The notes: a model not told the origin generated them from the letters alone. DNA of 62,844 bases, filler included, from Basidiobolus ranarum (GCA_040143965.1; 51 parts of 51 records of this genome joined end to end with filler, not necessarily neighbours in it), one strand, 5' to 3'; positions 1 to 62,844 are shown, numbered from the whole stretch's first letter. Translations and numbers: made by a program.

Positions 1-213
1 GAAGGTCTTGGCGGAAATACACTATGTGTGGGATGACATGATGGGTTAGGTTTCATGGAATGTTCCAAAGAACATGACTTCCATATAAGGTAATCTGGAT
101 GAACTGACACCTGATTGCCAAGAAGGGATGGCACAGCAGATATGATGTTGTAAGCTAATAATAGAAGAGTTCTATTTGCAGTGGATCAGTATGCCGAGAT
201 CAGAATCATGACA

Positions 214-360
214 CTGAGAGGCAAGAGTTTAAGATCCTCTCAGTCAGTGTGTCAGGATCTGCCTTCTTGCTAATCTTGGATTGCATTGGATAGTTAGGCT
301 GTCAAGGTCCATCTTCAGTAGCTCTGGGGTTAGTTTTGGAAAGTTCTCAATAATAGCCTC
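214..360 (-). mobile_element. Ty3/Gypsy gag-protease linker fragment, same family as 59260-60388
   Basis: Reverse complement matches ~59935-60090 (ggaccttgac...tccaagattagcaagaaggcagatcctga...gaggatctta). Confidence 0.75.
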
Positions 361-767
361 CAGAGAATTCAATTGGTAGGGATCTGAGGTTATGATATCA
401 TCATAAATCATAAGATTAGTAATCCATGAAATATTCCGGAAGGTTGTAGGATAATCCAGAAAGTCATGGAATGTTCTGGCAAAATCAAGTTTTGATTGGT
501 CTAAACTCAATCATTCATAAAATATTCCAAGAATCTTGTGGAATATTTGGGAAGATTTTAGAATTTTCCAGAAAATAATGGGCTAATATGGGTTAATACT
601 GATAAATCTGAAATAACAGGGGATAATACTAATAGTGTGATATGATTGGCTAGAAATATGGGTAAGTCTACTAAGGATAATAAAATGAAATTGTGCGATA
701 GTAATGATATGAGCTTGGAGTGGAAATAAGTCAACCTGCCAGTGGGTAGCAATGCTGCCCCACTACA
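361..767 (-). mobile_element. LTR-like repeat family A (starts TGTAGTGGGG)
   Basis: Reverse-complement homology to 18983-19391 and 55095-55274. Confidence 0.75.
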
Positions 768-1140
768 CCGCTTAAAAGACCTTTGATGAGGAAGCTCAAG
801 AGACACTACTAGAGGCAGTTATATGCTACCTTGTAACTAGAAAAGACTTGACCATCTCAAAGGAAGTACTGGCAGGTAGTTGTTATATTTCTGATACTTT
901 ATATTCTTTTCCCTAGCTTTGTCTGCAAAGGAAAGTAACTTTTCATATCCTTGGATAAGTCCCTACTAGTGCATACTTGTTCAAGACCCTGCAGGCTAAG
1001 TTTAGAGTTGTTTTTGATTGGATATACCCTTTTATCTGATCAATCTGAAAGGACATTGATGCCATTATATTCTTTTGTCAGGCGCCGGCATATTATTCAA
1101 CAGAAAGCTGGACATTGCATTGTGGTTTATCAGTCCTTAG
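768..1140 (+). pseudogene. Repeat-borne decayed spliced ORF 'X' (possibly SNF2-like); intron 876-916
   Basis: Second copy at ~19510-19710 has the same GT..AG 41-nt intron; spliced frame KTFDEEAQ...ILLSGAGILFNRKLDIALWFISP with internal stops. Confidence 0.45.
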
Positions 1141-1240
1141 NNNNNNNNNNNNNNNNNNNNNNNNNNNNNNNNNNNNNNNNNNNNTTAATTAATTAANNNN
1201 NNNNNNNNNNNNNNNNNNNNNNNNNNNNNNNNNNNNNNNN
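1141..1240. other. Artificial contig linker (44N + TTAATTAATTAA six-frame stop + 44N); first of 50 identical linkers
   Basis: The same 100-nt block recurs every ~1.24 kb; contig lengths fall monotonically from 1140 to 1128 bp. Confidence 0.99.
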
Positions 1241-2335
1241 ACATATGAACATTACCATCACTATCTAGCATAGCAAAATATGTGTTGGACCATTAAGCCT
1301 ACATAATAACCTGAAATTGCTTGGGTGCTTGAAAGTAGAAATTTCATTGGAAAGCCAGCAAACCAAAAGACTCTGAATGTCAGAGCTGCCATCACTTGCT
1401 CTGATGATGAGTGGTTTAACATTTTGGAAACTGTGTGGAATCTTGCCCAAAATCACCTGGATTTGAGCCAATTGTGGAAAAACCAAAGACCAGGTGTTAC
1501 TCTGAAGGTTCTTGAATTATTTCACGTGGCTTATCCTTGGTTTTTGCAAGTAAATGGCAATTGGGCTAGTATAGGCCTATTTATGAAACATCTCAAAAAT
1601 GTACACAATTATCAACTTGGAGAAGAAAGAAAAGCAGCTAAAGAAGTACTCAAGGAGCAGGAAGTTAGTAAACCCAAGGGAAAAGCAAAGGAGCCAGCAA
1701 GTTTAGGCTCTACTGTCCCACTTACCAAATTCTTCACACCATTACAAAGATCTGCATTCCAGAGTCAGATATACTGGCAAAAGAGCTTAATTTCACAATG
1801 GAACTGGGAACTCCAGTTGGAAGAGTGCTAAATTTGGAAGTTTATCCAACATCTGGCACCTCTCAACAAGCCTAAGCACCAGTAAATAAAACTCACAGCT
1901 CCCCAACCTCAACTGGTACTTTTCAAAGTGTTGACATTAGCCCCAAAGGTTAAGGCAAGCAAAAAGCCACACAAACACCGCAAAGCACCCTCAGTAGTGT
2001 CACACAACAAGGATGTACAAAAATAGTCAAAGTGCTTGAGGAGTAATTTCAAAAGTATGAAGGGAAAAATGCAGTACAAGTATGCAGAAAGTGGCTACAG
2101 AAAAAGAACATTCAACTTGACATTAAGTCTGATGTAGACTGTGCAGATTTCTGGGAAGAACTTAATTCAGAGTGGTGCAATATCACAGGATATCCACCAG
2201 ATAGTTGGAAGAATGTTAATTCAGCAATGTTAATACATGGTGGGCTTTGATGGAGATATTGACACAAACTCATGTTGGGTATAAGCTAAATCTTGGGTAT
2301 GAAGAACTCTATAAAAATTTTCAGAGAATATAACA
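1241..2335 (+). mobile_element. CACTA-type element ORF2 (accessory gene), central to 3' part, decayed
   Basis: DEWFNILETVWNLAQ...PWFLQ.NGNWAS.GLFMKHLKN shared with 6406-7335 and 60489-61616; overlaps 12389 and 44654 copies. Confidence 0.85.
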
Positions 2336-2379
2336 CCCTAACAGAAATTTGAGGATTGTTATTGTAGGAAAACCATCAC
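2336..2379 (+). mobile_element. Left terminus (TIR CCCTAACAGAAAT) of a second CACTA copy inserted into the first
   Basis: Matches reverse complement of ~45310-45353 and 40432 onward. Confidence 0.8.
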
Positions 2380-2479
2380 NNNNNNNNNNNNNNNNNNNNN
2401 NNNNNNNNNNNNNNNNNNNNNNNTTAATTAATTAANNNNNNNNNNNNNNNNNNNNNNNNNNNNNNNNNNNNNNNNNNNN

Positions 2480-3004
2480 CATGGAATTCAATTTTGTAAG
2501 CAGTACAACATGTCACTTATTTTGGAAGGATATGCTGATGCAGAATGGGCTCACAATAAAGAAGACTGTAAATCAAGAACTGGTTATCTGTTTAAGCTAG
2601 CAGGTGGGCCAATATGCTGGATTAGCAAGAAATAACAAACTGTTGCATTCTCAACTACAGAAGCAGAATATATGGCAAGCTCTATGGCTGTTCAACAAGC
2701 TAAATGGCTAAGGAGTTTTTGCAAGGAACTAGGATACGTTCAAGGTAATCCTACCCCAAAATATTAAGATAATATTAGTTGTATTCAGATCACCAAAAAA
2801 CCTGAGCATCACTCAAGGATGAAACATATTGACATAAGACATCATTTTATACAAGAGAAAGTTCAAGACAAACAAGTGAACTTTATTTATTGTAATACCA
2901 AACACATGCTTGCAGATATACTAGCAAAACCACTCAAAACTTCAAGCTTTGAGAAGTTAAGAGCAGGAATAGGTGTTGGTGAATATAAGCACAATGCTGA
3001 ATAA
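2480..3004 (+). pseudogene. Ty1/Copia RNase H region
   Basis: LEGYADAEWA..SRTGY..STTEAEYMA..KHIDIRHHFI..MLADILAKPL motifs, with stops. Confidence 0.93.
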
Positions 3005-3018
3005 GACTTAAGGGAAGG

Positions 3019-3334
3019 TGTTGAATAATTGATTGTTATTCAGCATCTTAGTTGATTTAGTTATGATAGATATATAACAAGCAGAATGCGACATATCTAT
3101 AGCCCCCATATTCTAAATAGGAATATCTCTATATCTATACAACAAGTATGTCTTATTACCCCCACTTATCTATTACTTCTAATTACACAAACTCCTGAAT
3201 ATCTCAAACAATGGATTCACTTTTCTACTATATAAGTTACCATATACTCTTAAGAATGAAGTAACTAAAACACATTATCATAATTTGCTTCTAATACGCA
3301 AAGTCTACCCCCATTATGTCAAGATCCTCCAATA
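3019..3334 (+). mobile_element. Copia 3' LTR (family F) preceded by PPT agggaagg (3011-3018)
   Basis: Starts TGTTG directly after the PPT; homologous to 9703-9812(-), 18218-18474(+), 44495-44593(-). Confidence 0.85.
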
Positions 3335-3529
3335 AGATGACCTTTTTATAGCAACTAATGAGTTGAAGACTTTAGAGAAAACCAAATCCAGCTGATCTGC
3401 CAAATTCAAAATGACCGATCTTGGTGAACTGGCATACTATTTTGGAATCCATATTAAGATAGATCAAACTACCAAAACAATAACTTTAAACCAGTCCAAG
3501 TATATCCATGATATACTAGAAAAGTATTG
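3335..3529 (+). pseudogene. Copia RT fragment
   Basis: DDLFIA...FKMTDLGELAYYFGIHI...LNQSKYIHDILEKY. Confidence 0.85.
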
Positions 3530-3618
3530 AGATATTTTAGTCTTTGTATTCCAGCCATAATGAGAATCAAAAAATACAAGAATCTTGTTGTGTTTAGTCT
3601 CTACGTATGCACATATTT
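3530..3618 (-). mobile_element. CACTA right-arm fragment
   Basis: Reverse complement of ~4963-5050. Confidence 0.8.
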
Positions 3619-3718
3619 NNNNNNNNNNNNNNNNNNNNNNNNNNNNNNNNNNNNNNNNNNNNTTAATTAATTAANNNNNNNNNNNNNNNNNNNNNNNNNN
3701 NNNNNNNNNNNNNNNNNN

Positions 3719-3823
3719 CAAAACTATAAATGTCAACTTTCTACTCAATAAATCAATAAGTGAAAACCACCAATTCCTCTAATTCTCCAAACCACTTCCA
3801 ACAGGCTCCCAAATACTTTAACA
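3719..3823 (-). mobile_element. LTR family E, 5' part
   Basis: Reverse complement of the TGTTAAAGTATTTGGGAGCC start seen at 25780, 45607 and 57038. Confidence 0.88.
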
Positions 3824-4430
3824 GTATCATCACTGATAGTTCATAAGTCAAAACATGATTCACTTTGGATGTGTTTGACAAATGTCAGAAATGCTCAAAA
3901 GAGACAGAAGTTTTCAAACTCATCCTAACCTCCCCAATCAGTAGTCCCAGCTGTTCTTTGTCTTCATTTCAGAAGTACATATACTTATGTTTACTTCAGT
4001 TAAACAAGTGTGAAGCACATATTTCTTGTAATTATCCTAATTACTTTCACCCAAATATTCACAGCAGATATATGCCCTGGTGGCAGACCAATAATTATCT
4101 TCTAATATGCAAAAACAACTTTTTTGGTGACAACATTAAAAATAAATATTCGAAATACATATCACTTGGATAATTCTCAAGATAACGATAAGCAAGAATT
4201 AATCATAACTACACACATCTTCCACTAACATGGTCCAAGTATGCGTATCCTGTTACCCATTGCGGAGTATAGATTCTCTTATACTATGAGCACTCTGCTC
4301 TGCCGATTCATCACTATCTATGCCAATACAAAAGCAATGTAACGTAGTACAATTTATTAAGCATTGGTTTTAAATAGAAGATATATCAATAAATATCAAA
4401 TTTAAATAAGTAGTGAGTATCCAAACAACT

Positions 4431-4856
4431 TTAACCGATCAGATGTCGCTTTATCAACGCAATAACATCCACAGCTGGTTTTCCCTGTTCATCGTTGAGG
4501 GCTTTAACTTTGGCATCCAACGTTTTCCCTTCATGTAAAGCTAGTACCTTGGCATCGAGTAATCTGCTATTCACTTGTCTCTTAACCAGTGCATCGATAT
4601 CTACAGCCGGCTTTCCTTGGTCATCTTTGAGGGCCTTGACCTTTGCATCCAGTGTTTTGCCTTCCTGCAAGGCTATCACCTTTGCATCAAGCAATTTACT
4701 GTTCACCTGTCTCTTTACCAGTGCGTCGATATCAACAGCTGGTTTCCCTTGGTCGTCTTTGAGAGCTTTGACTTTTGCGTCCAGTGTTTTACCTTGTTGC
4801 AAAGCTATCACCTTCGCATCGAGTAGTTTACTGTTCACTTGTCTCTTAACCAGGGC
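4431..4856 (-). CDS. 3' part of a tandem-repeat protein, 44-aa units each ending Lys-Arg (Kex2-processed repeat precursor candidate)
   Basis: Open frame ALVKR|QVNSKLLDAKVIALQQGKTLDAKVKALKDDQGKPAVDIDALVKR x3 |HLIG*; units differ mostly at synonymous sites. Confidence 0.85.
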   Translation of the reverse strand, partial: ALVKRQVNSKLLDAKVIALQQGKTLDAKVKALKDDQGKPAVDIDALVKRQVNSKLLDAKVIALQEGKTLDAKVKALKDDQGKPAVDIDALVKRQVNSRLLDAKVLALHEGKTLDAKVKALNDEQGKPAVDVIALIKRHLIG

Positions 4857-4957
4857 ANNNNNNNNNNNNNNNNNNNNNNNNNNNNNNNNNNNNNNNNNNN
4901 NTTAATTAATTAANNNNNNNNNNNNNNNNNNNNNNNNNNNNNNNNNNNNNNNNNNNN

Positions 4958-5342
4958 CAGTCAAATATGTGCATATGTAGAGACTAAACACAATGAGATT
5001 CTTGTATTTTTTGATTCTCATTATGGCTGGAATACAAAGCCTAAAATATCTAAATAAAGGCATGCATAGTAATTCAAATTCCTACAGCAGTAAACCCAGT
5101 AATTTGCCATTCGAAAATTATATTTTTGCAAAAATTGCTGGTTATTGAATAACGCATGCCAAATTTGAGGATCAATAGTTCAACATGTATGAATACCATA
5201 AAGATACCATCAAGAAACCACTGTCACACCATCAAAATTCCTGGCAGAATGCAAGCTAGCAGTATTGTGAAGGTTTTTGATGGTTTTGCTATTTTGGAGG
5301 GTGGATCCAATCCGGATCAAATTGATTTTATTTTTGTTAGGG
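4958..5342 (+). mobile_element. CACTA right end (transposase C-terminus, subterminal region, TIR ...ATTTTTGTTAGGG)
   Basis: Homology with 14864-15185 and 55275-55472 stops at the same GTTAGGG base. Confidence 0.88.
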
Positions 5343-5426
5343 TCTTGTGATCTACACCCAAGTACTCTTCTGCTTTCTAACATCTTGTTGTTGTTTCCAG
5401 TCCTTGTCCAGTTCCTTATTGCGACA
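5343..5426 (-). mobile_element. LTR family C, 5' part (consensus start TGTCACAATAAGG)
   Basis: Homologous to 13627-13701(-) and 50442-50551(+). Confidence 0.8.
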
Positions 5427-6096
5427 CTTTATCTGCCTGAGATCTGCCAATGTGAGTTGATGCCAGAAGAAAATATTATCAATATCCACAAACAACTCCC
5501 AATGTTGCCAATACTTATCAGGCAAAAATCTTTTCAAGATTCCACTTGAATATATACAAATCCTATACTTCCAGTCTTTGCATTTGTATAAATGCCTAGA
5601 TGAGTGGATATTGATGGGAGTCCTGGTAAAAAACAATGGTATCTTAATGTTTTGAATCATTTTCCCAATCAATTCAAGCTTTGATTCAATCTCAATGGCT
5701 CATTCATATTGAATTTTCCACTACAGAGCTGAGTTAGTAGTATTGGAATGTTGTTGAATAGTAAGTGTGTAGTGTCTAATGGTAAGCTCTGCTCCAGCCA
5801 ATCCCATTTAGCAATATAATCTAAGGCTTATGGCTAATACCAAGTTTGATGTTAGACTGACTATTTGGTGATTTGATATCATGGATCATGTTGAAATGTG
5901 ACCTGTCTCTTGACTGTAAAATCATGGCGTTTTGTTTTGTATTTGCATAGTAGTAATGTGTATGCCTGTTGAGTAGTGTCCATTTATTTGACAAAATCTA
6001 CAGCAAGCTAGTACATTGTGACCACAAACACTCTAAGTTTACTGATGGCAGGAGTGTCCCCAATTCATACAATGATATTAGCTTTAATAAAATAGT
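5427..6096 (-). mobile_element. CACTA transposase fragment, decayed
   Basis: GDTPAISK..GHN..CCRFC; IKIP.YFTRTP..KCKDWK..ILKRFLPDKYWQHW. Confidence 0.92.
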
Positions 6097-6196
6097 NNNN
6101 NNNNNNNNNNNNNNNNNNNNNNNNNNNNNNNNNNNNNNNNTTAATTAATTAANNNNNNNNNNNNNNNNNNNNNNNNNNNNNNNNNNNNNNNNNNNN

Positions 6197-6405
6197 AGCT
6201 ATCTTTGGGGCAATTTGGACAAGTTTGAAATTTCCAATATGGAATTGCTAATTCTCACATTATTCACATATACATATAATATATGTTCCAATTTTCAGCT
6301 AAGTGATGTTTGACTAAGTAATGTTGATTAACTTATATGTGATATATGAAATACTTAGGTATATAAAGATAGAGATAAATATGATAAAGACAATAAACTT
6401 CAACA
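6197..6405 (-). mobile_element. LTR family H, 5' part, inserted in CACTA ORF2
   Basis: Reverse complement of ~31361-31570. Confidence 0.85.
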
Positions 6406-7335
6406 ACAATATTGTGCCACTCTGTATTTAGTTCTTCCTAGATATCTGCATGGTCCACACCAGACTGAATGTCGAGCTAAATGTTCTTCTTCTGAAGCTT
6501 CTTTCTGCATACTTGCACTGTGTCTTTCCCCTCATACTTTTGAAAATACTCCTCAAGCACTTTGACTACATTAGACCTTCCTTATAGTGTGACACTACTG
6601 AGGGTGCTTTGCAGTGTTTTTGCATCTTTTTGCTTGCCTTTATGTTTGGAGCTAATTTTAACACTTTGAACAATACCAGTTGAGATTGGAGAGCCATGGG
6701 TTTTACTTGCTGGTGTTTTGGCTTGTTGAGAGGTGCCAAGTGTTGGATAAACTTCCAAATTTAGCACTCTTCCAACTGGAGTACCTGGTTCCATGGTGAA
6801 ATTAAGCTTTTTTGCCAGTACATCAGACTCTGGAAATGCAAATCTTTGTAATGGTGTGATGAATTTGGCAAGCGGGACAGTAGAGCCTAAGCTCACTGGC
6901 TCATTTGCTTTTCCACATCAATAAACGCATTCATTTTTGAGATGTTTCATGAATAGGCCTCTACTAGCCCAATTGCCATTTGCTTGCAAAAACCAAGGAA
7001 AAGCCACATGAAATAAGTTAAGAACCTTCAGAGTAACACCTACTTTTTGGTTTTTCCACAATTGGCTCAAATCCTGATGATTTTGGGCAAGATTCCACAT
7101 AGTTTCCAAAATGTTAAACCACTAATCATCAGAGCAAGTGAGAGCAGCTCTGACATTCAGAGTCTTTTGGTTTGCCGGTTTCCCTATTAGATTTCTACCT
7201 CTATGAGCCCAAGCAATTTTGGGTCTTTCTGTAGGCTCAATGGTCCAACACATATTCTACTTTGCTAGATTGTCATGGTGACATTTGTATGTATGGTGTG
7301 GGATTGATTGAAATCCAGTATTAGAATGGATGGAG
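6406..7335 (-). mobile_element. CACTA ORF2 fragment, decayed
   Basis: Homologous to 1241-2190. Confidence 0.88.
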
Positions 7336-7435
7336 NNNNNNNNNNNNNNNNNNNNNNNNNNNNNNNNNNNNNNNNNNNNTTAATTAATTAANNNNNNNNN
7401 NNNNNNNNNNNNNNNNNNNNNNNNNNNNNNNNNNN

Positions 7436-8574
7436 GGTACACTCCATTGGGAACTCCCAGAATGTATAGCAAGGGCCTATAATCTCTAAGCATTGTGAAA
7501 GATGCAGCAGGGAATGTATTGAATGCCGGCATAGAGTCAGTCTTTCTTCTTTAAACCTGTAATAAAGTTTTTCATATCCAATTACAAAATCTTTGCACAG
7601 TTGCTGTATCTGCCTGAAATCTGCCAATGTGAGTTGCTGCCATAGGAATATATTAACAATATTGACAAACAATTCCCAATGTTGCCAATACTTATCCGGC
7701 AGAAATCTTTTCAAAATTTAACTTGAATACATACAAATCCAATACTTTCAGTCTTTGCATTTGAATAAATGCCTAGATGAGTGAATATTGAAGGGAGTCC
7801 TGGTAAAATATGATGGAATCTTGATGTTTGCAAGCATTTTTCCAATCAATTCAAATTTTGATCCTATCTCAAATGCCTCATTCATATTGAATTTTCCACT
7901 ATACAGCTGAGTAAGTAGCATTGGAATGTTGTTGAATAGTAAGTGCATAGTGCCTAATAGGAAGCTCTGGCTCCAGCTGATCCCCTTTAGCAATATAATC
8001 TTAGGCTTATGACTAGTACCAAGTTTGATCTTAGAGTGAATATTTGGTGATTTATATAAGTGATCATGTTGAAATCTGACTGGGCTCTTGATGGTAAAAT
8101 CATGGAGTTTAGTGTTGTATTTGGATAGTAGTAATGCTTATGCCTGATACAGTAAATCCCATTGATTTGACAAAACCAACAGCAAGATAGTGCATTGTGC
8201 CCACAAAAACCTCCACCTTTACTGATGGCAGAGGTGTCACCAATACATACAATGATATTAACTTTAATAAAATATGCTCCCATCTGAACCCCATTAAGTA
8301 ACCATTCAAATTCCACAATCAAAGGCTCCAAGAAGCTATCTATAAGCACCAGTGATTTAGGTCCAGATATGATGGATAGTATCAAAATATTATGACTCTT
8401 ATACCATTCAAAAGGAGGAAGATTTAAGTTGATTGAAATTATTGGCCAGCAAGCCTTTCCAATGGTATATTTGTTTAGTGAGAAACCATCCAGAGCCAAT
8501 GTAAATGCATGATCATATGTGTTCTCAAAGAAACCTTGACTTTTCAGATTCTGGTAGTGATATCCATCAAGTAT
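7436..8574 (-). mobile_element. CACTA/EnSpm transposase core (Transposase_21 plus DUF4218-like region), decayed
   Basis: LALDGF..WPI..NLNLPP..K..N..II.GPK....D.FL.PL..E..GD..AISK..GH..CxxC; HSLLHL..I..GP..FWEFPME. Confidence 0.93.
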
Positions 8575-9702
8575 NNNNNNNNNNNNNNNNNNNNNNNNNN
8601 NNNNNNNNNNNNNNNNNNTTAATTAATTAANNNNNNNNNNNNNNNNNNNNNNNNNNNNNNNNNNNNNNNNNNNNAAGACTTGAGATCAGCATTGCTTCTT
8701 ATTGTATAATAGAGTTCTACTCGACAGAAGTGGGCTTTATATTAACCTGCCCCGATTATTTGCATAATCACATCGAAAGAATAGGTGTCGACCGCGTTCG
8801 AAAACATTCAAAAATTTGGGACATCATGGATATACGTGGACATGCATTGGGAGTTTCAGTGCGGATTGCATCAATGCATATGTTGGCAAGTACGCAATCC
8901 TGCAATAAGCAGAACTTAAAGATCGTCAGGTACCAATTACCACCCTGAAATTTAGGGACAAATCTTAAGAGTGACTGATTAAACTGATGAGTCCAAAAAG
9001 AAACAATGGACCCTACATTAGGTTATTTTCATCATCGTAAGAGTTTAACCATAATCAAATATAAGCATGCATTGCCCTGGGAAATCATGATTTCTTCAGG
9101 GCAAAGGTGGGAAATCGGAATCGAGTTCTTAGAGAGATCTCCTACCTGCTCCCTGTCCGACTTTCCCCACACATAACATGATTCTTTATACCTTCATTAT
9201 GCTTAGAATATTCACAATCTTTTAACTGGAGTAACATGTTATTCAGAGTCATAGGTTTGTGAGCCAGCCCTGTGATTACTGCTTTGTTGAAATTACAGTA
9301 TAACTCATTGGGGGTGAGAGATCAATTAATATCGTATTCTGTGTTAAGGGGCCAGCTCGATGAGCTTAGCATATACTGAAATCTAGTTTCCATGAACTGC
9401 AATCTTAGACAAAAATTCCAAAGGTGTTTGTAAATACTACTCGGTTTATTAGATTTTGAACGGGTCAATCATCGCTTCTTTGCTCACTCTTTAACCAAGC
9501 TAGATAAAGGGAGCTAATTATACCCTGAGCGCTACCCAGAGCCGGGAATACCCAGAACATAGGGCTTCTTATTGTCAACACTGTTAACTCTCCAATAGAG
9601 ATAGTAACACATTTACGCTTAAAATGAGGATTAGACAATCTTTTTTGCAACCAATCTTAGATTAGGTCAGATTGTGATTCTCTGTGCATCCATGCATAAA
9701 AC

Positions 9703-9812
9703 TGTTGGAGGATCTTGACATAATGGGGTAGACTTTGAGTATTAGAAGCAACTTATGATAGTGAGTTTTAGTTGGTTTATTCTTAAGAGTATATGGTGAC
9801 TTATATAGTAGA
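9703..9812 (-). mobile_element. LTR family F, 3' end
   Basis: Reverse complement of ~3223-3334, ending CCAACA. Confidence 0.85.
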
Positions 9813-9912
9813 NNNNNNNNNNNNNNNNNNNNNNNNNNNNNNNNNNNNNNNNNNNNTTAATTAATTAANNNNNNNNNNNNNNNNNNNNNNNNNNNNNNNN
9901 NNNNNNNNNNNN

Positions 9913-10837
9913 ACTGCTTATCAAACAAATTTCAGATGACTGATATGGGTTAATTAAGTTATTTTCTTGGAAATTAAATCAAGAGTGATAAACCCAATCA
10001 GAAAATCATGCTGAATCAGTCTAGATACATCCTAGACATCTTAAAATGCTTCAACATGGAGAATAGCAAGCCTGTATCAAGACCAATAGATCCCAATGTG
10101 AAATTACTGAAAATTTCATTCAATTTGGCCGAAAATGACGTAGATCAAAGCCAGGAGTTCCCTTATCGATCCATGGTTGGTTGTTTAATGTATACAATGC
10201 TTGGAACATGTCCAGACATTGCTGAGGCAGTGGGAACTGTAAGCCAATACCTCAAAAATCCAGGATCTGAGCACAAAACTGCAGTAAAACAAATATTAAG
10301 GTATTTGAGAGGAATTGTAGATTGAGTTCTGGAATAATCTGCCACTCCTGATGCGTGAAATTTTGAAGGCAACAGTAATGCAGACTGGGGAAAAACCTTG
10401 ATGATAGAAGAACAACAACTGGATACACTTTTCTCTATGGTAATAGAGCTATAACTTGGAATAGTAAGAAGCAACCAACCATAGCACTTTTCACTACAGA
10501 AGCAGAGTATATGGCTACCTCTGCTACTACACAAGAAGCTATGTGGTTAGGAAAGGTATTTACAGACTCAGGATGAATGCAAAAACATGCTATTACTGTG
10601 TTTGAAGATAATCAAAGTTTTATTTCATTGGCTAAAAGCCCTACATTTCATGCTGGAACAAAACTCATAGATAGTAGGCATCATTTTGATAGAGAAGCAA
10701 TAGAAAATGACACAATTGAACTTGTCTATTGCCCTACTGAAAAAATGATAGCTGATATCTTAACCAAACCGTTAGCTAGAGCACAATTTGAATTATTAAG
10801 ATATAAGTTAGGTTTAAGAGAAGTAGAAAATAATTAG
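9913..10837 (+). pseudogene. Ty1/Copia RT-RNase H
   Basis: YRSMVGCLMY..PDIA.AVG.VSQY; STTEAEYMA; EDNQS; MIADILTKPL. Confidence 0.94.
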
Positions 10838-10848
10838 TTGGGTGGGAA

Positions 10849-11049
10849 TGTTGAAAATAGGTAAAAAGCACCTCATTATTAAGAAGTTAGTTTATTCATA
10901 TTCTGATTATTTAGCACTCAAATCTGTCATTCAAAAACATGTGTTTATTGCTCTAGTTGATAGAAATATCAATTAGATCACTTTTACCAATTTTCACTAT
11001 TTTCTCAAAACTTCTCCAAATCACCTCAAATTTTCACCCATGCTTAACA
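10849..11049 (+). mobile_element. Copia 3' LTR (~200 bp, TGTTGA...TTAACA) after PPT
   Basis: Purine-rich gggtgggaa immediately upstream; TG...CA inverted ends. Confidence 0.8.
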
Positions 11050-11150
11050 GNNNNNNNNNNNNNNNNNNNNNNNNNNNNNNNNNNNNNNNNNNNNTTAATT
11101 AATTAANNNNNNNNNNNNNNNNNNNNNNNNNNNNNNNNNNNNNNNNNNNN

Positions 11151-11333
11151 GTAGACCACAAGACAAGACATGACTGGACAGGGAAGATACTTTGGCAAGA
11201 ATCTTTGTTGATAACTGGCATTGATCAGACCTCAGTCTGATCAAGGAATACAAGCTTTGAATTGCACTGGCACTTGGCAAATAGTTGACTCCTGTTACTG
11301 TTCACAATGCAAATGGGCTCTTGGATTTTGGCA
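11151..11333 (+). mobile_element. LTR family C, 3' part
   Basis: Starts gtagaccacaagacaagaca as at ~50513; probable end ...TTGGCA. Confidence 0.7.
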
Positions 11334-12288
11334 AATTTCCACTGAATTCAGCCAAAATATCTTCAACTTGCAGTCAACAAATGTCCTACCACAAGTAGAT
11401 GTGTCATTGCTTATATTGATTAACCGATGGCTAGAGCAAAAAAACTGTATATCTCAATCAATCTCACCACAAAGTCTGTCTTGCAGCTTTCCTAGAAAAA
11501 TAATCATATTACCACACAAACAAATTAGTCTAAAATATAAAGGTACTTACTCTGAGTCCATGAATTAGGTTTTGTTGCTGCTATTATACTAAAACAATGC
11601 TATAACCAGTGAACATGTTGAAAAGAGCCCTTTGTTTGAAGGTTAACAAATTCTGGAGTCTCCTTAACCTATTACATCACAATTATCACTGATTTTGCTG
11701 AAACATTGTTTATCAGATTTGCATATATCAATATGGATGATTTCACATGGAGCAATATTTCACCACAGGTGCACTCCATTGCAAACTTTCAGAAAGTATA
11801 GCAAGGGCCAATAATCTCTAAGCATTGTGAAAGATACAGCAGGGAACATGTTGAATACTGGCATAGATTCAGTCAATCTTTTAACCTGTGATAATGTTTT
11901 CACCACCAATTACTAAATCTTTGCACATTTGCTATATCTGCATGAGACCTGCCAATGTGTGTTGATGCTGCAAGAATATATCAGCAATATCCACAAACAC
12001 CTCTCAATATTGCCAATACTTATGAGGCAGAAATCTTTTCAAAATTCAAATGGTATATATACAAATCCAATACCTCCAGTCTTTTCTCTTGAATAAATGC
12101 CTAGATGAGTGAATGTTGAGGGGAGACCTGGTAAAATATGATAGTATCTTGACATTTTCAAGCATTTTCTTAATTGATGAAAACTTTGATCCTATCTCAA
12201 AAGGCTCATTCATATTGAATTTACAACTATGTAGCAGAGTAGGTAGTATTGGATTGTTATTAAGAAGTAAGTGAACCATGCCTAATGG
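11334..12288 (-). mobile_element. CACTA transposase 3' half, decayed
   Basis: Homologous to 32164-33160 and 16101-16900. Confidence 0.9.
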
Positions 12289-12388
12289 NNNNNNNNNNNN
12301 NNNNNNNNNNNNNNNNNNNNNNNNNNNNNNNNTTAATTAATTAANNNNNNNNNNNNNNNNNNNNNNNNNNNNNNNNNNNNNNNNNNNN

Positions 12389-13526
12389 CATATGTCCAAC
12401 CAATTTCAGGTTGTTGTGTGGGCATAATGGTCTGACACATATTCTGCTCTGCTAGATTGGGATGGTGACATTCACATGTATGCTGTGGGATTGATTGAAA
12501 TCCTGTTTGGGAATAGATGGAGGGAGCAGCATGTTGCTGCAGCTCAAGTATAGCATTCTGAAGGTTTTGTATCATTATTGAGTGACACTCTGACTATTGA
12601 CTAGTTGGTTCCAAATGCTGCATTAATTGCAATATTGTTGCATTATTACTTGTCATGTCCTGTATAGCAACTTTGTAGTTTTTACTTCTGATTGCATACA
12701 TATTACTATGGTGTTCTGCCTGCAATTCCATTTTTGTAATAATTCTATCAAAATTTTCTGCAGAGGGCTATTCAATAGTGGGCAAAGTAGCCATTTTGGA
12801 AGTTAATGGTCTTGATGGTGTTTTGGTTGAACTTTGCTCAACTATTGATTGACTACATAGTTGGGGGATTACAATCTCTTTACTTGCACTATTGCTGGAA
12901 AGGAACACATCTGAAAAATTGATTAATGCTCTATCATTACTTAAGTTAGTTTCTGTCATGTTAATGCCTTCCAAAGTGGTAGTGGAATGCTAGACTGCTC
13001 ATCAATTAAGTCCTCTGTTCTTGCTGGTTTTTTTCCTTTCATGCCAGCAGGCTTCAGTTTGCAAGCCAATTTTGATTTTGATTTTGTATGCTTTTTGAAT
13101 GGCATTGAAATTTTCAGATGGTAAACTTGGTGTAATGAAATTGCTTAGAAACAGCTGATAATAAACCAAAATTGCTACCCAATACCAGAAATATCTTGTA
13201 TATCCCCTGATGACTGACCTGTGTCACCATCTCAGAAACAGCTGATGATATTGATGGGCTATACCTAAAAACCACCCTAATGCAGGAGGTGTTCTTTTTT
13301 CCACAATATTGTTCTCATGCCACAACACAAATGTTTAAAGAAGCCCTGCTATTATTGTCACAAATTCTTGTGCTATGAAAGCTGGAGGATTTATGGAAAA
13401 ACTAATCACAATCATGGTCACTGTACAAAGCCACCAGCTGCACAAAGCCTGGTGAATATCAATACTAATAAGTGCACAAAATTGACTTTAGTGTGGCCCA
13501 CTGAGTCTACTGACTGTACTTTGCCT
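12389..13526. mobile_element. CACTA centre: ORF2 5' part (minus, ATG 13105), 155-bp spacer, transposase 5' part (plus, from 13261)
   Basis: Same divergent layout at 15186-16000 and 51883-53012. Confidence 0.88.
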
Positions 13527-13626
13527 NNNNNNNNNNNNNNNNNNNNNNNNNNNNNNNNNNNNNNNNNNNNTTAATTAATTAANNNNNNNNNNNNNNNNNN
13601 NNNNNNNNNNNNNNNNNNNNNNNNNN

Positions 13627-13701
13627 CTACACCCAAGTACTCTCCTGCCTTCTAGCCTCTTGTTGTTGTTTCCAGTCCTTGTCCAGTTCCTTATTGTGAC
13701 A
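13627..13701 (-). mobile_element. LTR family C 5' end inserted in transposase
   Basis: ...ttattgtgaca junction; matches 50442 onward. Confidence 0.82.
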
Positions 13702-14763
13702 GCAACTGGGTGTTTATTGGTTATCTTACACCTTGACCACTGTTGATTGGCAACTGCGGCCTGCCACAGCCCTGGTAAAAGTGTAAAACACTTGTCAATT
13801 GTATGACTTATAATTCTTCAGTAATTAAACTGCCTTCATGTCCAAATGGTTGTTTGGCTTTCACAGATGATCTGTAAAACCTGAAGTCATGTACTGCTTG
13901 CACACAACTGGCAATCATTGCATCAGGTAAATATTGTTTGTATTTGGCTTTCATACCACTGATTCCCTATCTTGAAGTTTTGACAAAGTCACCCAAATAT
14001 AGATCATGGATCAAATACTAAAGTACTCACCATAAAGCTGATGGTATTACCAATATACTTGATGAATATCACTAGCAGAATCTGAATAGTCAAGGTTTTG
14101 TTGAGAACATATATGAACATGCATTTGCATTGGCTCTGGATGGTTTCTCACTAAACAAATATACCATTAGAAAGCCTTGCTGGCCAATAATTCTAATTAA
14201 CTTAAATATCCTTCCTTCTGAATGGTATTGTAGTCATAATATTTTGATCCTATCCATCATCTCTGTGCATCAATCACCAGTACTTATAGATAGCTTCTTC
14301 AAGCCTTTGATTGTGGAGCTTGAATGGTTATCAAATATGGTTCAGATTGCTCAGTATTTTATTAAATCTAATATCATTGTATGTATTGGTGACACTCTTG
14401 CCATCAGTAAACTTGGAGGTTTTTGTGTGCACAATGCACTATCTTGCTGTAGATTTTGTCAAAACAATAGATTTTACTCTATCAGGCATATTCCTTACTA
14501 CTATCCATATACAAAACTAAACTCTATGAGTTTACCGTCGAGAGCCTGGTCAGATATCAACATGATCGCTGAGATCAATACACCACAATAGTCAGTCTAA
14601 CAGCAAACTTGGTATGAGCCATAAGCCTAAGATTATACTGCTCAAGAGATCAGCAGCAGCCAGAGCTTCCCATTCTTAGAGTTTATATGCCCTTGCTATA
14701 CATTCTGGGAGTTCCCAATGGAGCACACCTGTAGTGAAATGTTGCTCTGTGTGAAATTGTCAG
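13702..14763 (+). mobile_element. CACTA transposase with an internal deletion near 14674
   Basis: CPNGCLAF..LKSCTAC zinc motif, DGF, GDT.A; jumps from SQSFP to the CYTFWEFPME region. Confidence 0.92.
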
Positions 14764-14863
14764 NNNNNNNNNNNNNNNNNNNNNNNNNNNNNNNNNNNNN
14801 NNNNNNNTTAATTAATTAANNNNNNNNNNNNNNNNNNNNNNNNNNNNNNNNNNNNNNNNNNNN

Positions 14864-15185
14864 TATGGATGGAATACAAAGCCTAAAATATCTAAATAAA
14901 GGCATGCATATTAATTCAAATTCCTACAGCAGTAAACCCAGTAATTTGGCATTCGAGAATTATATTTTTGCAAAAATTGCTGGATATTGATTAACGCATG
15001 CCAAATTTGAGGATCAATATTTTAACATGTATGAATACCGCCTAGATTCCGTCAAGAAACTGCCGTCACATCATCAAAATACCTGGCAGAATGCAGGCCA
15101 ACAATATTGTGACGGTTCTCTGATGGTTTTACTATTTCAGAGGGTGGATCCAATCCGGATCAAATCGATTTTATTTTTGTTAGGG
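14864..15185 (+). mobile_element. CACTA right end (CpG-rich, young copy) inserted into ORF2 of another copy
   Basis: Ends ATTTTTGTTAGGG at 15185; ORF2 sequence follows immediately. Confidence 0.88.
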
Positions 15186-16000
15186 TTCATCTTTACTTGA
15201 GTTAGTTTCCAGCATGTTAATGCCTTCCATAGCGGATGGTAGATTGATACACTGCTCATCAATTAAGTCCTCTGTTCTTGCTGGTTTTCTTCCTTTTGTA
15301 CCAGCAGGCTTTGGCTTGGAGGCTGATTTTGATTTAGATTTTGAATGCTTTTTGAATGGCATTCAAATTTTCAGATGGTAAACTTGGTGTAACAAAATAA
15401 CTTAGAAAAAGCTTTTAATAAGCCAAAATTGCCATCCATTAGTGGAAATATCTTGTAAATCCCCTGATGACTCATCTCTGACACTGTTTCAGATGCAGCT
15501 GATGATATTGATGGGCTATACCTAAAATACCATTGTTATGTAGGAGGTGTTCTTTTTTCCACAAAATCCACCTCCTGCCAAAACACAATGTTTAAAGAAG
15601 CCTTGCTATTTTTGTCACAAATTCTTGAGCTATGAAAGCAGGAGGCTTTATAGAAAAAACAATCACAAGTATGGTCACTGAACAAAGCCACCAGCTGCAC
15701 AAAGCCTGGTGTATATCAACAATAATAAGTGCACCAAATTGACTTTAGTTTTGCCCACTAAGCCTACTGATTGTACTTGAGCTCAAAGTTTTGGTAACAC
15801 TGCCAAAAGTCAAGATACCATGGAGTTACCACAATCATATGACCTGAATGATGTAGGTCAAAATGCAACTTTGGTTGAACCAGTAAGTACAGACAACTTT
15901 GAGGAATTGCTGCTAGATATTGAACTTGGTTATTCTAGTACCTGTGGTAGTATATCAGAAGTTGAAGAAGAAGAAAATGATGTTGTTACGGACTCTTTGT
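15186..16000. mobile_element. CACTA centre: ORF2 start (minus, 15362), spacer, transposase N-terminus (plus, ~15518)
   Basis: MPFKKHSKSKSK.. on minus; KPCYFCHKF..HGH and acidic tract on plus. Confidence 0.88.
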
Positions 16001-16100
16001 NNNNNNNNNNNNNNNNNNNNNNNNNNNNNNNNNNNNNNNNNNNNTTAATTAATTAANNNNNNNNNNNNNNNNNNNNNNNNNNNNNNNNNNNNNNNNNNNN

Positions 16101-17237
16101 GGAAGTCTGTCTTGCAGCTTCCCTGAACATACCATCAGATTATCACACAAACAAATTAGTCCAAATTTTAGAGGTACTTACTCTGTGTCCATGGATTGGG
16201 CTTTGTTGCTATATTTGTGCTTAAACAATGCAAAAACCTGTGAGCACATTGAAAAGAGCCCTTTGTTGGAAGGTTAATATACTCTGGAGTCTCCTTAACC
16301 AATTGCATTACATCCATCACTAATTTTGCTGTTACATTGTTGATCAAAGTAGTATACAGTAATATTGATTATTTCACATGGAGCATCATTTCACCGCAGA
16401 TGTGCTGCATTTGGAACTCCCAGAATGTTTAGCAAGGACCAATAAACTCTGAGCATGGTGAAAGATGCAGCAGGGAATGTATTGAATACTGGCATTGATT
16501 TTGTCTATCTTCTTTAAGCCTGTAATCAATTTTTTCATCTTCAATTACAAAATCTTCACACAGTTGCTGTATCTGCCAATGTGAGTTAATGCCACATGAA
16601 TGTAGTAAAAATATCCACAAACAATCCCCAATGTTGCCAATACCTATCATGCAAAAATCTTTTCTAAATTCCACCTGAAATACTCGATTACAATACTTCC
16701 AGTCTTTGCATTTGAATAAATACCTAGATGAGTGGTTATTGATGGAAGTCCTGGTAAAATACAATGGTATCTTGATGTTTTCAAGCATTTTTGCAAGCAA
16801 TTCAGACTTTGATCCTACCTAAAATGGCTCATTTATATTGAATTTTCTACTATATAGCTGAGTAAGTAGTATTGAAAAGGTGTTGAATAGTTAGTGCATT
16901 GTGCCTGATAGGAAGGTCCGGCTCCAGCTGATCCCCTTTAACAATATACTCATAGGCTTATGACTAATAGTAAGTTTGATGTTAGACTGACTGTTTGGTG
17001 AATTGATATCAGTGATCATGTTGAAATCTGACAGGGCTCTTGATGGTAAAATCATAGAGTTAAGTACTGTATATGGGTAGTAGTAACACATATGCCTGAT
17101 AGAGTAAACTCCATTGATTTGACAAAATTTATAGCAAGACAGTGCATTCTTTCCACAAAAACCTCTAAGTTTACTGATGGCAGAAGTGTCACCAATTCAT
17201 ACAATGATATTAGCTTTAATAAAATATTCACCCATCT
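16101..17237 (-). mobile_element. CACTA transposase fragment, decayed
   Basis: Homologous to 7436-8290. Confidence 0.92.
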
Positions 17238-17337
17238 NNNNNNNNNNNNNNNNNNNNNNNNNNNNNNNNNNNNNNNNNNNNTTAATTAATTAANNNNNNN
17301 NNNNNNNNNNNNNNNNNNNNNNNNNNNNNNNNNNNNN

Positions 17338-17556
17338 TTTGTCAAGATGTAAACAAACTAGTATGTAGAATGTGTTAAGGAAGGTCCCAGGAACATTTAT
17401 GCAAAGTTTGGGGCTTCTTTGAAAAATCTATATATCTGAGAACTTCTAAGTATATTCCAATATTGAATAATGGGTGATATCTTAGTTCAATATAGGATAA
17501 CTAAATACTAAGCTATATATGACTATATAGGTGTCTAGGCAATGCTAATTTCAGCA
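17338..17556 (+). mobile_element. LTR family E, 3' part
   Basis: Matches ~57139-57384. Confidence 0.85.
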
Positions 17557-17769
17557 ATATTAACTCATATATTTTGGATATACTTCACAAATGTTAGAAA
17601 TATGCAAGAAGATAAAAATTTACAAACTCATCCAATACTTCCCAAACTTTAACCCCAACTTTCTTAACACCCCTAAGAACACAAATTTGTCATTATATTT
17701 CCATATTTCTAATACTTGTACAAATACCTATTTTCAACTCAATACAAATGTAAATCTGTTATTTCTTCC

Positions 17770-18217
17770 AGTTGTCATAAGCACTTCCAAAGAAGCCAGG
17801 GCAACCTTCAAAGAAAAAGACAGATTGGCATTTAGGGAAATATGTTTAAGACTGGGATCACAACAACTTATGCTAGTTAGAGATGCTGACTTTGCCAAGA
17901 ATGCATGGGAAATCCTAGTGAAACATCACAAGCAAAAAAGGCTTGCTCACATGATTATGCTACAATGAAAATACTTAAACTCTCATATGTCTGAGGATTC
18001 AGATATTAGGATATATGTGAATAGTGTTAAGACACTTCCCCAACAAGTCAAATCAATGAATTATGAAGTATCTGAAATGGACATAATCCTGACCAATATT
18101 AATGGTCTCCCTGAATCATATTCAGTGCTAGTACTCACTTTGGAAGCAATTGGGGATAAGCTTACTCAGCACTATCTGATCATTTGTCTATGTCAGGAAG
18201 AATTTAAAAGGAAAGAC
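17770..18217 (+). pseudogene. Copia gag (UBN2-type)
   Basis: KDRLAFREICL..AKNAWEIL..MSEDSDI..GLPESYSVLVLTLE. Confidence 0.85.
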
Positions 18218-18474
18218 TGTTGGATAATTAATCTTTATTCAACATCATAGTTGACTTTAGTTATGATACCTTTATCAGAAACAGAAAGCAATGTATCTAT
18301 AGCCCCAATATTCTATATAAGAATATCTCTATATCTATACAACAAGTATGTCTTATTACCCCCACTTATCTACTATATCTTATTACATAAACTCTTGAAT
18401 ATCTCAAACAATTGATTTACTTTTCTACTATATAAGTCATCATATACTCTTGAGAGTAAAGTAACTAAAACACA
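18218..18474 (+). mobile_element. LTR family F, 5' part
   Basis: TGTTGG start; homologous to 3019-3274. Confidence 0.85.
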
Positions 18475-18574
18475 NNNNNNNNNNNNNNNNNNNNNNNNNN
18501 NNNNNNNNNNNNNNNNNNTTAATTAATTAANNNNNNNNNNNNNNNNNNNNNNNNNNNNNNNNNNNNNNNNNNNN

Positions 18575-18982
18575 AAGAAGATAGACTGAATCTATGCCGG
18601 TATTCAATACATTCCCTGCTGCATCTTTCACAATGCTTAGAGATTATAGACCCTTGCTATACATTCTGGGAGTTCCCAATGGAGCACACCTGCGGTGAAA
18701 TGATGCTCCACGTGAAATTGTCAGTATTACCATATGATAATCTTATTATTTGTGTATCAGCAAAATTAGTGATGGATGTCATGTGATGGGTTAAAGAGAC
18801 TCCAGAGTATTTTAATCTTCCAACAAAGGGTTCTTTTCAATGTGCTCATGGGTTTTCACATTGTTTGAGCTCAATAACAGCAACAAAGCTCAATCCATGG
18901 ACACAGAGTAAGCACTTCTATGATTTAGACTAATTGGTTTATGTAAAAATCTGATAGAATTTCTAGGAATGCTGCAAGATGG
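18575..18982 (+). mobile_element. CACTA transposase 3' region
   Basis: [39 protein letters not shown]. Confidence 0.92.
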
Positions 18983-19391
18983 TGTAGTGGGGCAGCATTG
19001 CTACCCACTGGCAGGTTGATTTATTTCCACTGCGAGCTCATATCATTATTATTGCACAATTTCTATTTTATTATCCATATTTGACTTACCAATATTTTCT
19101 AGCAAATAATATCACACCATTAGTATTATCCCCTGTTATTTCAGATTTATCAGTATTAACCCACACTAGCCCTATTATTTTCTGGAAAATTCTACAATAT
19201 TCCGGAACTTTCTACAAGATTCTTGGAATATTTGATGATCGATTGAGTTTTGACCAATCCAAACTTGATTTTGCCAGAACATTCCATGACTTTCTGGATT
19301 TTTCTTCAACCTTCTGGAACATTCCACGGATTACTAATCTCATGATTTATGATGATATCATAACCCCAGATCCCCACTAATAAAATTCTCT
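18983..19391 (+). mobile_element. LTR-like family A; 3' boundary uncertain (could reach ~19536)
   Basis: TGTAGTGGGG start interrupts the transposase; homology to 361-767 stops at 19391. Confidence 0.75.
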
Positions 19392-19509
19392 GTAACTTTC
19401 TGGAAAATTCTCATCAGTAATCATCTACCTTCAGAAAAGTATAAATGGGAGCAATATCTTTTCAAATAAAAATCATTCTGGTATTCAACTAACATTTACT
19501 ACTTGTAAT

Positions 19510-19710
19510 CACCCCATATTTTCATCACCACTTACAAGACATTTGAAGAGGAAGCTCAAGAGAGACTACTAGAGGCAGTTACAGGCTACTGTGTGACTAG
19601 AAAGGATTTGACCGGCTCACAGGAAGTACTGACAGGTAGGTGTTATATTTCTGATACTTTATATTTTTTTCCCCAGCTTTGTCTGCATAGGCAAGAAACT
19701 TTTCATATCC
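19510..19710 (+). pseudogene. Second copy of spliced repeat ORF X; intron 19636-19676
   Basis: HIFITTYKTFEEEAQERLLEAV..; aligned to 768-950. Confidence 0.5.
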
Positions 19711-19810
19711 NNNNNNNNNNNNNNNNNNNNNNNNNNNNNNNNNNNNNNNNNNNNTTAATTAATTAANNNNNNNNNNNNNNNNNNNNNNNNNNNNNNNNNN
19801 NNNNNNNNNN

Positions 19811-19990
19811 TTTGGCATGCATTATTCAATATCCAGTAATTTTTGCAAAAATATAATTTTTGAATGGCAAATTACTAGGTTTACTGCTGTAGGAATTTGA
19901 ATTAATATGCATGCCTTTATTTAGATATTTTAGGCTTTGTATTCCAGCCATAATGATAATCAAAAAATATCTTGTTGTGTTTAGTCTCTA
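19811..19990 (-). mobile_element. CACTA right-arm fragment
   Basis: Reverse complement of ~4978-5163. Confidence 0.85.
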
Positions 19991-20147
19991 AACCTTAACC
20001 TAGTTTGTCAATGTATGGTACTTTGACAAATCAGCTATACAAGCACCTGATTGGCCTTAGACTTTGTATTCAGGTGCAGTCACCATACTACATATTTTCC
20101 TCTTTTGGGAATTACTGCTTGTACCACAAATCATCAGACTTTTAACA
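19991..20147 (-). mobile_element. LTR family I, 5' part
   Basis: Reverse complement of 57779-57930. Confidence 0.8.
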
Positions 20148-20946
20148 CTTACTTAGCTATATAGTGGAAAATTCATTATGAATGAGCCTTGTGAGATAGA
20201 ATCAAAGTTTGAATTGATTGGGAAAATGCTTGAAAACATCAAGATACCATCATATTTTACCAGGATTTCATCAGTAACCACTCATCTAGGCATTTATTCA
20301 AACACAAAGACTGGAAGTATTGGATCTGTGTATATTCCAGTGGAATTTTGAGGAGATTTCTGCCTGATAAGTATTGGTAACACTGGGAGTTGTTTGTCAA
20401 TATTGTTAATATATTCTTATGGCATGAACTCACATTGGCAGATCTCAGGCAGATACAGTGGCTGTGAAAAGATTTTATAATTGGATATGAAAAACTTTAA
20501 GTTTCAGTGCTATTCAAAATTTCAGATGCTTAGCAATTTTTCAACCATCAGTTTGCTGCTAAAGCATATTAATGTTGTTGAGTTATATCTAATCAGTCAA
20601 ATATATACATATGTAGAGACTAAACATAACAAGATTCTTGTATTTTTGGATTCTCATTATGGCAGGAATTCAAAGCCTAAAATGTCTAAATAAAGGCATG
20701 CGTATTAATTTGAATTCCTACAGCAGTAAACACAGTAATTTGCCATTTACAAATTATATATTGCAAAAATTGCCAGATATTGAATAACACATGCCAAATT
20801 TAAGGATCAATATTTTAACATGTATAAATACTGTCAAAATACTGCCAAGAAACTGCTGTGACACCATCAAAATGCCTGTCAGAATGCAAGCCACTAATAT
20901 TGTGATGGTTCTCTGATGGTTTTGCTATTTTGGAGGGTGGATTTGA
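20148..20946 (+). mobile_element. Internally deleted CACTA copy: transposase core joined (~20500) to the C-terminus and right arm
   Basis: Core sequence then ..YVETKHNKILVFLDSHYG..KPKMSK* and right-arm sequence on the same strand. Confidence 0.85.
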
Positions 20947-21046
20947 NNNNNNNNNNNNNNNNNNNNNNNNNNNNNNNNNNNNNNNNNNNNTTAATTAATT
21001 AANNNNNNNNNNNNNNNNNNNNNNNNNNNNNNNNNNNNNNNNNNNN

Positions 21047-22092
21047 TTCGAATAAATTTAAAAATAATTTCGTAAAGTCCGTAAGTAGATTTGAAAAATT
21101 AATTTCGTAATAAATTTAAAAATAATTTCGTAAAGTCCGTAATTAGATTTAAGATTTTAAATTCGAATTCGAGTTTAAATTAAGATTCGAATCAGATTCC
21201 TAGTTAGGTTCGAAAATAAAATTTTGCGAAATTATTTAAAAAAAAAGTTTCTAACCAAGATTTGGTCTGCGAGAAAGTTCTAATTTAGATTCGAATTTGG
21301 TTCTAAATTAATATTTTGCGAAATTATTTTAAAAAATTTAAATTAAGATTCTAATTTGGTCTTGAATTAAGTTCTAAGTTAAATCATAATTAGGTTCTAA
21401 ATTAATATTTTGCGAAATTATTTAAAAACTTTTAAATCTGGTCTGTGAGAAAGTTCTAAGTTAGATTATAATTTGATTCCTAGTTAAGCTCCCAATTAGG
21501 TTCTAATTAAAGTTTGTTACGAAATTATTTTTAAAAAGTTTTAAATTTAGATTCGAATCTGGTTTCTAATTAAGTTCTAAGTTAAATCATAATTACGTTT
21601 TAAATTAATATTTTGCGAAATTATTTTAAATCGGGTCTGTGAAAAAGTTCTAAGTTAGATCATAATTAGGGTTTGAAATAAATATTTTGCAAAATAATTT
21701 TAAAAAATTTAAATTTAGATTCTAATTTGGTCTCGAATTAAGTTCTAAGTTAGATCCTAATTTGGTTCTAATTAAAGTTTGTTACGAAATTATTTTTAAA
21801 TTTAGATTCTAATTCGGTCTTGAATCATGTTCTAAGTTAAATCATAATTAGGTCTAAATTAATATTTTGCGAACTTATTTAAAAACTTTTAAATCCGGTC
21901 TGTGAAAAAGTTCTAAGTTAGATTCTAATATGGTTCCTAGTTAAGCTCCCAATTAGGTTCTAATTAAACTTTGTTACGAAATTATTTTTTAAAAGTTTCT
22001 AATCTAGATTCTAATTATGTTTCTAATTAAGTCCCAATTTAAATTATAATCAAGTCCTAAATCATATCTTACGAAATTATTTTTTAAAAGTT
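21047..22092. repeat. AT-rich degenerate satellite (75-105 bp units marked by CGAAATTATTT; ~457-bp higher-order repeat; orientation flip near 21165)
   Basis: Marker motif recurs ~10 times; block tagttaagctcccaattagg at 21481 and 21938. Confidence 0.85.
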
Positions 22093-22282
22093 TAAACCCA
22101 ATATCAAAACTTAACCCATTAACTAACATCCCTACTCTTTTAAAAAAAACCTATCCCATGAATTATACAAAAATTATCTCTCNNNNNNNNNNNNNNNNNN
22201 NNNNNNNNNNNNNNNNNNNNNNNNNNTTAATTAATTAANNNNNNNNNNNNNNNNNNNNNNNNNNNNNNNNNNNNNNNNNNNN

Positions 22283-23418
22283 TAATGGTGAAGACTACTG
22301 CTCTAACGACTTTGCTAGCTTTTGCTCTAAACATGGTCTTAAGCAACAAACTACTGTACCTTATACTCCGCAGCAAAATGGAGTTGCAGAACATGCTAAT
22401 AGGACCATAGTGGAGATGTAAAGATCAATGTTTCATGATCAAAAGTTAGATTGCTAATATTGGGCTGAATTGGTCTCCACTGCAGTCTATATCAAAAACC
22501 GATGCCTAACAAGATTGCAACAAAATGCTACTCCATTTGAAACCCTATATGGATCAAAAACAAGTGTGGATCATATCAGGATCTTTGGTTGCACAGCTAA
22601 TTGCCTAATTCCAGCACAAAAATGCTCAAAATTGGAACCCACAAGCAGAAAATGCATATTTCTTGGCTACTGTAATGGATCCAAGGCCTACAGACTGTTG
22701 ATACCAAAAATCAGAAGTTAAACAAGTGCAGAGATGAGATTTTTGATGAAAAAGCAAATTTTTCACCTCAAATCACAGCTCTTGATCCAGAAAACACATT
22801 CAGCACTATTCAGGAGGTGTCTGACAAAATTCCAGCTGTATTTGAGCCCTATTCAACCAAAATGTCAGTCCCAATTACATTGAAGGATAATTCAGGACCC
22901 AGAAGATCATGTAGAAGGAGAAATAAGCCAGGAAACTGGTGGAACACTTCCACTGATGATGTGTATGCTTATGCAGCATTCTGTTACAAGCCACAGACTC
23001 TAGATCAAGCTCTGGAGTGTCCAAAATCATAATTATCGGATAGAGCAATGTCAGATGAGTTTTCATCACTCCAGGACAATAGAACGTTGGTTTAAAGTCC
23101 TCTTCCATCAGGGAGAAAGCCAATAGGTTGCAAATGGGGCTACAAAGTCAAAAATGGAGCTGATGAAACCATAGAAAGGTACAAAGCAAGATTAGTTGCA
23201 AAAGGCTATTCCCAAACTCCAGGAGTTGATTTAAATAAAACTTTTGCTCCAGTAGCTAAGTTTAGCTTCATTAGATCAATTCTGGCACTCTCAGCCATTC
23301 ATAACCTTGATCCACATCAAATGGATGTAAAAACGGCCTCTCTAAAGGGAAATCTAGAAGAAGAGATCTATATGGAGCAACCAGATGGATTTATTGACCC
23401 AAAACATCCTGATATGGT
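22283..23418 (+). pseudogene. Ty1/Copia integrase to RT
   Basis: YTPQQNGVAE.ANRTIVEM; RIFGC; CIFLGY..SKAYRL; RYKARLVAKGYSQ..G; HQMDVKTA.L.G. Confidence 0.95.
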
Positions 23419-23760
23419 NNNNNNNNNNNNNNNNNNNNNNNNNNNNNNNNNNNNNNNNNNNNTTAATTAATTAANNNNNNNNNNNNNNNNNNNNNNNNNN
23501 NNNNNNNNNNNNNNNNNNTGTTCAACCGTATAAAGGTACCATTATGAATTCTAAACTAACCCTAATCTCAAACAAGTTTACGTTTTTCTAGCGGGGACAT
23601 TTGAGCCTATGGGATATAGTAAGAAGGCTATATTTAGAAATCCATGAAAACTTGAGTAGCCAACAGAATTCGAGAAGATAAAATATGCATCAATTTGAAC
23701 AGATCCTTGGCTTGGTGATTCCGAAAAGTCATACAGCATGCAAACTAGACAAAAAGTAAA

Positions 23761-23834
23761 TGCTCACAGCAGGGGTCGAACCTGCGACCTTGGCGTTATT
23801 AGCACCACGCTCTAACCAACTGAGCTATGCGAGC
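23761..23834 (-). tRNA. tRNA-Ile(AAT)
   Basis: GCTCGCA..TAGCTCAGTTGGTTAGAGC..TGGTG CT AAT AA CGCCA..GGTTCGACCC..TGTGAGCA cloverleaf. Confidence 0.96.
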
Positions 23835-23839
23835 AAAGA

Positions 23840-23921
23840 CGACGACAGCAGGATTTGAACCTGCGCGGGCAGAGCCCATATGATTTCTAGTCATACGCCT
23901 TAACCACTCGGCCATGTCGTC
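23840..23921 (-). tRNA. tRNA-Ser(AGA)
   Basis: GACGACA TGGCCGAGTGGTTAAGGC..CT AGA AA.., long variable arm, GGTTCAAATCC..TGTCGTCG. Confidence 0.96.
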
Positions 23922-24145
23922 ATGTATATATCCAATGGAGGAAAAGTAAACACCTAGTTCGATAGCAGCTATGTGTGCTTTGACATCCCATGAAAGTAGG
24001 AGAACCACACCATAGTGACCATAAATATATGTAAAAAGGTCAGCGAGGTAAGTCTCTGTTTCATCGCAATAATGGCAATAACATTACACAATTCTTATCA
24101 CCAATATTACTTTCAAAAATTTTCAATGGATTCTACAAAAAAGCA

Positions 24146-24217
24146 AGGTCTCGCCGAGAATCGAACTCGGATTACAGGATTCAAAGTCCTGGGTGCTAAC
24201 CGTTACACCACGAAACC
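24146..24217 (-). tRNA. tRNA-Gln(TTG)
   Basis: GGTTTCG TGGTGTAACGGTTAGCAC CAGGA CT TTG AA TCCTG..GTTCGATTC..CGAGACCT; T-run terminator follows. Confidence 0.95.
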
Positions 24218-24364
24218 AATCTACTGAGCCGACGCCTTATAAGGTATAAAGTCCAAATCTCTATACTTGAATGAAGCCTATTGGTCTCTAGCAGAGAGAC
24301 AGAGTACGTTATTTGAGGTGTAATGCACAAAATATAGACCTGGAAGACACTGCGTCAATGACAA

Positions 24365-24447
24365 TGATAACAGTGAGATTCGAACTCACGCCTCTTACGA
24401 GACCGCAACTTGAGTGCGGCGCCTTAGACCAACTCGGCCATGTTACC
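24365..24447 (-). tRNA. tRNA-Leu(CAA), intronless
   Basis: GGTAACA TGGCCGAGTTGGTCTAAGGC..CCGCA CT CAA GT TGCGG.., variable arm, GTTCGAATC..TGTTATCA. Confidence 0.94.
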
Positions 24448-25779
24448 AGTAGATATTCACAAGAATAAATGGCAATTGAGCGTATCTAGAGATAGATACA
24501 ACTTGAGGTATTATTTTTACCAACTATTTTTAACCCATTCTTTTCATAGTTACTTCCTGACCAAGGTATCTGTTTTGTGGATATTCATATACCAGATGAC
24601 ATAAAAATGTGGTTATGCCATTAGCATTCGTCGTTAATGTCTTTGCTCAACCCANNNNNNNNNNNNNNNNNNNNNNNNNNNNNNNNNNNNNNNNNNNNTT
24701 AATTAATTAANNNNNNNNNNNNNNNNNNNNNNNNNNNNNNNNNNNNNNNNNNNNAAAGGGTTGCAATTCCAATGTATTATGAGTGTCAACTTTGTTACTA
24801 TACCATCTAGACAAAGGATTATGACTGATTATTTCACAACTGATAAATCTATGGTATGCTACACCTGGGTAAAAGAACTTAAGATTCGTTGAAGGGCGGT
24901 CAGTTAACCCTTATATATCTGGTGTACTGAACAGCTTATGTTATCAAGATAATAACGTCATGGAAATGAAGGCAAGAGACTGATTCCAACATACTTTACT
25001 TGATGTCGAGCTTTGCTATCAACATCACACATTTGTTCCCGGAAAAGGAAGGCTGTAAGTAGTTATTAGGCTGACAATTGATTTGCTAATGATATGCTGC
25101 GATGCGAGGAAAGGCCTTAGCAAGAAAAGGAGGTGTGGGGCTGATAATAATATACTTCGTATTCCCTTGCCAGTGTAAACAATTTACTTTCATGGCTTTT
25201 TCAGCCGACATCTAAAGAAAATCAATGGTGGTAATACATAAGCATGATAAAAGAAAAAGTTCGTGTACATACAATATGGACCAAGGCTTAATAGTAATCA
25301 TCCAGTGTCACTAGCGATTAAGTTAGGCGGCTCAAGCACTGCGTTTATACTGATGAATCGATATAGCGAGTTATGTAGCAAGTGAATTTTGTTACATATA
25401 GTTACATGATATCTACTCATTGCCTAGTTATGTTCACATGCTTGGATCCAAAATAACCGATTTCTCCGCAAATCAGGCTAGCATCTATTAAATTACTATA
25501 ATCATTTTAACATCGATCAAGTGATACACAAATTCCTACTCATTGGTAAGTGTTACAATGACCACAAGTCAATATAGGGGCTAGTTACATCAACTACCAA
25601 GGCAAGAATATTGCCAATATGTCACTTAGGATAATATTATCCTGAAATTTAACTGAATTATTTTAATTAATTCTTGAGATATGAGCGCTTTAATGATGGT
25701 TTTGGTAAATTGTATATTTTATAGGAATAATGCAAATATGAGGTTAAGTTCAGGTTAAGGTTTGGAAATGACTTATCAG

Positions 25780-25890
25780 TATTAAAGTATTTGGGAGCCT
25801 GTTGGAAGTGGTTTGGAGAATTAGAGGAATTGGTGGTTTTCACTTATTGATTTATTGAGTAGAAAGTTGACATTTATAGTTTTGTCAAGA
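25780..25890 (+). mobile_element. LTR family E, 5' part
   Basis: Near-identical to reverse complement of 3719-3823. Confidence 0.88.
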
Positions 25891-26053
25891 NNNNNNNNNN
25901 NNNNNNNNNNNNNNNNNNNNNNNNNNNNNNNNNNTTAATTAATTAANNNNNNNNNNNNNNNNNNNNNNNNNNNNNNNNNNNNNNNNNNNNTACGTTGATT
26001 AAACATAATTCACAACTAACTAAATTCCATTGCCTTTGCCACACCTCAAAAAG

Positions 26054-26100
26054 ATGACAATACCTCATTCATCTTTAGCTTGGACAGTATTCCTAGTTGA
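26054..26100 (+). CDS. Last exon of an unknown gene (..DDNTSFIFSLDSIPS*)
   Basis: Preceded by actaac branch point and AAG acceptor; same peptide as the inverted paralog at 26993-27039. Confidence 0.65.
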
Positions 26101-26992
26101 ATACTTTACGAAAACTAGCTCACTTGATGATTTTGGTTCACTGGTAAATAAAGCACCAACATCCATTGGTTTTAAGTACATTATGGTTGCGAGAATTTAT
26201 TATCCAATGCTCAAGTTTACTTGGATTAGTCTGCATACGTTACTTTCCGGTTAAAGCTAGAACTTGGTTGGTATTTGATGTCGAGTACCGTTAGTTAGTC
26301 AAGTCAGCGTAACAGGCACAGTGATAGCAGCATACTACTAGCATTATTATCACGCCACTTGATAGCAGATTATTATTTCTGAGTGCTACCAGTAGGAAAT
26401 AGAAACGAATAATCCAAATCGGCTATATTTCATGGTATATTCATTATTGCTACAGTGTACCACATAGCAGATATTTGATGATATCAGTTGTGTATCAAAT
26501 CTTCATTGAATAATTTAAATGCAAGGGTGAGTTTTAGGAACTGAAGTATGACACTATTTACTTCCGGATAACTTTCTTTTTTACATAGAGTTCTGTAAAT
26601 GCATAGTTACCTGGTTCTCAGTGTCGTGCCTGCTAAAATTTAAATCTTGCTGCAATCGAGTTATGCAGCTACAAGTAGTTTCTTGGTAGATTCTAGTCGT
26701 TAATTCCGAGTCATACAGTATCTTGGAACCACTACAGAAACAATCAGATTATTTTTCAACAAAATGGTAGTACTAATGCATCCTTTATTAAATATCATTG
26801 TCTGAGAATTGTACTACATGAAAAATTATAATAGGGCTCGTTTTATTTTGTTTGGACATAGTATCACCAATAATTTGATTAATAAGGATACAGCCAGGAT
26901 TTTGTACCGTAGTGAGTTAAAAACCAATCGAGATTGATGTTTATTTACCATTGATTCAGAATCAGCAGGAAAGTTAGTATTTTCAATGTAGC

Positions 26993-27125
26993 TTAACTAG
27001 GGATACTGTCCAAGCTAAAGATGAATGAGGTATTATCATCTATTTGAGGTGTGGTAAAAGCAACAGAATTTAATTAGTTGTGAATTATGTGCAATCTATG
27101 TAATCATCACCTTACCTTGGGTAAC
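26993..27125 (-). CDS. 3' end of convergent paralog (VTQ|DDNTSFIFSLDSIPS*); intron 27040-27115
   Basis: GTAAGG donor, actaat branch, TAG acceptor; exon differs from the left copy only at synonymous and stop positions. Confidence 0.7.
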
Positions 27126-27226
27126 NNNNNNNNNNNNNNNNNNNNNNNNNNNNNNNNNNNNNNNNNNNNTTAATTAATTAANNNNNNNNNNNNNNNNNNN
27201 NNNNNNNNNNNNNNNNNNNNNNNNNC

Positions 27227-27563
27227 CATCATATTGCCGATTCTCATGTTGCCCATCACATGTTCTCCCAGGTAAGCAGAGTAGTTTTCAATTTATTCAA
27301 GATATGAACAATATGACAGTAGAGGAGCCTCCCAAACTATCATACCGTTTCTTTGGTGCATCCCTATTGTAACCATTTACTTATCGTTCTTACACTTTCA
27401 GATGCCATTTTACCATGCTGTTGAAGCCACTAAGTACTTGAAAGAAACACTTGGAAAGCATTATCATTATGATGATACTCCTATCGCCAAGGCTTTGTAT
27501 CGCAACTGGAGGACATGTAAGTTTGTAGAAGACGAGGGTGAAGTCGTCTTTTATAAGCACTAA
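27227..27563 (+). CDS. FAD2: Delta-12/omega-6-type fatty acid desaturase, C-terminus; intron 27272-27401
   Basis: [40 protein letters not shown] (third His box). Confidence 0.92.
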
Positions 27564-28460
27564 AAGTCATATCCACGTAAGAGAACCACGGAATATCCTA
27601 TTCATTCAACAATTACCGCTTCTAGAATTGGCGAGTCACATCTGACCTCGGTTGATCAGAATCCCCATTCATCATCCTGTTGCTCATTCAATTTAGATTC
27701 TCATAAATTTTTATTTATCCCGTTTCTTTATCTAATATTGCAACCCCCCCCCACGTCTATCTCGATTTCTCTCTCCATAGATCACCCACATATTATAGAG
27801 ACATTATTTTTCTCCTGAATTGTATATCGATTTGATTATAAATGATTTTCAACTAACTCGGGGTTTGGATTATTGAAACTTGCCCATATAAGGCTTGAAA
27901 ATTAGCATAAACTCTAATATTGCAATATAAAGGTATGTACCCATGATTTTTGATACAACTAATCAGATCATAATCTTGGTTCAATTGTCATGAAACTGAT
28001 TTTGTTTTTACTGCTAGTAACATGGTGAAAATTTCCATTCTACTAAGAAACAATCCTTTTTTAGATTGAATTGATGTGGAGGCAAATATTGGCCAGAAAA
28101 GTATCTCTTTGCTGATTGATCAGAATGAATCTTCTCATGTGATACAATTTACATACAGTAGCCTTTTGTTGTGTCCAAGAGAAAAGTGGATAAAAATTCT
28201 TGAACTTTACTGAACCAAAGAAACAGTTAAGTACAGAATCTGAGAACTGTTTCAGCAGGATATATCAGCAGAGTAGATGTAACTACTATATGTCTTGGGA
28301 ATAGCAGTGGGTTGCTATGTTATGGTAGAGAGTAGTTTTGCTAGGCAGCTAGGCTTGGTGNNNNNNNNNNNNNNNNNNNNNNNNNNNNNNNNNNNNNNNN
28401 NNNNTTAATTAATTAANNNNNNNNNNNNNNNNNNNNNNNNNNNNNNNNNNNNNNNNNNNN

Positions 28461-29595
28461 TATCCCTCTGGTTGATCCATGTATATATCTTCATCAATTT
28501 CTCCATTAAGATATGATGTCTTGACATCCATTTGTTCAATCAGCATTCCTTGGTGGGTAGCAATGGCTAGGGTTACTCTGATTGAGGTAAACTTAGCAAC
28601 AGGAGAAAATGTTTCATCATAGTCAATGCCATATTTCTGAGCATAGCCTTTTAATAATAATCTTGCTTTGTACTGGTTGATAGATCCACATGAGTTCAGT
28701 TTCAGTTTCAGCACCCATCTATTACCAATAGTTTTTCTTCCTGTAGGGAGGTTTACAAGGATCCATGTGTTATTCTTAATTAGGGAGTGAATGTCATCAT
28801 CATTGGCTTTTCTCCATTCTGTCACTTCATCAGATTTCAGAGCTTGTGTCAGATTTTCTGGTTCAGAAAATGCTATATGTGCAGATATATTCCACCCTTT
28901 TTGTGAATTGAAACTGTTGATTTCATGCTCTAATTTGAGACATCCAAAGTCCTTGGTAGAATGGTCAGATGTTTCACTTACAGGATGTTTTGGATTTCCA
29001 CTTAGTAGGATTTTGAGACCTGATTGCCTGAATTTTGTGATTGCCTGAATACTTGTTGTGATTGATTACATACTTCCAATAATTGTTTGCATCCAATCTC
29101 AGCCAAATTGAGAGTAGCAAATTTCTTAGATATGTGATTGGTCAGAAAACAATTGCATTGTTTCTGCGCCCAATTTCCTGATTCCTGATTGGCTGGAAAA
29201 TATCCTTTTTCTGATTACTATACTTTTTATTGGCAGAGATAATGTACTGATTTCTGGAAGCTGGTTCCAAATCATCAGTATCCTCAGAGTAATTATCAGG
29301 TTTTCTGGTATGAATTGGTGCATTTCCGGTGCTGCCTAATGTTTCACTACTTGTGTAGCTCCTTGATTGCAGAATATCATATAATAGTTTATTCTCCTTG
29401 GTTTCAGTACTCATGATGAAGTTTGCAACAGGATTATTGCTTGTTTGTTTTCTGCTGGGAATATTCACCACTGGGATTGATAATGATTTGAGCTTTTTCA
29501 TATATTCATTGGTGGCTGATGTTTTAGACCTTGTCCCAGATGTGATATTTTCTAAATTTGGATCATGTTGATAGATAGTTTCAGATTCCAAATTT
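28461..29595 (-). pseudogene. Copia integrase-RT linker and RT N-terminal part
   Basis: NNTWILVNLPTGRKTIGNRWV..YKARL..GYAQKYGIDYDETFSPVAK..QMDVKTSYLNG. Confidence 0.92.
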
Positions 29596-29695
29596 NNNNN
29601 NNNNNNNNNNNNNNNNNNNNNNNNNNNNNNNNNNNNNNNTTAATTAATTAANNNNNNNNNNNNNNNNNNNNNNNNNNNNNNNNNNNNNNNNNNNN

Positions 29696-29711
29696 AGATC
29701 GGAAGAGCGTC
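29696..29711 (+). other. Illumina adapter contamination (AGATCGGAAGAGCGTC)
   Basis: Exact adapter prefix at the contig start. Confidence 0.93.
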
Positions 29712-30359
29712 TACAACGTTGATACCCAGCTGTACTAGTTTCAGAATATGGGCTAATTTACTGATGATTGACAGAGAACAATCTGTTGAGAAGGTGCTTG
29801 GTCACTTTGATGTACATTACCTTGATTGATCTGTTGGCCAACCTGCTGCCGTCGAATTTGTTAATAATAAGGAATCTCCTTCTCAACGAATCACTGGATG
29901 ATTTCTGCTTGATCTGTTGGTATCAACTGCTGATTGAGCTTCGAGAGTTTATTTAATCATTTGCAAAGATTTGATATGTTCGTCGTTCGCGATCGGCTTC
30001 AATTTATTCGTAAACACTAGATGAATCAGTGCAAGAGATGTGCAGCTCCTGACTGTGGTTAAATTGGTAGGTTTTTCCTTTTCATTCCCATATGTATAAT
30101 ATGCTTTCGTTTTAGTTTATGCTGCTTGCTGAAATATATATCATTGATTTTCTCGATAGTACTTGCCTTTTTTAAAGTCACAAACCATCCCGTGGTTGAC
30201 ATAGTAGTCATAATTCTACTCCATTTGGAACATCTCATCCTCGTGTTTTCGTATAGAAAATTCCCCATTCTCTCCTCAAGTACTGTTTCTTTTCTTTGAG
30301 GATTTGACCTCATTGTAGTTTCTTCCTTATATTCCCACTAGTAGTTGAGTCGCGCTAGT

Positions 30360-30829
30360 ATGGTGCGTTCAGTAACCCATTTAGTTTTTACAAAACATGC
30401 AAAGTTGATAGAGAACTGTTACCCTCGTCAAACCACACAAAGGAGTCCTAAATCTAGCGAAACTTCTTACCTCATTTACTATGCTAGTTCCAGACCAGCC
30501 AAACTTCTTAAGGTCGCTCGATATTTAGAGAGAAGAGTTGCTCAAGATTTGAGTAGAAAAAAGTTTACTGATGTTGAAGTATCGTTAGCGATTTGGGATG
30601 AATTGCTGAAGGGCTGTACCAGAGACGTCAATTTGTTTGCCAAAGGTGTCTTGACTTCTGTTAACCTTGTATTCAAAGCAGGTTCTTTCGACTCCATGTT
30701 AGCTGCTGTACAAACCGTATGTTTTATTTGGTTAAATAATATGATACTTGTGTATACTAACGACCTCATTTTGTTCTGTTTCTCGATAAGTTTTCTCTAT
30801 TTTGTGCGAGTTTTGATGGCTCTTGTCTG
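30360..30829 (+). CDS. EFR3: EFR3 (PI4-kinase scaffold), N-terminus; intron 30717-30790
   Basis: KHAKLIENCYP...PKSSETSYLIYYASSRPAKLLKVARYLERR..DVNLFA; GTATGT..TACTAAC..AAG intron. Confidence 0.92.
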
Positions 30830-30929
30830 NNNNNNNNNNNNNNNNNNNNNNNNNNNNNNNNNNNNNNNNNNNNTTAATTAATTAANNNNNNNNNNNNNNN
30901 NNNNNNNNNNNNNNNNNNNNNNNNNNNNN

Positions 30930-32063
30930 TTTTATTGACTCTGCCTTTGTCAAATCCCACTCTATCCCAACAATCAAGAAATCTAGTCCGGTCCTTGTAG
31001 CAGTAATCAATGGAAGGCTGCTATCATCAGGTGCTGTAACACATGAGACAACCTTTATGACACTCCTGTGCACTGCTCATCAAGAAGAAATAGCTTTTGA
31101 TATCATTTCATCACCTCACCACCTGGTCATCCTTGGCATCTCATGGCTCATGCAGCACAACCCAGTAATCAACTGGAAGTAGAAGATTATCATGTTCAAT
31201 CAAACTCTATCTCCAAGTCCATATTTGCCAAGCTGCAAAGTATCCAATTCATCATCAGCCCAACTCTTAAAAACATCTATGAAGCCAATATCCATTGCCA
31301 GTATTGCTGAAGAACTGGAACCAACAAAACATATGGTTCATAAGCTCCCACCCAAATACTTGTTGAAGTTTATTGAATTTGTCATATTTGTTATCTCTAT
31401 CTTTATTCACCTAACTATTTCATATATGACATATAAGTTAGTCAACATTACTTAGTCAAATATCACTTAGTGTAAATTGGAACACATATTATATGTATAT
31501 GTGAAAAATGTGAGAATTAGCAAATCCGTATTGGAAATTTCAAACTTGTCCAAATTGCCCTAATGATAGCTCATTTACTCCCACAGATGTTCTGAACACA
31601 ACCCCAGTGTTAGTTTTCTGTATTTCCACCAAAAAGCATAAATGCTTTATTTCTGGACAATAAACAACTATCTTGCAAAGCTATTTACAACTCCACTTTT
31701 CTAAAGTTCCTCCAAACAGCCCATATTTTCCCAATAACACTTAGCCTTTGCTGATGTCCTTGACAAGAAGAAATCTGATATACTCCCAGCTCACTGCCCA
31801 TATAATTACCCTATAGATCTACAAGAAGGAAAATAGCCACCATTTGGGCCTATATATGGGCTGACCCAGCCAGAACTCAACATTCTGAAAGACTACATTG
31901 CAGAAAATCTAGAGAAAGGATTTATGTAACATTCAAAGTCCCCAGCAGACTCTCCAATCTTATTTGTTAAAAAAAGATGGATTCCTCCATCTCTGTGTTG
32001 ATTATTGAGGCCTAAATAGCATTACAGTCAAAAATTGGTACCCCTTGCCATTGATCAACTCAC
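30930..32063 (+). pseudogene. Ty3/Gypsy protease to RT start, interrupted by a solo LTR
   Basis: FIDSAFV..VILGISWLMQHNPVINW; LPPKY|LAFADV.DKKKSDILPAH.PY..PIDLQEG; SPILFVKK.DG.LHLCVDY. Confidence 0.92.
31361..31736 (+). mobile_element. Solo LTR family H with 5-bp TSD (ATACT/ACACT)
   Basis: Removing the LTR plus one TSD restores the Gypsy frame PKY-LAFADV. Confidence 0.85.
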
Positions 32064-32163
32064 NNNNNNNNNNNNNNNNNNNNNNNNNNNNNNNNNNNNN
32101 NNNNNNNTTAATTAATTAANNNNNNNNNNNNNNNNNNNNNNNNNNNNNNNNNNNNNNNNNNNN

Positions 32164-33297
32164 TTTTTAGCTGGCCTGATCTGGCTCAATAAAATGGAAC
32201 AAGTCTAAAGAATTCAGCCAATATATCCCCAACTTGCAGTCAAAAAATGTCCAGCCACAAGTAGATGTGTCATATGCTGGAGCAGATTACCCCATGGCTG
32301 AAACAATAAAACGGCATTTCTTGATCTCTCTCACCAAGAAGTCTGTCTTGCAGCTTTCCTAAAAATACTGTCAGATTATCACACAAGCAAGTTAGTCCAA
32401 TAATAGAGGTACTTATTCTGTGTCCTTGGATTGGGCTTTGTTGCTGTTATTGTGCACAAACAATGCAAAAACCCATAAGCACATTGAAAAGTGACCTTTG
32501 TTAGCAGGTTAGTTTCCACTGGAGTCTCCTTAACCCATTGCATTATAACCATCAGTGATTTTGCTGATACATTGTTATTCAGATTAGCATATGGTAATAC
32601 TGATAATTTGATGCAGAGCACCATTTCACTCCAGGTGCGCTCCATTGGGAACTGTCAGAATGTATAGCAAGGGCCTATAATCTCTAAGCATTGTGAAAGA
32701 TGCAGCAGGGAATATATTAAATACTGGCATAGATTAAGTCTATATGCTTTAAGCCTGTAATAAAGTTTTTCATATCCAATTACAAAATTTTTGCACAATT
32801 ACTGTATCTGCCGGAGATCTGCCAATGTGAGTTGATGCTTTAAGAATATATTAACAATATCAACAAAAACTCCCAATGTTGCCAATACTTATCAGGCAAA
32901 AATGTTTCAAAATTCCACTTGAATATATACAAATTCAATACTTCCAGTCTATGCATTTGAATAAATGCCTAGATGAGTGGATATTGAGGGGATTCCTGGT
33001 AAAATATGATGGTATCTTGACATTTTCAAGCATTTTCCCAATCAATTAAAACTTTGATCCTATCTTGAATGGCTCATTCCTTTTGAATTTTCCACTATAT
33101 AACTGAGTAAGTGGTATTAGAATACTGTTGAATAGCAAATGCAAAGTGCCTAATGGGAAGCTCTGGCTCCAGCTTATCCTCTTTAGCAATATAATCATAG
33201 GCTTACAGCTAATACCATATTTGATGTTAGACTGACTATTTGGTGAATTGATATCAGTGATCATATAGAAATCTGACTGTGATCCTGATGGTAAATC
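32164..33297 (-). mobile_element. CACTA transposase 3' half; retains the PMER motif
   Basis: SLLHLSQCLEIIGPCYTF.QFPMERT. Confidence 0.92.
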
Positions 33298-33578
33298 NNN
33301 NNNNNNNNNNNNNNNNNNNNNNNNNNNNNNNNNNNNNNNNNTTAATTAATTAANNNNNNNNNNNNNNNNNNNNNNNNNNNNNNNNNNNNNNNNNNNNTTG
33401 CTTCCCCCATACCCCCTGCTTTCTTTTTATACTGGGAGGACTGCGTCCCCCAGACCCCCTCTTTTCATCCTTACCCTTACCAGAACATCTATACCCTAAG
33501 TCCACACCATCTGGTGCTTTTCATCCCCCCTAACACAGTACATCTATACCCTTTCATCCCTCCTGAACCCCAACTCTA

Positions 33579-33904
33579 AGGAAGTGGTTGAGAGAACTGG
33601 AGAAGTTGGTGGTTTTAACTTATTGATTTATTGAGTTGGAAGTAGACATTGATAGTTTTTCAAGATATAAGCAAACAAATGTATAGAATGTGCTAAGGAA
33701 GATCCCAGGAACATTTGTGCCATGCTGGGGGCTCCTAGCAAAAGTTTGAAATTTCTATATAGCTGAGAAATTCTATATTGGTGTTAATGTTCTTAGTGAA
33801 TTCCAATTGAGAATAGTGGATGATATCTTCGTGAAATATAGAATAACCAAGTACTAAGCTATGAACGACTATATAGGTGTGTTTAGGCAATGCTGATTTC
33901 AACA
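33579..33904 (+). mobile_element. LTR family E, 5'-truncated
   Basis: Homologous to ~57060-57384; ends TTCAACA. Confidence 0.82.
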
Positions 33905-34072
33905 GAAGAAACTTATCATCATCTTAGAAATCACCAAACTCGAAGTTATTATTGCATATGGTTAGAACAAAGCAAGTATAAAAGGCCTTACAGACATGTT
34001 ACAGCTCGTAATTATATAGAATCAGTTGGGAAAGGGGGGAGTCACTTGTTTGATTAAGAAAATAACCAACAT

Positions 34073-34531
34073 TTAAGGTAATGGAGGGTAGGCCTCCTTG
34101 ACAACTGCACCTTCATCTGCGCTAATAATTAGAATACTGAACTTATCGATCTTCTTGTCCATCAAAGTTTTGAGATCTGTCTTATTGCCACCCATCAAAG
34201 CGTTTCCTTCAGTTACGCCTACATAATCAAATACACCATTAAGCCCAGTGTAACCATCTTTCCAGAACTCAACATTTTGGCCTTGTTTCATTCTTGCATA
34301 AACCTTTACATAAGCACCGGCTAATGGGCGTTTTGTCTTTCCACTCATTGCTCGGACGATACCGAAAGATTCAGCAATGTGAGTATGAAGGCTGTGTGAG
34401 AAATAAGCTTGGCGTCTCTTGATCGTGTTTGGTGTATCCACGCTAGAGATTTCAACGAAAACATTCTTATTGCCACCTGTAAAAGGAATGCTCAACGTTT
34501 GGACAGAGTTCAATTGGCCCGTACCAATCAT
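34073..34531 (-). CDS. C-terminus of a large conserved hypothetical protein (YVKVYAR..F.KDGYT...G.FDY family)
   Basis: Intact frame ending KFSILIISADEGAVVKEAYPPLP*. Confidence 0.8.
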   Translation of the reverse strand: MIGTGQLNSVQTLSIPFTGGNKNVFVEISSVDTPNTIKRRQAYFSHSLHTHIAESFGIVRAMSGKTKRPLAGAYVKVYARMKQGQNVEFWKDGYTGLNGVFDYVGVTEGNALMGGNKTDLKTLMDKKIDKFSILIISADEGAVVKEAYPPLP

Positions 34532-34631
34532 NNNNNNNNNNNNNNNNNNNNNNNNNNNNNNNNNNNNNNNNNNNNTTAATTAATTAANNNNNNNNNNNNN
34601 NNNNNNNNNNNNNNNNNNNNNNNNNNNNNNN

Positions 34632-35414
34632 GGTAGTCAATATGCCACTTCAGTGACCGATAAGCAAACGGAAGATCGTGCGATTGAAGCATTCCAGGAG
34701 ACTGGTGCCTCAATTGTTCAAGTAGCCATTAATGGTTTCATTGTACTTACTCTTGGAGTTGCTGATCGTCCACGTCAACACACCGCCGAAATTATTCGTG
34801 AACTTGAAAAGCGTGGTATTCAGGTTTGGATGTTAACTGGAGATCATCGTATTTCTGCTACAGCGATTGCCCGTGAAATTGGGATCAAACCTGAAAGAGT
34901 AATGGCTCAGGTAGTACCTCACGAGAAGGCATCTAAGGTAGCCTCATTACAAGCTCAAGGAGTGTCACTTGATCCCTCTCGTACATTCAAGGGTCGTTTC
35001 TTCCCTTGGTTGCGTTCTGAAATGCCTAACCATAGAAACGCGGTTGTTGCTATGGTTGGTGATGGTATTAATGATTCCCCAGCTCTTGCTCAAGCCGACG
35101 TTGGAATTTCACCTTCCTCCGGCACTGATATTGCTATCGAAGCAGCCTCTATCATTCTCAACACTCCAAATCTCGTATCACTCCTTATTATGCTAGATCT
35201 CTCAGCAAAAGTGTTGCGTAGAATTCGGTACAATTTTGCCTGGGCTTTCTTCTACAATTTCTTGGCTATTCCAGTAGCCGCTGGTGTGTTCTACCCATTA
35301 TGGTTACAACCTTTCCCTCCTGAACTAGCAGGTTTAGCCATGGTACTTTCTTCAGTGACTGTGATCTGTTCTTCACTTCATTTGAAACGTTTCCGTGCCA
35401 AAAAATATGTATGA
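34632..35414 (+). CDS. P1B-type copper-transporting ATPase, C-terminal part
   Basis: MLTGD, VAMVGDGINDSPALAQADVGI, YN..AIPVAAG, AMVLSSVTV. Confidence 0.95.
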   Translation, partial: GSQYATSVTDKQTEDRAIEAFQETGASIVQVAINGFIVLTLGVADRPRQHTAEIIRELEKRGIQVWMLTGDHRISATAIAREIGIKPERVMAQVVPHEKASKVASLQAQGVSLDPSRTFKGRFFPWLRSEMPNHRNAVVAMVGDGINDSPALAQADVGISPSSGTDIAIEAASIILNTPNLVSLLIMLDLSAKVLRRIRYNFAWAFFYNFLAIPVAAGVFYPLWLQPFPPELAGLAMVLSSVTVICSSLHLKRFRAKKYV

Positions 35415-35602
35415 ATGATATATCAAAAGCGACAGCTTCTCTACTGTACGATACCCACAGCTTTTCTTCACCTGCTAATTTGGTACAATATCGGATGTCA
35501 ATCTCCATTAGTCCAATCATATCTGTAACTCACCTTATAGAGTAATAATGACATAATAAAATTCCAATGTAGAATTCAAATTAACTACTGATTTTCGTTT
35601 AC

Positions 35603-35764
35603 TTAAATATCCAATTTATTCAACGTCAAGTGATACAACACACACCCACCTAAAACCGACCATCCTTCCTTGCTTTGCGTTCCAGGCGGATCATGCTGGG
35701 TCCACCACTTGGCTTGCCCAAGACGGCCGTTGTACGTTACCTTTTGAGCACCAGTATAAGCAAT
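35603..35764 (-). CDS. C-terminal CBM5/12 (ChtBD3) chitin-binding domain
   Basis: IAYTGAQKVTYNGRLGQAKWWTQHDPPG...WSVLGGC. Confidence 0.85.
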   Translation of the reverse strand: MAYTGAQKVTYNGRLGQAKWWTQHDPPGTQSKEGWSVLGGCVLYHLTLNKLDI

Positions 35765-35864
35765 NNNNNNNNNNNNNNNNNNNNNNNNNNNNNNNNNNNN
35801 NNNNNNNNTTAATTAATTAANNNNNNNNNNNNNNNNNNNNNNNNNNNNNNNNNNNNNNNNNNNN

Positions 35865-36542
35865 GACAGCGAGCTCAATCCTATGATTGAGATTCAACCA
35901 CTTAAGATTGGATCTGGTGTAAGAGCCATCGATTACTACGCGGACCTCGTTGGCTCTGGAGTCGGTGCATTCATTTCCACCTGTGTTTTTGTTGCCTGGC
36001 TAGCTGTCGGGAATGTGATGCAGTGGGACTCCAACTGGTGGCTTATCATTGGTACTTATACCGGTTTGGTCGGGTATATCGATGGATTTGTATTGCGAAA
36101 TGTTTACTTCCGTCAAGATACAATTGTCAATGACCAATTCCAAAAGCTCGTTGATGAAGACTTCGAACTATTCCAGTACTTAAACCTAGAAGCACCTCAG
36201 GAGCATGTGATTAAGGATAAATCTCTGATCTATCGAATGAGTCAATTTATGGGAGTTATTTGCTCCATGCCACAGTCTGTTCTGCTCGCAGTGTTAGTCA
36301 CTGTGGGTTTGTTGTGTCTTGCTAGTGGCATGCAATGGAACGAAACTGCACAATTATTATGTAATACTCCCACCATGATTATTGAAGGGTTCTTGTTTAA
36401 TGTACTGATACAGGCACACAATGTTGCCAACACCAAGAGGCGAGTGGTAATGCACGACATTTTACTGAGAAGACTCAAACTGCTTCAATATGCGCGATCC
36501 ATTGGTGCCGACAGTGAGAAATTTGGTATCAAGTGCATGTAA
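35865..36542 (+). CDS. FET4: Low-affinity iron permease, C-terminal part
   Basis: WWLIIGTYTGLVG.IDGFVLRN; AQLLCNTPTMIIEGF..LIQAHN. Confidence 0.92.
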   Translation, partial: DSELNPMIEIQPLKIGSGVRAIDYYADLVGSGVGAFISTCVFVAWLAVGNVMQWDSNWWLIIGTYTGLVGYIDGFVLRNVYFRQDTIVNDQFQKLVDEDFELFQYLNLEAPQEHVIKDKSLIYRMSQFMGVICSMPQSVLLAVLVTVGLLCLASGMQWNETAQLLCNTPTMIIEGFLFNVLIQAHNVANTKRRVVMHDILLRRLKLLQYARSIGADSEKFGIKCM

Positions 36543-37097
36543 AGTGAAAGTGTTTTCTTACCAGCCTGTAAATGTTTAATGCCAAGTATAATAGGCATTG
36601 TGCGTATTGTAATAAAAACTCCCAGTACATTGTGAATATATGTAGTGTTAATAGTTCCAGTTATCTAGCAAAGTACAATTTATACTCACTGATATGACGC
36701 GACAGAAAGAAGTCGAAAAACTAGTGATTTCTAATAGTTGCCTGTTTGATCAGAATATTGAATGGGCTGAAGTAGTTAGTTTGTTAATAAACTCTCAACA
36801 GCTACATGTCTAGCATAAAAGCTCATTGGAGATAAGCAATTAAATACTGATAGTATCAATGCATATGTTAATGTTCGAGGAGAGGTACTATTTATATATA
36901 GTTACTATTTCTATATACTTTACTAATGGGACGATGAATATATGATACATCCTCTTTCTTACAAACATATTATTCGGCCCCTTTCTTACAAACATATNNN
37001 NNNNNNNNNNNNNNNNNNNNNNNNNNNNNNNNNNNNNNNNNTTAATTAATTAANNNNNNNNNNNNNNNNNNNNNNNNNNNNNNNNNNNNNNNNNNNN

Positions 37098-37226
37098 CAT
37101 AGCAAATGCATTCATCACTGGTTTGGTAGTAATTGGTTCTTCCTCTTCACTAGATATCTCTGCGACCTCCAAGGTAGCATTCAATTCTTTCTCTCTCATC
37201 AATTTTTTGTAAGCACGAGAAGACAT
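37098..37226 (-). CDS. Probable TCF25/Rqc1 N-terminus
   Basis: MSSRAYKKLMREKE..SSEEEE..NAFAM. Confidence 0.65.
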
Positions 37227-37641
37227 TTTAAAAACAGTTTATCCTTATTCGTGAATTCCAGTGACTATTATTGAGAAGACAATTATCTACGGGAGTAAGC
37301 AATATGGTAAGGACCTAGGGGTTTTAGTTTATAGACCTTGAATAACAGAAGCAGCTTAAGAGCCAAGAGATATCAAATAAATAAATCAACTCAGTACGTT
37401 AGATTGCTATCTTCATTTTAATGTGCTTCAGATGATTCAATTTTATATTATCTGATATTCATCCATAAATATTTCCTATCGATTTATTCTAGAATAAACT
37501 GTAGTTATTGATCTTCCGCAGGTCCATATAGATTTTTTGGCATACTAGTCAAAGAGAAGTGACACTAAGTGAATGTAGTTAATATCCATTTTATTTGGAT
37601 ACTACTTTTCTTTAGTACATAACTTGAGTAAAGCGGTCAAA

Positions 37642-38230
37642 ATGAGTTTTATCAAACGAAGTACAAAGCGTCAAATTAGAAAGAAGATAGAAGTAGAGGA
37701 AGAAGAAGAACCTGAGCCAGGTAATCTACTTTATTAAGGAATTTTTTTCGCATTGCAACTACTAACTCGATTTTCAGTCATTGTTCAACGTTCTAAACCC
37801 AAAGTAAACAAAGCCAAGAAAATCACCCCAAGCTTGAGTTTTGACGACGATGTGAGTAGATTCTAGTTTATTTTATCAAATGACTCGTTCTCTAAATATC
37901 TTGGAAAACTAAATTTTAGGAAGAAGGTGAATCGTTGGAACTAAAAAAAAGTTCGGCCAGTTTGGAAGTAAAGAAAGCGAAGACAAAGAAATTTCAACTA
38001 AGGTATTCAGAAAAGAAATGAAGAATATATTCAAGCATACTAATTATTGCGTTGACAGAGGAGACGCGGTATTAGTAACACCAGAGCCCGTAGTTTCAGA
38101 ACGCCCTAGTTATTCAAAGGAGTATTTAGAGGCTCTTAAGAAAGAATCTTTCAATCCTACACGCGCTCATGACAAATTTGATCTGCCTGAAGGAATACCG
38201 GACGAACACTTGGTGCTTTTAGCCAAGAAA
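37642..38230 (+). CDS. Ntr2/GCFC/PAXBP1-like spliceosome factor, N-terminus (3 short introns)
   Basis: Spliced frame with LSFDDDEE, YSKEYLEALK and GIPD..LAKK motifs. Confidence 0.75.
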
Positions 38231-39356
38231 NNNNNNNNNNNNNNNNNNNNNNNNNNNNNNNNNNNNNNNNNNNNTTAATTAATTAANNNNNNNNNNNNNN
38301 NNNNNNNNNNNNNNNNNNNNNNNNNNNNNNATCTCAAACACACGGACAAGTTTGAAATAGTATGCTCTAAGTATATTTCTGTTATCATCTTTGCAGAAAG
38401 GCAACTTCTTAGTGTCAACATTGTCGACGATCTCTATCTTTCGGTCCTTGATCACAGTAGTCGTAATTGCTCTTCCAATGACAGGTGTAAAAGTGCAGAC
38501 TTCTGCAATTTACTCGAAACAGCTTACGGAACATTAGCTTGTTGCTTTGGTCTTGGATGTCGTGTATCAAAGTGAAAGCATAGGTGAACCTCGAGGTCCG
38601 GAAGTTGTCAGAAGCACAGTAACATAATTTTCCATTCGCAAGGATGTAGATCTGCAGCGTATTGATGAATAACAAATTTTTGTCTTCGAAGGTTTTATCT
38701 CCATTGCTATACTAGCTGTACTCTGCTTCCCAATTTAAAGCATCTGGAGAGGTTCACATGGCTTAAGTTGGAGGATTAGAGCATCCTATTACAGCTGCTT
38801 TTCCTTCTAGCCCAAGCCATTTCCCGCATCTGCTCCATTAGCAGTGAAGGAATTGACGAATTACTATAAAACGCCCCGGGGTAAGAATTCCCAATGCACC
38901 AACACATACCAAACGAGAAGTACCGATCTCTTGGCAAACTATTCCTCATTTCCATTCAAAGGCATGATATTGCCCGTCCTCTATTGGAGACGATATTTAT
39001 TTTAGTGAGGACCCAATCAAGTTTGCGAAGGAGTCGAAGGAACTGTGGTTAAACATAAATAAGTTACAATTTTGTGTCACATAAAGGCCATTGGGCAATC
39101 CATTTAAACGATAATATAATATGTTTGGTTTAGTGTTTGTGTCATATAAAATGGTATTGGATAAAGATAATGTGCATAGATTAAGCTAGTGGTTATTAAT
39201 TGGTTTAACTCTAACTCAATAAAAGCGTTACATGCAACCACTAGAAGATAAATAGTTACAGTCCTTTTCAACATGCGACTTGTCCAAAATAGTGACCACT
39301 CGTTGAAGGTTCCAGTCTATAAAAGAGAAGTTGGCTCAACACCTACACTTATCACA

Positions 39357-39416
39357 ATGATGTTTCTCAAATATCTTCTCTTCGCTTCTTCTGTCTCAAC
39401 GGTTCTCGCTGTTCAA
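39357..39416 (+). CDS. First exon of a secreted protein (signal peptide); TATAAAA at 39318
   Basis: MMFLKYLLFASSVSTVLAVQ followed by GTAAGC donor. Confidence 0.65.
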
Positions 39417-40431
39417 GTAAGCTTACCTTATTTTGCTGAAGCCTTCATGGCTACTCAAACTGGNNNNNNNNNNNNNNNNNNNNNNNNNNNNNNNNNNNNN
39501 NNNNNNNTTAATTAATTAANNNNNNNNNNNNNNNNNNNNNNNNNNNNNNNNNNNNNNNNNNNNTTAGAGATATGAGCTATCAATGAATTTAGGTTATTAC
39601 ATGAGCAATAAAATTATTTTCACTTGTTATAATTCTGAAGTAAATATGTTGTATCTATATAAGATGTGAGAAAGGATGGTAACTGTTGCAATCCAGCTTC
39701 ATCAAAGAATTCCAGTATCTCTGCACATTGAGTACATATTGAGAGTTCAATCTTATAAACCTTTCTGTCATAATCTAATGACCAATATGAGGGGACTAGT
39801 ATCTTTTGGACATATTCAATATGGTTCTATCAACAGATATTTGAACTTTACCAGTAAACTGTAACAGTTTTTCTTAATGCTACTAAATATGAGGTTCCCA
39901 AAGTTTATGCTCTAACATAAGCTTGAATGCTTTAGATACTATCAACACTATTGTCAGGCAAAAAATGAATGGAAATCAGTAACATATCTAAATTGAAAGC
40001 AATGGTTTGGTCAAGTTGAGTAATACTATCTGCTTTTTTATCTACACTATCATGGATTGTACAATTCAACCATACAAGCTATTGTATTATAACTTTGGAT
40101 GTATCACCTGGCAAATTCTTATTGAATAAAGGACTGGCACCACTTTATCATATATAGCAAACTCTCTATGATGGTAGAAAGGATGAGTAGGATAGCTAGT
40201 TCAGGTCAAGTAATAAGTGATCATCAGAAGTTGGTTGCAATACTAGGCATGTCATAGTCTATGTTTGTTGGCTATTTGAAATCTCAATTAACCTTAGTTA
40301 AGATAAAGCTATTAGAAACAGAAAGTAATGTATCAATGGCCCCTGTATCCTAGTTGGGAATAAGTCTATATCAATCACCCATATGTTGTTTCACTCATAA
40401 ATACTTGTTTTATTTTTGTATAGAATTATTT

Positions 40432-40620
40432 CCCTAGCTGAAATTTGTAGATTGCTATTGCAAGAAACCTGTCACAATTTTAATCCATTTTGGATTGACC
40501 ATGTACTTACTGCCATAAAATCATCAAGTTGGATTTGATTTTCACCAATTTTTTTAGTTTCAGGAGTGATGCAACACATGATTGGCTATAATCTTAGAAA
40601 ACTATGGATCAACACATATG
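40432..40620 (+). mobile_element. Diverged CACTA left end
   Basis: ccctagctgaaatttg..cacaattttaatccattttgg matches reverse complement of ~45145-45353. Confidence 0.78.
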
Positions 40621-40796
40621 CAAGAAATGTAACTCAAATTTTACACATTTACTACTTGAATGCTAATTGGTCATCTTTGAAATCTCTAATTTCTTTNNNN
40701 NNNNNNNNNNNNNNNNNNNNNNNNNNNNNNNNNNNNNNNNTTAATTAATTAANNNNNNNNNNNNNNNNNNNNNNNNNNNNNNNNNNNNNNNNNNNN

Positions 40797-40987
40797 TTCC
40801 TCTGGGCTTCACCTCACCTCACTTGAGTGATAACACAGAGGTAGTTGGCGGAAGCGCTTATGGTGCTGGTACCATTACTAACGGAGATGGATCAAGAATG
40901 CCATCGGTGAAAGAACTGGAAGTTGCCACCCACCAAGGAGAATATTTCACTAATATTGTTGCACAGTTTGTTGGTGGAAGAGATTAA
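40797..40987 (+). CDS. WrbA/Pst2-type flavodoxin-like quinone reductase, C-terminus
   Basis: PLGF..EVVGGSAYGAGTITNGDGSRMPS.KELEVA.HQG. Confidence 0.92.
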
Positions 40988-41662
40988 AATCGGAACTAGA
41001 TCTGGTTTGGTGTAGGTTCTCAGATCGATGGCATTTCCTTCACAATTTCTAATGATCTTGCATAAAAGTTTAAATATGAATAAATTAATTATATCTGATG
41101 TTTATATAGAATCTTGTATTCATAAATCCTCAGCTCCTAGCTAGGCTATATGAATTATCATACTTTTTTGTTGAACGCGTAAGGTAAGGTGCTTTTCTTC
41201 AGATGGCAAAGTATTCTTGCGATTTGAAGTAAAATTTATCAAGAGTGCAGTGTTTGTAATAGAAGCTATGCTAGCCAAATAATTCAAATCAAGAACGGCG
41301 GATGATATTAGGCAATTTAGCTAGTGATGTGAATAGACACCTGAACGCTAATTATGTTACTTTTTCGTATGAATAAATATTGTTGCCAAAATACCTGGTT
41401 AATTTTATTTTCCGTTTTCAACAAGCCAAATTTGACCTTACAAATTTCTATGAAATTGAACCGCTTGATCGGGTAATTATACTTATTCTACAGAATCTAT
41501 CCGCTATTCCAGTTAGTTTCATCCGGAAAATCAATGAGTGCATTAGTCAATTATCCTGAGCGTCACACACCCGATTCCAATATATAATCTACCTTCGATT
41601 CCAATATTTAATCAAACACACCTTCAGTATTTCTGATTGCCTCCCTTACCTATCTTCTCAAA

Positions 41663-41929
41663 ATGGCTGCACAAAAGACAAAGATCTTCATCATCATCTA
41701 CTCCGTCTACCAACACATCTACAAGATGGCTCTTGCTGTCAAGGAAGGTGTTGAGAAAGTGGCTGATGTAGAAGTCTCCATTTTCCAAGTCCCAGAGACC
41801 CTTTCACAGGATGTCCTTGACAAGATGCATGCTCCACCTAAGCCTGACATTCCGGTCATCACTCCTGAGCTTATGGAGGAAGCTGATGGCCTTATCTTCG
41901 GTGTTCCTACCAGATATGGAGCCATGCCT
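41663..41929 (+). CDS. WrbA/Pst2-type quinone reductase, N-terminus (tandem paralog)
   Basis: IIIYSVYQHI..FQVPETL..LDKMHAPPK..ADGLIFGVPTRYG. Confidence 0.94.
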
Positions 41930-42501
41930 NNNNNNNNNNNNNNNNNNNNNNNNNNNNNNNNNNNNNNNNNNNNTTAATTAATTAANNNNNNNNNNNNNNN
42001 NNNNNNNNNNNNNNNNNNNNNNNNNNNNNATTCATCTTTTGCGGATTCCTTTTTCGCCATAGTCTTGCTGACTGCTTACATGAAGAAAACTGGTAGCAAA
42101 TACAATACGTGGATATTAAATAACTGAAGGAAATTTTTACACACGAGTTTTGAGTTTGTAGCCGCTTAGGATATGGGTTTACTTCATAATACATTTGAAC
42201 CTAATTTTATCTTTCAAATATGACAAGCACCATCTATCATTGAATGCCAAATTTAAGCAAATAGTCTAAAGCTCCACTATTAAATGTATGTTAGAAGCTA
42301 GAATCATTGTTTATGAATGCGCAAGTCTAGAATAGGAGTAAGCAACAATGACCATCCCATATTTTGGAGCAGTATTAACGTGTAATTTTGACTATTGGGA
42401 CAATTAAGGATAGGGTAAGGGGATGACAAGCACCAGGTAGTGTGGACTTTATTTAGCTTATGTACTAATCTAAATAAAGTGACAGTTAAGACATCAATTT
42501 T

Positions 42502-43090
42502 TCAAATATTGCCACAATACTGAATCATATCCATACTTAACTTGATGACCAATATAATCCAGTTCTGAAGATGTAAATATAGTGTTAAAGGGCACTGGTG
42601 GTAAGTGGAAAGTAAGATACTCAGTACAAACCAAGTGGACAATAAGACAAAACCTGGAATAATGGGGATCAAAAAAGGTGTCTTGGAGGCATGATATTGC
42701 TTCCATAGGTCTGGCAAGAAGTCTATAGCAACAATTTTGAGCTGTTTTGCTTCATGTGGTTGTAAAGCTAATTCAGAAATAAAAGGGTCATCTTGTATCA
42801 GTTTCCAGCAGGATAGTGGATTTGAAGATGGTGTGGCTACCCACTTCTTGATCAGTGGATTTCTGCTATCATTTAGTTGGAGTAAAGATCTAGCCCTCAG
42901 TAGCACTACTCTGATATGATATGGGAAGAATCCAAAGGTTCCATTTAAAGGTTGATCACAGGGAGTCTCAGGTAAGTCAGGCATCAGATGCCTGATGCAT
43001 TAGATGATGAATCTATCAAGCTTGGAATAGTCTCTCTGGTTAAGTGGAAGCAAAAATACTTCATTTTCCAGAAACAGTATCAGAAACTGC
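42502..43090 (-). mobile_element. 5'-truncated decayed ORF resembling the post-RT region of a non-LTR retroelement
   Basis: EVFLLPLNQRDYSKLDRFII.CIRHL..G.FPYHIRVVLLRAR; CpG-free like the other TEs. Confidence 0.45.
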
Positions 43091-43162
43091 TTAGGGTTAG
43101 GGTTAGGGTTAGGGTTAGGGTTAGGGTTAGGGTTAGGGTTAGGGTTAGGGTTAGGGTTAGGG
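43091..43162 (+). repeat. Telomeric repeat (TTAGGG)12
   Basis: Perfect array running to the contig end. Confidence 0.97.
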
Positions 43163-44166
43163 NNNNNNNNNNNNNNNNNNNNNNNNNNNNNNNNNNNNNN
43201 NNNNNNTTAATTAATTAANNNNNNNNNNNNNNNNNNNNNNNNNNNNNNNNNNNNNNNNNNNNAACTTGGGGTGATGGGAAGATAGCCCGATCTTAGAGAG
43301 TAAAGGCGGTGTAACTACTCGAGTAAACAGTCCGTTTATACCTTCGTTACAGTCTGAATGTGTAAATCAACATTATTTAGTAACCGGAGCAACGTAGCTT
43401 CAAGTTAATTCAACCTACCTTCCAAATAGCCATAACGCATGTTTGAAGTAGCAAAAAAAATAACAAGGAAATTTATAAATGTATGTATATGTTATATTAA
43501 AGTGAGGTTAAAAATTTCAACAGAAAAACCATCAAAAGGTAGAAGAATGGAACTTAAATGGACATAAGGTTTTCACGACCAAGGGCCTCTTGTACAAATT
43601 AATGAATGATTTGGATTGGTCAAAAGATTCCATCAACCAAGCTTTATTCTAAGAGTAATTGATTTGAACAGAAACCAAAATCTCCACTTTATTTTCGACA
43701 TCTATGTCGTTCATTTCCTTTACAGTCTGGAACACAAGAATGATCAGCAAATCTCAGGTGATGAATGTTTTATTCAATTTAGAAATCGAACCTTCCGCCA
43801 TTTCATGATTGCTGTATTTGATTGGATAGCCTCGATAGAACTTACTTCATGATTACCAAACCCAGTAGAATATTACGAGTTCGTGTTAATTTGATTCTGG
43901 ATCAATGTGTAACGGTAGGGTTAGCCGAGTAGGTCATGAAATAGCCTTTGTTTCGGTCATCGAATTATCACATGACATACTACTAAGGATCTCAATTGGA
44001 TGTGACTAGACAATCCTAAATAATTACAAGTGATTTGGAAAGTACGAGTGAAGAGTTCTGAATCATTTATTGAATTAGTACGTGTGGGGATATTTGTCCT
44101 ACAAACTTGTTGATAACACAGTGTGAGGCTATGTGAAGATTATGTGATATATTTGACATTGAACAT

Positions 44167-44394
44167 TTAGTAAGCACCAGAGTGATCAGCTGTGTCATAA
44201 GCACCTCCGTTACCACCACCATTTCCACCAGCACCGCCGCCATTACCACCGGATCCACCACCGTTGCCACCACCATTACCACCAGCTCCAGTACCATAGC
44301 CACCAGCTCCTCCTCCGTTACCGCCGGATCCACCACCATTGCCGCCTGATCCAGAACCGACGGCAGAGTAGGAACGGAATCGTGAACCGTATCG
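44167..44394 (-). CDS. Glycine-rich low-complexity protein, C-terminus
   Basis: Open frame RYGSRFRSYSAVGSGSGGNGGGSGG...GAYDTADHSGAY*. Confidence 0.8.
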   Translation of the reverse strand, partial: RYGSRFRSYSAVGSGSGGNGGGSGGNGGGAGGYGTGAGGNGGGNGGGSGGNGGGAGGNGGGNGGAYDTADHSGAY

Positions 44395-44494
44395 NNNNNN
44401 NNNNNNNNNNNNNNNNNNNNNNNNNNNNNNNNNNNNNNTTAATTAATTAANNNNNNNNNNNNNNNNNNNNNNNNNNNNNNNNNNNNNNNNNNNN

Positions 44495-44653
44495 TTAGAA
44501 TAACGGGGCTATAGATCTGTTGCTTTCTGTTTCTGATATATGTATCATAACTAAAGTTAACTATGATGTTGAATAAAGATTAATTATCCAACAAAAGCTA
44601 TTCACAACTCCACGTTTCTAATGCTCCTCCAAACAGCCCATACTTTCACAATA
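44495..44653. mobile_element. Nested LTR ends: family F 5' end (minus, 44495-44593) inside family H 3' end (plus, 44594-44653)
   Basis: Homology to 18218 onward and to ~31677-31736. Confidence 0.78.
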
Positions 44654-45353
44654 TTAAAAGTGTTGAAATTAGCCCCATTCTTAAAGGCAAGCAAAAAGAT
44701 GCATATACACCACAAAGCATCCTCAGAAGTGTCACACTACAAGGACATATGAAAATAGTAAAAGTGCTTAAGGAGTATTTTCAAAAGAATCAGTGGAAAA
44801 ATGCAGTGCAAGTATGCAGAAAGTGACTTCAGAAGAAGAACATTCAACTTGACATTCCATCTGGTGTTGATCATGAAGGTATATGGGAAGAACTAAATAC
44901 AGAATGGCACAATATTGCAGGGTATCTACCAGATAGCTGGAAGAATGTAGGTTCAGCAATGTTAATACAATAGGGGCTTTGATGGATATATTGATACAAA
45001 CTCATGTTGGATATTATGTAAACTTTGAGTATGAAGAAATCTATAAAAATATTCAGGAGAATATATCAGAGAAACCAAGGATTCCAAAGGTGAAAAATTA
45101 GCATGCAAGTGGTAAAGGTGCAAAATTTGAGTTATGTTTTTTAAAGATGTGTTGATCCATAGTTCTCTGAGATTTTAGCCAATCATGTGCAACTATTTTG
45201 AAAGATCTCAAAATTTCAATCCTGAAGTTGAAAAATTTGATTAGAATCAAATCTAAATTGATAATTTTATGATGGCAAGTAAACAGTCAACCCAAAATGG
45301 ATTAAAATTGTGATAGTTTTCCTACTATGACAATCTTCAAATTTCTGTTAGGG
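44654..45353 (+). mobile_element. CACTA ORF2 3' end running uninterrupted into the left TIR (...ATTTCTGTTAGGG)
   Basis: Colinear with ~1925-2335, then ~290 bp to GTTAGGG at 45353. Confidence 0.88.
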
Positions 45354-46713
45354 CTTAACATTAAGACAAGTTGTGTTAAAGACACTTTGTTTGTTTTTAT
45401 CCTGGAGTACAGCTTTGGTTTCATATAGTTTGGCATTGTTTTCTTCTCCAACAACAGTGTTGCATAGTCCTTATTTTTTCTGCAGTATTTTTATTCTTAT
45501 TTTCCAAACTCAATAATGGGTTCCATCCAATTTTTCAGAAAAGGGAAAAGCTCCATAGATTTGAGAAGTAGACATTACAGAGAGTGCAAGCATGTGACTC
45601 ATAACCTGTTAAAGTATTTGGGAGCCNNNNNNNNNNNNNNNNNNNNNNNNNNNNNNNNNNNNNNNNNNNNTTAATTAATTAANNNNNNNNNNNNNNNNNN
45701 NNNNNNNNNNNNNNNNNNNNNNNNNNAACAAATACAAGAGAAGTTTTAACGGAAAGCGTGGTCAATAATACCAGTCACGTACTCGTTGATGCTTACAATT
45801 AAAATATGACTAGTTGAGGCGTCCATTATCAATAGCACTTTGTGGAATAAAAATAAAATCATTTGTTATATTTCTACTTATAACAAAAAACTTTGAACGT
45901 TTGGAGCATGTTAAACATGCAATACGACTATTTTGACCAAGCCTCTTACTGGTGTGGCGACTATATTAATTGCTCGCATTGGTATATGAGCTGCTATCTG
46001 AATCAGGTAGCTCAGCCGAATGTATCAAAGACCAATTTATGTTCCAACACACCTGTTCCATAAAAGCTGGGTTAGAAAACGCTTGCTATACACTTGTGAA
46101 GTACTTGCGAGATGTTTCTCAAGCTTTAATCTTTGATAAACTTAAAGCTATGATTTTCATCAAATGGTCCAATCGCAGATATAACGAAAATATCGATTTA
46201 CTACTAATTGCAAAGTGAATAAAACAAAAAAGCTAAACTATTTATTACAGGGTAACATTCAGTGAATGGTTAATTATTTTCGATATTTACGCTTTTAATC
46301 TAAAATGGAAAAAAGTAGAAATAGTTGGATCCAGCATTACAATCCATATAAACAATCCATATAAATTACAATCCATATAAACAATCCATATGCACCAGGT
46401 TAACATTATTAATAGAAAATAAATGGAGTGTTGGCTATGGAAAGGCCAACAAGCATTGCTTATTAAAAAGTTATTGGAATTAATATTTCCGAGTTACCCA
46501 TCTGGGATCTATGAAGCTTTCACACATTCAATACAACCAGTCAAGCTGTTATATGAATGTCTAAATTCCTGTAGTTATTTTCAAAAATGCTAGATTTCAG
46601 AATATTCAAAACATATGTTTGACATTATCCTCCAATGCTTAAAGATAAATATGAAAGAAAACCGACTAAAACATTGGCTTTACAATGAATAAGAGGTAAA
46701 CTCAGATAAGATC

Positions 46714-46858
46714 CCACTAATAATATATTGAATTGGCTGATCACTAGTAATATATTGAATTGGCTGATCACTAGTAATATATTGAATTGGCTGATCACTA
46801 GTAATATATTGAATTGGCTGATCACTAGTAATATATTGAATTGGCTGATCACTAGTAA
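46714..46858. repeat. 27-bp minisatellite (taatatattgaattggctgatcactag), ~5.4 copies
   Basis: Identical head-to-tail units with no spacers. Confidence 0.97.
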
Positions 46859-48283
46859 NNNNNNNNNNNNNNNNNNNNNNNNNNNNNNNNNNNNNNNNNN
46901 NNTTAATTAATTAANNNNNNNNNNNNNNNNNNNNNNNNNNNNNNNNNNNNNNNNNNNNGAAGCTTCTACTGTGGTTGAAGAAGCATTAACTGTCAAGCAC
47001 AAACCTCAAGTGAGACATTCCGGGTTGATGCATAGAGCTGCACATGATCAGCAATGGCTGGTTGACCCATCAAGTGAAGGCTCCACATCTGAAGAAGAGA
47101 CTGTAGATACAAACAAACCGCAAACTAGACCGGACAAGCCAACGCATACCACAGCACATTGACCTCAAGCCACAGCTCATGCTGGCTGAGGTAGAGGACC
47201 TTCAGCAGGATCAAGCCAACCAACTCAGTGCAGAGGTTCAAGTAAAGTTCCTTCCGTGGAAATATTGAGGAGACAACAAAAGTAACAGAAGCAAATCAGC
47301 ATGTACTGCTTCAAACCTAGGCAACTGCTGAATACTCTTGTTAATACTTACATTATGCTATCTTCACTGTTTAGCACATCATGCAAAATTGATATGGGTT
47401 GCAGTTAAATATAGCATAAATTGCTTTAGTTAGATCACAATTGCTTATGTGTTTATGAAACACTGATAGCATGAAATTGTCATATATCAAAAAAATCAAT
47501 GATAGCCTATTAATACAAGCAATTTTACTACAATCAAATGAAAAATGTCTGTCAATAAAAAGCTTGCGCAGCCATATTGGCTTGATATGGCTCAATCTGT
47601 TCACATTTTCACCTAATTAAAAACTTACACAATTAAATGAATAATTTGCTGATCTAAAAATGATGAATCAAGCAATCCTGATCACTACTATCATACTGCA
47701 GATCAATACATCATTGAGTGCTGTGATTTGTCACTAGTGTGCTAAAGCTACAGATGCTTTGTAATGCAGGAGCTGTTGTGCCCAATTGAAAATCAGGATA
47801 TTGTGATAGCAAGGGACAAATAATTGGCCTAAAAACATGTGAATGTCTTGGTTATACATTTGATTGGGTAAGTCACAGTATAAACTGTTTATTGTGACAC
47901 ATTCAGTAATTTGTATGTTACAAACTGGGGGATGAACTTGCTTTGTCAGTTACCCAAAATCATAATTTGGTAATACTAAATCAGGTAATTTAGTATGGGC
48001 TGTCACAATATCTCCAATAAAATCATTGTGTCCAACTGAGATGGGATAGTGCCATATTGCTCCTTATAGTGTCCAATTGAGTGTTACAGNNNNNNNNNNN
48101 NNNNNNNNNNNNNNNNNNNNNNNNNNNNNNNNNTTAATTAATTAANNNNNNNNNNNNNNNNNNNNNNNNNNNNNNNNNNNNNNNNNNNNGTAATGAAAGA
48201 AAGCCTCTTGATGAAGAGGGGCGACGTAAATGTCAGTCCGATACGAGGCTGTGGTGAATGAGAGAGTGAGAGAAAGAACGACT

Positions 48284-48697
48284 ATTGTTGAACGTTTGAC
48301 CAACTCCCTTATGATGCACGGTCGTAACAACGGCAAGAAGCTCATGGCTGTTCGTATTGTAAAGCACGCCTTCGAAATTGTCCACCTTCTTACTGACCAA
48401 AACCCCCTACAAGTCCTCATTGATGCCATTATTAACTCTGGCCCACGTGAAGACTCCACTCGTATTGGTAGCTCAGGTACTGTTCGTAGACAAGCTGTTG
48501 ATGTTTCTCCTTTGAGAAGAGTCAACCAAGCTGTTCACCTTTTGACCACTGGTACTCGTGAATCTGCTTTCAGAAATGTGAAGACTATTGCTGAATGCTT
48601 AGCCGATGAGCTTATCAACGCTGCTAAGGGTTCTGCTAACTCTTATGCTATCAAGAAGAAGGATGAATTAGAACGTGTTGCTAAATCTAACCGTTAA
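48284..48697 (+). CDS. RPS5: 40S ribosomal protein uS7/S5, C-terminal two-thirds
   Basis: [26 protein letters not shown]...[14 protein letters not shown]. Confidence 0.97.
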
Positions 48698-49420
48698 TAT
48701 TATCACCATTCTAATAGCTCAGATTTTTTGGCTATAGTAAACATACTGCATATGCAGAAGAAAATAAAATTTCCAAAATTACTGAGTATCCACGTATTTA
48801 CACCTTACTGATGGTGAATGTAGCTGCAGCTATAAATAGTTAAAGCTGGCTCGTTCCGATGTGAATGCTCCTGCATGGAGATCAATCGAGCAGTTGTCTA
48901 GGATAAGCTTATCGACACAAAGGTTATGTAATCTACAGTTCTTTGAAGGTAGGTGTTCATGAGCTGGTAGCCGCTGGTGTATGTATGTGACTGCTGATTG
49001 GGGGATAGAATATTCTTATCAAGATGAATTTGGATCTTATCTAGTAGGAATTATTGCCAAGACTAACAGGTTCTCAGGTAACCAACGAAGCAAATGCAAA
49101 TTCTCTTCCGGTGAGTCAATGAAATTCTTGAAGTGATCTTGCTAATGAGTCAGGTCTAGAATGTGATACAGCTATTCCGAATGGGATTGTGGTGGATAAA
49201 AATAAAGAGAGATATGGGTTGATATTGGAACGATCCTGCGAGAATGCCTGGCACTACCAGAGTGAACTACGCGGTTTCTGAAGTGGCGGGTGCTTGAACT
49301 GATCGTTGCCATCTTTGGGCNNNNNNNNNNNNNNNNNNNNNNNNNNNNNNNNNNNNNNNNNNNNTTAATTAATTAANNNNNNNNNNNNNNNNNNNNNNNN
49401 NNNNNNNNNNNNNNNNNNNN

Positions 49421-50441
49421 CATCTTAAAGTTTTGATTAAATCACCCAACTATAGATCATTGATCCAATACCAAAGTACTCACCATAAAGCTGCTAGTAT
49501 TACCAATATACCTGATAGATATCACTACCAGAATCTGAAAAGTCAAGGTTTCTTTGACTTTTCAGAAATGATCATGCATTTTCATTGGCTCTGGGTGGTT
49601 TCTCATTAAACAAATATACCATTGGAAAGGCTTGCTGGCCAATAATTTTAATTAACTTACATATTCCTCCTTCTGAATGGTAAAAGAGTCATAATATCTT
49701 GATACTATCAGTCATATCTGGAACTAAATCACCAGTGCTGATAGATAGCTTCTTGGAGCCTTTGATTGCAGAATTTGAATGGTTACCTAATGGGGTTCTG
49801 ATGGGTAAATTCTTTATTAAAGCTAATATCATTTTATATATTGGTGACACTCCTGCAATCAGTAAACTTGGAGTTTTTGCAGAAACAATGCACTAACATG
49901 CTGTATATTATATCAAATTAATGGAGTTTACTCCATTGGGCATATGCATTACTACTATCTAAATACAACACTAAACTCCATGATTTTACCATCAAGAGTC
50001 CAGTCAGATTTAAACATGATCACCAAAGTCAATTCACCAAATAGTCAGTCTAACATCAAACTTGGAATTAGCCATAAGCCTATGATTATATTCTTGAAGG
50101 AGATCATCAGGAGCCAGAGCTTCCCATTAGGTACTATGCACTTACTATTCAAGAACATTCCAATACTTCTTACTCAGCTATATAGTGGAAATTTCAATAT
50201 GAATGAGCCATTTAAGATAGGATCAAAGTTTGAATCAATTGGGAAAATGCTTGAAAATGTCAAGATACCATCATATTTTACCAGGGCTACCATCAATATC
50301 CACTCATCTAGGCATTTATTCAAATGAAAAGAGTGGAAGTATTGGATTTGTATATATTCAAGCAGAATCTAAAAAGATTTCTGCCTGATAAGAATTTGCA
50401 ACATTGGGAGTTATTTGTGTATATTGTTAATATATTCTCAC
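49421..50441 (+). mobile_element. CACTA transposase core, decayed
   Basis: Homologous to 7690-8574. Confidence 0.92.
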
Positions 50442-50551
50442 TGTCACAATAAGGAACTGGACAAGGACTGGAAACAACAACAAGAGGCTAGAAGGCAGGA
50501 GAGTACTTGGGTGTAGACCACAAGACAAGACAAGACAAGACTGGACAAGGA
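50442..50551 (+). mobile_element. LTR family C 5' end inserted in transposase
   Basis: TGTCACAATAAGG start. Confidence 0.82.
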
Positions 50552-50653
50552 NNNNNNNNNNNNNNNNNNNNNNNNNNNNNNNNNNNNNNNNNNNNTTAAT
50601 TAATTAANNNNNNNNNNNNNNNNNNNNNNNNNNNNNNNNNNNNNNNNNNNNCA

Positions 50654-50809
50654 TATGGCCACGTTGCTGTAGTCGAAAGCATCAACGATGACGGGAGTGT
50701 GTATACGAGTAACTGGAACTACATAATCAATGGAGAAGGAGGACCCTACATCACGACTTATGTCACCTTCAATACTGGTGAAGGAGTATCATTCATCTGG
50801 TATGAGTAG
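50654..50809 (+). CDS. CHAP-domain (peptidoglycan amidase/peptidase) protein, C-terminus
   Basis: YGHVAVVESINDDGSVYTSNWNY...GVSFIWYE*; catalytic His in GHVA. Confidence 0.88.
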   Translation, partial: YGHVAVVESINDDGSVYTSNWNYIINGEGGPYITTYVTFNTGEGVSFIWYE

Positions 50810-51738
50810 ATACCACTTCTGACTATAGATACCCACAAAAGATAAAGCAACCAGCTATCTTTCATTACTTATTCCCACTTTGAATTCTTACGATAGAGAA
50901 ATTAGGATATGTTGATTTCAAAATAAATATACTACTTATAAAATATTTGTCACGTTAGATATTTATCTCCGAAACCTTAGTCTTAAGGGTAGTGAGACTA
51001 GTAAGATAAATTAAACTACTCCGAGGTGTCACTGGATAGTTTGTAAATCAATTTAGTAATCAAATAGTTACATGATGGTAATACCCGATATTTATCATAC
51101 TTCTGGATATTGGCATCAATTAGACTTTTAAATACACTGCCTATACAATGGCTATTAACTCTTCTCATACTTCATTACTTGGGTCAGCTATGGATGAGTG
51201 TGTATTTTTTTAAAAAAGAATTCTTCAAAATCTAATTCATATTGTGACTACGTACATAGAAATACGATAAAAGTCATGTTCATAATAATGAGTACTAGGT
51301 TTTCGTAATGAAGAAAATTCTTCAACCTCTCCTTTATCTCCCACTAACCAGGTTAGTTTTTCGGCACTCTTTTTAGATGTATAATGTATCTACTCCTTGG
51401 ATTAGCTGTAAAGTAACTATTCAAACATTAATCGTGCTAGCAAAAATAAGTACATAGTCGAATTTTCTTTTTTCGAATTTATCTATGATATAGTTATTCT
51501 AATGATCAATCTATTATTTTCTGAGACTTACCATATGTGATCATATTTCTAAATGTGGCCGGGACGAACCGGATTGGACAATTATTGGATTGAAAAGTTG
51601 GTACAAGAGAATCCACTTTGATTGTGATGCTTGAATCATTGGATAGATACTTGACAGATAGAATCGTCGTTTAGATAAAAGACTGAACCCATACCACTGT
51701 TAACCTCACAATCAATTATACTGCAATACAAAATTAAA

Positions 51739-51782
51739 ATGGTCAAAATCTCATCTGGTCTATCTTACATCTGCCTTACTGT
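51739..51782 (+). CDS. Possible start of a secreted protein
   Basis: AAAATGG context; MVKISSGLSYICLT.. truncated by the contig end. Confidence 0.4.
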
Positions 51783-51882
51783 NNNNNNNNNNNNNNNNNN
51801 NNNNNNNNNNNNNNNNNNNNNNNNNNTTAATTAATTAANNNNNNNNNNNNNNNNNNNNNNNNNNNNNNNNNNNNNNNNNNNN

Positions 51883-53012
51883 GTTCTGCCTGCAATTGCC
51901 TTGTTGTAATAATTCTATCCAAATGTTCAATGGAGGGTTGTTCAACAGTGGGGAAAGTAGTCATTTTGGGAGTTGATGGTTTTGATGGTGTTTTGGTTGA
52001 ACTTTGCTCAACTATTGATTTACTAGGTAACTGGGGGATTACAATCTCTTCACTTGCACTATTGCTGGAAAGGAACACATCTGGTAAATTGATTAATGCT
52101 TCATCATTTCTTGAGTTAGTATCCTGCATGCTAATGCCTTCCAAAGGGGATAGTGGATCACTAGATGGCTCATAAATCAAGTTCTCTGCTCTTGCTGGTT
52201 TTTTTCCTTTAGTGCCAGCAGGCTTTGGCTTGGAAGCCAATTTTGACTAAGATTTTGAATGCTTTTTGAATGGCATTGAAATTTTCAGATGGTAAACTTG
52301 GTGTAATGAAATTGCTTAGAAACAGCTTATAATAAACCAAATTTACCATCCATCACCAGAAATATCTTGTAAATCCCCTGATGACTCATCTGTGACACCA
52401 TCTTAGAATCAGCTGATGGTATTGATGGGCAATGCCTGAAAAGCCACCCTTATGTAGGGGGTGTTCTTTTTTCTACAACATCCTTCTCTTGCTGCAAGAC
52501 AAATGTTTAGAGAAGCCCTGCTATTATTGTCACAAATTCTTATGCTATGGAAGCTGGAGGCTTCATAGAAAAAGTAATCACAAGCATAGTCACTGTACAA
52601 AGCCACCAGCTGCACAAAGCCTGTTATATAACAACAGTATTAAGTGCACTAAATCAACTTTAGTTTTGCCCATTAAGTCCACTGACTGTACTTTGCCTCA
52701 AAGTTTTGGTAATACTGCCAAAAGTCAAGATACTCTGGAGTTACCACAGTTATATTACCAGAATGATGTAAGTAGAAATACAACCTTGGTCAAACCAGTA
52801 AGTCCAGACAACTTTGAGGACTTGCTGCTAGATGTTGACCTTGGTTATTCCAGTAGTGATGGTAGTATATCAGAAGTTGAAGAGGAAGAAAATGGTTTTG
52901 TTATGGACTCTTTGTTATTGGCAAACATTAGGCCACTCATAACACTTACTCTAAAGGAAGCAGCTTTGATTATTGAGGAGTGGAGAGTTCAATCCAATCT
53001 TAGCAAGCAGGT
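51883..53012. mobile_element. CACTA centre: ORF2 5' (minus, ATG 52276), 155-bp spacer, intact transposase N-terminus (plus, ATG 52432)
   Basis: MPEKPPLCRGC..KPCYYCHKF..H..H..; 3' end overlaps ~54985-55094 and 62821-62844. Confidence 0.9.
52277..52431. promoter_or_regulatory. Putative bidirectional promoter of the transposon
   Basis: Exactly 155 bp between the two starts in three copies (13106-13260, 15363-15517, 52277-52431). Confidence 0.6.
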
Positions 53013-53112
53013 NNNNNNNNNNNNNNNNNNNNNNNNNNNNNNNNNNNNNNNNNNNNTTAATTAATTAANNNNNNNNNNNNNNNNNNNNNNNNNNNNNNNN
53101 NNNNNNNNNNNN

Positions 53113-53269
53113 GAGAATCGATGCTATTGGTACAGCCTTCCTTACCCAAATGATCCTTAACTGGGCCTTGTTTGCATTCTCAGTTCCATTCACCTACTTC
53201 CTTGTACGTGGTATCAAGGATACCAACAATGTTGATGAGAATGAGGCTAAGATTGAGGCTTCTGCTTAA
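53113..53269 (+). CDS. UNC-93-like MFS protein, C-terminus
   Basis: RIDAIGTAFLTQMILNWALFAFSVPF..IKDTN; same family as the downstream N-terminus. Confidence 0.75.
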
Positions 53270-54065
53270 ATTTAGTTAGAGCAGCGTCCATAGATTTCAA
53301 ATAAAATAACTAAGCATTGTATATATATAACAATGAAATAAAGAAGAGTTAAAAGAATACAGTAATAATGCTTATCTAGCCGTCCATCAAAGATAAAGAA
53401 ATATTGACAACTTCCAAGCACGCATCCAATCAATTGAACAGCCAATCGAATTCATGTTACGCAATGTATTAAATGGTCAACTCCGCAAAAGCCGACTCAA
53501 TATGTAACACAATATCATAAACTAGCGGTGGAAAACTCCAACGGTTCTACGATATTCTTCCACGATCAGTCGAAGTCGAGGTGTCAATCAGGATATTTTG
53601 AATGGAGATTTTCAATAGAGTTATTAATATCGAGTGTTTACTGCTCCGACAAGCTGATTGATCAAATGAATTACTATATTCGGACGGAATTGGGCTTTAA
53701 TCAACTAGTCCCCATAAGAGGAAAACCCAATCAGAAAGCCATTACTTCCTAAATTTGTGAAGCTCGTGGCGTATAAGTCAATACATTGAATAGGCCGGAT
53801 AATGCGCAAGATATATGATAGATTTGTATGGAAACCTGGTTACACGTACTACTAGATATAGTGTATCAGGTGGCTAGAGTCCAAGAAGTGTTCGATTCGG
53901 ACAATTACTATACTGATACCACTCTTTTAATTTCTGGAATTACTAGGCGAAGAGATTAGAGATAGCTCATCCAGTAGTAGTACTATTCGTGAAAAAAAAC
54001 CCCCAGAGGTATAAAAGTATCTGGTATTCTGCTAACGAGATATCATCTCAATTATCCTTTCAACC

Positions 54066-54242
54066 ATGAAAGACCTATCTAATATTAAAATCTTCGGTAA
54101 GGTTCGCTACAATGATCCAATCTTCCAAGTATTCCTTGTAGGAATGGTGTGCTTCTGCTGTCCTGGTATGTACAACGTCATCAACGGTATGGGTGCCGGT
54201 GGCCAGATGGATGATAGTACTGCTAAGGATGGTAATGTAGCC
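54066..54242 (+). CDS. UNC-93-like MFS protein, N-terminus (tandem paralog); TATAAAA near 54010
   Basis: QVFLVGMVCFCCPGMYN.INGMGAGG. Confidence 0.9.
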
Positions 54243-54342
54243 NNNNNNNNNNNNNNNNNNNNNNNNNNNNNNNNNNNNNNNNNNNNTTAATTAATTAANN
54301 NNNNNNNNNNNNNNNNNNNNNNNNNNNNNNNNNNNNNNNNNN

Positions 54343-55094
54343 TCACCCATCTGAACCCCATTAGATAACCATTCAAATTCCACAATCAAAGGCTCCAAGA
54401 AGCTATCTATAAGCACTGGTGATTTAGGTCCAGATATGATGGATAGTATCAAAGTATTATGACTCTTATACTGTTCAGAAGGAGGAAGATTTAAGTTGAT
54501 TAAAATTATTGGCCAGCAAGCCTTTCCAACAGTATATTTGTTTAGTGAGAAACCATCCAGAGCCAATGCAAATGCATGATCATATGTGTTCTCAAAGGAA
54601 CCTTGACTTTTCAGATTCTGGTAGTGATATACATCAAGTGTATTGGTAATACCATCAGCTTTATGGTGAGTTCTTTGGTATTGCATCAATGATCTATATA
54701 TGGGTGATTTCATCAAAACTTTCAGACAAGAAAGCAATGAAATGTAAGCCAAATATGAACAATATTTACCTGATCCAGTGTTTGCCAATTGTGTGCAAAC
54801 AGTACATGACTTCAGGTTTTTCAGATCAATGGTGAAAGTCAAATAACCATTTGGACATGAAGGTAGTTAAATTACTGAAGGATTATAAGTCATACAATTG
54901 ACAAGTGTTTTCCACTTGTACCAGGTGTGTGGCAAGCAACAGTTGTCAATCAACTGTGGTAAAAATGTAAGAAAACCAATTAACACCTGGTTGCTAAGAT
55001 TGGATTGAACTCTCTACTCCTCAATAATCAAAGCTACTTCCTTTACAATAGATGTTATGAGTGTACTTGTGTTTGCCAATAACAAAGAGTCTAT
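54343..55094 (-). mobile_element. CACTA transposase, N-terminal to core
   Basis: Long open stretch SCPNG..LKSCTVC..LALDGF..GPKSP..DSFLEPL. Confidence 0.93.
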
Positions 55095-55274
55095 TATGGT
55101 GGGGCAGCACTGCTACCCACTGGCAGGTTGACTTATTTCCACTCCGAGCTCATATCACTACTATGGCACTATTTCTATTTTAGTATCCATACTTGACTTA
55201 CCCATATTTTCTAGCCAATCATAGCACACCATTAGTATTATCCCCTATTATTACAGATTTATCAGTATTAACCC
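55095..55274 (+). mobile_element. LTR-like family A, 5' part
   Basis: Matches 18983-19162. Confidence 0.8.
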
Positions 55275-55472
55275 CCCTAACAAAAATAAAATCGATTTGA
55301 TCCGGATTGGATCCACCCTCCAAAATAGCAAAACCGTCAGAGAACCGTCACAATATCGTTAGCTTGCATTCTGCCAGGGATTTTGATGGTGTGACGGCGG
55401 TTTCTTGACGGTATCTTGGCGGTATTCATACATGTTAAAATATTGATCCTCAAATTTGGCATGCGTTATTCA
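55275..55472 (-). mobile_element. CACTA right end, CpG-intact young copy with ACCGTCA subterminal repeats
   Basis: Reads CCCTAACAAAAAT inward; accgtca at ~55333 and ~55344, inverted tgacgg at ~55392 and ~55406. Confidence 0.9.
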
Positions 55473-55572
55473 NNNNNNNNNNNNNNNNNNNNNNNNNNNN
55501 NNNNNNNNNNNNNNNNTTAATTAATTAANNNNNNNNNNNNNNNNNNNNNNNNNNNNNNNNNNNNNNNNNNNN

Positions 55573-56701
55573 GGAATGTAAAGTTGCTTCTTATAAAACA
55601 AGAGATCATTTATGATAGAGAAATGGCAGTACAGGTTCAAGCTTGAGAGGTCTTTGGGTGTTTCCTGGGCTTTCTTGATTGATATTACCAATGGGTCTTC
55701 AGATTGAGGTTTGCAGATGTTTTCATGGAATGTGCTTGAACTACTCAGAGAAAGGGAAGTTGCACTAATTTGAAGTGAGTGGGGCTTCAGTAAGGAAGTA
55801 ATTTGTTGGCCAAAGGCCTCATCCCCTTCTTTAGGCTAATATTCTGCTCTACGTGATAAGGCATCAGGCTTTCCTTGCTGGCTGCCTGGCTGATATGTGA
55901 TCACAAAATAAAAACTGGCAAGAAATAATGATCATTTTGCTTGACAACAGTTGAGAACTTTGGTTGTACTAAAATACTGAAGATTCTTATGATCACAATA
56001 AACTGTGATTTTGTGATTTGCTCCATCCAAGTATTGTTGACATTGTTCAATTGCAGCATTAATTGCTAAAAGTTGCTTGTCACAGATATCATAGTTGCTT
56101 TCTGCGGCAGAGAACTTTCTTGAGTAAAAGGCAACAGGGTGTAGCAAGTTGTCATCATCAAACTGTGATAATACTGCTCCTGGAGCAAAGTCAGATGCAT
56201 CAGTTTCAACAATAAATGGCTTGTCTAGCTTGGTATGTGCCAGGATTGGTGCTGAGGTGAAAGCACCCTTTAAAGTTACAAATGCTTGTTGGCAAGATGG
56301 GTTCCAGTCAAATGGGAGTTCTTTCTTTGTGAGATTTGTTAATGGAGCAGATATTTTGGAGTAGTTCTTGATAAACTGTTGGTAAAAGTTTGCAAATCCA
56401 AGGAATGATTGGGCATGAATATTATGTTCTTCTTGGGAGCTTGAGAAGACCAAGATATCATCAATGTAGATTACCACAAATTGGTCAAGATACTCTCTGA
56501 AGATATCATTCATCATGTGTTGAAAGACTGCAGGGGCATTGGTAAGTCGAAATGGCATGACATTGTATTCAAAGTATCTATAGTGAGTTTGAAAGGCAGT
56601 TTTCCATTGGTCTCCTGGTTTGATTCTTACAAGATTGTAAGCACCTCTTAGATCAATCTTTGTAAACACCTTGGCTGAAGCAAGCTGATCCAAGAGTGAG
56701 T
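55573..56701 (-). pseudogene. Ty3/Gypsy RT-RNase H
   Basis: FTKIDLRGAYNLVRI..YIDDILVFS..ETDASDFA..VAFYSRK..DHKNL. Confidence 0.96.
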
Positions 56702-56801
56702 NNNNNNNNNNNNNNNNNNNNNNNNNNNNNNNNNNNNNNNNNNNNTTAATTAATTAANNNNNNNNNNNNNNNNNNNNNNNNNNNNNNNNNNNNNNNNNNN
56801 N

Positions 56802-57778
56802 TTTTCAAGATTCCACTTGAATATATACAAATCTAATACTTCCAGTCTTTGCATTTGAACAAATGCCTAGATGAGTAGCTATTGATAGGAGCTCTGGTAA
56901 AATATGATGGTTTCTTAATGTTTTCAAGCATTTTCCCAATTGATTCAAACTTTGATCCTATCTTGAATGGCTGATTCATATTGAATTTTCCACTATATAG
57001 TGGAGTCAGTAGTATTGGAAAGCTGTTGAGTAGTAAGTGCTAAAGTATTTGGCAGCCTGTTAGAAGTTGTTTGGGGAATTAGAGGAATTGATGATTTTCA
57101 CTTATTGATTTATTTAGTAGAAAGTTGACATTTATAATGTTGTCAGCATGTAATCAAACTAACATGTAGAATGTGTTAAGGAAGATCCCAGGAACATGTG
57201 TGCAAAGTTTGGGGCTTCTAGCACAAGTTTGAAAAATCTATATATCTGAGAACTTCTAAGTTGGTAGAAAATTTCAAGTGAGTTGCAACTGAGAATAATG
57301 AGTAATATCTTAGTGAAATATAAGCTAACTAAGTACTAAGCTATATATGACTATATAGGTGTGCAGGAAATGCTAATTTTAACAGTAAGTGCATTGTGCC
57401 TAATGGGAAGCACTGGCTCCAGCTGATCCCCTTTAGCAATATAATCTTAGGCTTACAGCTAATCCCAAGTTTGATGTTAGACTGACTATTTGGTGAATTG
57501 ATATCAGCAAGCATGTTGCAATCTGGCTAGGCTTGTGATAGTAAAATCATGGAGTTTAGTGTTGTATTTGGATAGTAGTAATGTGTATGCCTAATAGAGT
57601 AAACTCCATTGATTTGACAAAATCTATAGCAAGATAGTGCATTGTGCTCACAAAAACCTCCAAGTTTACTGATGGCAGGAGTGTCACCAATACATACAAT
57701 TAATTAGCTTTAATAAAATATTCACCCATCTGAACCCCATTAGAGAATCATCCAAATTCTGTAATCAAAGGCTCCAAG
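56802..57778 (-). mobile_element. CACTA transposase core interrupted by solo LTR E
   Basis: Transposase sequence resumes exactly after the TSD. Confidence 0.92.
57038..57384 (+). mobile_element. Complete solo LTR family E (347 bp, TG...CA) with perfect TSD GTAAG
   Basis: GTAAG at 57033-57037 and 57385-57389. Confidence 0.93.
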
Positions 57779-57930
57779 TGTTGAAAGTCTGGTGACTTGT
57801 GGTACAAGCAGTAATTCCCAAAGAGGAAAATATGGAGTATGGTGAGTGCATCTGAACACAAAGTCTAAGGCCAATTAGTTGCTTGTATAGCTGAAATGCC
57901 AAAGTACCATACATTGACAGACTAGGTTAA
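57779..57930 (+). mobile_element. LTR family I, 5' part
   Basis: TGTTGAAAG start; matches 19991-20147. Confidence 0.8.
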
Positions 57931-58032
57931 NNNNNNNNNNNNNNNNNNNNNNNNNNNNNNNNNNNNNNNNNNNNTTAATTAATTAANNNNNNNNNNNNNN
58001 NNNNNNNNNNNNNNNNNNNNNNNNNNNNNNTC

Positions 58033-58542
58033 TTCTTCATCTCTATCTTTTGGGGATATTTCCATTCTAGTTTAGCTCCAACAGTAGAATTAGGAGCAGT
58101 TTGGCCACCAAAAGGAATAGAACCATTAAATCCTTGGGAAGTTCCTTTATTAAATACAGTAATTCTTTTATCATCAGGAGCTACTGTTACTTGGGCTCAT
58201 CATAGCTTATTAGGTGAATCTAGAAAAGGTACAATCTTAGGTTTATTCTTTACATTAGTTTTAGCTGTTATATTCACTGCTCTTCAAGGATTCGAGTATT
58301 ATAATGCACCATTTACTTTTAGTGATGGAGTATTTGGTTCTTGTTTCTATATGGCTACTGGTTTCCATGGATTCCATGTCTTTGTAGGTACAGTATTCAT
58401 AGCTGTATCTTTATGGAGAGTAATCTCTTACCAATTAACTGATCAACATCATGTTGGATTAGAATCTGCTATACTTTACTGGCATTTTGTCGACGTAGTT
58501 TGGCTATTCTTATTCATCAGTATATATTGGTGGGGTAGCTAG
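58033..58542 (+). CDS. cox3: Mitochondrial cytochrome c oxidase subunit 3, 3' part
   Basis: [51 protein letters not shown]; all Trp codons are TGG. Confidence 0.98.
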
Positions 58543-58555
58543 TTAAAAACCAAGT

Positions 58556-59150
58556 ATCCCCCCCCCCATCTAGTAAGTAAACGATCCTGATCCATCGATG
58601 GCGAAGCACGGGGGCCCCCTTTTGGAGATGCCCCCCAATGGGCAAGGGGGGGGAATTGGTTAAATATGACACCCCCCCCCGGTATTCATTCCTGGTTTCC
58701 TGCCAAAGGGCGAGGATATAATAAAAAAACTCCCCCCCGCCCTGATCCCTTCGGGCGGACTGATTCCCCCCCATCTGGTTATTGATCCAGTGCTGATCCC
58801 TTCGGCCGGGGGGCCCCCGCTTCGCAATGGGGGGGAATCCTGGCCCTGATCCCTTCGGCCGGGATTGGATGTTTATTGCGAAGCCGGGGGGGGGATGCTA
58901 GAGGGGGGGCCTTTCGGGGGGGACGTCAAAAGCCGCCCCCCCAATGGAATGCACGTTGGTCCCATGCTTTGAACAAGGGGGGGGGAGAGTATTAATAAAC
59001 TTGCCCTTCCCCCCCCCCCCCCCCCGGGGGGCCCGCGTGGGGGGGCATTTGTTTGAAGTTTTTAGCCCCCCCCCCTTTCTGTGGAATGGATTTACCTACT
59101 TACCGAGTCAAGTTTCATAAACGAACGGGGGGAACAAGGGGCGGAGGGAC
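58556..59150. repeat. Mitochondrial GC clusters / hairpin elements
   Basis: Complementary G and C runs; ctgatcccttcgg three times (~58742, 58793, 58846). Confidence 0.8.
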
Positions 59151-59259
59151 CGAATTATANNNNNNNNNNNNNNNNNNNNNNNNNNNNNNNNNNNNNNNNN
59201 NNNTTAATTAATTAANNNNNNNNNNNNNNNNNNNNNNNNNNNNNNNNNNNNNNNNNNNN

Positions 59260-60388
59260 CCCAACACCTACTGACAAAAGTAGATCAAGAAACTACTGGC
59301 CAATCAATCTCCAATATTCCCTCTCTTGCCAGTGTGAAGAAAGTCCTCCTAGCAAGTCAGAAGAACTCAGCACTCATGAAGATGCTCCAGAAGAGGAGGG
59401 AACAACAACAGCCAAGACCATAAGAACCATTGGCAAAAAGCAGAACAGTTGATGTTGAGGAAGAACTATCCAACATTAGCAAGAAACCTGAATGTCTCAC
59501 TTTGAAAATTGAAAGCAAGTCTTGCCAAAGAGGAATCTATCAATCTTCCTACCCATCTAATTGTGTATGGTGTGACTTAACCAAGAATACCAAGGAGGAC
59601 TGTCCTGAATTGAATGAACTACTTGACAAAGGAGAGCTCCAATTGTACTCAAGAGGGTTTATACTAGATCATGATGGCAGAAATGTCAGGACAAACTTCA
59701 GGAGAGGAGGTACGAAAGCAATTTACTGCCCACCAGTTGACAACACCACAAGGACAACTATTGAAAACCCTGATCAGAACATGCATCACTTTGCTGTTGA
59801 CAAACACCAGAACCATACATTGGAATCTGACATTGAAGATGATTTTTCTTGCTTAGCTGAAGCTTATACAACCAAGGGAGCTTCTCCAGCAGAGGAACTA
59901 AGACCTACTGGTACACAGAAGGCAAGATTTTCTGAGCCAGAGGTTGTTATAGAGAACATTCCAAAACCAAAACCAATACCTACTGAAGCAGGACCTTGAC
60001 CACCCAACTATCAGATGCAATCCAAGATTAGCAAGAAGGCAGATCCTGAGATATGACTGAGAGGATCTTAGACTCTTGCCTCTCTGTGACAATTGGGGAA
60101 CTTGTGAGTGCTTCCCCTACAGTCTGAAAGAATCTAGATGACAACATCTGTACAAGGAGACAGCCTATAGATCAACCTTCAGCAAGAATTATACAGACAA
60201 CTCATGATGAACCACTTCCCAAGATGAACAAGGAAACACCTACATTCACATACTACTCATGGAGACCGTCTACAATGCCATATTGCTAGTGGGTCAGAGA
60301 ATTGTGTGATGCCAATGGACTGCTATAAGTCCTGACCATGCAATCACTTGCTCCCCAGGGATACTGACATACACTGGATTTTGCAGCA
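59260..60388 (+). pseudogene. Ty3/Gypsy gag zinc-knuckle to protease
   Basis: CVWCD...TKEDCPEL knuckle; VTIGELVSASP; AIL.SGSENCVM degenerate protease motif. Confidence 0.75.
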
Positions 60389-60488
60389 NNNNNNNNNNNN
60401 NNNNNNNNNNNNNNNNNNNNNNNNNNNNNNNNTTAATTAATTAANNNNNNNNNNNNNNNNNNNNNNNNNNNNNNNNNNNNNNNNNNNN

Positions 60489-61616
60489 TAATCCCCCATT
60501 TATGTATAAAATCACTAGTTGAGTAAAGTTCAACAGAAATGCCATCAACTTCCAAAGGGCTGCTTTGCCAACTATTGAAAAACCCTCCAAACAATATTTG
60601 GATAGAAGTATTACCACAAGAAAATTGCAGGCCAAAAACCATCAAGATTTGTATGCAATTGTATGTAAAAACAACAAAGTTGCTATACAGGCCATAACAA
60701 GCAATAACACTGCAATATGGCAATGAATGCAGCATTCTAAAGCGGCTATTCAATAGTTAGAGAGTCACTAAGCAATGATACAAGATCTTGGAATACTATA
60801 CTTTAGCTACAATAATATGGTGCTCCCTCCATCTATTCTCATATGGGATTTCAATCAATCCCACACCATACATTAGAATGTCACTATAACAATCTAGCAG
60901 AGCAGAATATGTGTTGGCACATTAAGTCTACACAATGACCCAAAATTGCTTGGGCCAATGAAGTTTATATCTCATTAGAAAACCAAAAAACCAAAAGATT
61001 CTCAATGTCAGAGCTGCCATCTCTTGCTCTGTTGATGAGTAGTTTGACATCTTGGAAACTGTGTGGAATCTTGCCCAAAATTGCCTTTATCTGAGCCAAT
61101 CTTGGAAAAACTAAAAACTAGGCATTACTCTGAAGGTTCTTGACTTATTTCATGAGGGTTATACTGGGTTTTTGAAAGCAAATGGCAATTGGGCTAGTAT
61201 AGGCCTATTTATGAAACAGCACAAAAATGTATGCAAGTATCAACTTGGAAAAGAAAGAAAAGCAGCTAAAGAAGTACTCAAGGATCAGTAAATCAGGAAA
61301 CCCTAGGGAAAAGCAAATGGGCCAGTGTGTTTAGGTTTTACTGCCACACTTACCAGATTCTTCACACCATTATCAAGATCTGTATTTCCTGAGTCAGATA
61401 TAGTGGCAAAAAAGCTTAATTTCACTATGGAACTGGGTACATCAATTGGAAATGTGCTAAATTTGGAAGTTCATCCAACACTTGGTACATCTCAACAAAC
61501 CAAACTCCTGCAAATAAAGCTCACTGCTCTCCAACCTCAACTTGAACTTTTCAAAGTGTTGAAATTAGCAAAAAACTCAAAGGCAAGCAAAAAGCTGAAA
61601 AAACACAACAAAGCAC
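60489..61616 (+). mobile_element. CACTA ORF2 central part; bridges the N-terminal and C-terminal fragments
   Basis: 5' half matches reverse complement of 12389-12860; 3' half matches 1241-1987. Confidence 0.88.
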
Positions 61617-61716
61617 NNNNNNNNNNNNNNNNNNNNNNNNNNNNNNNNNNNNNNNNNNNNTTAATTAATTAANNNNNNNNNNNNNNNNNNNNNNNNNNNN
61701 NNNNNNNNNNNNNNNN

Positions 61717-62844
61717 CTCAATGTTGCCAATACTTATCAGGCAGAAATCTTTTCAAAATTCCACTTGAATATATACAGATCCAATACTTCCAGTCTTTGC
61801 ATTTGAATAAACACCTAGATGAGTGTATATTGATGGGAGTCCTAGTAAAATATGATGGTATCTTGATGTTTTCAAGCATTTTCCCAATCAATTCAAACTT
61901 TGATCCTATCTTGAATGGCTTATCTGTATTGAACTTTGCACTATATAGCTGAGTAAGCAGTATTGGAATGTTGTTGAATAGTAAGTGCCTAGTGCCTAAT
62001 GGGAAGCTCTGGCTCCAGCTAATCCCCTTTAGCAATATGATCTTAGGCTTAGGGCTAATACTAAGTTTGTTGTTAGACTGACTATTAGGTGAATTGACAT
62101 CAGTGATTATGTTGAAATCTGACCAGGCTGTGGACAGTAAAATCATGAAGTTTAGTGTTGTATTTGGATAGTAGTAATGTGTATGCCTGTTAGAGTGAAC
62201 TGCATTGATTTGACAAAATCTACAGCAAGATAGTGCATTGTGCCCATGAAAACCTCCAGATTTACTGATGGCAAGAGTGTCACTATTACATACAATGATA
62301 TTAGCTTTAATAAAATATTCACCCATCTGAACCCCATTAGATAACCATTCAAATTCCACAATCAAAGGCTGCAAGAAGCTATCTATAAGCACTGGAGTTT
62401 TAGGTCCAGATATGATGAGTAGTATCAAAATATTATGACTCTTATATAGTTCAGAAGTAGGAAGATTTAACTTGACTAAAATTATTGGCCTGCAAGCCGT
62501 TCTGATGGTATATTTTTTTAGTGAGAAACCATCCAGAGCCAATACAAATGCCCAATCATATGTGTTCTCAAAGAAACCTTGACTTCTCAGATTCTGCTAG
62601 TGATATCCATCAAGAATATTGATAATACCATCAGCATTATGGTGAGTACTTTGGTTTTTGATCAATGATCTATATTTAGGTGATTTCATCAAACTTCAAG
62701 ATGGGGAATAAATGGTATGTAAGCCAAAAAAATACAAGTGTTTTCCACTTGTACCAGGTTTGTGGCAAGCAACAGTTGCCAATCAACTGTGGTAAAAGTG
62801 TAAGAAAACCAATAAACACCTGGTTGCTAAGATTGGATTGAACT
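61717..62844 (-). mobile_element. CACTA transposase core (274-aa open stretch)
   Basis: DGF, WPI-like, GPKTP, D..AISK, CCRFC, LG.RH, KCKDWK motifs. Confidence 0.94.

Follow-up and report, generated by a model that had tools for sequence, protein, structure and literature searches.

Decayed copies of a probable CMC/EnSpm (Tnp2) transposon family with CCCTAAC ends and two divergent genes in Basidiobolus ranarum

The maize transposon En/Spm encodes both of its proteins in a single transcription unit, read in one direction, and its second protein, TnpA, binds the repeats of a subterminal motif. Among fungi, EnSpm/Tnp2 (CMCT) elements are represented by Puccinia EnSpm (Kojima 2025, PMC12730594), CNIRT6 of Cryptococcus (PMC12810828), and the Tnp2 elements of Rhizoctonia/Ceratobasidium; the Basidiobolus ranarum copies analyzed here have Transposase_21 in common with them and are also alike in an N-terminal finger, a CxxxC...CxxC region, short inverted ends, and a length of at least 5 kb. 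According to the sections of Muszewska et al. (2017, PMC5751038) used here, Basidiobolus genomes are very rich in transposable elements, with huge CMC-EnSpm expansions. To the extent of those sections, the expansion of the superfamily in this genus is already published, and what we describe is a known EnSpm/Tnp2 type with unusual ends. A search of the literature, with Repbase and Dfam outside its scope, found no family-level description of this element.

The window, that is, the whole 62,844-nucleotide stretch of DNA analyzed, consists of 51 contigs of 1,128-1,140 bp separated by N44-TTAATTAATTAA-N44 linkers. We consider it likely that the contigs of the family represent decayed, mutually nested copies of one CMC/EnSpm (Tnp2) cut-and-paste family. 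Matches to a stitched 4,878-bp pseudo-reference or to a separate 385-bp right arm were found in 21 of the 51 contigs (Table 1), in line with the about 21 that a preliminary description of this DNA had tiled by overlap. A graph of blastn connections takes in 29 of the 51, eight of which are tied in solely via other repeats. The single element of at least 5.2 kb proposed earlier is reflected in the stitch and the right arm, but the two are joined in one contig (c17) only. Copy depth is two to three over ORF2 versus up to nine over the transposase core, and this unevenness suggests that many copies may be without ORF2. "High-copy", as the family had been called, says more than a repeat-biased sample, 21 of 51 short contigs, and the statement in the sections of PMC5751038 used here can carry.

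Table 1. Features of the family in the window (strand as tiled; landmarks in window positions unless stated otherwise)
Feature	Coordinates	Strand	Basis	Landmarks
ORF2 middle and 3' part, c2	1241..2335	-	tiling; ORF2 sense on window + strand	173-aa open piece 1310-1828; stop 2248-2250
Left terminus of another copy, nested in ORF2 3' region of copy 1241-2335	2336..2379	+	empty-site comparison with c37	
Right arm, c5	4958..5342	+	tiling, empty-site comparison	ends ...ATTTTTGTTAGGG, 5330-5342; in LTR-like sequence, itself within transposase core
ORF2 copy, c6	6409..7335	+	tiling; ORF2 sense on window minus strand	
Transposase core up to E motif, c7	7436..8572	-	Pfam, tiling, motifs	LALDGF 8482-8499, TMHL 7940-7951, HSLLH 7502-7516, PMEC 7439-7450
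3'-most covered stretch, pseudo-reference 3693-4878, c10	11151..12286	-	tiling	sole copy of pseudo-reference's final ~190 bp
ORF2 5' half, spacer, transposase frame start, c11	12396..13526	+	tiling, frames	ORF2 ATG 13105-13103, minus strand; zinc finger CYYCHKF 13347-13367
Transposase core with internal deletion, c12	13701..14763	+	Pfam, tiling, motifs	CPNGC 13839-13853, LALDGF 14130-14147, GDTLA 14388-14402, CCRFC 14445-14459
Right arm, nested in another family copy, c13	14864..15185	+	tiling, empty-site comparison	
ORF2 and transposase starts, c13	15189..16000	+	tiling, empty-site comparison	ORF2 ATG 15362; ORF2 cut at 15185/15186 by another copy's right end
Second right-arm piece, inverted, left part of c17	19811..19990	-	tiling	
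LTR-like piece (W), after inverted right arm, c17	19995-20146			
Core fragment, 94 bp, right arm positions 1-349, right half of c17	20147..20942	+	tiling	
Core and region past E motif, c27	32164..33295	-	tiling, motifs	PMER 32637-32648
Older left arm, ~75% identical to c37, c33	40432..40684	+	tiling	
Left arm and ORF2 3' part, c37 (160-859 = pseudo-reference 699-1)	44654..45353	-	tiling	left terminus CCCTAACAGAAAT, 45341-45353, minus strand
ORF2 5' end, spacer, transposase N-terminus, c43	51888..53012	+	tiling, frames	ORF2 121-aa open frame 51884-52246, minus strand; ORF2 ATG 52276; transposase N-terminal open frame 196 aa, 52426-53013
Transposase, N-terminal region to core, c45	54343..55094	-	Pfam, tiling, motifs	LALDGF (first catalytic D) 54549-54566
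Right arm inside LTR-like repeat (Z), c45	55275..55472	-	tiling, empty-site comparison	
Copy over 5' and middle ORF2, c50	60489..61616	-	tiling	
Transposase core, c51	61719..62844	-	Pfam, tiling, motifs	LALDGF 62525-62542, CCRFC 62213-62227

All copies of the family in the window are dead. Their frames are broken, they are interrupted by LTR elements and by one another, and they are approximately 75-96% identical to each other. The 21 contigs of the family have a CpG observed/expected ratio of 0.08, versus 0.74 for four gene contigs.

Four of the 91 frames of at least 75 aa passed the cut-off of the Pfam family Transposase_21 (PF02992), with 40-50 bits versus 28.6. P0001, a 698-aa protein from outside the window that is 81% identical to the longest open frame of the family (292 aa, 61721-62596, c51), matches Transposase_21 with 60.3 bits and maps continuously onto pseudo-reference 2387-4446. 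In an alignment of 11 Tnp2 proteins, residues D260, D344, E609, C363/C366, and H585/H589 show no or almost no variation, and this D, D, E, CxxC, HxxxH signature was located in frames of the window, with no single copy keeping all of it intact. The transposase also has the CxxxC...CxxC region and, at its N-terminus, a Cys/His finger. Every transposase motif listed in the preliminary description was located in frame, and the Transposase_21 match together with the catalytic signature bears out its assignment to a fungal CMC/EnSpm type. Its length of at least 900 aa holds for reading through to the end of coverage, but homology supports approximately 757 codons. No coding similarity was seen in the final ~430 bp of the stitch, and none of the 51 contigs yielded the C-terminal domain that related transposases have. 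At the protein level, the transposase is only 24-31% identical to its closest named relatives, and it forms a long separate branch in a tree of 14 sequences, which came from word-limited searches without a labelled CMC reference set; "distinct lineage", the wording used before, goes beyond what such a tree conveys.

The second gene, ORF2, comprises approximately 540-555 codons, slightly fewer than the ~560 aa first proposed, with its minus strand and placement as described. Judged from the sequence, it is a real reading frame, and P0027, an intact 257-aa piece from outside the window, is 72-85% identical to the ORF2 copies within it. No Pfam match above the cut-off was obtained for the ORF2 pieces, P0027, or P0003. 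The best Atlas score of ORF2 was 0.89, and its AlphaFold model had a mean pLDDT of 45. The spacer and both gene starts lie together on three contigs (c11, c43, and c13), each with the ATG of ORF2 on one strand and the zinc finger of the transposase on the other. The two genes are divergent, and the head-to-head layout was thus seen directly. A short spacer is present as reported, although in c11 it measures 163 bp, from the ORF2 ATG (13105) to 13269, where the transposase frame opens, rather than 155 bp. The spacer of approximately 160-210 bp is probably a shared two-way promoter.

Six ends begin CCCTAACA(G/A)AAAT, five of them exactly. The 13-mer CCCTAACARAAAT occurs exactly five times (2336+, 5342-, 15185-, 45353-, and 55275+) versus not once in 100 shuffles, and the sixth end, at 40432 in c33, reads CCCTAGCTGAAAT, with two mismatches. 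An 8-mer match at 33528 was rejected as a further end because it is unrelated. Outside the six ends, the flanking sequences are all unrelated to one another. Uninterrupted homologous copies in other contigs make the boundaries base-exact for four of the six ends (c2 versus c37, c13 versus c43 and c11, c45 versus c16 and c1, c5 versus c41), each comparison covering one side of a site; in CMC/CMCT elements the target is duplicated over 2-5 bp (3 bp in EnSpm). The CCCTAAC termini reported earlier are well founded on the 13-mer and these boundaries. All six ends, the four base-exact ones included, start with CCCTA instead of showing CACTA or CAC...GTG termini; the label "CACTA-type" is therefore loose, since the defining CACTA terminus was looked for and not found. 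The six outermost bases of the CCCTAAC...GTTAGGG ends correspond to one TTAGGG telomere unit. At the nucleotide level, the left and right arms are related to each other. Their termini agree at 12 of 13 positions, and both contain a related stretch of ~25 bp, offset by an indel. The motif AACC(G/A)TCA, present once in the left arm and twice direct plus twice inverted in the right arm, has a like orientation relative to the end in both.

How the arms join the genes could be followed on a few contigs. The sole contig connecting the left end with ORF2 is c37, in which an unbroken 700 bp leads from the left arm into the 3' part of ORF2 that c2 and c6 have in common, as had been proposed for 44654-45353. 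The further links held up too: the copy starting at 60489 covers the middle of ORF2, and c43, c45, c12, and c51 extend onward into the core. On the right side, c17 is the sole physical connection between transposase and right arm. Its core fragment (pseudo-reference 3735-4088) is followed by 94 bp, which hold one further AACCATCA motif beside the core, and then by the right arm. This contig, previously read as a deletion copy, does join core to right arm, but it is a mosaic whose left side, before the core fragment, holds an inverted right arm and W, and therefore the link from core to right end depends on half of one contig. In c47, W adjoins the core at another position, and this suggests that c17 was rearranged secondarily. 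None of the 51 contigs carries both ends, as was stated before; with c17 as the only connection, the earlier claim that the two end types bound one autonomous element was too strong.

It is rather unlikely, in our judgment, that the tiling fuses two related elements, with the true right end of the autonomous element outside the window and the "right arm" derived from a non-autonomous or sister subfamily bearing right-type arms on both sides. Such a fusion would fit the inverted right-type pieces on either side of the 354-bp core fragment of c17, the occurrence of right-arm pieces at six places in five contigs (c3, c5, c13, c45, and c17 twice) versus left-arm pieces in three, and the lack of overlap between the stitched 3' end and the right-arm interior. 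However, the shared terminus, related stretch, and like-oriented motif tie the arms together, the right half of c17 looks like a simple internal deletion reaching from the core to a motif-bearing subterminal region, and its left half is separated from the core by foreign LTR-like sequence. It is highly improbable that the CCCTAAC ends come from a transposon of a different superfamily (piggyBac-like or PIF/Harbinger-like) that inserted repeatedly into or next to Tnp2 elements. CCCTA-type ends may resemble those of piggyBac, and four of the six ends lie within other repeats, two of these within copies of the same family. Large PIF-Harbinger expansions are also mentioned besides CMC for Basidiobolus in the sections of PMC5751038 used here. 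Yet none of the 91 frames matches a piggyBac or PIF/Harbinger transposase family, nor do the ORF2 pieces match PIF/Harbinger in Pfam, and none of the six flanks is TTAA, so both identities were rejected; moreover, the left arm of c37 is continuous with ORF2, and the subterminal motif reappears next to the core in c17.

It seems quite improbable that ORF2, rather than being a helper gene, is a piece of a host gene, captured or neighbouring, that one subfamily carries along. A 299-aa relative, 49% identical, lies on a separate 1.8-kb contig, the coverage of ORF2 is one third of that of the core, and the Pfam search recognized no DNA-binding domain in ORF2, all of which would suit a host gene. 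Against this, three independent copies, 80-87% identical, keep the divergent arrangement with the transposase, CpG decay of the ORF2 copies equals that of the rest of the element, and all six database matches are fragments, one of them of low complexity, with no conserved fungal gene family among them.

As one CMC/EnSpm family, the element would start with CCCTAACAGAAAT and a non-coding arm of ~370 bp, followed by minus-strand ORF2, the spacer, the plus-strand transposase, an uncovered gap, and a right arm of at least 479 bp ending in ATTTTTGTTAGGG. By analogy with its family, the DDE transposase would bind the 13-bp inverted ends, excise the element, and reinsert it elsewhere. ORF2 may be a protein restricted to this lineage, helical in its small core and disordered and basic in its tails, most likely a helper that would bind the AACC(G/A)TCA repeats near both ends, like maize TnpA. 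We regard it as unlikely that the family is a separate deep CMCT lineage ranking with Plavaka or ESTA, found in early-diverging (Zoopagomycota) fungi alone and characterized by its CCCTAAC...GTTAGGG ends, its own helper protein, and a two-way promoter; a bolder speculation within that reading would have the telomere-like ends recognized by host telomere-repeat-binding proteins.

Muszewska et al. (2017, PMC5751038) deal with the same genus and the same Transposase_21 marker, and the sections used here give domain counts without ends, layout, or family description. Fungal EnSpm/Tnp2 elements end in CAC...GTG or CACTG (PMC12730594, PMC12810828), whereas the B. ranarum family has CCCTAAC...GTTAGGG. 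In the TET/JBP-carrying fungal transposons (Kojima 2025, PMC12730594), the second gene encodes a TET/JBP dioxygenase, in contrast to the orphan ORF2. Plavaka, a fungal CMCT lineage (Kojima 2025, PMC12730594), has an EnSpm-related transposase and shares C(2)C and H(3-4)H with our family, but its ends are TGT..ACA or CATCA..TGATG, unlike CCCTAAC, and even with E values up to 1 allowed, our transposase gave no match to the Plavaka model of Pfam, which together rule out this identity. Maize En/Spm is likewise a two-protein cut-and-paste system with a Tnp2/TnpD-type transposase and direct and inverted subterminal repeats. Its ends, however, are CACTA versus CCCTA here, ORF2 has no similarity to TnpA families in Pfam, and where the maize genes run in one direction, the two B. 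ranarum frames diverge from their common spacer.

Our analysis, which drew on the window sequence, protein databases and the literature, identifies in Basidiobolus ranarum a real, dead, multi-copy transposon family of the Tnp2/EnSpm type, whose ends are non-canonical and whose second gene, ORF2, is a divergent orphan. The 51 contigs (c1 to c51 in their order in the window; 1,128-1,140 bp, sorted by size and joined by linkers N44-TTAATTAATTAA-N44) were compared by all-against-all blastn, which placed 29 of them in a single graph, 8 being attached via unrelated repeats only. A pseudo-reference of 4,878 bp, leading from the left end through ORF2 into the transposase gene, was obtained by scripted stitching of nine contigs along their overlaps, and the right arm, represented by the first 385 bases of c5, was kept apart. 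Matches to either were found in 21 of the 51 contigs (c2, c3, c5, c6, c7, c10, c11, c12, c13, c14, c16, c17, c27, c33, c37, c41, c43, c45, c47, c50, and c51), which bears out the estimate in the preliminary description that about 21 contigs tile. Family copies share ~75-96% identity (blastn), and copy depth on the pseudo-reference is 2-3 over the first 2.9 kb, rises to as many as 9 in the transposase core, and falls to 1 in the final 190 bp. The left end is connected to ORF2 by c37 alone.

The terminal sequence CCCTAACARAAAT has five exact occurrences in the window versus none in 100 shuffles, and a sixth copy differs from it by two mismatches. These termini fall into a left type and a right type, each with its own adjoining arm. 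Outside flanks differ at all six ends, and for four ends the uninterrupted flank was found in another contig (c2 versus c37, c13 versus c43 and c11, c45 versus c16 and c1, and c5 versus c41), so that the element can be delimited to the base, at CCC/GGG. In two of the four cases, the insertion sits within another copy of the same family. Past the 13-bp terminus, the two arms are related and have in common the motif AACC(G/A)TCA, present once in the left arm and, in the right arm, twice in direct and twice in inverted orientation. None of the 51 contigs carries both ends. The flanks of c37 and c33 are not family sequence and therefore offer no partner to c13 or c2 for reading a target-site duplication, and a stretch resembling a right end that immediately precedes the left end of c33 was dismissed as chance similarity in AT-rich sequence. 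The exact 29-nt right-end pattern gave no matches in JGI metagenomes.

The right arm adjoins transposase sequence only in c17. In the right half of this contig, the core extends to pseudo-reference position 4088 and is followed by 94 bp that lie on the inner side of the right arm and hold a further copy of the subterminal motif, and then by right-arm positions 1-349. Judged from this arrangement, the right half reads as an internal deletion, as in the earlier proposal of a deletion copy linking the core to the right end. The contig as a whole is a mosaic: in its left half, the same core fragment is preceded by an LTR-like piece and a second, inverted right arm. The LTR-like piece adjoins a different core position in c47. 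In our view, the left half arose by secondary rearrangement; a less probable alternative is a subfamily that bears right-type arms on both sides. Bridging the 3' gap between the end of c10 and the 94 bp of c17 was rejected, as the local alignment (score 42 versus a shuffle maximum of 32) was gappy and unconvincing.

Pfam Transposase_21 scored above the cut-off in 4 of 91 frames of at least 75 amino acids, and all transposase motifs listed in the preliminary description are present in frame in the window. In an 11-protein alignment, the catalytic residues D260, D344, and E609 and the pairs C363/C366 and H585/H589 show little or no variation. The databases yielded a single close relative, the unnamed 698-amino-acid protein P0001, which is 81% identical to positions 61721-62596 and lacks both the finger and the C-terminus. 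It aligns unbroken to pseudo-reference positions 2387-4446, independently confirming the join between the N-terminal and core contigs. The nearest named relatives are proteins of Rhizoctonia and Ceratobasidium annotated "Transposase family Tnp2" (24-31% identity), and protein searches for a full-length relative gave only P0001 and distant Tnp2 proteins. P0001 occupied its own long branch in a quick FastTree tree of 14 sequences, which came from word-limited searches and included no labelled reference lineages. Homology supports a transposase length of ~757 codons, and no coding similarity was found in the final ~430 bp of the pseudo-reference. A profile of 10 relatives detected no C-terminal domain in six-frame translations of the 51 contigs (best E 0.14), and searching the PDB with an 11-protein Tnp2 profile turned up no relative (best E 0.52). 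A protein-guided scan of JGI metagenomes with P0001 returned 588 pattern matches, none of which was confirmed.

The previously proposed head-to-head layout of the two genes recurs in three contigs, c11, c43, and c13, in each of which the start of ORF2 and the transposase zinc finger lie back to back on opposite strands; in c11, 163 bp separate the two frame starts. The 5' part of ORF2 is spanned in c43 by one uninterrupted frame of 121 amino acids, making an intron there unnecessary. On the same grounds, both this intron and the assignment of the antisense frame to a transposase exon were dropped. With its stop at 2248-2250 in c2, ~370 bp away from the left end, ORF2 has a length of ~540-555 codons.

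The database searches mark ORF2 as an orphan. When 1.84 billion representatives were searched exhaustively with HMMER, six matches were returned, comprising four short B. ranarum fragments, one unnamed protein of 299 amino acids (49% identity), and one low-complexity sequence. No Pfam family exceeded the cut-off, the ESM Atlas yielded unnamed clusters only (best score 0.89), and of eight clusters checked for ORF2 fragments, four bore the name "hypothetical protein [Basidiobolus ranarum]". The AlphaFold model has a mean pLDDT of 45.3 and shows a helical core spanning residues 87-174. ORF2 is a putative helper that would probably bind AACCGTCAC. An intact 257-amino-acid ORF2 piece, P0027, originates from a 1,000-bp contig and bears the label "hypothetical protein, partial [Ascosphaera pollenicola]", although this ascomycete is unrelated. 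Its identity to the window copies at 1241-2335, 6409-7335, and 60489-61616 is 72-85%, within the spread of the family itself. This suggests that the Ascosphaera assembly is contaminated or that the piece was transferred horizontally.

Intact copies are absent from the window, the longest open frame being 292 amino acids. The 21 family contigs have a CpG observed/expected ratio of 0.08 versus 0.74 in four gene contigs (c25, c29, c30, and c40), and in the transposon contigs this loss is accompanied by an excess of TpG and CpA. CpG is better preserved in the right arms of c13 and c45 (0.26-0.28), which on this measure look younger. Family copies interrupt one another and are also interrupted by LTR-like ends of at least three kinds. 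The repeat starting TG(G)TGTAGTGGGGCAGC adjoins two different transposon positions and, in c1, its own interior; its differing neighbours indicate another mobile element, inserted in the transposon family at least twice. ARAGORN detected no tRNA in this repeat. The end terminating in CCTTATTGTGACA adjoins three different transposase-core positions; its c12 and c41 copies are identical over 76 bp (100%), and the position that in c5 is occupied by an inserted transposon right end holds a (GTCTT)n run in c41. For the repeat within the c47 core, the c4 and c21 copies show 100% identity over 103 bp.

Among other genes in the window, the Ile and Ser tRNA genes of c20 are only 2 bp apart. In c48, the COX3 part is followed by a stretch of ~600 bp with very many runs of G and of C, raising the G+C content of the contig to 48%; the contig is probably mitochondrial and the runs GC clusters.

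Coordinates of transposon features, other mobile elements, and genes in the window
Feature	Position (contig)	Remarks
ORF2 start (MPFKKH...), ATG	13105 (c11), 52276 (c43), 15362 (c13)	minus strand
Transposase zinc finger CYYCHKF	13347 (c11), 52519 (c43), 15604 (c13)	plus strand
Left-type ends, CCCTAACAGAAATTTGAGG...	2336, 45353, 40432	n=3
Right-type ends, CCCTAACAAAAATAAAATC...	5342, 15185, 55275	n=3; inward reading
LTR-like repeat starting TG(G)TGTAGTGGGGCAGC...	18981-19710 (c16), 55099-55274 (c45), 361-950 (c1)	
Second LTR-like end, ...CCTTATTGTGACA	5343-5426 (c5), 13627-13702 (c12), 50438-50551 (c41)	
~337-bp repeat within transposase core	57041-57377 (c47)	also in c4, c21, c28, c15
Copia-type (gag, RVT_2, SH3-like) and gypsy-type (RVT_1, RNase H) retrotransposon fragments	17564-18247, 22458-23419, 28463-29065, 55935-56699	Pfam
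Four tRNA genes: Ile-AAT, Ser-AGA, Gln-TTG, Leu-CAA	23760-24448 (c20)	same strand, within 690 bp
COX3 3' part	58033-59159 (c48)	contig span; Pfam E 1.6e-83

A huge expansion of CMC-EnSpm elements in Basidiobolus is reported by Muszewska et al. (PMC5751038), with a count that rests on Pfam domains. Our literature searches gave no family-level description for Basidiobolus, and this paper was the sole one to mention the genus together with EnSpm or terminal inverted repeats; a consensus may be deposited in Repbase or Dfam. The family opens no new mechanism; our data provide a first anatomy of Basidiobolus CMC-EnSpm elements (ends, subterminal motif, and two-gene layout), which would help repeat annotation of fragmented Basidiobolus genomes. 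According to Kojima 2025 (PMC12730594), fungal EnSpm elements have CAC..GTG ends and 3-bp duplications, Plavaka ends are TGT..ACA or CATCA..TGATG, and the CMCT clade overall has 5'-CA..TG-3' ends "in most cases". Among Cryptococcus CMC elements, CNIRT6 starts with CACTG and CNEST with CACGG (PMC12810828). The CCCTAAC...GTTAGGG ends of the Basidiobolus family depart from all of these, and its divergent orphan gene, a putative helper, is likewise a departure from described CMC elements; with these two features, the known range of CMC elements takes in a terminus other than CA and a divergent putative helper.
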